Source: Amoebophrya sp. A120 (Eukaryota; Protista; Dinoflagellata). From it: a stretch of 64,000 nucleotides of DNA. The stretch is taken from contig CAJINV010000001.1 in NCBI GenBank assembly GCA_905178155.1, forward strand, positions 7,137,794 through 7,201,793. Direction: 5' to 3'. The translations under genes and the position numbers were made by a program. The notes below the pieces were generated by a model. It was given only the letters and a program-made list of their open reading frames with translations. It did no database searches and was not told the DNA's origin. Within the stretch, counting starts at the first letter, position 1. Each line of letters starts with the position of its first letter. Shown here piece by piece: positions 1 to 64,000 of this stretch.

Positions 1-3000
1 AGAGCTGGACGCGTTTCAGGGTATAGTTTTTTGGAAAAATTTATCTTTTTCTTCGTCCTCTGTGTGGGATAAAAGAAATCCACAATTATTCGCACAGCTA
101 GAACAAGCCTCTCCCGATTCCAAAATGTTAAAGAAGATCATGCCTTGCAAAATAACTCAAAAACAGACATCTGCGGTATGCTGTTCGTGGAGATGTGGAG
201 TAACGATCGCGAGGGCTTCCCGATGCCTAAGGGCTGCTATTACAGCCGGAAATATCGAGACGCGTCAGAGGGGAACGCAATCAACCTGCAGTGGCGCGAG
301 ATTTCCATCGTCTTTCCCTTCTCGAACGGCCTCAAGCACATTTGCCAGAGCCACGCCAACCAGGCGATCGCGTGTCGGTACCAGCTGGTGTTGAACGCGT
401 ACATTGGCGCGCAGTCCATCCTGGTCGCCAACGACAACCTGGTCGACGTGTACACGAAGTGCCCGCGGTGCGGCGCCAACGGCCGCGACGTGATGTTCGA
501 GCGAGGAATCACCACACTGAATGCCGACTCCCCGACCGGCGGCTCTCTGGCGCCGGGTGACAACACGTCCCCCAACTTGGAGCAGTTCATTGTGCCCAAT
601 CCCGCGACGAGTGCGGTGAAGGACGCCACCTGGGACGTGTTTGATTTGACTTCGAACACCGTGGTGGACGCCCAGCTCGTCGCGGGCGACGGCTTGCAGA
701 GCATCAGTGCGGGGAACTACCTGCGGTTGTACCTCTTCCCGCTTCTGATGTGGGAGGTCCCCACCGCCGCGTGCTCGGTTCTGTGTGTGGATTACACGGT
801 GGCAAACACGGTGTACAAGTGCGGGACGACGGACCAGGTGAACCCCACTTTGGAGGTGGCGATCGCGTCGCTGACGCCGTTCGCGAGGAGGAACTACCTA
901 AAAATCCGCATGCCGGAGACCATGACGGACGTCGTGTCCACCACGATAAAACACGGGATCCAGATCTCCTCACTAGACTTCCCCCCCGGCGGGTTCTTCA
1001 ACGTGCGCATGGGCGTGCAGCTCACGGACTCAGCGGATTTGAAGCCGGTGTACAAACCCTCTACCGGATTGATGTACAAGGCAACCGGGACCGGCGGACA
1101 CACGACCGGGCGGATCGTGATCAACGGCGCCACCGGGTATGGGATCGCCCCCTTTCACTCCGACATCCGGAACGAACTCTACGTGAGGTTGCAATTGGGC
1201 GCGACGCTCTTCCACAACGGCCAGACCGATGCGGCGTATTTGGAGATCAAGGCGCCGTCCGGCACGAACAAGAAGTACCAGGGACGGTGCGAGCAAACCG
1301 CGCCGGCGCCGTCGAACATCCCAAATTTCTTTGACTTCGACCGCGATGGGTACATTGACTACAATCACGGGACACTGGGCACGAGTACGAACGAGGGGAA
1401 GTGGGGTTTCGGCGAGGCTTTGAACTTTTGCAAGTACACACTGTACCCAAACCAAGCGATCTACGCCGGGATGAGCATCTACGTGAAGTTGATCATGGAC
1501 AACCCGACGGAGGCGATGACGAAGCACGACGTGGACAACGTGTGGGGCATCAGGATGGTGTCGCGCGGCGTCGCTGGTACGCCAAGCACGGCCAGACCGA
1601 TGGGAAATCCGAACATCTACCCGTTCAACCCGGCTTACACAAATAACGTGTTGACCGCCGAGGCCACCTACCAGCGCCCCAACGAGCCCAAGCTGTGGTA
1701 CCAGAATGTCGGGGTTGTGTCGCCTCTGGAGCAGCCGGTCTTATCGCCGACGCACTTCAGGCTGTCGACTTCTCTCTATCAAAAGGAAAAATCCCTCCTC
1801 CCCATATCGAAACGAAATTTCTGATGCTGGATTTGGATACACAAATCAGATTTGTGTTGCAGAAAGGCATTGCGGCCAGATCCCCAGGCTAGGTGGGGGC
1901 GTATGGGTCTAGTTGCTCAGCATGGCAAACGGCCCCCCTTTAGGCCCAACAGCATGACAAATCGCCTCCATAATATGGCGGAAGCTTCTGCCCTTGTCTT
2001 CTTGCAAGAGAAATGTGATTTGTGACCTCAAATCAGCAATACAAATTTCCGGAGACATACCTTTTCAATATGGGGAGGGGGGATTTTTCCTCTCAATACT
2101 CTCCGGCCGGAATACAGCGACGTGTACATTTTCTTCAAAATCGTCACTGTGGTTGGCAGGAATGGGTTCATCAAGGTAGACGCGCCCTGCGGGTTCGATT
2201 TCGGGAACCAGGTGATTGGCAAGCCAACCAACTGTGTCACCGGCGGTCTGCCAAGGTACAATTAGTGCGTTTCTTTTCCATTTCGTTCATGTGTGGCATT
2301 CAACATCATGATTAGCTTCAGCTCAAGAGCAGGAAGAATGTCAACAAGTAGACGGAGTGAACAAAACGAAAAAATGAAAACTCTTTTTTCGAACAGGTAC
2401 TACTACGACTACATAGACTCGAACTACGATAGTACCACGAATTTCACCAATGTGCTTTCCTGCACGGCCCAGAACCTGATCCCGCAATGCCCGGCCCCCG
2501 GACCGTACAACCGCGCCGTGCTCAACATTGGAGACAGCATGGGCCAGAATGCGGACACTGGTCGCATGGCACAGTACGGGTTCAAGCTGAGAGTTTTGCA
2601 CTCGTTAGAACTGCGGTACCCGGCGGACTTCACCATGTGGCAGCTGTTTGTGTCCGACCACGCGGACTTCGTGGTGGATGGAACGAGAGACACCCTGTTT
2701 TTCCAGAAGATATCAAAAGAAGGAAACACGGATGCACGGGTGGACAAGGCCTTCGGTTTGTACGTAACAGACTTCACGAAAGTGCCGACAATAGCGGTGA
2801 CGGTGGAGAATTTAACGCCTGCGACGTTGAAACCGCAGGGGGATAAGGGGACGTACGTGACGCTGAACGGGTTGCGACTGATGTACGACGTGTACGGTGT
2901 CGGATTCAGGTTCATCTCCCCCCTCGGCTTTCGGTGGACGACCGAGCCCGGGCCGGTGTTTTTCAATCGCCCGCGCGGGTCCTCGGTCGTCGGAACGCAA

Positions 3001-6000
3001 AACATCTGGCCCTGCGAAAACCTGCAGATTTTGATGTTCACCCAAGTGACCTGGCAAAACTGCCAGTTCAACGGGATGACCACATACGGTTTCTCGATGG
3101 AAGCCACCGTCCCGGACCTGTCGCCCGTGTACTCGTCCAACAGCTTCTACATCGAACTCGGGTACCTGGGGACGCAGGTGACCAACAGCTCGGCCAATGA
3201 CACCTATCGGTATACTTGCTTTTTTGCACCTTGTAGGGGTTTTTGACTTTTTGCATGATATTAGATCTAAGCACTGCTGCGCCGGCGTGTTTTAGTGCTG
3301 GCTGAAAATGAAATTGAAGAACTGCTGCAACTGCACGAAAAACATTATCAGGTACAACGCGATGCCATACGACGCTCCTTTGGTGCGCGCGCTACGAAAC
3401 ACGCGGTTCCACTACCGAACAGCCAGGGCGAACTCCGATAATGTGATCACCATCGAGTTTCGTTTGATTACCCCGCTGGTGGCGAATGAAGAAGCCTTGG
3501 TCATCGAGGGAAAAGGGAAGAACGCGCTCTTCGATTTCAAATGCGACCGCCGGGAGCACGACAACACCGGCGTTGCGTACACGATCATCGAGCAAAAGAT
3601 CTTTCCGCACGCGCCGCCCGACTTCACCAACTTCCCCCACGGGTACGGGTGCAAGGACGACCGTACCGGTTTCCTGTACCTGTACGTGAACACGACGGCG
3701 GCACCCCAGGGCATGTCGCCGAACTTCGAGAGCGGATACTACAAGATGGACCTGATGATCACGAACGTTCCCCCAAACGAGTCCCCCGACACGTGGAGTT
3801 TTGGAACGTTCAAAAATGGTCTCCCGCAGGAGGTCCAGGGCGGGCCGGTCATCACCCCGGAGACCATCGACGCCGCGGCGGTGGCGCCGGGGTTTTCGAT
3901 CTACGACGAAATGACCAAGGGGCTGCTGGTAAAGTTCGCGGATGCAGAGTTGGAAGCCGACGTAAGGGAGGGAACTGGGCGGGACGACAGGCCGGGTTAC
4001 GTTCCCGACGCCCCGCAGAAGAATCAGCTGATCTTCCGGTTCCAAATGAAAAACGCGCCGAACGTGAAGATAGACGGTGGCTTCGTGCTCAAGGGTCCAG
4101 ACGGATTCGTCTTCGCCAACGACTGCACTGACAAGATTATCGTGGACAAGAATAGGGTACTGATTCTTCGTGTTAGCTTTGTTCAGACAGAAATCAATGC
4201 TGCAAAAATTTTACGTTTTGCTATCAATCTGGTGCTTGATGTTGACCATGGCCGACCACAAACAAACGGAAACTTTGTGCGATGCCTTTTAGCGTTTTGT
4301 CTTCAAAATCCTATAACAACAACCTCCTCAGGTCTTCGGAGAGCACAGCGGGCTCGGACTTGTTTGTCAGCCAGACTACCTGACGAACTGCGCACCCATG
4401 GTTCCATGTGCCGCCAGTTTGAACAACCCAAGGTGTCGTGCTGCCAAGATGAACGCGAACCAGATTTACGGGGGTTACGCGATCACCGAATGGCCCGCAG
4501 GCAAGGAGCCGGAGGTCTGCAACGGTTTTGGGAATGTCGCACGGATGACCATTCCGGTCGGGCTAGACGATAGTCTGGACTACGTGTTCAGGATCGAGAT
4601 TGAGTCCAACCCGCCGAAGACCCCAAATCCCAACTTCTGGAGCATTGAATACAGTGGTGAGTCGTCGACCTTGTTTGAATCCTTTGTCCTGCAGACCGTC
4701 ACGGGTTTGACCGTCTCGCAGGTCAGCCGCGCGGTCAGATCAGCGAACCTCGCCGAGAGCTTCAAGAACCCGGTGGAGTTCACGTTTCAGCCGTTCCAGA
4801 CCGTGCCGAAAAGGGACGAGAACGATCCGTATGGCGGAACCATCACGGTCGAAGCGCCAACCGGCTACGACTTCGTGTCGGAGACCGCGAGCAGGAGGGT
4901 TCTTCGCGATGGCACGCCGGTTTCGAAGTACGACAAGAAACGGCTCTTGAGCACCATCAAGAAGCTGCGGGAGCGTAGAAGACTGACGCGGAGGCGGGAA
5001 CGCGCAAGAATGCTCGCCCAAGTGACCGAGGTGGAATCGGAAGACAATGAAAATCAGGGACTCGCACAGGACCTAGCCGCGTGGGAAAGGAAAGAGATCT
5101 ACGCGAAGGGGCGCGCGCCGCCACTGCCGATGTACACGGACAACGGAAAAATTCTGCCAAACCTGATCGCTGACCTCTACAAAAGACAACCGCCAGCGGC
5201 GCACTTGACGTTGCCAAGGAGAGCGCTGCAGGACAAGAAGAAAAGTGCAACTTCAACAAGAGTGGTTCAAAAAGGTCCTTACTGGTACAGCGAAGACACG
5301 TTTGACGAGGAAGACAGACAACTTCTGGACGACGAGCTCGCGCGGGAAGCGGCGTTCTACAAGCAACTCTACAACATTGACTTCCCAAAGACGCACAAGG
5401 AAATGCAGAACTCCGGCTTGATGACCACCCGCATGATCAACACCGCCGAGGAAGCGCAAGAACAGATGTTCCCGCTGCGGAGGCTCGTGACCAACCGGTG
5501 CAACTTGAGTCTGAAGACCGTGGATCGCACCACCATCATGGTCCCCGGCGTGGATGTGGACTGCGAGATCCTCGCCAACGGAAAGCTGCAGGCGAGAGTC
5601 CTCTCCGTCGAGAAGGAACTGACCCCGGCAAAGGTGTGGGAGCTGATCGTGTACGTATACAACCGAGCCAACATCGTCACGCCCGATACCGGGACCGGCG
5701 ACTTTGAAATCAGGACCTTCGACAAAACCATGACGCTGTTGGATCTGGCGCGCATTCCCGGTTTCGACGTCATCAACATCATCAACCTGTGGCAAGTGCA
5801 CAACAAGGCGGGCGTGTACAACGGAATGGAGTCCGTGCCGGGCGTTGAGTTCGTCGTATCCCTTCCGGACGCGCTGAACCCTGCGGATAGAATCGAAATC
5901 CACGCGCCCTTGGGCTTCACGCTGCGCGATCAGGGTGGGTCGAACGCCTGCAACAACTTCCAGTGGGCTTCGGGGTACTTTTTTTGGCATGTTTTGGTTT

Positions 6001-9000
6001 TGCTATCGCATTTTTTTATGTTTTTGTTCGTACCAGCAGCAGCAGTCCCAGACCCAGTCAGTGAGGCTGAGGATATCATGCAACCAAAGTAAGTGGAGGC
6101 AGCGCCGTGGCTGGTTTCTTTTAAGCGTCCCGATGAACCTTAGAACGAAGTCATGATCGAAAGACATCGAACTGCAAAAAATTTCGCTACAGTCCTCCGG
6201 GTCCTTTTCCCACCTCCGTGTCTGAGCTGTGCGGTTGCAATTTCGAGCTAAACGGGAAGGAACGTTGCGGCCTCGAGTTTGACTTCAGGTCGGTAGCTGC
6301 GGGAACGCCGCTGCCGCCGGCAAACTTCGAGTTGCGGTTCTCCGTGGACACGTCGAATCCTGAGCAAGTTGATTCGGAAATCGGCAACCATTGGGTCGTC
6401 TTCCACAAGCGCGGAACCGAAACTGGCAACATCGGAGGTGTGCCGACCTTCAGTTACACAACAAGGTAAAAAGAAATGAACTCAAGATGTTAGTAGACCT
6501 AGAGTGTGTGTTTCGCTTTTCTCGGTCCGATGGTGTTTCTCTTGGCGGACGCATGTACTACGACGACACTAGACAAAAGAAAGAGCTGCGTCATTTTCAT
6601 ACATTACACTGTTCAGGTCCACACACGCTTACAAGTCTTGGGTGGTGCGTCCGCAGCTGCAAAACGTCGTCATTGACATTGTGGGTTCCAGAAAAGCCGC
6701 GGAGAGTTACACGAACATCACGATCGCCTTTGTCCCCGTGCAGAATGCGGTCACGATGCTCGCCGAAGTGGTGTCCCCGCCGGGCTTCAAATTTGACACC
6801 TGTGCGGTGAAGCAGCCGCAGGTCAAGGACCCGGTAGCCACCGCGGGAAACATCCTCGTCGTGAACAGTATGGGCGTGCAGGCCGGCGTTGCGAACAAGG
6901 CCGTGCTGATCACTTCTGTGCGGCTGGGTGAGCTCGGGGGGCAAACCCGGTGGAACATCCGGACCTACATCAACGAGCTGGTGAACGGGCTGCCGCAGGT
7001 CCCGCAGGATCTGATGGACGAGAGGTTGAACGTGCCGGGTTTCATCATGCCTGGAAAGTTGCAAGTGCTGGAGAACCCGCCAAAACGGCTGGAGTCGGAC
7101 TACTATTCCTCTTCCTCCGTTTACCCGACCATGAGCCAGTTCCCGGCGCGGGAGTCCGAGCTGAACACGGCAGAAATCTCCTTCCGCACAACCCAAACGG
7201 TCTACGCGGGTGGTTACATCTACATCACTTGCCAGGGCCCGCAGGCGTACACTCTGGACCGGGAAGCGTTCTCGATCTCCGGGGGAAGCAACATCATCGA
7301 CGTCAACGACCAGATCGTGATTTTGAACCCGGCGACCGGCGGGCTCGAGGTGCAGCTGCACGCGTCAAAACCGCCAGCGGAAGCAGTAAGGAAATTTTTG
7401 TTGAATCGTGATTGGAACATTTAGAGCTGGTGATGAGTTGATGAGTTGTACTTTTGTCAGAAGTTCAAGTTTTCGACAAACCGAAAATGTTGAAAATGAA
7501 AAAATCGAATCAACAAAAACAGGTGATCAACGCGAACGAGATTTACAAGGTTCGATTTCGAGTGACACCGAAGAAGGGTCAGTCCAATTGGAAGATTGAG
7601 ACCTTTGCGCTGAACAACTTCGCGCTGCCATCGAACACCAACGACGGCGAGGAGGGTCCGTTCGATCCGGTATTCCGGATCGGGGTCACGATTTTAGTCG
7701 TGAACGACCGTAGGCCGCCGTTGGCTGTGATCACACTGAAGGTGCGCGTCGTGTCCGGAAATGCGTCCGTGAAGCAAGTCGTGTTGATAGCGCCACCGAC
7801 CTTCGATTTCCCGCAGGACTGCGGCACCAACTGCGAGCCCTACGTCGTGTACCAGTGCGGCCCTGGCTGTCCGGGAAGAAAATCCGTGCGCATCTTTTCG
7901 CCGGATCCAAATCTGGACCTGACGCTGGCCACGCTGAACGAGATGCAAATCAAGACGATCACGCCGGCAGTGACCCCTGCGGCGAGCAGTTGGTTTGTGC
8001 AAACCATGTCCGGCAGTCTCAGCGGCGGCTTCCGCGTGACCGGGTGGGAGAGATACTCCGGCTTCAACATCCGGCAGATGACGCCCATCAAGCTGTGGTA
8101 CCCGCAGCGGCGCGGACTGCAGGGGGCGAACTTCGCGTTCACGTTCTACGTGGCGGTGAACGGAGGGAGGATCATAAACGTGGTGCCCCCGGTGCTGTAC
8201 GAAGTGTACTGCAGCACCATGCCGTCGACGGGCGCGCCGGCCTTCTTCCAGGTCAGTCTGCCGGGGGGGAAGCCGGGTTGCGTCGACAGCCCGCTGGCGT
8301 TGACGCTCACCGAGGCGCTGAAGGGAGAGACCACGTACAGCTTCATTATCGGCGGCGACGTGCCCACGCAGGACGCGCAGTCCGGGGTGACGCAGGAATT
8401 TGCGCTGGTGGTTCGCGCGGCCGACGGGGAAGTGTTGGACGGCAGCAGCAAGATTCCGATCAGGCTACCATTAACCCTGACGATGGCCAGCCGGGCTACG
8501 CTCAACTGGCCCGGAGCGCCAGTGGAGGGGACGAGACAGCTGGTATTTTTTTACGTCACGATGGAGCTGCTCTTTTCCTGCTGTCGCAGGAACTAGTACT
8601 GGAAGACGTAATCCACCTGAAAGTTCTTGCCATCCAGGTCCATGGAATAAATAGCTAGAACTAGAAGTTGTCAAGTCAGGATCATTGCGTACATGAAGAT
8701 CATGTTTTGTATCCATTTTTTTCACACGACCAGGTTCACATTGGGCTCGACTTCGACTTCGACTTGCCGATGGAGGCCATCCTTGTGACGCTTCCGCCGG
8801 GGATCACGCCTGATTTCTCGAAGGAATTGGTTGAGCGTATCAAAATGAAAAATCCCCCCTCCCCATACTAAAAAGGCAAACGCCTGAAAATTTGCGATGC
8901 TGATTTGTGACCACAAATCGTCTCTGTATTGCACGAAGGCAACCCCAGAGACTCCGCTGCGTTGTGCAGGCAGTTTGTAATGCTGTATCGCCTGCCGAGG

Positions 9001-9876
9001 ATGTGCCTGCCTTGCTAGGTGCCTACGCCAAAACGCCCCTCCTCAGGCTGCGTGCCTGGCTGCAGTCCTCTACTGCAACACAGAGCCGATTTGTGTGCCC
9101 AAATCCCGCATCACAGATTTCCATTTTGATATGGGGTGGGGGGATTTTTCATTTTGATAGAGCGGAAGAGGGACGTGAAGAATCTGAACAAATTGTTCCC
9201 GGTCGCCACCTATGGATTGCAAAAATGTCTGGGTCTGGAAGATTGCGAGATTTGTCATGCTGATCTGGCATGGCCATTAAATCTGTATTGCGTGGCCACA
9301 AACAGCCTCTCTCGCCTGTCATGCAAAAACGCAGTTTCTCACGCGGAATACGCAGCACAGAAGCACGAAGCAACTTGTCATGCGTAGCGGCGCATTACAG
9401 TGCATTTTTTATTGACTGAATTGCATCACAAATTTCCAGACCCAGACATTTTTACATTTGATACCACCGCAGACCAGTGGATCGAGTTTAGTGCGCGCAA
9501 CGAATACCCGGCATTCGTGAAAATTCTCACGGACGAGGCCGCCGGGCTAGTCATCGCGCAGGGGCGGTACAAGTTTGAGTTTTACGTCCAGTTACCGGTC
9601 GGAGATTTACCAAGCGAAAACATCTGGTACGTTTCCCTATGCGCCGCGCGACAGTGCCGCAGCATCCGCGACGAACCGGCGTCCGCTATCCCGCTCACGT
9701 TCCCCATCCCAGGGTTCAACTTCGGCGAAAGCAGCGACAAAGTTCTGTACCCGTCGTCTAGTCGACAAAAGGCGGTACTGGGGTTGCTCCCAGCGTGGGC
9801 GCTGGTGTTTGCCCTAGTTTTCACCCAGCTTTTCGCCGGCGTGATTGCGGAGGGAGGCTTCTTCAGGCGGGATTGA
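1..9876 (+). CDS. Very large multi-exon protein of unknown function (5' end outside window), beta-rich ectodomain with C-terminal hydrophobic anchor
   Basis: ORFs 145-1824, 2293-3246, 3308-4573, 4398-6092, 6218-6469, 6642-7424, 7454-8596, 8668-8871 and 9400-9876 can be joined into one gene. Approximate GT-AG introns: 21-166, 2256-2396, 3210-3351, 4157-4331, ~5975-6192, 6466-6616, 7386-7522, 8543-8733. Three introners also interrupt it. Ends AVLGLLPAWALVFALVFTQLFAGVIAEGGFFRRD*. Confidence 0.8.
1777..2098. mobile_element. Introner family A copy 1 (322 bp TIR element, 5-bp TSD CTCTC)
   Basis: Left TATCAAAAGGAAAAATCCCTCCTCCCCATATCGAAA is the near reverse complement of right TTTCAATATGGGGAGGGGGGATTTTTCCTCTCAATA. 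CTCTC flanks both sides. Removing element + one TSD gives ...RLSTSL|RPEYSDVYIFFK in frame. Confidence 0.93.
8838..9159. mobile_element. Introner family A copy 2 (322 bp, TSD GAGCG), inverted relative to copy 1
   Basis: TIRs TATCAAAATGAAAAATCCCCCCTCCCCATA / TATGGGGTGGGGGGATTTTTCATTTTGATA. GAGCG on both sides. Removal gives KELVER|KRDVKNLNK. Its reverse complement aligns colinearly with 1777-2098. Confidence 0.93.
9211..9463. mobile_element. Introner family B copy 1 (253 bp, TSD CCACC)
   Basis: TIR core AAAAATGTCTGGGTCTGGAA / TTCCAGACCCAGACATTTTT with TAT...ATA ends. CCACC flanks. Removal gives LFPVAT|ADQWIEFS in frame. Confidence 0.93.
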
Positions 9877-11217
9877 AGCTGGCTCAGCATTTACCTATCA
9901 CACAAAAGATCTTCCCCCAAAAACTTGTATGAAGACCTTGAAAGATGCGTATCTTGTTCTTATTCTCGCATCTATTCCAGTAGCGACCTCCCATCAACAC
10001 AGTTGATTTTCTCAAGTAAAGTAACAGGAAACCTCGGTTTCTCTACAGTGGAATTTATACTCTTTGCAATACTCTGAATGGAACTATACTTGTCTATACT
10101 AGTAGTACCAGGAACGATAGCAATACTCACTCTTACAGAATTCGAATATAGCGATACCAGAGGCGGAAGGTCTCTGTCTACTGCTACTGCACACCATTTA
10201 TCTCTTGCTTCGCAATGGGAGCATCAGCGAACTGCTTTCTGGGGAGAGAGAAAGAGAGCAGCGAGCAGAGACGCGTGGTGATGACTAGTAGAAAAAGAGC
10301 TTTGTTTCTGAATACTCTTGCAAATAATGGATTGAATACATCCCTTTACAGTTTGAAATCTCTTGCATTTTGTTGGAACGGATAGCGTCGGACACAGGTT
10401 ACCGTGGTGCAGACAACGAGGCGCTTTATCCCGATTTCTATCATTTGCCGTAAAGAACTCAAAACTGTGTAGTCTACCCATTTCCAACTCTTGTGTCTTG
10501 CGTGAAGAACGGAAAATGCGATGACAGTTACCCAAAGATTTGCATGAGCTTGTCGTGCTATCAAATTCTTGTCCTGAACGGGCGAAAAGAGTCGTGCAAA
10601 GAGCCGACTAATTCTTGCTTTTCAGCAAAGAAAAGTGTTACGCTACTCTTCCTTGCAATTCCAGGAGCTGCTCAGGACGGAAAGTGTGGCACTGAGTTGC
10701 TGCAGGCAGCTTAAAAAGAAGATAAGATATCGGTGCAACGTCGGTCTGACTCAGAATCATTGAGGAGAAGAAGTGCATGTCAAAAATTCGAGACTGTAGT
10801 CGAATCTTGTTGTGGTCCATTGTGCTGTCACCCATGAGACTCTAGCAGGTTGACGTCTCACGTCCTCTATCTGTGCGCCCCCCTGCTGATGTGTAGTCCC
10901 TTTATGACCTATTCATCTCATCAGTTTCCGCATAATTCTAGTACTATGTAAGAAAGAAGTCTTTCTTGTTGTCGCCAGCACTTCTGCTAGAGTTTCGTTT
11001 CTAAACTTTGACTTTTGCTTTGTTACAAGGAATCAATCCCCTCAGTAAGCGCCGAGCAGCGCCTGAGCGTCGCTGCTTGTTTGTGTCTTCTGAGAGATGA
11101 CGTCTTTTTTTTTCGGAGTGGCACTGGTACTGAGAGAACCGATGTTGCGCTTTGCCCGATAGGCTGCTTGGTGCAGATTTACATCTAATGATAACGGTTT
11201 CCTAAATACCAAACATA

Positions 11218-14200
11218 ATGACCACACCCGGGATGAAACAAGTCGGCGTATTCAAGGCGACAGCAGCTGCCGTTCTTGGCATGCTTCTTGTGATTGTTTT
11301 ACTCGTTTTTGGCCCACGACCGCTTAAATCAGCAAATCGCATCGACAGGCCCGCTGCGGAATCTACGCTGCCAGGCACGGTGCAGGCAAACGGCGAAAAA
11401 GGCAGTGTGTTTGACGAGCTTTGCAGCGATGCGAGAATACACTGCCCGCCGTTCGAAACGAAAGTTTCGATCGGTGTGTGCGAAACCGCGCGCAGGCTAT
11501 TAGAAGAGCATCGAAAGAATCCACACAGAATTGACAAGCCACCAGGATGGCCAGAGCTCACAGCACCGGCAAGCAGTGCGAGCAGTTCGGTAGAAGCAGC
11601 TGGGGTAGCAAGAAGGGCAACAGCATCGAGCGTGTTATTCAGTGCTGCAGATGTTGACAAAAGATCAGAGCATGCTGAAAGTGCGAGCATACGGTGGAAC
11701 ACGGAGGGAAATGTTCAGATATCAGGCTTCGCGTGGCGGTTGCGGGGCCGAGAAAGCAATAGCGAGCAAATGCAAGCCTCAGATGTGGCGGGAGTTCATA
11801 ACCTAGCTGGGAGTCCTTCTCGCCAACTCCAAACCGCGGGCAGTTCCTCAAGTTCGGAAACGACTGCATCGACAGGAGACACGTCGCAGCCAATCTCGTA
11901 CACGCGCCAGAATGTCACCTTTTACCTCAACAACACCATTTCAGGCAGGGTGGAGCAGGATACCCTCCCGCTGCTCACCAGGGGGCGCTGGGTCACGGAC
12001 TCGCAAAACAACCGGGTGAATCTCCGGTAAGAAAGACGTTGCTTCGAGTGCTACTTAAGGAAAGCATACGCATATTATAAGTTTCTTTCTCTTTGACATT
12101 TCTAGTCGTGATCATCACTCTTTCTCCCTGAGTCGCGTTGTTCAACAACACCAGGTGCGTGAACTGGTACGGGCCGCACATGGGGCACGCGCACGTGAAC
12201 GGGCTCAACGCGCAACCGCTGGACGTGATCGCGCAAATCATCGTGGAGGCCGATTTCAACTGCGTGCGCCTGACCTACTCCCTCGACTTGGTGTACAACC
12301 AGACCCGCATCGGGAACCCATCGGACCAACTGGCCAAGAACCGCGAGCTGTGGGACCTGTCCCCGATGCAGATTTTCGACCGCACCGTGGAAGCGCTGAC
12401 GAGAAAGAAGATCATGGTGTTCCTGAACAATCACATATCCTCCGCCGGCTGGTGCTGCGACAACGACGACGGCGAGGGGTTGTGGTACACGCAGAAGTAC
12501 AGCGAGCGGGACTGGATCAACGGGCTGCTGCTGCTTTCGCAACGCTACGCAAACAACCGCTACGTGGTCGGCCACGACATACGGAACGAGATCCGGCCCA
12601 GCATGGGCAAGGACCCCGTGTGGTTCTCGAAGGACCGGTTCGAGGCCTGGGCGCCGGCGGCGCTGCGCGCGAGCCTGGAAATGAAGAAGGCGGTGCCCCA
12701 CCAGCTGATCATCGTGTCCGCGCTGTACTACGGCATGTTTATGTGCGACGTGGACGAATTCCCCGTGCACGAGCTGGTTCCCGGGTCGATCGTGTATGCC
12801 GCCCACGCCTACAAGTGGTACTCCATCCGGTGGCACGTGCGGACCATGATCGAGGTGTATTTGTCCTCCTTCGTGGCGTTTCTGGTGTTGTCCTGGATGT
12901 TCGTGCTCTACCTCGGACTGCAAACGCGCTACTGCCCCAACAACTGCTTTACGAGGCTGTTGACGCGCTCGTTGCGGTTCTGCTGCAAGCGGCGGAGACG
13001 ACTGGGAGCGTCGTCGCGCCGCAGCGACCGAACCAGCAAAATGTCGACCCCGAGCAACTACGATGCTGGGGACGCGGAAAATAAAAATGTGGATGGAGTG
13101 CTGGAGAGGTACAAATGCATGCTGTGTTTTTCTGATGCGGAACTGAGAGCGGATTTTAGAGATATCCAATCGAAGAAGTTTGTTTTCGCACGGCGCGAAA
13201 AAAAAGAAATCGAAACACGAATATCGGAAAAATGATTCTACTTTCAGGTGTTGCCACTTCATAAAGTACAATCGCGTTGTGTCTCTTGCGGGCTTCTTGA
13301 CCTTTTCCGTCCCCATCATGGCGTGGACCAGTGCGATTGTAGGCGAGATTTGTTCGATCCACGCGCGTGCCACTGCGATGGTGCTCTTCATTTTCGCGAG
13401 CGCCGTTGCTGGTGTATCAGCGCTGCTCTGGTTTGTCGTGTTCGTCCGCGGCATGATCGAATACGGACCGCTACTGAATGAGGAAGCAAGCACCTCGCGC
13501 CTGCGCCAGCTGCTGCAAAGTCCGAACTCCCCGACCGGGGCGAACGCGGACAGCGGGGCCGAAGGGTCCGACAGCGAGCACTCCAGTCAGCACAACCTGT
13601 CCATGCTGCGTTCGCCGTTGGAGATGGTGAAACAGGAGCGCAGACGGGAGAAGCGGTGGTCCCGTAAATTGAAGCGGCGCGAGAGGAGGCGACTCCGGCG
13701 CGAGGCAGCGTCCCGGGGGGAGATCTTGCTCAGTCCGGAGATCAGCAGCAGTGAGGACGACTCCAGCGACGAGGAGGGTTGGCGGCATTCCTCTGCCGAG
13801 CTCGATGTGTATCCGCGACCGATGGTTGGTGCCCCGGTCAGCGGTACCTACTCGCGCGGCTCGCCGCTGTATCCACCACCCACCAGCAGCGGCGGCAGCT
13901 CGTTCCTGGCCACCGCTTTCAGCGACCAGAAGCCGCTCACGACGGGCCGCAGTGTGCGCGGAGCACCAAAACCGTCAAAGGTTGTACTAAATCAGCAGCG
14001 CGGCATCACCCCGCCATCCACGCGCTCCAGCAGCTTTACCGAGCAAACGGCACTGCAGCAACACCGGGGCGGAACACGAAGCGGGAGGCTGCTGCAGCCT
14101 GCGCCGGTTGGCGGGCCGCGAATCCGCGGTCGCAGCACGCCGCTGCAGCGCGCCCTGAACGCGCCGCCCTTGCACCGCGACATCTCCGGACAGCAAACGA

Positions 14201-16598
14201 GTAGCGGATCTTTGCGCCGAACCTTTTCCGACACGACAGGCGGCGTGCGCCTCCAGGTCATCAGGAAAATCCCCTCGAGGAACGCCCTGCAGCAACAGCC
14301 GCAGCCCGCCGAGAATCCGCCGGCGCTTGCGCCGACGCTGCAACGAAAACAGAAAGCGAAGAGGAAAAAGCGGTCGGAGGGTGAAGCTAACGCGCCGGAA
14401 GACGAAAAGTTGTCTCCACACGCGACCGTGAGCGAGTCGGAGCACGGAGGATCCTCATCCAGGGACGGCGAAAACTTTACCACCAGCAATACCCCGCTCG
14501 CGCCCCAACCGGATGAATTTCGTCTGAAGTTGCGGGAGGCGAGTCTCGGTTTGAAGCGAAGTTTCCAGGAGATGGGCGTCGCCATGAGCTCCGAAGAGCC
14601 CACGCCGGAAGTGCACAGTTTGATCGGGCACGAGGGTGGTCACTACAACATTGTGCCATCCTCTAGCTCGTCCGCCGAGCCTGGGCCGACGAGGCTCGCA
14701 GGTAGAGTAGAACCTATCTTTGATCATGTGTCCCGAGGAGGTTGAGCGTTGGGCTCAGTAAGTAGAATCGTCAGTGCAGAATGCTTTTTCTTGATGTTGA
14801 AAACTGCGCTTTGCAGCAAACTGACTTTTTGCACAAAACAGGTGTTAGAGGGCGCGTCGATCCGCACATCGCCCCGCAAGTAGGCAACCAAGCGTTTATT
14901 AGCCGCGACAACAGTAAAACGTCTTCGCAGAATATGCGCGCCGAGGGGTCGTCCGCCTCCGCGTCTTCGTCTGCGCAGGAGACACATGACTTTCACTCCT
15001 TGTCAGAAGAAGAGCTGGAAATGGAGGAGGAGCCGTCGTTCCGCGCGGTGGTAATGGAAAGCCCGGACGTGGCCGCCGGGGTTCCCGCGTCCAACAGCCG
15101 GCACCCCGACTTCCAGCGCCGCTTGCAGTTCAACGCCGAAGGCGACCACCAGACGGAGTTCCCAGCCGCGACTGGCGGAGAAGAAGTTGCAGTTGAGGAG
15201 GGGCGGGACGACCAGCAGCTGCTCAGTCAGCAAAGCATGAGCGGGGTGCGATTGGACGAAAACCGCGGGCCGAGTCAGATACCGATACCACTAGGGGACG
15301 AGTTGGCGTTCGAAAACTGTGCAAGTTCGTCCGAAGCGGACCCTGGATCCGCGGGCAAGCGGCACGCGGAAGAAATGGGAGTGGACACGACGGGAACAAG
15401 GTTTGCTGGGGCCGAAAATCTCATGTTTGCGCACCATGATCACAGAGTGCCACAAGCAGAAGGGGAAAACATTCCGCCCTCCATTCCTGGGCACGACAGG
15501 TGGACGCGGACGACGACGATGACGCGGCCGCGCTCTATTGTGACCAACAATTATAATCGCGCCACCTACAGCGACCCCGCAGTGTGGCAATTCCAATTTC
15601 ACAACACCCGGAACGCCGGCGACTCGTCTTTGTCCAATAGCTCAAGAAGCGTCTACTCAACCTCGGAGCAGCCGTCCGCGATCCGGCACAACGACAATTC
15701 CCCATTGAGCATCAACATCGACGGCGCCAGTAGCATCTCACCGGCTGGCACTACAAACGCCGGCAGAGCGAATCCGGGGTTGACGATCTTGAGCGGTACG
15801 AGCGCGATCAGCGCCGTCCCGCCCGGCACAACAGCCGGTGCTGCAGCCCCGGGCAGCACGAGAAGCACGTCGATGCGGAATTCGCTTTTCGCCGCCGCGA
15901 AACCGCCCGGCGGCGCGAAGAAGAGCGTGCAGTTTCAGGAGCAGCCGCTGACCCCGCCGCCGCCGTCCGCCTTCCGCTACAGCGCCGACCGGTTTGTGCA
16001 GAAGCGGTCGCGGCAGTCCGTGGTGCCCCCCGCGCTGTTTGGCGGCTCGGAGTTGGCCGACCTGAAGCTCCGCGAGCAGGCGGGGAAGTGTGCGCCGCGG
16101 ATCAGCACGCGGTGCGGGTGGCTGCGCCGGTGCATCCGGTTCCGCTGGTACCACTGGTTTCTGATCCTACTCATCGTCATGGTTTTCACCCTGGCCATGA
16201 TTTACTCCTACCTCGGCAGCTACGAGCGGTTCGCGGACGAACTCGACAAGAACTGGGGCTTCCTGCTGCACAACGGCCGCGCGCCGGTGTGGCTCAACGA
16301 GTTTGGTACGGGGAACCCGGGCTCGTGGTGGCGGAACATGATGCGGTACATCAACGAGAACCGCGTGGACTTCGCCTACTGGAGCATCGACGGCCAGAAG
16401 GAGCCCGGCCGGGAGGAAACCTACGGACTCCTCGAGATGTGGTACGACGAATACAGGTATTTGTCAAAAATGCTGGACCTGAGCCCGCACTTCGACTACC
16501 AAACGCGGAACGGCAGGATTTTCCCCCTGGCCGTCGTGCAGTACAACGACAACCACGGAATTCTGCCCCCCTGGGACGGATTCTACGACGGGCAGTGA
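11218..16598 (+). CDS. Glycoside hydrolase family 5 (cellulase-like) with a large membrane-spanning insertion in the catalytic barrel
   Basis: Motifs VNWYG, FNCVRLTYS, LNNHIS..WCC, DIRNEIR (acid/base Glu), HAY, PVWLNEFG (nucleophile Glu), FAYWSIDG, ETYGLL. Exons ~11218-12026, 12155-13108, 13248-14701, 14842-16598, joined by GT-AG introns. N-terminal hydrophobic signal anchor. Confidence 0.85.
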
Positions 16599-17512
16599 AC
16601 TGGCTGCTGGTCAGGCCTGGTTGATGTGCTGGAAAGTTCTCTGAAATAGGCTATAGAAACCTATTAATGAATACCTACCCGCACTGATTTTTTTCCTCAA
16701 AAATCATTCGACCTGCACCTGGCTTTCCTGAATAACGGACCTACACTCGTTGTCGCAGCTCTCCCCAAAGAGCCCAGACCCACGCATTGATTTGCCGACT
16801 TGGCCCTTTTCGATGTTGTATCGGCGATGTTTTGTCCTCGACAAACGCATCAAAGGGAATAAAAAAGCTCTTTTTCTTGATGCATATGCCAAGGAATCGA
16901 TAGAAAATGCCGGACCATTTTAAAAGGTGTTCGTGATCTCTGTGATGCAGTGGGTCCAGCAAGTTCTTTCCTTTTCATTGCGAAAAGCGCGAAATTCAAA
17001 TTTTGGCGAACAAGCACGTCTTTTTTACGAGATCGATCAAACTGTGTGCTCAGCGAAGTGAAAATTTTACGAGATCATCTGACTTTGTGATGCAAATTTT
17101 TTTTTCACTCACAGGTGGAATGGTGGCTAGAAATTCTCTCGCTCCAGCAGTACGCACCCCAGCTGCATCGCCCTGCAAGGAAGTCTTCAAAAATGAAGCA
17201 CAGCGCAAAAGCTGTGAGTAAACCAAATGACCCAAATACTTCAGATCTTCATCTTCCTTCCCTGCAGCGACATTCCATCTATGGGGTTGTGCCTTGTCGC
17301 TAGAACGGTGGTATTGGCGACGTGCGCTAAGTTCTGTGATAAGTACTGATTACGTACAACAAGTCTCCAAATAAAATTAGGCAGGTCGCACTCGCAGATA
17401 GTTCCGTAGAAAAATGTTGTTGTCCTTGTCTTAGTGGAGAGGTGCTTGTTGTCAAGTGAGGTGTAGAGCTGAGTCAGTTTTGCAAAAAGCGACCGAAACT
17501 CGTGTATGAAAA

Positions 17513-20206
17513 ATGACAATCTCAGTTGCGCGACTCGAGTACAACGAGAAAGTTCTGGCCGATCCGCGCGCAGGATTGTGGGAGGAAGAAGAACCCAGCG
17601 ATGACGACATCACCGGACGCAATCGCCGCCGGCGGCGTAGCGAGCTCCGGGAGCGCCAGGAAAGGGACAAAAAAGCCCGCGAAGCGGCTGAGAGGCGCGA
17701 ACAAGCAAGAAAAGAGCGACGGCAAAAGGAAGAGGAGGAGGAGAAAAGTATTTCACTTTGATATAATTTTCTGTCATGTCGCGCATGTTGTAGACGTAAT
17801 AAGCCAAGAAACCACTTGAGCGTCTGAAGTTGAGGTTATTCCGCTTTCATTCAAGTATAGCAGTGCTGATGGTGCTTGACCTTTAATATTCGGAAAAAAA
17901 AATTACAGAGCGCCAACTCGAGGAGGCCACCCGGGGCGAGCGCACGGTGATGGTTACTAATGTAAACCTAAAAGCGACAGAGAAAGACGTCTACGGCTTT
18001 TTCAAGGCTGCGGGGAGCATACGCGACATCCAAGTCATCCGCGACGCGCGAAGCGGTCGGTCCAAGGGCGTAGCCTATGTCGAGTTTTACCAGCAGGAAA
18101 CCGTGTCCGCCGCCTGCCAAATGACCGGCCAAGTGCTCATGCTCCAGCCTGTTAGGGTAAGTACAAGTAGTTTTTTCTTCAAATAGAGATGATGTTAGTA
18201 GCAATCTGGATGTACAACCACAAGCGTACTCAGTTTCATCACATCCAAAATCAAAGGGAGTTTCAGTTTTCATGTCAAAGTCTTTAGCGTGCATTAGCAT
18301 TCCCCACTCTTTACAGGTCCAGCCAAGTCAGGCGGAGAAAAACCGCGCGAGCATCGTCGCCCGGGCTGCTCTGATGAACCAGGCGAAGGACCCGGGGCTG
18401 AAGCTGTACGTTTCCGGTCTCGACGGCGCGCTGGCCGCGATCACCGAGGACGACTTGAAGAAGTTGTTTGCCCCGTTTGCCGTGTCCGGAAACATTGAGT
18501 TCATCGATTTGCACCGCGACCCCTACACGAACAAAAGCAAAGGCTACGCCTACATAAAGTTCGAAAAGGCGACGGAAGGGCGGGAGGCCATCGCGGTCAT
18601 GAACGGCTTCAAGCATTCCATGATGGGCGACCAAGAAATTTCCGTCGGTGTGGCTCAAGATCAGGGAGGGCCCCTCATGCTCACGGCGGGGGCCGCAGGC
18701 ACGGCGCAGCAGCAGGTTAGTGTGACTAGAGTTGTTTTTTTTGTGCAGTATGTAGTATGACACGGTCCTTAGTCCTGACGGGTTCATCGCTTTGTATCTA
18801 TCGTCGCGGAAATGCAGAAGACAACGAATTTCAAATGAATTCTGGTTCGAAATAATATAGCCAAAACCAATGCACAGGCTGCTGACAATCCTGACTCCGC
18901 CACGAAAGCCGAACCCGAGCCAGAGCGAAGACCCGTACCCGAGGAAGTCCCGGGCCTCATAACAGACGCCAGCGAGAAACTCCGGCTGTTGATACAAAAC
19001 GACAACCCGCTGCCGCCCGCGGGTGCCAGTATTTTTGGCACGAGGGATATCATGCGCGACCACGCGATGAACACAGTCACCGATGACCCGGATGAGACCA
19101 TGGAAACAGGTATTTTTCCTGCGCGCGTTTAAACTGCTCTCTTTTTTTGCTGATTGGCCAACATGATCTCTTTTTTTCGTTGATGTCAAAAACGTCGAAT
19201 TCCAGCCGAAAGAGTGGACAACCACCACGATTCGCATCCTTGCAAAAAAATCTATCGTCACTCTTCAGGTCTCCCGGGCGAAGTGAGCATGAGCAAGTCC
19301 AGCTCCACCGCGGCGGTCCTGTTTGCCGCCGGGCAAGTCGGCGGCCAGCCGGCTAAAGCCTTCGACCCCTCCGCCCCACCCAGCGACGAACCACCACCGC
19401 CGCCGCCCCCGGCGGCGCCCCCCGCACAACTCTCCGCTATTCACTCGAAGCCCCACCCCAGCACGTTGAACAACAAAGCCAACAATGCCGCAAGCGTAGC
19501 CACCAACCCCGGGCTTCTCGGCGTTCCCCCACCCGCCGCGCTGGTGCCGCCGCCCGGGACCCTGGTGAACCCGCTGATGCCCAACATGCCCATGGTGCCC
19601 CCGCCCGGCATGATGGTTCCACCACCCGGGATGCTTCCCGGCATGATGAGCAACCCCATGATGAACAACCCGATGATGGGTCCGCCGGGTAAGGGGGGCC
19701 CCTTTCCGGGCATGAACCCGATGATGCCGCACCCGGGCATGATGATGCCGCCCGGCGGGAAGATGGGCGGCGGTCCGATGCCGGGGATGATGATGCCGCA
19801 AATGCCCGGGATGATGATGCCGGGGAAAGGCATGCCCGGCATGATGCCGAACGGGATGCAGAACAACCCGATGGCCAACATGGCGATGGCCGCACAAAAC
19901 AAGGGAGGAATGGGCGGACCGGGTTCCTCGATGAACGCCTCGGCGGGAGCAAGCGCGCCGCCAGCGAGAAAACTGGTCCTGCACAATCTGGTAGTGGCGG
20001 AAGACGACAAGGAAACGCGGGAGGACGTCGAGGAAGACGTGCACGAGGAAGCGGAAAAGTCGGGACCAATCGACTCCCTGAAGTTGCAGGGCGACGTGCT
20101 GCACATCCTCTTCAAGGAGGCGCACGCAGCCAGCGACTGCTACCGCGTCATGAACGGCCGCCTCTTTGCGGGCAGAACCATTAAAGCGGAGCTGCTGTCG
20201 TCATAA
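17513..20206 (+). CDS. RBM39: RBM39/RBM23 (CAPER)-like splicing factor: RRM-RRM, Pro/Met/Gly-rich linker, UHM
   Basis: RRM1 DARSGRSKGVAYVEFY, family linker VQPSQAEKNRA, RRM2 KLYVSGL...SKGYAYIKF, C-terminal UHM (EDVHEEAEKSG...MNGRLFAGRTI). Exons ~17513-17747, 17909-18156, 18317-18715, 18878-19109, 19269-20206. Confidence 0.8.
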
Positions 20207-20726
20207 AAGGCACGCGCGACATGGCTGCTTAGAGCTGCTGGAAATATGATTACACGATTTTCTTGCCATTTTCTGGGATGTGGCGTCATCATTCATGAGC
20301 AAAACAAACAAGAAGAAAAGCAAAGAAGCGAATGAAAACTTGTCGTGCGCAAAGCATGGACGTTGTAGCATCAGACACCGGATATGTGGATTTGGTTGTT
20401 TTGTTCACTTTGCACCTGAGGAGCTGAAACCGAGTGATACCCTTGTTAGAATGAGCGTCGATGCGTCATCAATCGAAGTAGAGAACGAAGTTTATTGGTT
20501 CGAAAATCGTTTTTAGTGCCAGGAGGCACTATCTTGCTCCGTAGTCTCACCCCTCGTTTGACTCATCGAGAACTGGAGTTTGGAAAGTGCCACGTGAACA
20601 GCGATTGTTTTGACGGCATTCCAAGGATGAGCAAGCGATAGCAGGATTGAGAGATTTTTTCACAACCACAAGTCTTTTGTGTCAACTACTCATCCGCCAT
20701 AATTTCTCTTTCAGCACCACGACAAA

Positions 20727-21828
20727 ATGCCGGCATCTTCAGGTCTTTTTGCCGCGACGTTCGATGCTGCGGACGGAACCTCGTCTTCAGCGGGACCGAT
20801 TACCGGTTCTACAGCAAGTTCTTCTTCCTCAGCCAGGAGTTCTGTCTCTGATGCAGGCTATTTTCAGAGCCGTTCCAGAAACCCACCGATCGACTCCACA
20901 CGACAGTACCTGCCCAAAAATCTTCTTACCCATTCCCATCGAGGTAGAAGAAGTGCTCACGCAACGAATTTCGCCGGCGACTCTCCCTCGCCGGACGTGG
21001 AAAAAAAGATTCGCAACCCGACGCCACTAGGTCTCATCGCGGACGAGCGGGAGATTGAGCAACTGGTGAGCAAAACGAATTACCAGCTGCAGAACCTGGG
21101 GGCGTTGGTCACCAAGTACTTCAATAATCCAGACGTGGAGTACGGGCCGGAAGACGTGCCGGAAATCATTACCGGCATCCAGGATATGCTGGACCAGTCG
21201 GAGGCGGGACTGTTGGAACTGAAACAAAGGATCGGAATTCTCGGCGACGACGCGAACACCATGCTCCAGCAGGGGAATCAGGCCGTGGCGCAAAGTGCGA
21301 TGCCGGTCTTTGGGGCGGTGGTTGCAGGGCTCGTCAGCGGGTGTGTCGGGACGAGTTTGGCGGAGGTCGCTGATCATGTGACAAGCGAAGAAAGAAGACC
21401 AAATGTAAAGCTTTCGAGGACCAAATCGCTGAACTTTTTGTAAGTAAATGCGAATAGAGCAGAAATCGAACTGAGTAAATGCTCAACCCGCAGAGGTGTA
21501 AAGTAAGTAGGTGCGAACATCAAAATGTATCTGTTTCGGACGCGGGATCTAGTAGAGTCGTCGAAGTCGAAGCGCTCACTTTATTCTCCTTGGCGTGCAG
21601 GAGGGACATCATCATACGCAGAAATACATAGTCAGTACGAGACGATCTGGATCTGCTATGCTGCGGGAGGTCGCGCTTGGTGTTTTCTGTGTATTGGATT
21701 TGACGATGCACTTCGAAAAAAGAAGAAAGAGATTGATAGAGCAAATACGAGTTGAAGGGAGCGGAATACGAGAAAAAACTCTTGGTATTGAATCGTGCAT
21801 CGTCAAATTTGCTCGGGGTTTTTTCTAA
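20727..21828 (+). CDS. Hypothetical protein (probably two exons)
   Basis: ORF 20727-21443 can join ORF 21595-21828 through a phase-0 GT-AG intron 21405-21600. No recognised domain. Confidence 0.5.
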
Positions 21829-22212
21829 GTTGTAAACTGTACTTGATGCGCTGTTTTTCTTTCAGCTGTACAGTTTTAGTGCAGTCTTAATCTTTTGGTT
21901 TTGCTCTCCCACTGCATTTAGTTAGTTTTAGAGAGCTAAGAAAAATGTAAAAATGCCCTTGCAAAAGCTCGAATAGTAGTTTTCTTATCCTTTTTCTCAT
22001 CTTCGTCGTCATCGTATGTCACATCTGCAGCACTTCTATCCTCTTCATCATCAGCCGCAATTTCAGCAAAATCAAGCGCAGCAGTAGATACGTCGGTAAG
22101 TTTACATTGCTTAAGGAATAAACTTTAGCGCGACCTCGTCGAAGAGAATAGATACATTCATCATTGTACGGACCACCGGAAAACATAAGCAAAACGAAAA
22201 ACAGCCGCGAAG

Positions 22213-24015
22213 ATGTCGAACTTCAGACCGACAGATGCGACCCCGCATGCTCCTTCTGTCGTAAATGCCGCGGCGGCGCCAGCCACCTTCGCACTGACGG
22301 AGGTCCTGAGCGTAGTGACAGGTGATGATGCTCTACCTCTTGAACAGCGCAGATGGGACGCTGCAACAACCACGAAGAAGCAAGTAAAGCAGGCCGCTGC
22401 AAAGGCTTGGCTGTCCTCCGAACGCAATACGGAAAAGAAGCGCAGTTGTTTTTGGGGACGCGTTTCGCTGTTTCCTGAAGGGGCGGACATGAGTGAACAG
22501 TGCGTCATCAACGTAGTGCACGACGAGGAGACAAACTTCGCTGAGTGGTTGCAGGGCTTGCAGGGGACAGGGAGAGGCGACTCCGCCGACGAAGAAGAAG
22601 ATCAAGAAGCCGCATCGCAATGCGGCGGAGAAGTGAAAGTAAAGAACCTCCGCTATTACGTCCGCTACAACAAGACGTTCGAGAGCCGCGAAGAACTCGA
22701 TGCGGCGCTGCTTCCCTATTTGGACCCGGCAGGAACCGCTGCGGAGCAAGATGCGAAAATCGAGGCGGTCGAAAATGTCTACGGACCCCTAATTGTGTGG
22801 GACGTAAGCGGTGTGGATGATTTGTCCGGCGTGTTTTATCGGCAACGTGAGTTCAACCGTGACATCCGCGGCTGGGACGTTTCTGGCGCCGAGGACATGG
22901 AGGGAATGTTCGACGGTGCGGCGCAGTTCAATCTATCCAGTGCAAATATATCCGGGTTTGGAAGGATGCAGCTTGTCATGCGAAATCTAGATCATGCAAA
23001 AATCTGTGTTGTGTGATTTCCAAAAGCTGTCCACTTTTGACCAAGTTGAGGGGGAGTTTCTCATGCAGGATAGGCATGATACAGGTCTCGCAGAACCTGT
23101 CATGCTAGCTCCTGCCATCCAGACGTCACGGATCATGTTAAACCGGCATGACAAGTCTCGTAATCTTCCAGACCCAGACATATTTGCAGGGCATACAATC
23201 AGCCGCTAGACGACTGGGATACTAGCAGTGTGCGCCGCATGACTCAGATGTTTAACGGTGCGGCCCAGTTCAACGGGACACTGGAAAAGTGGGACGTTAG
23301 CAAAGTGGACATCATGAACAGCATGTTTTACGGCGCAACTAGTTTCAACCAGCCCTTGGCGGGCTGGGACGTTAGTAACGTGCGTGATATGATTCACATG
23401 TTCTGCGATGCGACATCCTTTAACCAGCCGCTTGCGGGTTGGAACGTCAGCCGTGTCCGCGAAATGAACTGCATGTTCTTGAACGCGAGTAGCTTCAACC
23501 AATCCCTGGCGAGCTGGGACGTTGGTAATGTGTCCAGTATGCGAGCAATGTTCGAAAACGCGGCAACGTTCGACCAGCCACTGGCGGATTGGAACATTAG
23601 TAACGTCGTCGACATGGGTTTCATGTTCAAGAAAGCAGTCGCGTTCAACCAGCCCCTGGGGCGTTGGGACGTTCGGAAGGTAATGAACATGTGCAGGATG
23701 TTCATGGACGCGAAAAGCTTCAGTCACTCCTTGGGCAACTGGCGAGTCAATGCGAGGACGTTCCGGAGAAGAATGTTCCTCCGAGCCGAGTCCTACAAAT
23801 ACGGACTGCCGCAGAGGGATAGGAGTATCCCCGGGGATCCAACGTTCAAGTTTTTTTTCCCATGTGACTTCGAGACATTCACAGACGAAGTCGATGACGA
23901 GGACAGCGGCGAGGACAGCAACGAGGACAGCGACGAGGACAGCGACGAGAACAGCGACGAGGACAGCAACGAGGACAGCGACGAGGACAGCGACGAGGAC
24001 AGCGACGCGGAATAG
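22213..24015 (+). CDS. BspA-like / DUF285 bacterial-type surface-repeat protein with acidic tail
   Basis: About 8-9 repeats of WDVSNVxxMxxMFxxAxSFNQPL. Interrupted by introner 22934-23195, whose removal restores AQFN|QPLDDWDTSSVRRM. Confidence 0.88.
22934..23195. mobile_element. Introner family B copy 2 (262 bp, TSD CAATC)
   Basis: TATCCAGTGCAAATATATCCGGGTTTGGAAG ... CTTCCAGACCCAGACATATTTGCAGGGCATA. CAATC flanks. Interior closely similar to 55899-56160. Confidence 0.93.
23899..24006 (+). repeat. Coding minisatellite, 9 x 12 bp (GAGGACAGCGAC; EDSD)
   Basis: Direct tandem repeats visible at the 3' end of the DUF285 gene. Confidence 0.9.
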
Positions 24016-25102
24016 GAGGAAAGCCGATGCTAGTCCTCAGGTATCTATGTTAGTGCTTGATTAAACTACTCGGCCATGGAGGCAGCTGTGCTTCCTGGGT
24101 CGAAGCCATAAACGACCAAGGAATGGAGTCGCTAGTTTCCCACTTCAAATTTTCAGTTGATACTGTGACCGTACTAGTCTAGCAGCATGGTCATGGTCGC
24201 AGCTCTTGCTCTTTTTTGCTAGTATTCAAATTCAATGTAGTAAAACAGGTGTGGGCCGCCCGCCACCTTTATCCTTGTGCCTGTGAGAACACTGTTTGAG
24301 ACGGTTCGTGGGAATTCAAACACCTCAGTGTCTATGCACACCGACACCGAGTCAGGAGCCGGCAATTTCTCTTACGGGAACACTATCGAGCAGAACGGTG
24401 TCGCTGCCTGATTCCAGGTTCTTTATTTCGGTATCCGAACGCGGGACATACGACGTGAGCTCCGCACGAAGTAACGAATACGAAAGCAATGCCACTGCAG
24501 ATTGTTTTAGGGACTGCAGGAGCGACTTAAGGTTTGTGCAACTCGCTAGCGAGCTTGAATTTGAAAACGCATCGAGGAGATGAAGAGTACATGCGCAAAC
24601 AACACGCATTCCGTCATCGTTTCCATTCCTGATCGTTCCCAAATGCTCATCCGCCTCTGGATTTGATTCGAAGCCTACAGATTCAGATCGGTGGTCGAAC
24701 GCGCTGCCATGAGTTGACAGACATTTTGGCTGATCAGACTCTTTTCGTCCAGGTGTTCTCTGTTGATTGTCGGTGCAGAAGATTTGTTTGTTAGGGTTGT
24801 ATATTCAGTTGTCATAAGCTTCAGGTCGCGGTGATTCATATCAATGAGACTAAACAGCATGAGTACATCTAGGCGATGCAGCTGAAACGCACCCTCAGTC
24901 ATTGCAGCCTTTCTGGTGGACCTTTCTGGTAGTCCTAGTGCCGTAAATACTTTTATCACGTGATCGAGGATGTCATTTCAATGATAGAGTAGCTCTAGCT
25001 TTGAATATAGTATGCTGGTTTCACCTGGGGATTCTGCGTTGTTTGTTCCGCATAAAGACTATCTGTTGTAGGCGCGCGTGTCAACGTTCTAAACTTGCGC
25101 AG

Positions 25103-25711
25103 ATGGGCCAACAGCCAGTTTTGCACGCAGGGACTCCGTCTAGTACGTGCGAGAAAAGGACGGAAAACGCAGGTCCATTGCCTTCGCCAGATGTGAGGCC
25201 AACAGACGACCCTCGTCTTCTCGTTGCCCCCTCACGCATAACCGCAGCGGGAAATGGGTTGTTTGCCGTGGAAAAAATACCACGAGACACAGCGATCGTC
25301 AAATACACCGGGACACTGCTTTCCACCGCGGAGGCATTTCGGTTGGACGACAAAACATACCTGATGCGGCTCGGACTGGGAAAGTACGTGGACGGCAATC
25401 CGGCCCGGAGCACCGACACGAACCCGGACAAACGAGAACACGTGCAGTCGCTCGCTTGCTATCTAAACGACGCCAGGCCCTACAACTGTTACTTCGTGAA
25501 GCGCCCGGAGGATGGGTGGGCGGACGTGGTCACTCTTAGAGACGTAGAGGCAGGAGAAGAGCTGTATGTGAGCTACGGAAAACTGTATTGGACTGGGCAC
25601 AAACTCGCAAATCTTGGCAGTCCGCAGAAAAAGGCAGTTGTTACGCCAGCAACGGAATTTGTTTGTCAGAAGGCGGACGCGCGGACTGAGACACTCTGGG
25701 ACATCACCTAG
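25103..25711 (+). CDS. Small single-domain SET lysine methyltransferase
   Basis: SRITAAGNGLFAVEKIPRDTAIVKYTG, CYLND, TLRDVEAGEELYVSYG..YW. Start codon uncertain. Confidence 0.85.
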   Translation: MGQQPVLHAGTPSSTCEKRTENAGPLPSPDVRPTDDPRLLVAPSRITAAGNGLFAVEKIPRDTAIVKYTGTLLSTAEAFRLDDKTYLMRLGLGKYVDGNPARSTDTNPDKREHVQSLACYLNDARPYNCYFVKRPEDGWADVVTLRDVEAGEELYVSYGKLYWTGHKLANLGSPQKKAVVTPATEFVCQKADARTETLWDIT

Positions 25712-26035
25712 TGCACCTGTTCTCCCAGTCACCGCAATTTGCTCACGGCCGAAGATCCTGAAAGTACTCGCTGTCGCAAGATCGTGCAAGAAAAGGAAAG
25801 CATTTTCATACAGACATCTGCGATCTTTCATTCCGAACCAACAACTTTTGAATCCGAAACGGAATCGCATAACCCGGACAGGCTACGGCTGCTTTTCTCA
25901 CTTCCTTTTCTCTTTCTAGGAGCGATGTTTGATCATGATACTACTAGATAGATTTTTCTGAACATGGCACCCCTTCAACTTCTTGTGACCTACACTCACT
26001 CACTCTCTTCCTAGAAGAAACTTTCTTTCTCAAAA

Positions 26036-29000
26036 ATGGCATTTTCGCTGCGCGGCCCCCTTTATCAATGGCCGACGGGTCGCACGGACCGCGTCACGTA
26101 CGATCGCCTTTGGGATCGGGCGCTGCACTTTCCCGACGACCAGTTCGGTTTCTACTCGGTTGATTTAGCCACGGGAACCTCGTCGTCGTCCACCAGTCCG
26201 TTCGGGGCACCAGGAGACCAACCAGCGGTGATTGCGAGGAAAGCAGATGGCGTGGAAAAAGAATATATTTCCCTCGTGCCAATCACCGAGGACAGCAACC
26301 TGGAGGTCGTTGCTGATGCGAAGTTCGCACCTGACGACCAGCACATTGCCTACGTGATCGGGCACCAGGTAGAGATGGTGTTCGGACATGATCTGCTGAT
26401 TCATTTGATTGGACGCTCTCGCCATGCATGAGATATTCGAAGATTCATGTTTGTTTCTCCACCAGAACTACAGTTTAGTTTTCCAAAAACCGCCCATTCA
26501 TCTTTCACTAGGTTTACGTGACAAACCGCAACGACATAGCGAACCGCGCACAGCCCATGGCGCTAACGCAAAAGTGGTCCACCGAGTCGCACTACGAGGT
26601 TCTCTCGTTTTTCTGGAGCCCGACCGCCTCCAGTCTGGAGCTGATCGCCGTATCGACGTGCGGAATAGAGATCTTCAAAGTGAAGTCGAACATCAAGTCT
26701 GCGCGCACCTACCAGACGCTGGCCAGGCGCGTCTGGGTGGAGCCGAAGGTTGGATTGATGGTCTGCTGCATCGGCGCGCGGACGCTCCAACCCTTCGATT
26801 TGCGACCCAAGCGGACCCCGCAGAAGCTGCCCAAGTTCGACCTGTACATCGGGAAGAGCAAGGCCATCGAGCACTTCGACGTGAATGTGCTGACGCTGTA
26901 CGGCGAAACTTATTGCGTGCATCTGGATGTGTTGCACGGGAAGGTACTCAACTGTAGTGCATATCATGACTGTTGCTATAATCCAGGTTTTTCTTTGTGA
27001 TTGTGCTGCTGAAGGAAATTGATATCTACTACTGCCTCACCAAGAAACTACGAACACCAGGTGAGTCTCCGCAACATCAGCGACGCCCGAAAATCCACCC
27101 CGGAGAACGACATCGTGTTGTCCGTCATGCCCTACACGACGATAGATCTCGTCACCGCTGAGGGCACCGTGCCCGGTCAGGCCAGCTACTTTCTCGGCGA
27201 CAAGCTACAGGACCCCGCGCCAGAGGGCGGAATTGTTTCGGAGCCAACGCGCCCACCTAACGCAGAAGAAAAAAGCAACATTCTTGCCGTCGCTGCAGCG
27301 AACAGCCCGGACGACTCCAATCAGTTTCCCTCGGACACGGCCCGCGGGCCGCTGCGCATTTCTGTGGTGGAGGATCTCCTGGTCGTGCACAGGGTCGACC
27401 GCGGTTGGAGCTGGGTCTTCGACGTGCGCCTGCCGCAATCGCAGGCGGTTGGCTTCTTCCGCTCTTTCGACGCGGCCTTCGAGTACTTGTCCAGCGACGT
27501 GGTGATCGACCGGCCGAAGGGGAGCGTGTACAAGCTACAGGTGGATGTGTGGAAGGTGATGCGGTTCTTCGAGCAAAACTACTCGTTGTGCAAAAGCCAA
27601 TTTTTGCACCTGTCGCTGGAAGAGAGCATGCTGCGCGAACAGCAGTACCTTTTGAGTTCCGCGCACCACATGCGCGCGCCCGCGACCAGCTACGAGGAAT
27701 ACCTCCGGCAGGTGGCCGCGTCTGGCTCCCGGAAGCGCGAGCGCGACGGGGGCCCGAGCGACGAGAGCGATTACCTCTCGACCTATTTGTTGCAACTGGT
27801 GCTGCGGCGACCGCGGTCGCGGGCACGGGCGGTTTTTCTCCTGGAGCGCGCCTTGGAAAACCGGTTGTCATTAGAGGAGTGGGCGCACAATTTTGCAGCG
27901 CTGAACTTGTCTTACCGGGGTGCCATCGAGCAAAGTGCGGCCGCCGCGAAACAGGAGGCCGCCACGGCAAGCAAGCAGGCCGCACAGCAGGCGGTCAACG
28001 CCGGCGGGGAGGGGAGTTCGGGCGGTGCGGGGAAGAACGGCGATAGCAAATCCTCGGAAAATAAAGGTGGCGCTTCGTCCGCAGCCGAAAACACCGCCGC
28101 GTCGGGCAGTGAAGACCCAGCCGGGGGAGGTGCGTCTAGCACCGTGGCAGCGCAGCAGAAGAAGGACAAGACGGTTTCGCTCTCCACCCTGACGTCCCAA
28201 TTGCAGGGGAAAACCATTCTGAGTGAGAAGGACGTTGTTCTAGAGGTTTTCATGCCCTTCTTCCACCGGTGCTACGGATCCTCAGCGGAGTTCTTTGTGG
28301 AACTACCGCTCGACCACGACGCTTCTGCAGAGGCGCACTCAACAATTCCTGGGGATGGCACACCAGCAAATGGAACACCAGCAAATACAACGACTGGCGC
28401 CAGCGCTACGACGTCGGCGGGCAAGACAAAAGAGCGCCGCTCCTCCTCCACCTCGACCTCGGCTGCGTGGCGAGCCTCGTACCAGCTGGAGCCACGCAAC
28501 GTGCGCCCGTTGCCAGAGGTATACGTACGCGGCAAGCCGGAGAGCTGCCCGGGCGTCCCGTGCCTCCGGTGGTCTCGCCCGAGTTCCGAGCTGCATCGCC
28601 GGGATTTCTACTACAGCACCCCTGAAGCTGCCCCCAGTCCCCTGACCGATCCGAACGGCGCGTCGTTCGCGCCGCAGCCACGGACTATGAAAAAAACGAT
28701 GAACAACACTGCCCCACCCTTGATGTCCGCCGTGCCCATCCCCGGCAATGCGCCGTACTTGTTGCAGGTGGCGCTGTCGTACCTGAACTCCCTGCTGAAC
28801 CTCCAGATTTTGCCGCACCGCATTCTGCAGTGTTTTCTGTTTGATCTCTGTGTGTACTTCGAGCAGTTCCATCTGCTGCAGCAGCTCCTCCACTACCACG
28901 TCCTGCTGGACAATCCCGACCTGTGTCGGCGCCTCGTCAGCCTCGTTCTGCAGTCCACGACGGCGTCAACGTCGAGCCCCTATCCTACACACGCAATGCT

Positions 29001-30055
29001 CCTACACGATCACGATTCGGTCGCCCCGTTTGCAGCCTCACCGAACAAAGTAGACAATAATCCTGCCTCAACTTCTACATGTTCCGCGTCGTCCCCTTAC
29101 GCGAGTTTGATAAGAGCCTGCTTGATCTCAGAGGAGGTTCTGTCATCAGATCAGCTATCGTCCTCGAGAAAAGACACCACACCTCCGCCGGCGGACAGCA
29201 AATCCACTGCGAGTCCGGACACGACGGCACAGCACGGCATTAACGTCGTCGGTTCTTCCGGCGCCGGCTCCAGCAGCACCGGGCTGTTCTTGCTGTTGCC
29301 GAACTTGCGAGCGACGGCAAGTAGCGGGTCCTTGAAGAACTACGCGACGGAGCAGCAGGGCACAGCATCTTGTGAGAACAACCCCTACTCGCCCGCAGTG
29401 CTCCAGTACCTGGAGGGGTTGCGGCGGAACCGGCAGTGGCTGACCCAGTCGGCGCTGGACATGGCGCTGCGGTTCCGCGATTTCTTCACCGTGGCGGACT
29501 GCCTCGTGCTCTCCGAGCAGTTTGTGGACGCCATTTTTCTGATCAAGCAAACCCAGCTGGCGACCTACCCGCTGGCGCACCTGCTGGAGCGCGTGTTCCA
29601 GCGCATCCTGGCGCATCTCGCCCGCGAGTTGGCCGCGGAACCCGAAACTGCGGAGGAGGAGCAAGATTTCGTGGCGCTGTTGGAAAAGCTCTGCGCCGCT
29701 CTCGTCGAGGTGGAGGACGGGGGCGAGTCTCGCGTGCTGCTGAAGGTATGATTTTATGCGGACTTGCTAGTTGCCCGAAGCAACACCATAAACAGACTTT
29801 TGACTCTTCGTTTGTAGCATTTCGACTGAAGATTCTCGTCGCTAAAAGCGCACTCTACCTCGAAATTCTTAAAAACAGGAAAATGGGGAAAAGTGTCGAA
29901 GTCCCGATCTTTTCCGGTATGTTGGCGTGTGGCGCAGCTGTTTGCGCGAAATCTACCTGTGGCAGCAGCAGGCCACGTCGGCGACTGACGAGGAGCCGCT
30001 GCTACCGCCCAACATCTCCGGCTGCGAAGTTTTTGGACTGGTGGCGGCGAACTGA
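26036..30055 (+). CDS. RMC1: RMC1/Mic1 (C18orf8, regulator of MON1-CCZ1) homologue with low-complexity insertions
   Basis: KLPKFDL, ISVVEDLLVVH....SWVFDVR, LQQLLHYHVLLD and QSALDMALR resemble conserved Mic1 blocks (recalled, not searched). Exons ~26036-26368, 26512-26943, 27061-29745, 29879-30055. Confidence 0.7.
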
Positions 30056-30886
30056 CGCGTAGCCAGGATGGATGATGATCCCGCACCGGGTTCGATGATG
30101 TTTCAACTCCAAAAAGCGACAAGCGACAACCCTGAGATGGGAGCAGGATGGTGAGCGACGTACCTATAATACTAGGTACACACGAGGAGGATCATGACTA
30201 CGCGTATTTTGGTATTACATGTCGGCGCAGACGCGCGATCATGCGAAGCAAAAACTTAACTAACCGAAGACTCAGGGCGCTTTTTGCCTGTACTCTTCGT
30301 TCACCAACAGGTGTGATTACGGATCTGTTGTTCTGCGTGCTTCACAAATCGAACTACCTGTGTGGGGTCAACAGGAGTCCGCTGGATAATTGTGCGGCCG
30401 AAAAAAGACGGGGGGGGGGAGAGGCAATTTTAACCACGGCAGAGACCACGAGAGAAAAGCTTGAGCGAGTAGAGTTGAAGTATGTTCTGAGCTGGATGAA
30501 ATTGACCAAAGGTTTTCTTGATCTTCATCTTCCACCATCGCTTCAAAACTGCATGATGTTAAGAGCACGCAGTTTTATGTACTGAACGTAAAACAACACC
30601 AGTCATGACACACCTGCCTGGTGCTGTCGTTTTCCGCTTCTCGCAAGTGAGCGGCGACACAACGCGGGCAGGATTGTGGTCCGCTTTGTTGCGGAAGCAA
30701 CTCAAGGCACTGTCGCCTGCTTGATTTGCGTCCTCACATGGGCCGCATGCAGCGACGCAGTAGTCGTCTGTCGTTCTTCGGCTGCGCCAGCGCGGCCAGT
30801 ACGACGTGGTCATCGTGGTGCTTTTGTCTGTGATTGCTGCACCAGAACGCCACCAAACCTACACGTACTGGCGCTTTCAAGAAAAG

Positions 30887-33800
30887 ATGGCACAACCTTG
30901 GCGCGCGCCGTTGCAGCACCCTCCTTGCTGGGCCCTCGCGTGCATGATGTTTGTGCTCCACTACGCCATGTCGAATATGATTCTCACAAGAGCCGTCGAC
31001 CGGGTCCTACTCCGGTCACAGGAGCGTGAAACGGCTGGGCGGGCTTTCGCAGAACTCGATGCAGGAGGTGCGGAAGTGGAGATGCTCGGAAGTACTAGCG
31101 CTTTGAACACGGAGGATGTGAAGGAAGAGGTGGAACCAGAAGCGAAATTTGAAGAAGAGCACTACGAGAAAGCCACTGCGTCGAGTCATCGGGGTGGCAA
31201 CAAGCGACAGAAAATATTGTCATCCGAAGGCGGCCGTAGTAGAACCTCGTCCACAAGAGTGGATAGAATAGATCGACGCCACGACCGGCCCCCGGCTGCA
31301 CCCTTGGAGCGCAGTACGACTGTCGTGTCTTCTCAAGAACAGACGAAACTGGTTCACCACGCGGAAACAAGTTCTTCGCCCGTTGTCGGGAAATGCAAAA
31401 CAGACGAAATTGGATACACCCGCTACCCTGGTTCCTGGGTTGATGTGGACCGGTACAGCATGATTGGGGCGATGTGCTTCGACGTCTCAAGCCCGCCCGA
31501 CGACAAAGCAGAAAGCGTGTGCCGCGCCCTCTGTGACGCGAAGCGGCAGAAACCGGGCGAGGACTGCCGCGGGTACGAAGTGTGGCAAGCCATGTACGAC
31601 GGCCAAGTAGCCGGGAGCAAGTGTTACCTCTACCGCAAAGACATTTTCACCCGGAGAACTAGGGATGGCTTCAAGGAGCCTTGCTTTAACGAGCGGGTGC
31701 ACACGGGTCTAGGCGAGTACAGCGACGACGTCGCGGCACGCACCTTCAAGTACGATAGAAGCGTGGTTTCGGCGCGGTATTGCGACGGTGGCGCAGAATT
31801 TATCCTGCCTTGTCCGGGCCAAGCGCTGCCTTTATCCAACGCAGCACCTGTGACTACTCCTGTCGCGAAGGACCTAGGCCGGCCCGCAGGCCTGGAGCGC
31901 GTTTGTCGGTGCAGCGGCCTTGCGTACTGCGGGCCGATTGACTACCGCGCGCCGATCACCGCGCCGGAGGACCTTTCCGGAGCATGGCCGACGCTGTCGG
32001 GGAAAAAACAGCTTCCGTGCGGCGTGTGCGGCAGCGACGAGGGCTTCTACGAGTCGGACGGCTGTTGGCTGAAGGGTACGAGCTCCACAGGGACCGACCT
32101 CCACCGGGCCTTCTACGCCCCGGGCACGACGACACCCGATCCTGGCGCTCCAACCGTGCTGCGCCCGGTCATCGTGGTCGAGGGCGGAGACACGGTGCTC
32201 GCCGCCGTGAAGGGTTCGCCGCTCTGGACGGAGATCGAAAGCGGAAAAAAAGCCACGCAAAAAGGCTGCGAAGAACTGTGTGAACTTCACGGTGCCTGCT
32301 ACGGGTACGAGTATTGGCACGATCTCGGGAAGGACCTGTATATCCACGACGAGAGTACGGAGCAGGCCAATCCGTACAAGAACAACCAGTGCTGGCTGTT
32401 CTTGGCGGACGTGTGGGGCGCAGCGGCGGACACGGCGGCGGGGCAGTGCTGGAACAAGCGCGTCATGTTCGGCATTTGGACGCCGTTGACCAAGGTGACC
32501 ACGGCGCGCAACTGCAGACAGACGCTCGGCACCACGTCGCCCACCCCGTGCCCGCTTGCCAGCGCCCCGTTTTTCTTGCCTCTCGGAGCGCCCGTTATTC
32601 CCGAAGGGGATAAGTGGCTGTACGTGAAAGACCACCCGGTCTGGGCAGGCGGATTGGAGGAGAAGTGCTACCCGTGCGGCTCCAGTCAATGGCTTTCGAG
32701 AACGTCGACGTCCACGCGGGAGAAGTGCGGGTATTCGTATGGGCACCCGCAAGACGATGCGTGCGTGTTTCTTCCGCACGACTTAAGTAGCGTGGACGGG
32801 GGGAGTTATCGGCCCGTGGAATGGACCGTCACCCATCAGGACCTCACAGATCCGACGAACAGGACCACACTTGCGGATTGCAAAAAAGCGTGCGACAACA
32901 AGGGGCGAGCGAACGAGGACTACCTTTGTTCGGGCATCGTGTTCCTGGACGGCAAGGACGACCGGCGCGAGCCCCTGTGCGGGCTGCTGGCCGAGCCGGT
33001 GCAGCTCATGCACGGGGGCGACACCATGGTGAACCACAAGTCGCAGCTGTTTCTGTTGGATTCGGACCAAGCCATCGGGTCCGGCTTTCACCACGTGCAC
33101 CACCGCTGCGACAACCAGGCGGCGACGTGCAAGGTCTGCAGACGGCTGTCACATTTTAAAATCATCGTTGCTACCGATTGCACGACCACGACGACTACCA
33201 ACAGCAAAACTGATCTGCTGTAAGTACTTGACGCCTATTAAGAAAGTATTTTTTCAGGAGCAAAAATTGCGAATAGTGCGTGCGGGTTTTCTCACTATGT
33301 TGCGAACAAACTCGACGACAAAGAGGAGCGTGAACAAATAAATTTACAAATAAAGAGCCAACGTGCGGCGATAGAAGTACTTACTTTTGCTGTGCATACC
33401 GACCACCACCACTACCTCGTCGACCCAAGGCCCCGTCTGCGGGCGGTGCACGGTGCCCGGATACAACCGCTACCCCGGGTGCTCCGTGGACGTGCAGGCA
33501 CCCAAGATGCACAGGGAGGTGTGCTACGCGAGTGACGTCTCCAAATATTACGCTGATACCATTGAGGAGGAGTGCCAAAAGTTGTGCGACACCGAGCGAG
33601 CGAATGCGTTCGCGGGTACTACCCCACCAACCCAGACAGCGCAGACCTGCCTCGGCTACGAAGTGAGGTGGAACATCCACCCGGGAGAAAACCCAACGAA
33701 GCTATGAGATTGGACATTGCCCTCTTCCCAGTTTTCATACATTTGTCAACTTCTACAGAAGCAGAGCGGAACAATCCCTGTGTGCTGTCGCTCGGAGTTG

Positions 33801-36800
33801 TAGATGGTGCTTGTCAGCATGACAAGCTGCGGCAGCTCACTTAGCGGGTACGTACCATGACAATGCTTTGTAGACTGACGTCAATTTTTGTTGACTGTTG
33901 TCCTCGCACCACAAGGATCATACATGAGTTTCCCTTATCCTGCCGCTCCCCAAATGAAAGCAGGGAGTAGAGCTGCGGTTGTCCAGCACGGGTATAGAGG
34001 AAGCGCTGGTGCTATTTGCATATAGCGGACGTGTGGCAGGGAGAGCCCGAAGAGGAGTACGCCGGGATGCCGGAGATTCATCCGGTGCTGTGCTGGAACG
34101 ACCGGGTGCGCACGGGGTTGGGCCGGTACACCGACGGCTCCGAAGAAGAGAGCCTTTTCGTGGACGATTTCAGTGTGGTGTCTGCGCGTTGGTGCGAAAC
34201 CGGAAACGAGCCCGACCCGGTCGGCTGCCCGGATTCACAGCAACCCGGTGGCCAGCAGCTGCCCATGCCGTTCTCTACCGACCAGTACCGGCCGCTCGCA
34301 GGGACACACAAGCAAAACCGCGGGGACGACGTGTGTGTGTGCGACAGAACGTTCTTGGTTATGTGCGGCCTGAAAAGCTACAACGCGCCGCGAATGTCCT
34401 ATGAAAACCTCGCTTTGACGGGGGGACTGACCGAGTCGGGGAAAACGCAGCTGCCGTGCGGAATCTGTGGCGCCCAGGAGGGCTTCTACGAGTCGGATGG
34501 CTGCTTCCTGGAGGAAACGCGAGGGACGGGCGTCGACATCCGGCGCATCTTCTACGGGCACGGGACCGTGACAGACGGAGGGTTGCCGGAGATCACGGTG
34601 GAGGGAGACAGCGTGTGGCCCGGCGACCAGGCGTTTTCCGACTTGAAGGCGCAAATCAGCACCGGGGCGTTGGCCACCCAGGCGGGCTGCGAAGCGCTGT
34701 GCCAGCTGCAGAGCCGAAACTGCTTCGGCTACGAGTACTGGCATAACGTCGGCAAAGACCTGTACCTGTTCGACGCGCAGGCGGACATCGCAAACCCCTG
34801 GAAAAACAACCAGTGCTGGCTGTTCCTCTCCGACGTGTGGGGCGCGCAGGCGGACGCAGCCTCCGGTGTAGCGGCTGGCCAGGGGCAGAGGCCCCTGTGT
34901 TGGAACTACCGCGCAAAGATGGGCGTCTGGACGCCGATAACAAAGGTGACGACCGCCCGCAACTGCCGTGCGGCCCTGGGGACGGACCCCCCAATCAGCT
35001 GCAGCTCCGGCTGGTATCACCCCCTCGGCGCCCCCATCGCACCCACCATGGGTTTGTGGCAATACAAGCATCTCGAGTGTTACCCCTGCGGCAAGAACAA
35101 GGAACGCTGCGGCAAGTCCTACGGGCCCGGTTTGGACCACAATTGCCTGTTCTTTGCGGACAATCTGGCACAGGTGGACGCAGCGACGTACGCACCGGTG
35201 TTGTGGGCAAAAACGTTTTCGCAAGGCGTTCAAGATCTGGGCAGGCAGGCAACCATGAGCTACTGCCACAAAACGTGCAGCGACGCGGGTTACATATACA
35301 AGAACGGAGTCCGGCACAAAAAGTGCCAAGGCTTCTTCTCTGTGGAGACGGCCCGGACCGTCGCGACCCGATGTGCGGCCTGCTTTTGGAGTCAGTGGCG
35401 AAATACCGACAGGATGGGGGTGGCACGGTCGTGGAGTTCGTGACCCCAGCGACGGCGGAGCGCGGAGCGAGCCTGCCGCGCGCGAACCCGTCGCGCCTGC
35501 TTCCCTACCAGATGGGGGGCCTCTACCACCGGTGCGACAGCCAGGCTGCGCTTTGCGAGATCTGCGGAAGATACAGTGTGTACGGCGAAGTGCCCGCGAG
35601 CGATTGCCCCATCATCGAGAGTCAGACTCCTGCTCCAACAACGCCAGCAGGGACCTTCCAGTCACTTCCCACGTCCCCGTTCCAGCCACTTCCCACGACA
35701 CCGCCGTCTCCCACGACACAGGCGCCAACCACCACACTCCCGAGCCGTGACTGCGTCGGCTCGTGGAGCGTGGTGGACTGGAAGGCGCAGTGCAAGGGAA
35801 AGGGAGAGACCGTGACGCGAGAGTACACGCAGACTGTCACTGCCGCGAATGGGGGCGCGGCCTGCGAATTCGAGGATGGCCAGGTACAAACCAACGTGTG
35901 CCCGACGGACTGCGTTGGTTCGTGGAGCGTGGTGGACTGGAAGGCGCAGTGCAAGGGCAAAGGAGAGACCGTGACGCGAGAGTACACGCAAACTGTCACG
36001 GCCGAGAATGGGGGCGCGGCCTGCGAATTCGAGGATGGCCAGGTACAAACCAACACGTGCCCGACGGACTGCGTTGGCTCGTGGAGCGTCGCAGACTTGC
36101 AAGCGCAGTGCAAGGGAAAGGGAGAGACCGTGACGCGAGAGTACACGCAGACCGTCACTGCCGCGAATGGGGGCGCGGCCTGCGAATTCGACGATGGGCA
36201 GGTACAAACCAACGTGTGCCCGACGGACTGCGTCGGCTCGTGGAGCGTCGCAGACCTGCAAGCGCAGTGCAAAGGAAAAGGGGAAACGGTCAAGCGGAAA
36301 TACACACACACTGTCCCTGCAGCGAATGGCGGTGTCGCTTGTGATTTCCAGGAAGGCTTCGTCCAGGTCGAGACGTGTCCGACGGATTGCGTTGGCTCTT
36401 GGGATGTCGCTACTCTCGCGACGCTTCGCAAGAAATGCAGCGGGGAAGGGGAGACCCTGACGCGAACCTATACGCAGAGCGTGCCTGCGGTGGACGGCGG
36501 CGTCCCTTGCGATACGGCGCACAACGCGGTCGAGAGCGTTTTGTGTCCGACGGACTGCCAGGGATCCTGGAATGTTGTCTCGACGCAGGCGCTGCGGGAG
36601 CAGTGCACGGGTGCGGGGGAGCGGTTAAGCCGGGTTTTTACCCGCACCCGTGCGGCGTCAACGGACACCGAACCTCCCGGGGTAGAGTGCGACTACAAAG
36701 ACGGGCAGAAAGACAGCATCACCTGCGCGCTGCACCACTGCGTGTGCGACCATGGGAAGGAAGCAACCGGCGCCGGTTGCGACGCCGATGGTAGCACGCC

Positions 36801-39800
36801 GGGATGCGCGCTGGGGAAGTGCCACGCGGGCTACCACTCGACGAACTCCACCACTGTCCCTGTCTCGTTGACGTGCGCACCGAATGAATGCACGTGCCCG
36901 CACGGAACGCACGAAGTTGGAACGCCCTGCGCGCCGGATGGCACCACGCCCGGTTGCACGGCCTGCACCGCGCCGGGATACCACCTGACCCCGGGCACAG
37001 GCGGGAGCTTGAATGTGTGTACCCCGCTCCAGTGCGTTTGCCCGCACGGGGACGCCGCGGCCGGGGTCGGCTGTGATCCGGATAAGACCGTAGAGAAGTG
37101 CACGGCGTGCACCGCCGCCGGATACCACTTTAACTCCGGAACTAGCAAGTGCGACGAGAACCAGTGCACGTGCGACAACGGAAGCGGCGCGGTGGGCCTC
37201 GCGTGCACCCAGGACGGCAGCCACGTCTGCAGCACCTGTGAGGATGGGTACCACAAGAGCCAAGACGCGAAGTGCGTGGAAAATGTTTGTACCTGCGAGC
37301 GGGGCACCCCGCTTACGGGCCCGCCGACGTGTCTGGCGCACGATGTGACGCCGGGCTGCGCCTCCTGCGATGCAGATTACGACCAAGTTGGCATCGTGTG
37401 CGAAACCACGACGACCACGACCACAACCCCGGGCGACCACGAAGGGGCGTTCGGGATCGGCGTCGCTCCGAAGACCGCTGCCGCCTTCAGCATTTTGTCG
37501 CAGCTGGTCGGCTGGGCAGCCGCGAAAACGCGGCGGCACCATGTAGCAAGCACGACGACGCCTAGTGTTGAAGATTCGGTGAACAGTCCGGAGTTTCAAT
37601 ACGCTATCAGAAAAGGCATTGCCGACTACACCAACCAGCAGATATCGGACGTCAGCCTGCACATTGACCAGTCGCAAGTGGAAAACGTAACCATCGTGGA
37701 CGAGGGTTCATCTACTAGTAGCACAAGCTTCTTGATGTTATCTGCTGCCCATAATAGTACAATACCAGACTCTAGTACTTCTCGCAGTGCAGGTGAGGTG
37801 CAGAGGAGGACCGCCGCTGCTCGTCCCGAGAGGTCGACTCTCAGCAACGCCAGCTCCATTGTCAGTGTGATGCAGAGGTTCAAAAGCGACGCACAGGAGA
37901 CCGTGGAGGTGACCTTTCACATCAACACAACCTCCGAGGAACAGGCGTGGGCAGTAAACGACGTGTGGAAGGTATCCAAGTATGGCTACTGGGCATTGCT
38001 CGTGAGCAGTTGACACAACGCTGGTCGCCTACCGGGGGCCGCGGTTGTGCCCCGTGCATGTGAAACGGAAAAAGTTCGAAGAATTTTTTCCCGACAAACG
38101 TTGTAGGTAAGCACGATCACTTTCGACCACCCAGGCATTATTTTGCTAGCCAGTATATGCGTCGTGCACGGCGATAGTAGATAGACCAAATGCACTGCTG
38201 ATCGTTGCAGCAATACCCTCCCTCTTTGCATAGTGTTTTGTGAAGGAGGGCACTGACGAATACGGGGCAATGGTGGGGGTGCAGAAGGATGAGATTGTGG
38301 CCCAGAACATAACTGGACTGGAAATCATTGAAATTACCACTACCAGCACGACTACATCCACTAGCACCACGACAACCACCACAACTACGACCACCACGGT
38401 AGACTGTGTTGGTTCGTGGAACGTGACCGACTTGCAGGCGCAGTGCACCGGGCAGGGGGAAACCGTGACGCGAATTTTCACCCACACCATCGCTGCCGCG
38501 GGCGGCGCGCCGTGCGCCCACGAGCACGAGGAAACGGAGAGCATCACGTGCCCCGCCAACTGCGTCGGCTCCTGGGACGTGGCTTCCACCGAGGCGCTAC
38601 GGGCGCAGTGCACCGGAGCGGGGGAAACCCTGACCCGAACATACACACAAACCGTAGTCGCGGCGAACGGCGGCACCGCTTGTACGGAGGAAAATGGCAA
38701 GACGGACGTGGTCGTGTGCCCGACTGACTGTCTGGGCTCCTGGAGCGTGGCCTCCGAGGAGGCGCTGCGGAATCAGTGCGCGGGGAACGGGGAGGTGGTC
38801 TCCCGGAACTACACGCAAACCAGGCAGCCGGCGAACGGTGGCGCCGCCTGCGAGGCGGCGGATGGCGAGACGCAGGACATCATTTGTGGGCGGGACTGCG
38901 TGGGTTCCTGGGACGTTGTTTCTCTCGAGGCGCTCCGGGCCCAGTGCACGGGGGCTGGGGAGACTCTGACCCGGACCTACACGCACACCAAGCCGGCGTT
39001 AAACGGGGGCACGGACTGCACGACGGCGCACGGCACAACGGAGGACGTGTTGTGTCCGACCAACTGCGTCGGCACTTGGGATGTCGAGACGCTGGAGCAG
39101 CTGCGAAACCAGTGCACCGGGGCGGGAGAGACGCTTACTCGGACGTACTTGCAGAGCGTGGTTGCATCCACCAACCCCGCCGGTGCAGCTTGCGCCCACC
39201 CGAACGGCGAGACCGAGTCGGTTGCGTGTGCGCTGCATCACTGCAAGTGCGACAACGGCGAGGAGGAGACTGGGCCGACGTGCAACGCGCTGGGCACCAC
39301 TATCGGCTGTCTACAGGACCAGTGCCACGCCGGGTATCATGCAGTGGAGAGTACCTCCGAGGCGGGCCGCTTCACCTGCGAGGTCAACCGGTGTTTCTGT
39401 GACAAGGGAGCGCACGCCACGGGGCCGGAGTGCGCAGCGGATGGGACGACGGAAAAATGCACGGCGTGTTCCGAACCCGGGTACGGGCTCAGCGGGGACG
39501 AGTGCACGCTTTTGCAGTGCGTCTGTCCTCATGGCGTGCCGGCGACGGGAATTGACTGTGAACCGGACGGCACAGTGGAGATGTGCACCAAGTGCACTGC
39601 GGTCGGGTTCCATTTGAACGCTGGCACGAGCAAGTGCGATCAAAACGTGTGCACCTGCGACACCGGGGGATCGCCTGCGACGGGGGAGGCCTGCACGACA
39701 GACGGTGCCCATTTGTGCAGCAGCTGCGAAGACGGATTCCACGCAACGGCAGAGGACAAATGCGTAGCGAATGCATGCACGTGTGACCACGGGACGGCCT

Positions 39801-41714
39801 TGACAGGCCCTCCGACATGTGTGGAGCATGGAGTCACGCCCGGCTGTGACACGTGTCTCGAGGGATACGAGAAAGTGGACCTTGTGTGCGTAACCACGAC
39901 GACGACGACAACGACAACGACGACGGTGACAACGACAGTTACCACAACGTCCACAACAGGATTTTTGGCCAGCGAAACCGAGCCCGGGATCTTGCCTGAA
40001 GACGAAGTTATCGAAGATGAAAGGCCCGCCGAAGGCGAAATCGAAGAGGAAAAGCCCGAAGTTGAAGTCGAGGAGGACAAGAAGGACCAGGTCCGCTCAT
40101 TTGATATGGGCGTGAATATACCAGCGGACCCCCAGGAAGCGGAAGCAGTTTTGAACAGCGCAGAATTTAAAAATTCGATCGCCACGGGTCTTGTGAAGTT
40201 TTTCCAGGAGAAGGGCGTCACCGATCTCAAGGAGGATCAGCTCGAGAACATACAGATTACCCTGGAGAAGTCTTCGTTTTCGTCTGCATTTTTGTCTTCC
40301 GCCGCCACCGCGAGTTTTGCTACAGACCAGGACGAGGCCGGTGCCGCAAAGAACAGTAATCCAAGGGAGGGTATTAGCCGGGGTCGCATGGCTAGAATAC
40401 GAAAGAGCGGCAAAGATGCAAGGGTGTTGCGGTTTGAGGATAAAGACCAAGACGCGGCAAGAACCGACGGCGCTGCGGGTTTGTCTGCAGAGGAGGTGGG
40501 ACAGAAGAAGGTCTTCAACAAGAGGTCTATGTCGAACATAAAAGTGCAGTTTACCATTCACCCCAGCGCCAACGGCTCCTCGAACCAAGCTGCGTTGCTC
40601 AACAATGCCTGGCCCTCGTCCACCTCGAGTTCGGCGGGGTCCGCGAACAACGCAGGGGCCGGCCCCATAGGTGGTGCCGGTCCGTTGGTGCAGGCGGTGA
40701 ACACGCAGGTAGCCAAAAGTCCGGGCCTCGCGAACACCATCACGGTCGTGGAGGCAGAAGATGAGAGCACGTCTTCCGCGCCCGACGAACAGGAACACAG
40801 CACGCCATTCCCCCTCAACCCCGCGTCTGGCTCTGGGGAAACGGTCGTGTATGAGAAATCGATCACGATTAACATTAACAAAAATAGTAGTGGCACACTA
40901 TCGACCGGTGCGATCGCTGCAATCGCCATCATTTGTCTCGTTGTCCTTGTCGGCATTGGCTTTACCGTGATGGATCCGACCAAGCTGGGAATGCAGGGCG
41001 TTCCAGGACCGGAGCTGGCACGGGAGATCGATGAATCGAGCAGCAGCAGTGAAGAGGAGCAGAAGCCGCCGGCTGGGACCCCTCCCGCGGGCAGTACAAG
41101 CCCACGCGAGGGTCAGCAACCGGTGCCGGGGCTCCAGCAGCAATCTGTCACTGAAAGCCCGCGCGGACCACAGGATGCTGTCGGTGCAAGCCCGCGCGGA
41201 CCACAGGATGCTGTCGGATGCAGCTGTCGGTGCAAGCCCGCGCGGACCGCAAGAATCGATTACCACTTCTGCGCCGCAAGAACAGCCAGCGGGAGAAGAT
41301 GCGGCCGCACAAGAAAGCACTGCAGCACAGGACGCCCCAGCTACGTCCGCTGCTGCCGCGGAGCAAACGACAAGCCATTCCGCTGCGGGCGTGGAAAGCG
41401 CCACCGCAGCCGTGGAACAACCGCAGCCGGATGCGGTCGCGTCGCTACCGGTAGAGGGAAAAGTCAAGAAGAAAAAGCGCAAAGTCAAGGAGGACGGCGA
41501 GGATCCCGCGGGCGATCCTTCAGGAGAAGGCGGCGCCAGTACTGTGCCTGAAGCGACAGCGGCTGTTGCCGATCCTTCCGCCGATGCAGCTGCGTCTGCT
41601 TCCACGTCGGAGGTGAAGAAAAAGAAGAAAAAGAAAATCAGTGCGGGACCTGATGCTGGGGCAGCAGCAGGGGAGCCACCTCCTGCTGAGCAGGCACCGG
41701 AAGAACCCCAATAA
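30887..41714 (+). CDS. Giant Cys-rich membrane adhesin-like protein (PAN/apple-like, TSP1-like and EGF/furin-like repeats, Thr-rich linkers, TM, acidic tail); two apparent frameshifts
   Basis: ORFs 30806-33223, 33387-33707, 34016-35443, 34813-38013, 38240-41551 and 41031-41714 are linked by two degenerate introners, one GT-AG intron (37972-~38245) and frameshifts near 35346 and 41220. Repeats DCVGSW...C.G.GE..TR.YT....NGG.AC. TM GAIAAIAIICLVVLVGIGFTVM. Confidence 0.72.
33196..33398. mobile_element. Introner family E (203 bp, TAC...ATA ends, imperfect TSD ACGAC/CCGAC)
   Basis: ACAGCAAAA...GTAAGTACTT is inverted to AAGTACTTAC.TTTTGCTGT. Removal + 5 nt fuses TDCTTTT|TTTTTSSTQGPVC in frame and bypasses the stop at 33221-33223. 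Confidence 0.8.
33703..33996. mobile_element. Degenerate introner-like non-canonical intron (~294-297 bp)
   Basis: Starts TATGAGATTGGACA and ends TGTCCAGCACGGGTATA. GAAGC precedes it and recurs at 34000-34004. Removal gives ENPTK|RWCYLHIADVW, matching the paralogous repeat KCYLYRKDIF. Confidence 0.65.
35749..36384 (+). repeat. Four near-identical 159-bp (53-aa) TSP1-like coding tandem repeats
   Basis: Units start at 35749, 35908, 36067 and 36226 (GACTGCGT.GG.TCGTGGAGCGT). More diverged units follow, and a second array lies at ~38400-39230. Confidence 0.9.
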
Positions 41715-42451
41715 ATGAATGTACAGAAGCAGCCCCATTGGCGATGTAGTTAATGTAGAGCAACAGTTGGAATGATCTGTAAAGTGTAAACTATGACGAC
41801 GAAGAACGTTTATAAGTACGACGAGAAAAGAACAAAGTGCAGGTCGTGAAGTTGCAACTTGCCATCATACGCCAGTTCGGAAACTAAACAGTCAAATTCT
41901 GCTTATGGCGCGCAAAGCCTAGATTCGATTGGAAGTTGTAAACCAATCCACGGGAAGGCGAAAGACCCCTGAAGATGAAGAAGATGTTGACGATTCCTTT
42001 GACTTTACTGAAGTGAATTTCTCCGCCAGAGAAAATCAAAAACAAAACTTTCGAAGAAAATGAGAAAATAAAGCTGATTCGTTGGCGCAGTAAGGCAGAA
42101 AGCGCTCGTTGCGAGCGGTTTTGTCGAACCACCTTGCTGACACATTATGCGTTCCTCGTTACATTACACCAGCCATCATGTCTTAACGACTATGCCATTG
42201 TAGAGCCGGCGGCACTTAAGTACACAATGGACGGCGATGAGCAGTCCGCTCTCGGCGTTTTTGGCACGACTGCTTGCAGCTTTCTCTTCTTTCTTGTCGT
42301 TTTGATTGAGGTAGGCCGTTGATGCTGTCGGCTGCAGTTGCTGCAATATATAAACAACATGCAGGACGAGGCTTGTCTAGAATATAGTGCGTAGATTCCA
42401 CTGAGGGTTTGAGGGTTAGGGTTTGGGGCTATTTCTTTCTCGGTTGGCAGG

Positions 42452-44258
42452 ATGAATGACTCTGCGCAAACATTTCGGAGCCACGCGTGCAACCGCCTCG
42501 ATCCCGTCGATTGTTTCTCCCGGCCCATTCCAAAAAATCATTTTCATGGGGAGGAAAGCAACGACGACCTCTGGGAAGAGTTGTACAGAAACCCGCAATT
42601 TTACGAGCTTCACGCGATTGGAACGGTAAGCACACCTCTATCCGTTTACAGCTCGATGAAAATAGCGTGGATGTTGGCATCACTACACTAAGTACTGCTC
42701 AACATTGCAATTGCTTCTAGAAGGTGAAGACAAAAACTTCGGTGGCCACGCATTCCGGTGGACGAGAGCAATCTGAAGTGAATCTAGATCTACATTGATA
42801 TTACAGGGCCGAGGTGCGCGCTTAGGCCTCAAGTGCCGAATCTGCCACGACATCAATGACATGACCTCAAGACACATCGCCCCCCTCTGCAGGCAGCACA
42901 AAAAGAACGCCCCCTACGCCTCCCCAGCGTTCGTACTCGAGTACGGTGAGCCGCTCGTTATCGAGGGGAGGTTTGGTGCCAACCTGCGACCCGTGAATGT
43001 GCGCAATTTTCCCGGAAGGCATGTTCCTGAACAGTACGCGAAGTTCGACGCGCACTATCCCGCAGCCGCCATCGTGCCGGAAGGCAGAAACCTGCAAAAA
43101 AGCAGGCCGGACTGCGAGCGTGTCGCTGAAGCCAGGTTACAAGCACGAGAGGAAATTATTGTGTCGAGGCTATCCTCGGAACAAAGTAGATGTATGCCCG
43201 ACGTACTATCTAGATTCCACAAAACTTCTGGCACCAGTGATGGAAGTGATTCGCTTGCTGCCGACAGCTCGGCGAAAAAAAAGCTCTCGTGCCAGCAGCG
43301 AGGACGGGCGAAAGAGAGCTACGCAGGTAACTGTGCGGCCCGCGCGATGGTGCGTCAGCCGACACCTGCGCCTGGGAAGCGTAGAGGCGTCGAAAAAAGC
43401 GGAGCGGATTCTTCGTCGTCGCGGGTGGGGGTTGTCCGAGGCCAAGATAGGGACCAGCAGCACCGTCGGAGAGCGGCCGCCCCCGCACTTTTGCCCCGAA
43501 ATCGAGTTGCAGGCCCGCCATGTGAAGATGTTAAGCTGCTTTCCACGACGAACGTTCAGCAGCACAGTCAAGTTGGTCAGCGAAAAGAACAACTGCCTGC
43601 GAAAAGCTTGATGTGGGCGAGAGTAAGACAGCCTGAGACGCTTGAGCAAAAGGAGGCCCGGCTGAACGAGCGCGAACGTGTTTTGGACGAGTGGCAGAAG
43701 GACTTAGAATTGCGGCGCGGCTTCCCGGGGCTCGCTTACAAGGACGCGCTTCTGGATGCGCGGGCGCGCGCACTGAACCAGTGGCAGAACGACCTCCAGA
43801 CTTTCCGGCCCAGGTTTTCGTCCGCTTTCGCGGCCTGCCTCTCTGTTCGGGAAAAGCGGCAGGTTCGGTTTGACGTCGTGGAGGCATGGGCCCCACACTT
43901 CTGCTGTGCAAGCGATACAGGGTCCTCTGCCTCCTCTGTGTCGGCAAGGAGCATGAGGGCCGCTAGCTCGTCCGCCGATTCCGACTCGTCTTCGAGAGAC
44001 GACTCCAGCAACGAATCCACAGAGCCGTGTCGAAAAAGTCCTCGCGTTGATCGGCGGCGAAATCATGTTGTTCCCGCAAGGAGCAGTTGTCGCAAGCGGA
44101 AGAAAACTCCAGGGCCCAGCCAATCTTCTTCCTGCTCCCAGCGCGGGCGTTCGTCGAAATTAAGTAGTGGCTTCGCCAAAGGCAAAAAAACGCATTCCAA
44201 AAGCCGAAATACACCGTCGACTCAGGATGACTCAGCGGATGAGATTTATGACGAGTGA
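42452..44258 (+). CDS. Unknown protein, paralogue 1 (Cys-containing N-terminal domain, coiled coil, Ser/Arg-rich tail)
   Basis: Exon 42452-42625, GT-AG intron, exon 42807-44258. PVDCFSRPIP...EELYRNP.FYELH..G and LKCRICHDIN are shared with the next gene. True start uncertain. Confidence 0.65.
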
Positions 44259-44901
44259 TAAAATAATGCCAGGGCTGAAAACCGACACAATGCAGAAAAT
44301 GTTCAACCTCAAAAATTGGTTCTGGCGCCGTGCTTTCAATGGCGCTGGTCCTGGTGTTTCTAGAACGAGACGTCTGTTACTCTTGATTCCCGTTCTGTGC
44401 GTGGTTGTCCACTCTCAATGATGCTGTAGTTTTCTTGCTCGAAGATTATGAAAAGAAAGACCGACCCAAGAGTCTGACCCTGACCGGGGTACGTAAGTAC
44501 GTACAAGTGCGCGGGAAACATGTTTCATCTTTTCTGTACTTCTAAGGTGGAAGCAGGCTGCGAGGTGCCTTCCCTGTGATCCGATCTTGATCGAAATCGA
44601 AATGCACACGCACAGACAACAACTACACAGGATCAGGTTGATTGAAGCAACAGGCAGTTGACCTTGTGTGCTCGTGTCGTGCATACCTATTTGTTTCTTG
44701 CGAGTCTCCGGTTTTTTTTTTTGAGGAAAAAACTTACGCTTGAGCTGAAAACTCACACGATGCTCCTGATAGATCAGTGTAAAGTTGTCTAAGTCTCGTT
44801 TCATTGACGCATTATAGTCCACGCAAACGCGCCATCGGCACTGCGACGCGGCAACGCTCTTGCTGCTGCTGCTACTCCCATAAATCGAATCCTATTGAAA
44901 G

Positions 44902-46664
44902 ATGGCGGGCACACCTTCAATGTCGATGTCAAGGTCCTACTCGCGTCCCGGGACGGCCGGAAGGAGTGGCACGCTTCCGCCCGGTTCGGTAACGGGCAGC
45001 ACGCAGCTCCCTGAAGACTCGGAAGATGTTCTGCAGTGCAAGCCGGTTGATTGCCTCTCTCGACCCATCCCTATTACCATGCTTTTCGGTGAGGGCGAAG
45101 ACAGGAACGAGGAACTGGTAGCAGAGCTCCACAGGCGGCCGCATGTTTACGAGATGCATCACGCGGGGCAGGTATTACTTCAGCCTCTAAATGTAAAGCT
45201 CTCTGTTTCTTTGTTAATCTTAAAAGTGAGGAACTATTGTTTAGCTAGCGCTCGGGCTCGCCTGTTGGTTTTTGAAGGTTCTTGTGCTGATGCTGCTCAG
45301 GCTTAGCCGAACGCATGCACCTGCGCTAGTTTTTTTTTTCGTTCTCTGGAACGCAGGGCGACGGTTCATTTGTGGCACTGCGGTGTCGGATGTGCAGAGA
45401 CAAGAATCAAATCGGGCTCGAGCATATGCAGAGTCTGAAGCACAAAAAGAACATCGACATGCAGTACGACCTGGCATTGACGCTGGAGATCGGCGAAGAG
45501 CTGAACGTTCCCGGCCGGTACGGCCGCCTTATTGAGCCGGTGAGTGTCTTGGACCGGCCTGGCATTCATGTGCCCCGCGACTACAAACAGCTCGGCCAGT
45601 CTTATGGTGGCGCGCGACAGAATGCTTCGCTCATCAGTGTGGCGCCGGGGCCCAGTTTGTACTTGGGCTCCACACTCGAATCCGTGTCCCCCATACGAGA
45701 ATCGCCACGCTCTTCATTTTCAGCGCAATCGAGCAAAGCGCCGGATCCGTGTGCGGCAGCTGAGAGTCTCCTAAGTGAACGCAGTTTGACCCTGACGCAA
45801 TCACGTCGTGTGCCCGAGCAAGAGAGTTGCAGCCGGGGCACGCACTCCAGATCCGAGTCTGGAGCTCAGCTGAGATCCAAGTCAAGAGCCGCGGCGAGAT
45901 CCAGGCTCGGAAAGAAGTCGAAGAAGAGCAAACGCGACTCATTCTATGACTCCTCGCAGTGGTTGCACGAGGACGAAAAGGCAGCTTCGAAAAAATCCAA
46001 AAAATCGCGAGCAAGGTCGAAGGATGAAGACTTCACACGACGGAGAAAGCGCAAAGCAACGCCAGCAGCGAGAGGAGACACGTCGCGCCGTGGAAAATCG
46101 AGGGCCGGGCGCAATAGCGCTGAATTTTCACAAACTGGAGCGCAGACAGAAAGAGGCAGACGTCGACGGGACGTAAGCGCAGAAACGGAAACAGATCTGG
46201 ACGAGCAGAGTCTTGCGAGCCGGTGCGCGGGGCTTGAGATAGAGCAGGAAGAGCACCTTGGAGCGCTAGCGGACCAGCTGAGCCAGCGAAGTGACTACCT
46301 GCGGAGAAAAGAACTGAACTTGAACAAACGGCAAGCACAGATGGACAAGCGCGAGGAGGAACAGCGCGCAAAGCTGGACCGGCTGGAGACCGCGTTGCGC
46401 AAGAGGGAGGAAGAATTGCTACGGCGCGAACAAAAGACAAGCCGAAATCTGGATAAACGCCGACAAGCATTGGACGATCGGGAAAAGGTTCTGGAGAAAC
46501 GCGAGCGGCGGATCGCCCGGCGGACAAAAGAAGCCGCAGATCTGGGCCAGGACGACACCTTGGGCCACACCACGCAAACGCCCGAAAGCGCACCACCGGA
46601 AACCGAGGCCACCGAATCGGCCGGGGGGGCGGTGCGTCAGAGCAGAAGATATCTACAGGTCTAG
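44902..46664 (+). CDS. Unknown protein, paralogue 2
   Basis: Exon 44902-45171, intron at the same position as in paralogue 1, exon 45357-46664. PVDCLSRPIP...ELHRRP.VYEMH..G and LRCRMCRDKN. Long coiled coil. Confidence 0.7.
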
Positions 46665-48062
46665 TTGCTGGCGACAACAACTCCACACGCGATCAGTCTC
46701 CACGTTCCCAACTCCGTATCAAGTAAGCTACTCACATCTGGTCCCCTGCGCGTACGCTGCCTTCCTTCAGCTAAATCCCACTCATCAATCTATGCTGCGT
46801 GCCAATCATCAGTCACGTGAAGAAATGTTCTGAACGCGAGCCGCTGAGTGTGAAATCTTTCTGAGTTAACATTCTGTTCAGATTGCAGCATGTAAATGCA
46901 TTTCGCGTTGAGTCGTGTTTAGAGCGATCGTTGGCTAAGACCCGTGGGCAAAGTCGGTCATTTCTCTGACACTCTGTCTATGTACGAGAATCCACTACTA
47001 GGAGGCATCGTTGACGGCAACATCAAGAAACGAAATCAACTACGAAAGCACGGAACACTTGATTGCACCGTAGGACACCAAAAGAAACTCACATGATCGA
47101 CCGAGCAAAAGTCAATTCCAAGGTCGTAAGTCTAAGTAGCAGAAGATAATATCGGATGAGAGAAATCGATCTAACGAATAACTCGGTTCGACGCGATACG
47201 TGGGACGTGAAAAATAAAAAACGAGATGAAAATTGTGCCGACCTCTCGTGGAACTGGAACAGATGATAAAGATACAACAACAAACCTCTCAACAATGAAT
47301 CTGATTCCGCAAGAAAGAGAAAAACGAAATCACATCAACTCACCTTTCCGTACGCACCTGCAGGACCCTCTTACTTTCAGTACATTACCCCAGGCCTCCC
47401 ATTCTGAACATGTAAACAACTACCCGCAGGCTGTGCTAAGCTTGATGATTGTGGGAAAATGTTATGGACTCCACTACAACTGTAGCTGCGTTTTTTTTTG
47501 CCGAGGAGCTACGGAGACCGGCGCACTAGCAATTATTTCTCGACTTAACCGTGTAGAAAAAGTAAAAGAGTACTTTATTTGAACTGTTTTGGTTTTCATC
47601 CAAGAACAGAACTAGTGGTTGCGCAACGTAAATTTGTTTCGACTGGGAGTTTGCTGCTTGTACCTTTTGTGCGTCGGTCCGAGTCTACTTTTCGCCATTG
47701 ATTTCGCATTGCACTTTTTTTGAAGTCATTGAGTCAGTTGATCTTTAAAGTCACAAGCACATCAACGAACCTGTTTTATTGCGACCTCCATTTTGCGCCT
47801 TCGAGTAAAGAAAGTACTATCCAACAGTAAGAGCTACGCCTTTGAGTTGGGGCCGCAAAGGTCACGCTTTTACTTGCAACTGTTTGGTTTGCGACGAGCT
47901 ATTACAGTATTAGTAAAAGAACAAATAGAAATAGGGACACGACCACCAAAGAAAGACCACACTTTAATACAGCTGGCACTGTCACACCTTTAAAAACTGT
48001 ATCAAAAAATCTTACGAAAATATACGCATGCCGACGCCCCTGCGGGATTTTAATACACAGCC

Positions 48063-49527
48063 ATGTATTCGGTAGAGTCGCACCAGCCCATCTCCCCGGG
48101 TCGGTCTAGCTCCTCCACCTTCTCCTCCTCCTCGAAACGGCCCGCCGACTATTTTTGGTCCTCCGACTCAACAAAGAAACGACGAACAGACCAGCCCGTC
48201 GTCGTGCCCGACAATGTCGTCCAAGAGCTTAGCTTCAAGTATAGAGTTTTGATGTAGTACTAGAAAGTGCAAGTTTTTTCGCCGGTTTTCGACCTTTTCT
48301 CTATTTCAACATCGACTTGGTGTTGTTTGTGCATTCCACATCGTGGCAGCTTCTTCTTTCAAAGTCGAGCTCGTCCAAGAAGCAAGAAAAAAACCAAAAC
48401 TCTAAATTAAAAAACAGGCACCACATTCCGCAGGGGATCGTGAGCGCGGTCTTGGAAACAAACGAGCCAGAAGAGGGTATTCTGGCGCTGAAAGAGTTTC
48501 AACAGGAATGTTTTGTGCGGAATATTGAAAGGAAAAATCCCCCCTCCCCATATCAAAACGGAAATCTGTGATGCAGATTTGTGGTCACAAATCAGCTTTG
48601 TGATGCTAGAAGGCAAAAGATGCGGATTGTAGTGCTGTCTAGCGTGGGAAAGCCTTGCAGCTCCACCAGGATGACAGGAGGCAACTGGAAGTGGGGAACA
48701 GCATGACAGATTACCTGCAATTTAGGCCGCAGCTTCGTCTCTTGGCCTTCTAGCAATACAAGTCGATTTGTGTACTCAAATACAGCATCACAAATTCGCG
48801 CATCTTCCGTTTCCGATATGGGGTGGGGGCTTTTTTCGGTTTGATACGGAAGCGACCCCGACCAACGGACCATGACGATCCCCATAGCATTGAGAACGTG
48901 CTGAGCCCCCCCGCGGGGCCGGTATTTGGTGGAGGAGGGTCCTCCTCCTCATTTACCGGAATAAATAAGGCCCACCATAATTCGTTTCCTTCCCCGCGGG
49001 AGCTGTTGCAGCAGGACCACCAGCACCAGTCGACGTGGGCCGCACCCGAGACGATTGAAGGGTGGGCACAGGAGTTCGCGTTGGCCTTCGAGTCCACGAC
49101 CGACCGGGCCGAGCTACAGAGGAGATGCATCAAGCTGCTGCAGGAGTACAGTAAACGGTCGGACGTGGGCACCAGGTACGAAAAACTCCGCACGGCCAAT
49201 CAGGTGCTCTACAGAGCCATTGCACAAATGAACGAGCGACTACGACGACAAACCCAACAGGAGCGACAGACCGAGGAAGCGACCAACCGGCGATACAGCG
49301 AGGTACGGTTTTGTTTTTCGACTTTTTTATTTTTACCTCTCTTTTTAATACGATTGACTGCACCAACATCGAAGAACTGACTCGCTTCTTTTGGGCGGTG
49401 TATCAAATCCGTACAATGATCAGCGAAAATCTTCCAAATTTTTTCGATACATCAGGTGGAGGAGAGGTGCAGGAAGCTGGAGCAGCAAAACGATATTTTG
49501 CGGTACCACCTGCAACTGAAGGGATGA
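48063..49527 (+). CDS. CUE-like domain + coiled-coil protein (resembles plant-type Cue-domain family)
   Basis: Exons ~48063-48238, 48418-48522, 48852-49302, 49456-49527. Motifs EGWAQEF...RRCIKLL, NQVLYRAI and LEQQNDILRYHL. Confidence 0.55.
48523..48846. mobile_element. Introner family A copy 3 (324 bp, TSD CGGAA)
   Basis: TATTGAAAGGAAAAATCCCCCTCCCCATATC ... GATATGGGGTGGGGGCTTTTTTCGGTTTGATA. CGGAA flanks. Removal gives ECFVR|KRPRPTDH. Confidence 0.92.
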
Positions 49528-50059
49528 CATTGCAAATGAACCGGATAATTCTCTTCCTTGATCTTGAGCTTTATTGTGCCAGTCTTGCGACACAAAAGCG
49601 ACCCATTCACAAACAAAAGAAACTAGCACTTGCACTTAGTTTGAGGTGCAATGAGTTACGCAGACCCGTGGTGTTCCTGTGTCTATAGTTGCAGCGCTTT
49701 GTCCTTTCGTCGTGTGCTCTCGTTGAATCAGCAGAGGAATGCAGAAATTTTTACATCGTTTCGTGTTTTGTCGATCGTCATGACAGAGAGGGGTAGAGAG
49801 TGTGGTGGTCGCTGGCGCCACCGAGGGGAAGACGAGAGCCACTTGACTAGTTTCGTATGCGTTTAATCGTTCGTTTTCTTGATGAAAAAGTCGTTTTTAC
49901 AGTACATGCTCCAATAAAACTTTCGAAGAGCTACGGCACCTACGAGAGAATTAACTCGATGATCTGGAGGAATAGATTTCTTTAACAAGATGCTGACCGC
50001 GGCCGCGTTTTGACACTGACGAATAAGGGACCACAAGCACACGAAGACACGCTACAAAA

Positions 50060-53000
50060 ATGCCAGACGAGGAGGAGAACTCGCCCGAGATGGACCCGGA
50101 GGAGGGCGAGGAGGAGGAGGCCCCGCCCCCGCCCGTGAAGAAACTTCCCGAGGAGATAGAGGCGGAGCGGTTTGAGCAGCTGGAAGCCGAGTTTCAGGAT
50201 GTCGTCGCCGGGCTGGTCGCGGACAAGGGTCTGGAGCACTTCAAACTGGAGTACGAAAAGCTCTTTCGTGCGGTGAAGAAGAGCCATGAGAGCGAGAAAC
50301 GGTTACTAAAAAAGTGCCGGGAGCTGAACCAGGAGATCGTCGACAACAGTGAGAAGGTGGAAACGGCCCTGAAAATGAGCCAAGCGGACGAGGAAACCAT
50401 CACCGAGCTGAAATATCAAATGTAAAAATGTCTGGGTCTGGAAGAATCCGAACTTGTGATGCTGCATTTGGATTCCAAAAAAATCTGTATTGCATGACCA
50501 GCAAAGGGCGTGCAATTTTGGCTACGCGGAGAGGGCATTTGTCATGCGGAATAGGCATCAAGAAGCCCTCAGAAAATCTGCATTGCTAGGGTATGCATCA
50601 CAGACATCATGGCTCATGCAAAACGTGCGTGACAAGTGTCAGAATCTTCCAGACCCAGACATTGTTACATTTGATATGAAAACGGAAATATCAAGAGCCT
50701 GGGGCATGGTGGAAGCGGCGCACGAAAAGGAAACCTCCGCGAAAGCAAGCATCTCGACCTTGAAAGGAGAGATTGCAAACTTGAGTACTTGCTGTCCGCT
50801 TTTTTTGCCTATTTCTAAACTGAGACTGTGCCCTTTATAATTAAGTATGCAGTGCGGGGTTTGTTCACCATGTTGAACTTGAAGAGTGGTTTATTGCCAT
50901 TGCTTCGATGCGAAATAAGACACATATCACAGATCAACTCGTGGAGCAGGGCGCCATAATTGCAAGGACACAAGAGCAGACCGTCTCCGCGTTGCGAAAA
51001 GAACGGGAGGATTTGCTTGAGTCCAAACAGAGCCTGCAAAAAAGCGCAGACACCTTATCGTCTGGGAACGCGGAGCTGCTGACGCAACTGGAGTCCATAG
51101 AAGGCGAGAGGAGTGAGGGCATGCTGGAAATCACCTCCCTACGGGAACTGAATACGTCAAAACGAAATGAGGTCGAACGACAGCAGCGTGCGCTGGACCG
51201 CGTCGCGAAAGATTTGGGGGTACGAAACAGTGCTTTTGTGGAAGCTGTAGAATGTTGTAGTTGTGGATGTGCCCGACCCGGCTGTGAGAGTGAGAAAAAC
51301 TGTATATACAAAAAAACACGTGCTCATCACAGGAGCTAAAAACGACGCAGCAGAACCTCGCTGAAGGCCTTTCCGATCAGGGAACGACTTTTGAAATGCA
51401 GCGGGAGAGGAGTGCCTTGATTGAGCAGCAGCTGAAGGAGCAGAACAGAATACTCGAGAAGTTGCAAGTCCAGGAACGACTCCTGAGTGAGGAGCTAAAG
51501 CGCAACGAGAAGAGCTTTGCTCAGGCAGTGGAGCAGAAGGACGACCAACTGAAAACAAACATGGATTTGAAAAACAAAATAAAGAAACTGCAGGAAAGTC
51601 TCAGGTATCTATACTTTGCATTTGCTGTGTGGTAGTTCTTTTTTGCCATGGTTGTTCGTTGCTGCCTGCGGAGCAGGTGCAGGGAGTTTTTTCTATACTC
51701 AATTCCAATCTTTGTCCAAACCACGCGACGCATCCCAAAACAAAACACAGAATCAGCCGGCAGGAAAGCGAAAAGGCGGACAGGACGCTCGCGGACCTGA
51801 AACGCGCCAAGCGAATAGAGGAAGTGAAGTTTCGCGAGCTCGTCGTCACGAAAGAGAATTTCGTCGGAGAGGTGAAAGAAATCATAAAAGAAGTCGACCG
51901 AATGCAAGCCTATGCGCAGAAGGACGACAACTCGCTTAACAAGCTTCTGCATGAACGTAACTAGATAGTTTCTCTACGCAGTAAGTAGACTATTCTTCAT
52001 TTGCGGCGATGCGTAATTTTAGTGCAGCTTGTCGTGATCAAGATCATGTTTTTTTTTCACCAGGGTCGCGGAGCGAAGCACAACATAATCAATCGGTTAC
52101 TTGAAGATACCTCCTACATGAACTATGGCAATATAACAGGTGATCTACTGAATCGCGCTATGATAAAAACCGACGAGAGATCAAAGCTGCAGATGAACCG
52201 CGTGAAGATATACGACCAGGCGGCCGAGGCCAGCCGGGAGGAGATCGCTACCTGGAAGGTAAAGGTGCAAGCAGGAGTCAAGAAAATTGACGAGCTCGAC
52301 CGCGCGAGGGAAAAGCTAGGGCTGGAATGCAACGCTGCAAATCAAAAGTACGTGTCCATTTTCATTTTCGCATTACTTTTACTAGAAAATAAAAGTTCTC
52401 CCTTCATGTTTTCACAAAGCCCGAAAAGAACGTCATGGACTATGTATGTACAGGTACTACGCCAGGAACAGGACTAAGAAGTAGATTCTGATATTCGCTT
52501 TGCATCATGATGATGTTTGTATTGTCCTCACTCAGGTATTTCCAACTGTTGGACGGGATCAAGAACGCAGAAAACAAGGCGACCGATCTCCGCAAGAACC
52601 ACGGAGATTTCCGCATGAAACTGAACCAGCAGAAGGAGTTGTACCAGCAGGTGAGGAGTGAGCGGAATGCGTTTTCCCGGTCCCTGATTGAGTCGCAGGA
52701 CGAAATCTCGGAGATGAAGCGGAAATTCAAGATCATGTTTCACCAGATCGAGCAGCTTAAAGAGGAGATCAAGGAAAAGGACGAAGCCCTGAAGCGCGAG
52801 ACCAGCGACTTTGACCGTAAAAAGCGCGAGTGCGTGAAGAGAAAAGAGGAGGCCAGTAAGGCGAAAAAGAAGCAGCAGGAGCTGACGCATCTCGCCGAAC
52901 TGGAAAACGAGGAGATCAAAAAGCTGGAGCACCGCATACACGAGTTTGAGTCCACGCGGCTGGCGCAAAAGCAGGAGTATGAGGAGGTAGTGGCGGAGCG

Positions 53001-54140
53001 AGATCTGCTCGGGACGCAGCTGATCCGCAGAAACGACGAGCTGGCGCTGCTGTATGAAAAAGTGAAAATACAGTTCTCCACGCTCGAAAACGCGGAGAAC
53101 GTGTACAAGGACCTTGAAGAAGACTTGCGAAATCTCCGCATCTCGGAAAAAAACCTCACCAGAGAAGCAGAACGGAATAAGGCGAAGGTATGAAGTAGCT
53201 GTGGCGTTTGTTTTGTCGCTTGAGTTGTAAACTTGAAAGAAGATCATGCCTCTAGGAGGGGAACAAGGCGTGCATACAAATCGAGTTGCGGTCTGTTACT
53301 CTTCTCGTCTAGTATGATGAACAGCACGGGTCTAGATAGGAGCTGCGTCCACTGCAGCAGTTGCAATTTTTTAGCGTGAAACTACTGAGGCTCCTTAATA
53401 TCGGATATCTTTAGAAGTTACTTGCGTACGCACAATAATTCAGGGCTCCTCGCTGAAGGAGGTGAAGAGGCGGATTTACGTGCTCCAGCGCGAACTGTTG
53501 CACGAGCGGACGAAGGTAAAAGCACTGAGTGAGGAGCTGGAGAATCCGATGAACATGCAGAGGTGGCGGAAGCTCGACGGGAGCGACCCAGCCATGTACG
53601 AGATGATTCAAAAGGTGAAGACGCTGCAAAAGCGGCTGATCCACAAGACCGAGCAGTCCGTCAACTACGATCTGATGCTGCAGGAGAAGGAGAAATTATT
53701 CGGTGAACTGAAGGAGCTAGTCGACCAACAGCCCGGACCGGAGGTGGCAGCGCAAGTATCCGCATTCCAGACCTACTTGAAGGTATTTTTACATCAGTAC
53801 ATGTTTATTGTCAACAACCTTGACGAGGTGCGTTTGCGTTCTCGTACAAAAGATTTAGAAGTGCGGCAGCGTTCCCTCGGTAAGAAAGTATGGCAGCGTA
53901 AAATCGAAGGAAGCAAGTATGGGCCTAGTTGTTCTTGAGACACACAGCAAATTTCCTCACCATACACAGGACATCACCAACCAAATGAAGTCTGTTGCTG
54001 CGGAGCTAAACATGTGCCACGCACAAGCCACGGACTACCGAGACGAGGTGGAAAAGGCGCAGCATGACCTGCAGGAAACAAAACGAAAATATTTCGACCA
54101 AAAGCGCCGCAACCAGCTGTTCACCACTGTGGACGGGTAA
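50060..54140 (+). CDS. CFAP58: Cilia- and flagella-associated protein 58 (CCDC147)
   Basis: LEHFKLEYEKLFRAVKKSHESEKRL, EISRAWGMVEAAHEKE, ERDLLGTQLIRRNDELALLYEKVKIQ, ALSEELENPMNMQRWRKLDGSDP. About 9 exons; one introner and GT-AG introns. Confidence 0.92.
50414..50676. mobile_element. Introner family B copy 3 (263 bp, TSD TGAAA)
   Basis: TATCAAATGTAAAAATGTCTGGGTCTGGAAGA ... TCTTCCAGACCCAGACATTGTTACATTTGATA. Removal gives ITELK|TEISRAW, the conserved CFAP58 sequence. Confidence 0.95.
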
Positions 54141-55092
54141 AGTCATCGGATGGCTCGGTTCATCGAGCAGCTACGCACAGTCCTCATAGTACATCTTTCA
54201 GTTTATTTTAGCAAAACAGTCAAAAAACAGGGCGAGGGCTACACCGAAGCCCTGGCTATCCAACTCCGTTGAAGGTTAATACTGACAAAATTTCACTTTG
54301 AGTGCCCCAAACTCAAAAAGGTTTAATGGTTTATACTTAAGCAAATCAGAAAAAGGTGAAGTGTTGTGGCAGCCACGCTCGTTTCAGGTTGATGAGCATG
54401 AAGAACGAAGATTCCTATTATTTTGTGATCATGCCACATCAACCTCGAAACAGTGCCACAGAGCACCCACTGCACAGAGAAGTACAGCGTGCAGAAGCAC
54501 TGGGTGATTGTTGACGAGTAAAAACTTCTGCTGCTTGATCGCGTCTCCTGTACCTAATTTTATCGAACAGCAGTAGCGCAGAACTATGTAAGATAGAACA
54601 CGGAATTAGAACTTCTCCAAAAACATTATCAAGACCAAGTATCTGTATTACAAGATAAACTACAGCCTTGGTGTTTGGATTTGCTGGCTGCGTGTTTGCT
54701 CTTCGTCCCTTTTGACAACGGGATTGTCACGAGGTCGCAGTTTGATCACAGCGGCATAATGAAGGGACACAGTGATCCTGATCCACCGGAACATCAAAGA
54801 CGCGAACGCGGCAGAGCTTGCCACTTCAAGAATGAGTACGATGCTCGTCCAAGCAAGCGATAATGTGGATTTTGTGCACGATCTTTTTTAGGTCAGCTAC
54901 ACTTAGCCATTTCTGTTGCGAGTTTCGATTGGTTTTTGCAGCCACAACCGCGCCTCACGGAAGCTGTGAAGTTGTGCTTCTTGTTGGATATTTAGGAGTT
55001 ATCGATCTGCGCGTACTACGGGTGGCTCATCATATACGTTTACCTGTGAAGTAATAAAATTTGAAGTCGCACCTCGTGGTTCGGGATAAATT

Positions 55093-57325
55093 ATGGCTCC
55101 CTCGCTCACCCCGGGCGGCCAGCTGCAGTCTGGCGGCTCTTCCTCGTCCTCCTCCGCCGATGACTTGTGGGTAAACAAGTACGCGCCAAAAACCTTCGAA
55201 GATGCGGTAGGGAACGAGGATATGCTGTCTGTGTTGCAGCAGTACACGCACGAGCCGGAGCAGATGCCGTCCATGATCCTCGCGGGTCCGCTATTACAGT
55301 GAAAAATGCCCCCATTCCCAAAGTTGCAAAAATTTGTGATGCGAAGTTTCCAAATGAAAACTTTTTGCCATGCATGAAAGGAGTATGAATCTTTCTGATG
55401 CAGCAGAGTCCAGGCGTGTATCGCATCGCTTGCATAACAAGCGCCACTCTTGCTGGGGTCTTTTGCAATTCAAATTTTTGCTATTTACGATTGGAAGCCT
55501 GTGATGCTGATAGATGCAAGAGGGCAAATGTTTCACTTGGAAAGGTTTGCAATACAAATGCTCCCAAGTTCGGGGGTGGGGGCGTTTTTCATTGTAATAC
55601 CCGCCGGGGTGCGGCAAGACCACGGCGTTACACGTGCTGGCGCACGCATTGCACGGGGAGGAGAAGGAGGAAAATTGCCTGGAAATAAACGCGTCGGACC
55701 AGCGCGGCATCGACGTGGTGCGCGAACTAATCGTGAATTGGCTCAGCAACTTCCGGTTTGATCTGATTGGAAAGAAAAATAAGGCCTACCGCCTTGTCTT
55801 GCTGGACGAATTCGACAACATGACGGTGCAGGGCCAGGAGGCCCTGCGTAAGGTGATGGAGCAGTACAGCGACCGCGCACGATTCGCGCTGGCCTGCGTA
55901 TCAACTGCAAAAATGTCTGGGTCTGGAAGAATGCAACTTGTCATGCTAAATCTGAAGCATGCAAAAATCTGTGTTGCATGATTACCAAAAGTCGTCCAGT
56001 TTTGAGCAAGTCGTGAGGGAGTTTCTCATGCAGGATAGGCATGAGAGAGATCGCACAGAATCTGTCATGCTAGGTCCTGCATTCCAGACCTCATGGGTCA
56101 TAGGAAAGCTGCATGACAAATCGCGCAATCTTCCAGACCCAGACATTTTTGCATTTGATACTGCAACCACCCGAGCAAAATTCTCGACGCGATCATTAGT
56201 CGCTGCAGCGTGCTAAAGTACAGTACGACTCTAACGTAGCGCTAGCTCTCTTTTTAAAGATGATAGTTTCATGTATGCCTCTCAGTTCCTCTCAACTACA
56301 TCGTACACGTATTATCGTTTGATCACTAACTTCTTTTGTCGTTTCCTATTCTTCACAACATCATGAGGTTTGAAAAGATTGACCACAAGGAGATCGTGTA
56401 CCGCATAGTACAAGTTTGCCGGTGTGAGAATCTCACCTACGACGCCGCCGGGCTGGATGCATTGTGCTTCATGGCGGACGGTGATATGCGTAAAGCGATT
56501 ACGATGCTGCAAGCCGTTGCGGATCGCGTGCGGGATGGCGATGTTCGCGGGTCGCCGAAAAATATCGAGCGGGAGCAGCACACGATTAATGACGTTAGCG
56601 ACGAAAACAGGGGGGAGAACGACGTTGTGATGGATGATTATGCCGATGGAAATAAACCGCTGGACGAAACAAGTACGAAAGAGGATGCTTCGAAAGAAGG
56701 GGATGCGGCTGCGAAAGAATCTGCTGGTGACGCAGTTGCAACCGGTGAAATTATAGCCGTAACAAAGGCGAACGTTCTGCGTGCGTCTGACGCTCCGAAC
56801 CCGGACTTGCTGAAGTCCTGCATTAGGAGCTGCCTTTTCGGCCAGGATTGGCAGCAGGCCTTTTTCCCGGTATCTGTTATTCTTCGTACAAAGAGGCTAG
56901 GCATATAATGTAGGCCGCTTGAAGGAGACTCTTTGTCCTCTGACTCTGTTATGATGAAAATGAAGAAGAAGAACAAATTGAAATTTCATGCTTCTCTTGT
57001 TTTCTATCGGTCAACATGTCGTGGGTCACCGTCCTCTCCCTCTTCACAGATTGTGCGACTCGAGCGCGCCGGCTACCCCCTGCGCGACGTGATGTGCTGG
57101 TTGCAGCGCATGCTTCTGGAGGACCAGTCGCTCAACGACCTTTCTGACGATCTCCGGGCGGAACTGGTGAACGAGGTTGCGGACGCGCACGGCAAGATGG
57201 TGCGGTACCAGAAATTTTCGCTTCTGCAGATTGACGCGCTTCTCACGCGCCTCCGACTCAAATACAACCTCCGCGAGAAGCAGGGACTGGTGTGCGGCGG
57301 CGAGGTACGTGCGTTTGGGTCGTAA
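55093..57325 (+). CDS. RFC2: Replication factor C small subunit (human RFC2/yeast Rfc4-like)
   Basis: WVNKYAP, Walker A GPPGCGKTT (split by an introner), LEINASDQRGIDVVR, LLDEFD, QEALRKVME, RFALACN..KI...IISRC (split by an introner), ADGDMRKAI..LQ. Confidence 0.9.
55292..55599. mobile_element. Introner family C (308 bp, TSD TCCGC/CCCGC) in the RFC Walker A motif
   Basis: TATTACAGTGAAAAATGCCCCCA ... TGGGGGCGTTTTTCATTGTAATA. Removal + 5 nt restores LAGP|PGCGKTT. Confidence 0.95.
55899..56160. mobile_element. Introner family B copy 4 (262 bp, TSD CTGCG/CTGCA)
   Basis: TATCAACTGCAAAAATGTCTGGGTCTGGAAGA ... TCTTCCAGACCCAGACATTTTTGCATTTGATA. Removal restores FALAC|NHPSKILDAIISRC. Confidence 0.95.
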
Positions 57326-57473
57326 CGAAGAAGTACTACATCGTTCTGGGACCAACTCGCACACAGGAGCTTCAAGTAGAACGCTGCATCCGCGGGAAGT
57401 GAAAGACGCGTGCGGAGCGATCATATGGTGGAAGTAGACACGGCAAATAATTCGTTCTGACGACCGCGGATGA

Positions 57474-57527
57474 AATCAGAAATTATGCACCTGTGTGCTC
57501 GTGCGGCATCTGAATGTAGAAAAGATG
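57474..57527 (+). repeat. Junction motif copy 1 (core ATGCACCTGTGTGCTCGTGCGGCATCTGAATGTAGAAAAGAT)
   Basis: 42-bp core at 57485-57526 is identical to three downstream copies. Confidence 0.95.
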
Positions 57528-58413
57528 CACGTTACGGTCAGAAGTGTTGTCTTTCTCTCCACCCTTGTTGCGTTGTCTCTTCATGTTCTTCTGTCTCTGC
57601 TACTAAGACTCTAAGATCCACAAACCAATTTAGTACTTTGACTAGTTTAAGTTTTAACATTAAGTAATCGCATTCGTAATGGTAATCGTACTCGTACTCG
57701 ATGGCGTAGGACGTAACTCGATCCCGAACTTCAACTTTCAAGCACGGACGTGAGGTCTGTTCGTGCGACGCCGCAAAAGAACCAAGGTTGCTTGCAACGT
57801 GAAAATGGTACTGCAAAGGTCAGAGCGAGCTACGATTCAATTTATTTTGTTTTACAACTCCAAATAAAGGCCGGTTACTTTTGGGTCGACGTCGAAGAGA
57901 TTCTCGACCATTTTTACAACACGCGCAGCTGCTTCTTGCTCTGCTTTGGCCTTGTTCTTGAAGTGTGGTTGTGGGTCGTCGGGTACGGATAAAGATGGAC
58001 AGTTGCTCCTTGTGCAGCTACCAGTGGGTCGTCAACCTTACGTCGGTTTGCTGTCGTGAGGGCGCGATCGTATTGTTTGTCTTTCGTCCTCTCAAGGGTG
58101 AAGACAGGAGTGCAAGAGACTGAGCGACAATGACATTGTTTGTATGTTGGTCGCCCATGATTCTTGTTGAGCCTGGTCCGGAATAAGGTTTCCCGAAATT
58201 TATATTTTTCAGTTTTCATCTCAGAGACAGAGACAGGGCGAGGATGTTTCTTTTTTTCCACGCGTTTTTAACACCGATTAGGCTCCCGTAGGACTTCTCT
58301 CTTCTCCGCGCTGCGCACTGATTGTACTGAGGGCGAGAGCAAAGGGGAAGATTAGTGCAGCTATGTTCCTTAGGATCCGCGTTTTTTCGTGATCCAGGCA
58401 CTTACAACGTACC

Positions 58414-59269
58414 ATGGTGGCCTCGGACGACGAGGAGCTGCTCCCGACTGTAGTCGCGAAGCCGAAAGACGGCGGGCGCTCGTCGACCGAGTCCGGGTCG
58501 GTTCTGACGCGGAGTACTACTAGCCAGTATCACAACTTCGCTGTGGATCGGACCATCGCGGAGGGGGATGCGTTCGAAGACGGCCCCGACAGCCGCGGAC
58601 CGCACGCGGCGGCGTCCGGGAGCAGTAGGCAGAGCCCCGGCGGCGAAGAACACGACGGGCAGCCGGGGACGAGGGAAATGAAGGGAAAAGAAGATGAACT
58701 GGTGCCGTGGCTGCGGTATCTGGATCCGGTGGCGCAGTTCGCGCGGCTGACGTCCTGGCTGCAGCTGCTGGTAGACACGTACGGCTTATCAAATGTAAAA
58801 ATGTCTGGGTCTGGAAGAATTCACGTTTGTCATGCTTGTCCGGCATGACTCTTAAATCTGTTATGCACGTTACCCAAGAGCTCCGTTTTTCTGTGATGCA
58901 GAAGCGCAGTTTGTCATGCAGAATAGGCAACACCTAGGAGCTCAGAAACTTTGGAATTTGTGTTGCTGTGAACCGGATGAGCAGATGAATCTGTGACGCG
59001 GCTGCACTTGCTAACCTGCACTACACTGCATAGCGCAACTTGTCATGCGTGACTCACAAAACTCCTAGGCTTGTGTTGCAAAATCCCCATCCTAACTCTG
59101 GCGTGGGTGCGTTTTTACTCAGGATATGAAGGGGTTCGTCTTTAGCTACCTGGCCACGTCCATCGACTTCGCGCTGAAGTTCTACCAGGTGTCCGGGCCG
59201 CGGATCCAGATCTACAAGGCCGTCACGCTGGCGCCCTGGGCGCTCAAGCCGCTGTTTGGCGTGCTGTCG
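58414..59269 (+). pseudogene. Folate-biopterin transporter (BT1 family) 5' fragment, truncated
   Basis: KGFVFSYLATSIDFALKFYQVSGPRIQIYKAVTLAPWALKPLFGVLS contains the BT1 PW..KP..G..SD motif. No further transporter exons were recognised downstream in the window. Confidence 0.7.
58787..59126. mobile_element. Chimeric introner: family B left end + family C-like right end, no matching TSD
   Basis: Left TATCAAATGTAAAAATGTCTGGGTCTGGAAGA; right GGCGTGGGTGCGTTTTTACTCAGGATA. Flanks are CGGCT vs TGAAG. Confidence 0.75.
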
Positions 59270-59424
59270 GTAGCGCACGATTTCATGTTCCAGCAGCATA
59301 CAATCCGCAAGGCAGGAACTAAGGGACCACGCAAGAGTCCCACGTCAACACGAGTGGCTTGGGGGTCGATCAGGTTGCAACAGTCATGCGCCGGCCAGGT
59401 GCGTAAATCAGACGGCCGCAAAGT

Positions 59425-59470
59425 ATTATGCACCTGTGTGCTCGTGCGGCATCTGAATGTAGAAAAGATG
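59425..59470 (+). repeat. Junction motif copy 2
   Basis: Identical 42-bp core at 59428-59469. Confidence 0.95.
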
Positions 59471-59716
59471 ACGCAGGTGCCCGGCTAGTCGTGTTTCCAG
59501 GCTTGGCCAAAACGTCACAACTCTTTCACTGGTTCTTCTTTACTTCTTTTGTTTTCGCGGCGGCATATAGGTACTGAAGCGCAGTTTGAGCCGGTGGACG
59601 CAATGACTTCCTTCCACCGAGGTTAGCCAGAAGTCAATGTAGTCGCCTGCTCACGCTGCGACTTACGTGAAGGTAGGCCCGATCTGCATGAGGGAAAGGC
59701 GCTTGTCGTTAGATTG

Positions 59717-60858
59717 CTAAAAAACTACTACTATTCCGCGTCGCCGGTGGTGAACTTTGTCACGTGCAGACGAAGCTTGTTCATTCGGTTTCTGCCATAG
59801 TCTACTGCTTCCCTCCTGGATCAGCACTCGCTGGTGGCTGCCCCGTAGCGACTTGGCATTTTTGAGAGTCTTGTTCTTTTTCCTGCACTGTTCTTCGTGG
59901 TTCTCAAAACGACGAAGCGACCCACTGCGCTCCTGGTAGCTGAGTCGGGTATTCCACTCGGTGGAGAAAGCGGAACAATGGCGACACTGGATTCGCATAG
60001 ACTCGTGCTTGACATTCGCTGGCACCGTGATCATCTTCTTCTTGAACCGGTTGCCCTGCATGGGAAACGCGCATATCTGTGTGCGCTCGTTACGAAACTC
60101 CTCAACGGGATGCCACTTCCACTGTTGGTCTTGCGCGATCCTCGTGAACTCGTTCCGCACGTGATGCTCCGCGTGTTCGGCAATTGCGCCGACCGTTGTT
60201 TTGAAGTCCTTTTTGCACTCGGAACAGTGGAACACATCATGCGATTTTTCATCGATGAAGGCGGCATACTTATGCAACAGGTCCTTGCGCTCCTTCTCTT
60301 CTTGGTTTCTCACCGCTCTGTCGATCGAAACCCCTCGCATTGCAATTTCGTCGCCATACCAGTTTGCGGAGAAATCACGAGCGCCATGGACTGCATGCCA
60401 GTGCTGGAGATAGTCGCCCCGAAAAGTGATGTGGCAGAGCGGGCATCGTCGAGTATGGACAAGCGAAGATGGACAACCTTCTTGTAGTCCTGAATCTAAA
60501 TGATACAAGATGTCCTCGTGCTTTACAAAGTAGCGGCACGCGCGATGTAGTCCCCAGATTGTTCTCCAGGTTCTGGTCTCTGCGATTCCGAGAACGCCCG
60601 CAACGTGCAGGGTAGTCTGTGCACACAACGACGGGTGCGCTTTTTTAAGATCAAGAAAACAACACCGCAACCTGGGGCATCCGGACTGTTGCTGGTGTTT
60701 TCTAAAATCTTCGATCATCCGCCGCATGACTAAAGCGGCATCAGTTGTTGATCGTCCTTTTCTCGCTCCGAAGTTTTCGTTGTGCAACAGGTCGGCCGCT
60801 TCAGCCACGTCTGCCAGGCGCCGGGCGAACACGAAGCCCAAAAGCCTGCAAAGTGCAG
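59717..60858 (-). mobile_element. Non-LTR retrotransposon (LINE) ORF2 fragment: partial reverse transcriptase fused to C-terminal zinc fingers
   Basis: NFGARKGRSTTD, FLDLKKA and GLQEGCPSS are RT motifs. They are followed directly by CPLC..H...H, CSEC..H...H and CRHC; the YADD catalytic segment is absent. Confidence 0.85.
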
Positions 60859-60921
60859 AATCAGAAATTATGCACCTGTGTGCTCGTGCGGCATCTGAAT
60901 GTAGAAAAGATCTGCGTAATT
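60859..60921 (+). repeat. Junction motif copy 3 (longest, 63 bp)
   Basis: AATCAGAAATT + core 60870-60911 + CTGCGTAATT. Joins the RT fragment to the interior of a family A introner. Confidence 0.95.
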
Positions 60922-61186
60922 TGTGACCACAAATCAGCTTTGTATTGCAGAGCGGCACTGCGGCCGGATCCCCAGGCTAGGTAGGGGCGTATGGGTCTAG
61001 TTGCTCAGCATGGCAAACGGCTCCCCTTTAAGCCCACCAGCATGACAAATCGCTTCCCTAATGGGGCGAAAGCTTCTGCCCTTGTCGTCTTGCAAGACAG
61101 ATGTGACTTGTGACCTCAAATCCGCAACGCAAATTTTTGGAAACATACCTTTTCAATATGGGGAGGGGGGATTTTTCCTCTCAATA
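60919..61186. mobile_element. Family A introner lacking its left TIR, followed by an orphan 3' exon (61187-61414)
   Basis: Closely matches 1840-2098 (e.g. GATCCCCAGGCTAGGT..GGGCGTATGGGTCTAGTTGCTCAGCATGGCAAACGG and an identical right TIR). Followed by EMLKQEENYKADDDHL...*. Confidence 0.9.
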
Positions 61187-61514
61187 GAAATGTTGAAGCA
61201 GGAGGAAAATTATAAAGCTGATGATGACCACCTAATCTTCCCGGAGGAGGTGAACGCCAGCACCAACAGTGGGCGAAGTTGCAAAACACCGTCGCCCTCC
61301 AAACAGTCCACGTCGAACAAGTCTTTTTCCCCTTCTAACAAGTCCACGACGCACAAGCTTGTCACGTACGGACAGCAAAGGAAAAACTTCTTGGCGCAGA
61401 TCATGGGAGTTTGAATTTGTAATGCTGATATAAGTACTTAGGCACGGGCGTTGGCAAAGGCCCGCTTTGGGTATTTTCTAGAGTAGTTTACTAATCACAA
61501 CCCCCCCACCCCAG

Positions 61515-61837
61515 GCTCGAAGTTCAGCTGCTGGCCAACAAGCGGAAGGCCTCTGGGATTCGCGCCGAAGCCGCCACGATCTTCATCACACGAAAAGAAC
61601 AGATGGAAATCTGTGTTGAAGCCTGGAGACTTGTTCAGCACAAAGAAATGGCGAGGAGTTTCACAGCAAACGGCTTCAACCCCCGCTCGCCAGCAAGCGA
61701 GATCGTGTCCGACGAGCTGCGCCATCTCTACGACTCGGCAGGCGCCACAGGTCTCCGCAAGCAGGCGCGGAACAAGGCGGCCGCCTTTATCAAGAAGCGG
61801 CAGGGCAAACCGGCCGCCACCGCGGCGGAGATTTGGT
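61515..61837 (+). mobile_element. Possible C-terminal fragment of a pogo/DDE_1-type transposase
   Basis: ITRKEQMEICVEAWRLVQHKEMARSFTANGF resembles the 'AW..(I/V)....I..SF...G' motif that follows the DDE domain of pogo-like transposases. No catalytic residues are present. Confidence 0.4.
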
Positions 61838-62159
61838 TATCACGGAACAGGACATGGGCCCCCACTGTCCCCCCCCCTGCGAAAAGCAGGCCAAACCCCC
61901 TCCCCCGCACACACGCAGGCGTGTTTCTGTTGTTTTCATTTGTCCAGCCCTGTATTGTTTGGCAGAACTTTTTGTCCGCAGCCCCAACCCCCTTGGGCAG
62001 GGTCCGGGCATTTCAGTTGTTCCGAGCTGTAAAAAGTTGGAAAGCCCTGTAGCAGGGAAAACTCTCGAAAACTGAAAAAGAGTACTCGGCCCAGCCTGCT
62101 TTTCGCACGCACCACGGCCGGAGGTTGGCCGGGGCGGGCCCATGTTTTGCGCCCCCATC
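61838..62159. mobile_element. Introner-like TIR element, family D (~322 bp, degenerate ends)
   Basis: Inverted pairs ACATGGGCCC/GGGCCCATGT and TGCGAAAAGCAGGC/GCCTGCTTTTCGCA. Starts TAT; TTGG lies on both flanks. It interrupts coding-like sequence. Confidence 0.65.
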
Positions 62160-62275
62160 CTTGGACGAATTTGTCCGGCCCACGTACGGCCTTAATGGGA
62201 TCGGGTCGAAGTTCGAGGACGGCATCCCGCAAGGGGAGGACGAGTGGGACGCTGATGCGGCAGCGCTTGACGCCG

Positions 62276-62327
62276 ATGCACCTGTGTGCTCGTGCGGCAT
62301 CTGAATGTAGAAAAGATCTGCGTAATT
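62276..62327 (+). repeat. Junction motif copy 4
   Basis: Identical core at 62276-62317 plus CTGCGTAATT. Confidence 0.95.
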
Positions 62328-62941
62328 CTGCGGCAAAAAGAAGCAGCACATCATACACAGAAACTGTGAGAAGTGTGAGCAGTGTACAGCCGCAGACATT
62401 GTTCGAAAGATTTTCATGCTGCTTGCTATCACAATGAATAGGAGTAGAAACGCGTGCGATGATGTCTACTTGGTTCTGACGACAGCGAAGATCCGATATT
62501 TGAACTTTCGCGAACCATTGTGACCGATCTTGTTCTCAATTAAAACGCGCTTTTGCTCTGAGAATTTGAAGAAAGTCGTTTTTGGCAGGCCCCCGGTTCC
62601 CGTTTCTAATTCTATTCGTAGATTTTACGATCTTTGCTAGACTGCTTCTCAATTTCAGTTCGCTGATTCTTATTCTATGAAATAATTTTCTGGTATTCCG
62701 CAGCGGCCCCGCTAGTGATGAATTTTCAGTAGGTCATATTTCGAATAGTTTACTGCTAAGAATAAAACGACGCATTCATCATCATCTGCTCAACGTGCTG
62801 CTTGGATTGAAGTTTTCACATTTCTCCATCTTCTAAGCTTGTTTAGAAGTTTCTAACTTTAGAAGTTTTCTTAGAGACAAGACAGGACTGTATCGCAGCT
62901 TGTCTTTCTTTAGGTTCTGCCCCCCGAAAAAACGACAAAAA

Positions 62942-64000
62942 ATGACAACGCTAACAGCAACAGTCACTCGCGATCTCGCGATGTACCAAACAAGGGACCT
63001 GGCACCACAGGTAGAAGACCAGCGTGGATTTCTTTCGCAAAAATTATCCGGATAACTTTTTATTGTGGCTGGAGGTTCTTATACATTGGATCTAGATGAG
63101 ATGCATGATGATGCGGCGATTGATAGCTTCCTTCGCTCTGAAGATGTAGACCACATGCCAAGAACCAGCAAAATGAAATTCTCAAAGGAAATTTTTCTCA
63201 GGTGCACATGATTCTGTCGATTTTGCCGCAGTGCAGCGAGGACATGGCGTGTGAGGCGTTGATTCAGTCCGGGGAGGATGTGGAGCGAGCCATGGAGTTG
63301 CTGCTAAGCAAAATCGCGGAGCGGGACAGTCCGAAGGCGCGGGCCCAGAAGGCGGCAAGTTTCCACGAGGATTTTACCTCGGACGACCAGGCGTTCCAGA
63401 CACAGGGGGCCAACGGCCACGCGAAGACCGCGGTGCCAAGCGCCGCCACAGCCGGCGGATACGGGGACAACTACGGCGGAAAGCAGACCATGCAGCAAAC
63501 GTATTTTTCCGGCAGCTCCGCAGCGCAAAAAACGACCGCCCCAGCGGCTGTTTACGAACAGCAGCAGCAGCAGCAGATGAAACAACCGGTGGAACAACAA
63601 CAGGTTGTCACCAGCGAGCCCGTCGCACCGGCGGCAGCCGCGGTCGCACCACAGCCGGTGCCAGAACCCGTCGCGCCCGCAGTGGTGGAAGAGGTCTACG
63701 ACCCGCAACCCGTGGTCCCAGAATTCGCGTACAGAGTTTCATACTGTTTCAAGAAAGTACTGTCGTCTCACACGATGTTTTTGACATGATCTGATGTTGA
63801 GAGTCTGAGCGCATGAACGCCCGTGCGTCTCCAACATGTTGTGCTGCGTTTGCATGTACTTACTTACTTTGAAATAGTACTTGAAAATGGAAAAGTTTTC
63901 CTTGTGGGTCATGACGTGCGACTAGAGGTGATGCATGTCGTTTCTTCTTCTAAACAGGTACTTCTTGCAGCAAGTCCAGTTAGACCGCGCCCCATCCCGA
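62942..64000 (+). CDS. CUE/UBA-like domain protein, 5' part (runs off window)
   Basis: Exon 62942-63010, GT-AG intron, then exon from 63202: ILSILPQCSEDMACEALIQSGEDVERAMELLL followed by a Gln/Pro/Ala-rich region. Confidence 0.6.

What the first reader, a model, noticed from the sequence alone, without database searches (positions are those of the whole stretch)
1777..62159. DNA-transposon-like elements acting as non-GT-AG introns inside exons of conserved genes
Seen: about 13 TIR elements of 200-340 bp sit in coding sequence. For ten of them, deleting the element plus a 5-nt TSD copy restores the frame, including the RFC Walker A, CFAP58 LK|TEISRAW and a DUF285 repeat. For the clear copies, no register within the TSD gives GT-AG or AT-AC. 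Established: introner elements with inverted and direct repeats are described in Amoebophrya, so the phenomenon is not new. Inference: RFC is normally essential, so these elements must be removed precisely from the RNA (or DNA) by a route not based on canonical dinucleotides, probably guided by the terminal hairpin.
Basis: partly seen in the sequence, partly recalled or inferred. Interest (0 to 1): 0.85.

Follow-up and report, generated by a model that had tools for sequence, protein, structure and literature searches.

The report
Known transposon introns lacking GT-AG ends
Small hairpin-ended repeats, likely transposon copies, interrupt several genes of the marine parasite Amoebophrya and are missing from transcript assemblies although their ends lack the usual GT-AG signals; this is already published, and the one addition is a likely rule for where the cut falls.

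Summary
Real but known. Eight clean elements (253-324 nt, TAT...ATA ends, 5-nt flanking repeat) stand out against 0 in 100 shuffles; three more are degenerate and two are not intact elements. All eight carry the terminal motif published for Amoebophrya A120 introners. The RFC model with both elements removed matches a public protein labelled Amoebophrya sp. A120 at 440 of 440 residues. Contigs of presumed RNA runs skip element plus 5 nt at both RFC sites (3 runs) and at 61838 (1 run), and imply it at CFAP58 and 48523. A DNA-like run keeps the elements. Corrections: 58787-59126 hides a 39-nt exon missing from the window, and 8838 has an untested in-frame GT-AG option. Addition: three joints with mismatched flanks allow a common cut only 1-2 nt outside the left repeat and 3-4 nt outside the right. 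The 1-nt register puts the element's TAT on positions +2 to +4 of this genome's GTAY donors. That points to a relaxed spliceosome, but it rests on three joints and no lariat data.

The parts
1777..2098 (+). Family A element, 322 nt, 5-nt repeat 5/5, in gene 178-9876
   Evidence: RNA not tested
8838..9159 (+). Family A element, opposite orientation to 1777, repeat 5/5; in-frame GT..AG option 8837-9160
   Evidence: RNA not tested
9211..9463 (+). Family B element, 253 nt, repeat 5/5, 51 nt after the 8838 element
   Evidence: RNA not tested
22934..23195 (+). Family B element in a DUF285 repeat gene, repeat 5/5
   Evidence: RNA not tested
33196..33398 (+). Degenerate candidate, TAC start, repeat 4/5, in a Thr run
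   Evidence: near chance level by the scan; RNA not tested
33703..33996 (+). Degenerate candidate, repeat 3/5; GC..AG possible in one register
   Evidence: found by eye; RNA not tested
48523..48846 (+). Family A element, repeat 5/5
   Evidence: X3 contig piece starts at 48847 with 977 letters before it, indirect
50414..50676 (+). Family B element in CFAP58, repeat 5/5
   Evidence: X3 record 10 leaves 1081 nt, equal to the predicted exon sum without the element
55292..55599 (+). Third-type element in the RFC small-subunit Walker A, repeat 4/5
   Evidence: joint 55287 to 55601 in X3, X4, X5
55899..56160 (+). Family B element in RFC, repeat 4/5
   Evidence: joint 55893 to 56161 in X3, X4, X5
58787..59126 (+). 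Chimera: family B left part and a different right end, in a BT1-like gene; a 39-nt exon seen in RNA is absent from the window
   Evidence: (tables 5, 5c)
60919..61186 (+). Left-truncated copy of the 1777 element, not shown to be an intron
61838..62159 (+). Diverged element, 322 nt, flanks no longer repeated in register; RNA skips 327 nt
   Evidence: joint 61835 to 62163 in X3; X1 contig 61208-62305 holds it whole
55093..57324 (+). RFC small-subunit gene, two elements and two GT-AG introns

Best explanation
These are Amoebophrya introner elements, short repeats with paired ends and a 5-nt flanking duplication that likely spread as non-autonomous DNA transposons, and transcript assemblies lack exactly the element plus 5 nt, likely because the cell's own spliceosome cuts them out under relaxed end rules. 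Shown: the anatomy, the repetition, removal of element plus 5 nt at the tested sites, presence in a DNA-like run, and no GT-AG in any exact register at the eight clean sites. Inferred: the intron starts one base outside the left repeat, so that the element's TAT fills positions +2 to +4 of the genome's GTAY donor while +1 may be any base. It would end four bases outside the right repeat at any dinucleotide, the distance being measured from the base of the terminal stem. Because both ends of an element read TAT on their own strand, either orientation would work.
For: Joints 55287-55601 (313 = 308+5) and 55893-56161 (267 = 262+5) in 3 of 4 runs laid; the fourth, X9, has no cover there; one X5 contig of 1548 nt lacks both elements and both GT-AG introns. 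Joint 61835-62163 (327 = 322+5) in X3; CFAP58 and 48523 indirect. X1 runs from flank into the element and holds 61838 whole. Motif TAT, 7 nt, at least 3 A at 8 of 8 clean left ends (ends; motif in PMC7789003 section 11). RFC model 440 of 440 identical to P0001. Registers allowed by RNA, as left-repeat bases kept: 1-5, 0-4 and 3-4, so 3 or 4 in common. Donors: 30 of 31 GT-AG introns start GTA, 22 of 31 GTAY, against 64 and 33 of 295 internal GTs; all 7 RNA-backed ones start GTA. Published Table S4: all 9 top A120 pairs start N-T, all 9 top A25 pairs start TT, and the A25 repeat starts TTA. U2, U4, U6 present, U1 and snRNP27 undetected; loss of SNRNP27K goes with +4 U in yeasts (abstract). Clean elements fold with z -5.0 to -15.2, 16 GT-AG introns with z -2.7 to +1.8.
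Against: The register rests on three joints; the tightest (61838) is one contig in one run with 29 letters on its short side, and depends on placing a diverged right end at 62159. Register 3 fits as well and gives GT..TT at 61838 and GC..AG at 33703. The TAT match may be coincidence: TA..TA termini also mark IS3EU transposons. The 31 donors were picked by eye and frame, so the counts are biased upward. Published data also show A-N at 3' ends (8 of 9 top A120 pairs; AG in 24-34% of introns of the seven families with 96 or more members among 21 of 58 rows seen), which one fixed register does not predict. The elements' 3' ends at register 4 score below zero against the window's acceptor profile at 10 of 11 sites. 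The RNA runs are 'RNA?' guesses, contigs only, from one study, and may be the data behind the public annotation. No lariat or circle data.
Confidence: 0.6

Rival explanations
1. Same elements and same removal from RNA, but by a separate, structure-reading machine (endonuclease and ligase, or a special complex) that measures from the terminal stem, as proposed for euglenid nonconventional introns. This is.
For: Long terminal stems; no acceptor signal at the 3' cut; at 61838 removal is element plus 5 although the flanks are not repeated in register; Euglena introns need fixed spacers from a paired motif (PMC12501133 section 8); U1 undetected.
Against: Register 4 reproduces donor positions +2 to +4; A25 elements show the same N-T-A start by the published motif and table; the review cites spliceosomal removal of non-canonical TIR introns in Fritillaria; 61838 is removed though its ends pair poorly (16 of 30).
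Confidence: 0.3
2. The elements are excised from DNA in some life stage, and the transcripts come from element-free templates.
For: They look like cut-and-paste transposons; X1 (sample S1) and the RNA runs (S2, S3) are different samples; only 15 of 378 joints were shown, so low-depth empty sites are not excluded.
Against: X1 contigs pass from flank into element with 0 differences (38 letters at 48846, 54 at 55292, the whole of 61838; 24-29 letters, below the tool's bridging rule, at the other six ends), with flat depth of 45-55 in most unique bins. Removal of one repeat copy without footprint at every site would be unusual for a transposase (own knowledge).
Confidence: 0.04
3. Some elements use nearby canonical sites and the class is mixed; 8838 would be a GT-AG intron that leaves one extra codon, 33703 a GC-AG intron.
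For: In-frame GT..AG at 8837-9160; the paper finds repeats in 15% of canonical A120 introns; N-T..A-N pairs lead Table S4.
Against: At the five sites with RNA evidence removal fits element plus 5, not element plus 2. This rival concerns a subset and is compatible with the best explanation.
Confidence: 0.35
4. The host genes are pseudogenes killed by insertions, or the elements are assembly artefacts.
For: The BT1-like copy at 58.4-59.3 kb lacks an exon seen in RNA, differs from RNA at two synonymous sites and runs into a repeat patchwork.
Against: RFC and CFAP58 contig pieces match the window with 0 other letters and lack the elements; a relative's RFC (P0002) keeps the same residues across both junctions.
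Confidence: 0.03

Closest known systems
Introner elements among the non-canonical introns of Amoebophrya sp. A120 (Farhat et al. 2021, PMC7789003; Gozashti et al. 2025, PMC12130899)
   Same: Terminal inverted repeats starting TAT, 7 nt, A run; 3-5 nt direct repeats; about 250-320 nt; many copies; RNA-supported removal without GT-AG; classed as TIR DNA elements of unknown superfamily; identical RFC protein under that organism label.
   Different: Nothing in kind. The paper's Fig. 3 legend leaves the border position unknown; here three joints narrow it to two registers.
Euglenid nonconventional introns (PMC12501133; review PMC11282704)
   Same: Ends brought together by pairing, TSD-like repeats, no GT-AG, cut at a fixed short distance from the paired motif, longer on the 3' side.
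   Different: Their signature is CAG/CTG with 3 and 5-6 nt spacers and a purine at the exon start; here the motif is TAT/ATA with 1-2 and 3-4 nt. Circles are reported there and untested here.
Fritillaria borealis non-canonical introns (as described in review PMC11282704)
   Same: Transposon-derived introns with TIR and TSD, non-GT-AG ends, attributed to an adapted spliceosome.
   Different: Those have preferred ends (AG-AC, AG-AT); here the first base and last two bases vary freely.
IS3EU/GingerRoot DNA transposons (PMC10045372)
   Same: TA..TA termini.
   Different: Their duplication is usually 6 bp, here 5; no transposase was found here.

Membership tests
Amoebophrya A120-type introner elements | Inverted repeats pairing the two intron ends | tested here: met
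   23-29 of 30 terminal bases at 8 sites, 0 in 100 shuffles; folds
Amoebophrya A120-type introner elements | Direct repeats of 3-5 nt at the borders | tested here: met
   5/5 at six, 4/5 at two clean sites
Amoebophrya A120-type introner elements | Repeat starts TAT, 7 variable nt, at least 3 A | tested here: met
   8 of 8 clean left ends against the motif
Amoebophrya A120-type introner elements | Repeated in families | tested here: met
   Two families in the window; summed X1 depth 3.4e4-4.7e5 over element bins against 45-55 in most unique bins, not a copy count; 61838 shows no such excess
Amoebophrya A120-type introner elements | Removed from transcripts at non-GT-AG borders | tested here: met
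Non-autonomous TIR DNA transposon (MITE) | TIR, TSD, short, no coding capacity | tested here: met
   253-324 nt with stops in the host frame
Non-autonomous TIR DNA transposon (MITE) | Autonomous partner with the same ends | not testable with these tools
   No genome held; the paper reports no transposase in A120
IS3EU/GingerRoot | TA..TA termini | tested here: met
IS3EU/GingerRoot | Usually 6-bp target duplication | tested here: not met
   5 bp
U2-type spliceosomal intron | GT/GC..AG or AT..AC ends | tested here: not met
   No exact register at the eight clean sites; RNA fixes element plus 5 at RFC
U2-type spliceosomal intron | Donor consensus beyond +1 | tested here: inconclusive
   Register 4 gives N-TAY like the window's GTAY; register 3 is also allowed
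U2-type spliceosomal intron | Lariat with branch A | not testable with these tools
   Only contigs cover the genes
Euglenid nonconventional intron | N3-CDG ... CHG-N5-6 signature | tested here: not met
   Ends read by eye against the signature
Euglenid nonconventional intron | Excised as full-length circles | not testable with these tools
   No raw reads over the loci
Group I/II self-splicing intron | Rfam catalytic-core match | tested here: not met
   0 matches at gathering score in the whole window

The most novel reading that the evidence does not exclude
The Amoebophrya spliceosome has dropped both the +1 G and the terminal AG for these introns. It reads only U+2 A+3 Y+4, which every element brings in its terminal TAT, and sets the 3' cut four bases past the terminal stem. 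Any insertion of such a 5-bp-duplicating transposon, in either orientation and at any site, would then be a perfect intron at once. The rule would fix the borders that the original paper left unknown and can be checked on thousands of existing junctions.
Probability: 0.4. Interest if true: 0.62.

Novelty: already known. Interest (0 to 1): 0.3.

Why it matters
How more than 60% of Amoebophrya introns are removed without GT-AG, and apparently without U1, is an open question in the papers read. The elements themselves add nothing new. The register narrowed here gives a cheap genome-wide test that separates a relaxed spliceosome from a separate hairpin-reading machine. The BT1 site warns that neighbouring elements can hide small exons in the assembly or in the gene.

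Tried and rejected
No genome is held, so no genome-wide count or transposase search. One search was swamped by repeat contigs of X1 (15 of 378 joints shown). Homologue search for gene 178-9876 found nothing; the DUF285 search returned only long multi-repeat proteins; the representative search and the protein atlas gave no answer, so 8838 stays open. My first CFAP58 enumeration failed on a frame slip and was redone by hand-set exons. One intron of my first donor set (6089-6192) was wrong and was replaced by 5975-6192; the register scores used the earlier set. A fixed branch A seven bases before the AG was looked for and is weak (A at -7 in 15 of 31). The ORF 61495-61836 looked transposase-like by recall, but Pfam gave nothing, so it is not claimed. 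Searches of earlier scan notes by place and sequence were empty. Roy et al. 2023 (Curr Biol) is not held.

Full report
Observation. Self-comparison and repeat scans show elements that begin TAT, end ATA and carry a 5-nt direct repeat. A scan asking for at least 20 of 30 complementary terminal bases and a repeat of at least 4/5 finds eight, and none in 100 block shuffles. They fall into family A (1777, 8838, 48523; 322-324 nt), family B (9211, 22934, 50414, 55899; 253-263 nt) and one other type (55292). The eight fold into long stems, z -5.0 to -15.2 against 30 shuffles each, while 16 of the 31 GT-AG introns, folded as a control, gave -2.7 to +1.8.

Frames. Removing element plus 5 nt gives open models for gene 178-9876, the DUF285 gene and RFC and for CFAP58 up to 53185. 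Retention stops translation inside the element at 11 of 11 sites tested. Pfam names DUF285, CFAP58 and, weakly (E 0.002, below cut-off), BT1. The RFC pieces on either side of 55292 align to solved RFC chains end to start, residues 81 and 83 of human RFC5. No exact register gives GT..AG, GC..AG or AT..AC at the eight clean sites. At 8838 a cut one base outside each end gives an in-frame GT..AG intron that leaves one extra codon; this was not tested with RNA.

RNA and DNA. Twelve runs were listed and seven laid. In X3, X4 and X5 (presumed RNA, two samples, one study) both RFC elements are skipped by exactly element plus 5, and one X5 contig lacks both elements and both GT-AG introns with 0 other letters in its listed pieces; X9 has no cover. 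X3 skips 327 nt at 61838. For CFAP58 the X3 contig leaves 1081 nt between 50408 and 52536, which equals the five predicted exons without the element. At 48523 a contig piece starts at the first base after the element. X1 behaves like DNA: flat depth over introns, contigs running from flank into element, one holding 61838 whole. Its joint table was cut, so rare empty sites are not excluded. X10 and X11 did not cover the genes. Against a clean picture: at 58787-59126 the contigs of X3 and X4 carry 39 letters that the window lacks, open in frame by hand reading, and X3 differs at two synonymous sites downstream. This site is two half elements around a lost exon, by assembly collapse or by deletion in a duplicate copy; X1 depth is about doubled just upstream.

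What is known. Farhat et al. (PMC7789003; abstract, passages, sections 11, 12, 16, supplement passages and Table S4 rows seen; figures not seen) report over 60% non-canonical, RNA-supported introns in two Amoebophrya strains, with inverted and 3-5 nt direct repeats, an A120 motif of TAT, seven bases and an A run, no U1 found, and border positions left unknown. All eight clean elements carry that motif. The RFC model is identical at 440 of 440 residues to a public protein labelled Amoebophrya sp. A120, so the public model already omits both elements. Gozashti et al. (PMC12130899; passages and 21 of 58 A120 rows of one supplement seen, two files not searched) class most of the rows seen as TIR DNA elements of unknown superfamily. 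The finding is therefore already known.

Mechanism. Where the two repeats differ, the transcript shows which copy it kept. The joints allow 1-5 left bases kept at 55292, 0-4 at 55899 and 3-4 at 61838; a common rule must keep 3 or 4. Of 31 GT-AG introns that I picked by eye and frame, 30 start GTA and 22 GTAY, against 64 and 33 of 295 internal GTs; the 7 with RNA backing (2 direct, 5 through the length sum) all start GTA. Keeping 4 bases puts the element's TAT at +2 to +4 and scores best at all 11 sites scored, which follows from their shared start and is not 11 independent tests. Published Table S4 fits at the 5' end in both strains. The abstract of PMC10581693 links loss of SNRNP27K, undetected in Amoebophrya, with +4 U. 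I infer spliceosomal removal with free +1 and free 3' dinucleotide, the 3' cut measured from the stem. This is about 0.6 likely as a whole; identity as introners and removal from RNA is above 0.9. Against it: register 3 fits too, the 3' end has no acceptor signal, published 3' ends are enriched for A-N, and TA..TA ends are also a transposon trait (PMC10045372, passages). A Euglena-like separate machine (PMC12501133, abstract and section 8; review PMC11282704, passages and section 6) is the main rival. Rfam finds no self-splicing intron.

Novelty. Four literature searches on Amoebophrya or dinoflagellate introners and splicing listed no paper whose title or abstract start addresses the cut register; I read only the parts named above and passages of PMC11453091. 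Roy et al. 2023 was not available, and the figures of Farhat et al. (Fig. 3, S19-S25) may already bear on the register. Earlier notes of this scan describe similar elements in other genomes; I did not test them. Verdict: real, published, interest 0.3; the register rule is a modest, testable addition.

Noticed in passing
window 58227-59270: BT1-like gene lacks a 39-nt exon seen in X3 and X4 contigs, differs from X3 at two synonymous sites (59170, 59191), and X1 depth is about doubled at 58227-58713: assembly collapse or a deleted duplicate.
   Followed up: partly
window 59270-62330: Patchwork after the BT1-like exon: a 419-codon minus-strand frame (59717-60976) that looks reverse-transcriptase-like by recalled motifs but has no convincing Pfam match, a truncated family A element, and an unnamed ORF holding the 61838 element. 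59440-60888 is present unspliced in X3 and X4 contigs.
   Followed up: partly
window 57474, 59425, 60859, 62276: An identical 42-53 nt repeat occurs four times; one copy replaces the left end of the 60919 element and one ends the ORF after 61838. Unexplained.
   Followed up: no
window, 31 GT-AG introns: Donors are GTAY-rich and acceptors A-rich without a clear pyrimidine tract (ACAG in 16 of 31; next exon base G in 25 of 31).
   Followed up: partly
window 9160-9210; X1 joints: A 51-nt stretch separates two elements, and many X1 contigs join one element's right end to another's left end at short distance (31 contigs for one such joint), so tiny exons between neighbouring elements seem common elsewhere in the genome.
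   Followed up: no
window 1777-2098 and 8838-9159: Two family A copies lie in opposite orientations in the same gene.
   Followed up: partly
window 55899-55985 (run X10): Raw reads of another sample with the same species label match family B ends at 90-95% but not the genes: a related organism may share the family.
   Followed up: no
window 55898: The left repeat copy has G where the transcript and the relative P0002 need A, which creates a GTAT donor one base outside the element.
   Followed up: partly
window 30764-41712: Large cysteine-rich repeat gene; open frames 33998-35441 and 34747-38011 overlap in different frames with no intron picked, so a frameshift or another unusual intron may lie near 35.3-35.4 kb.
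   Followed up: no
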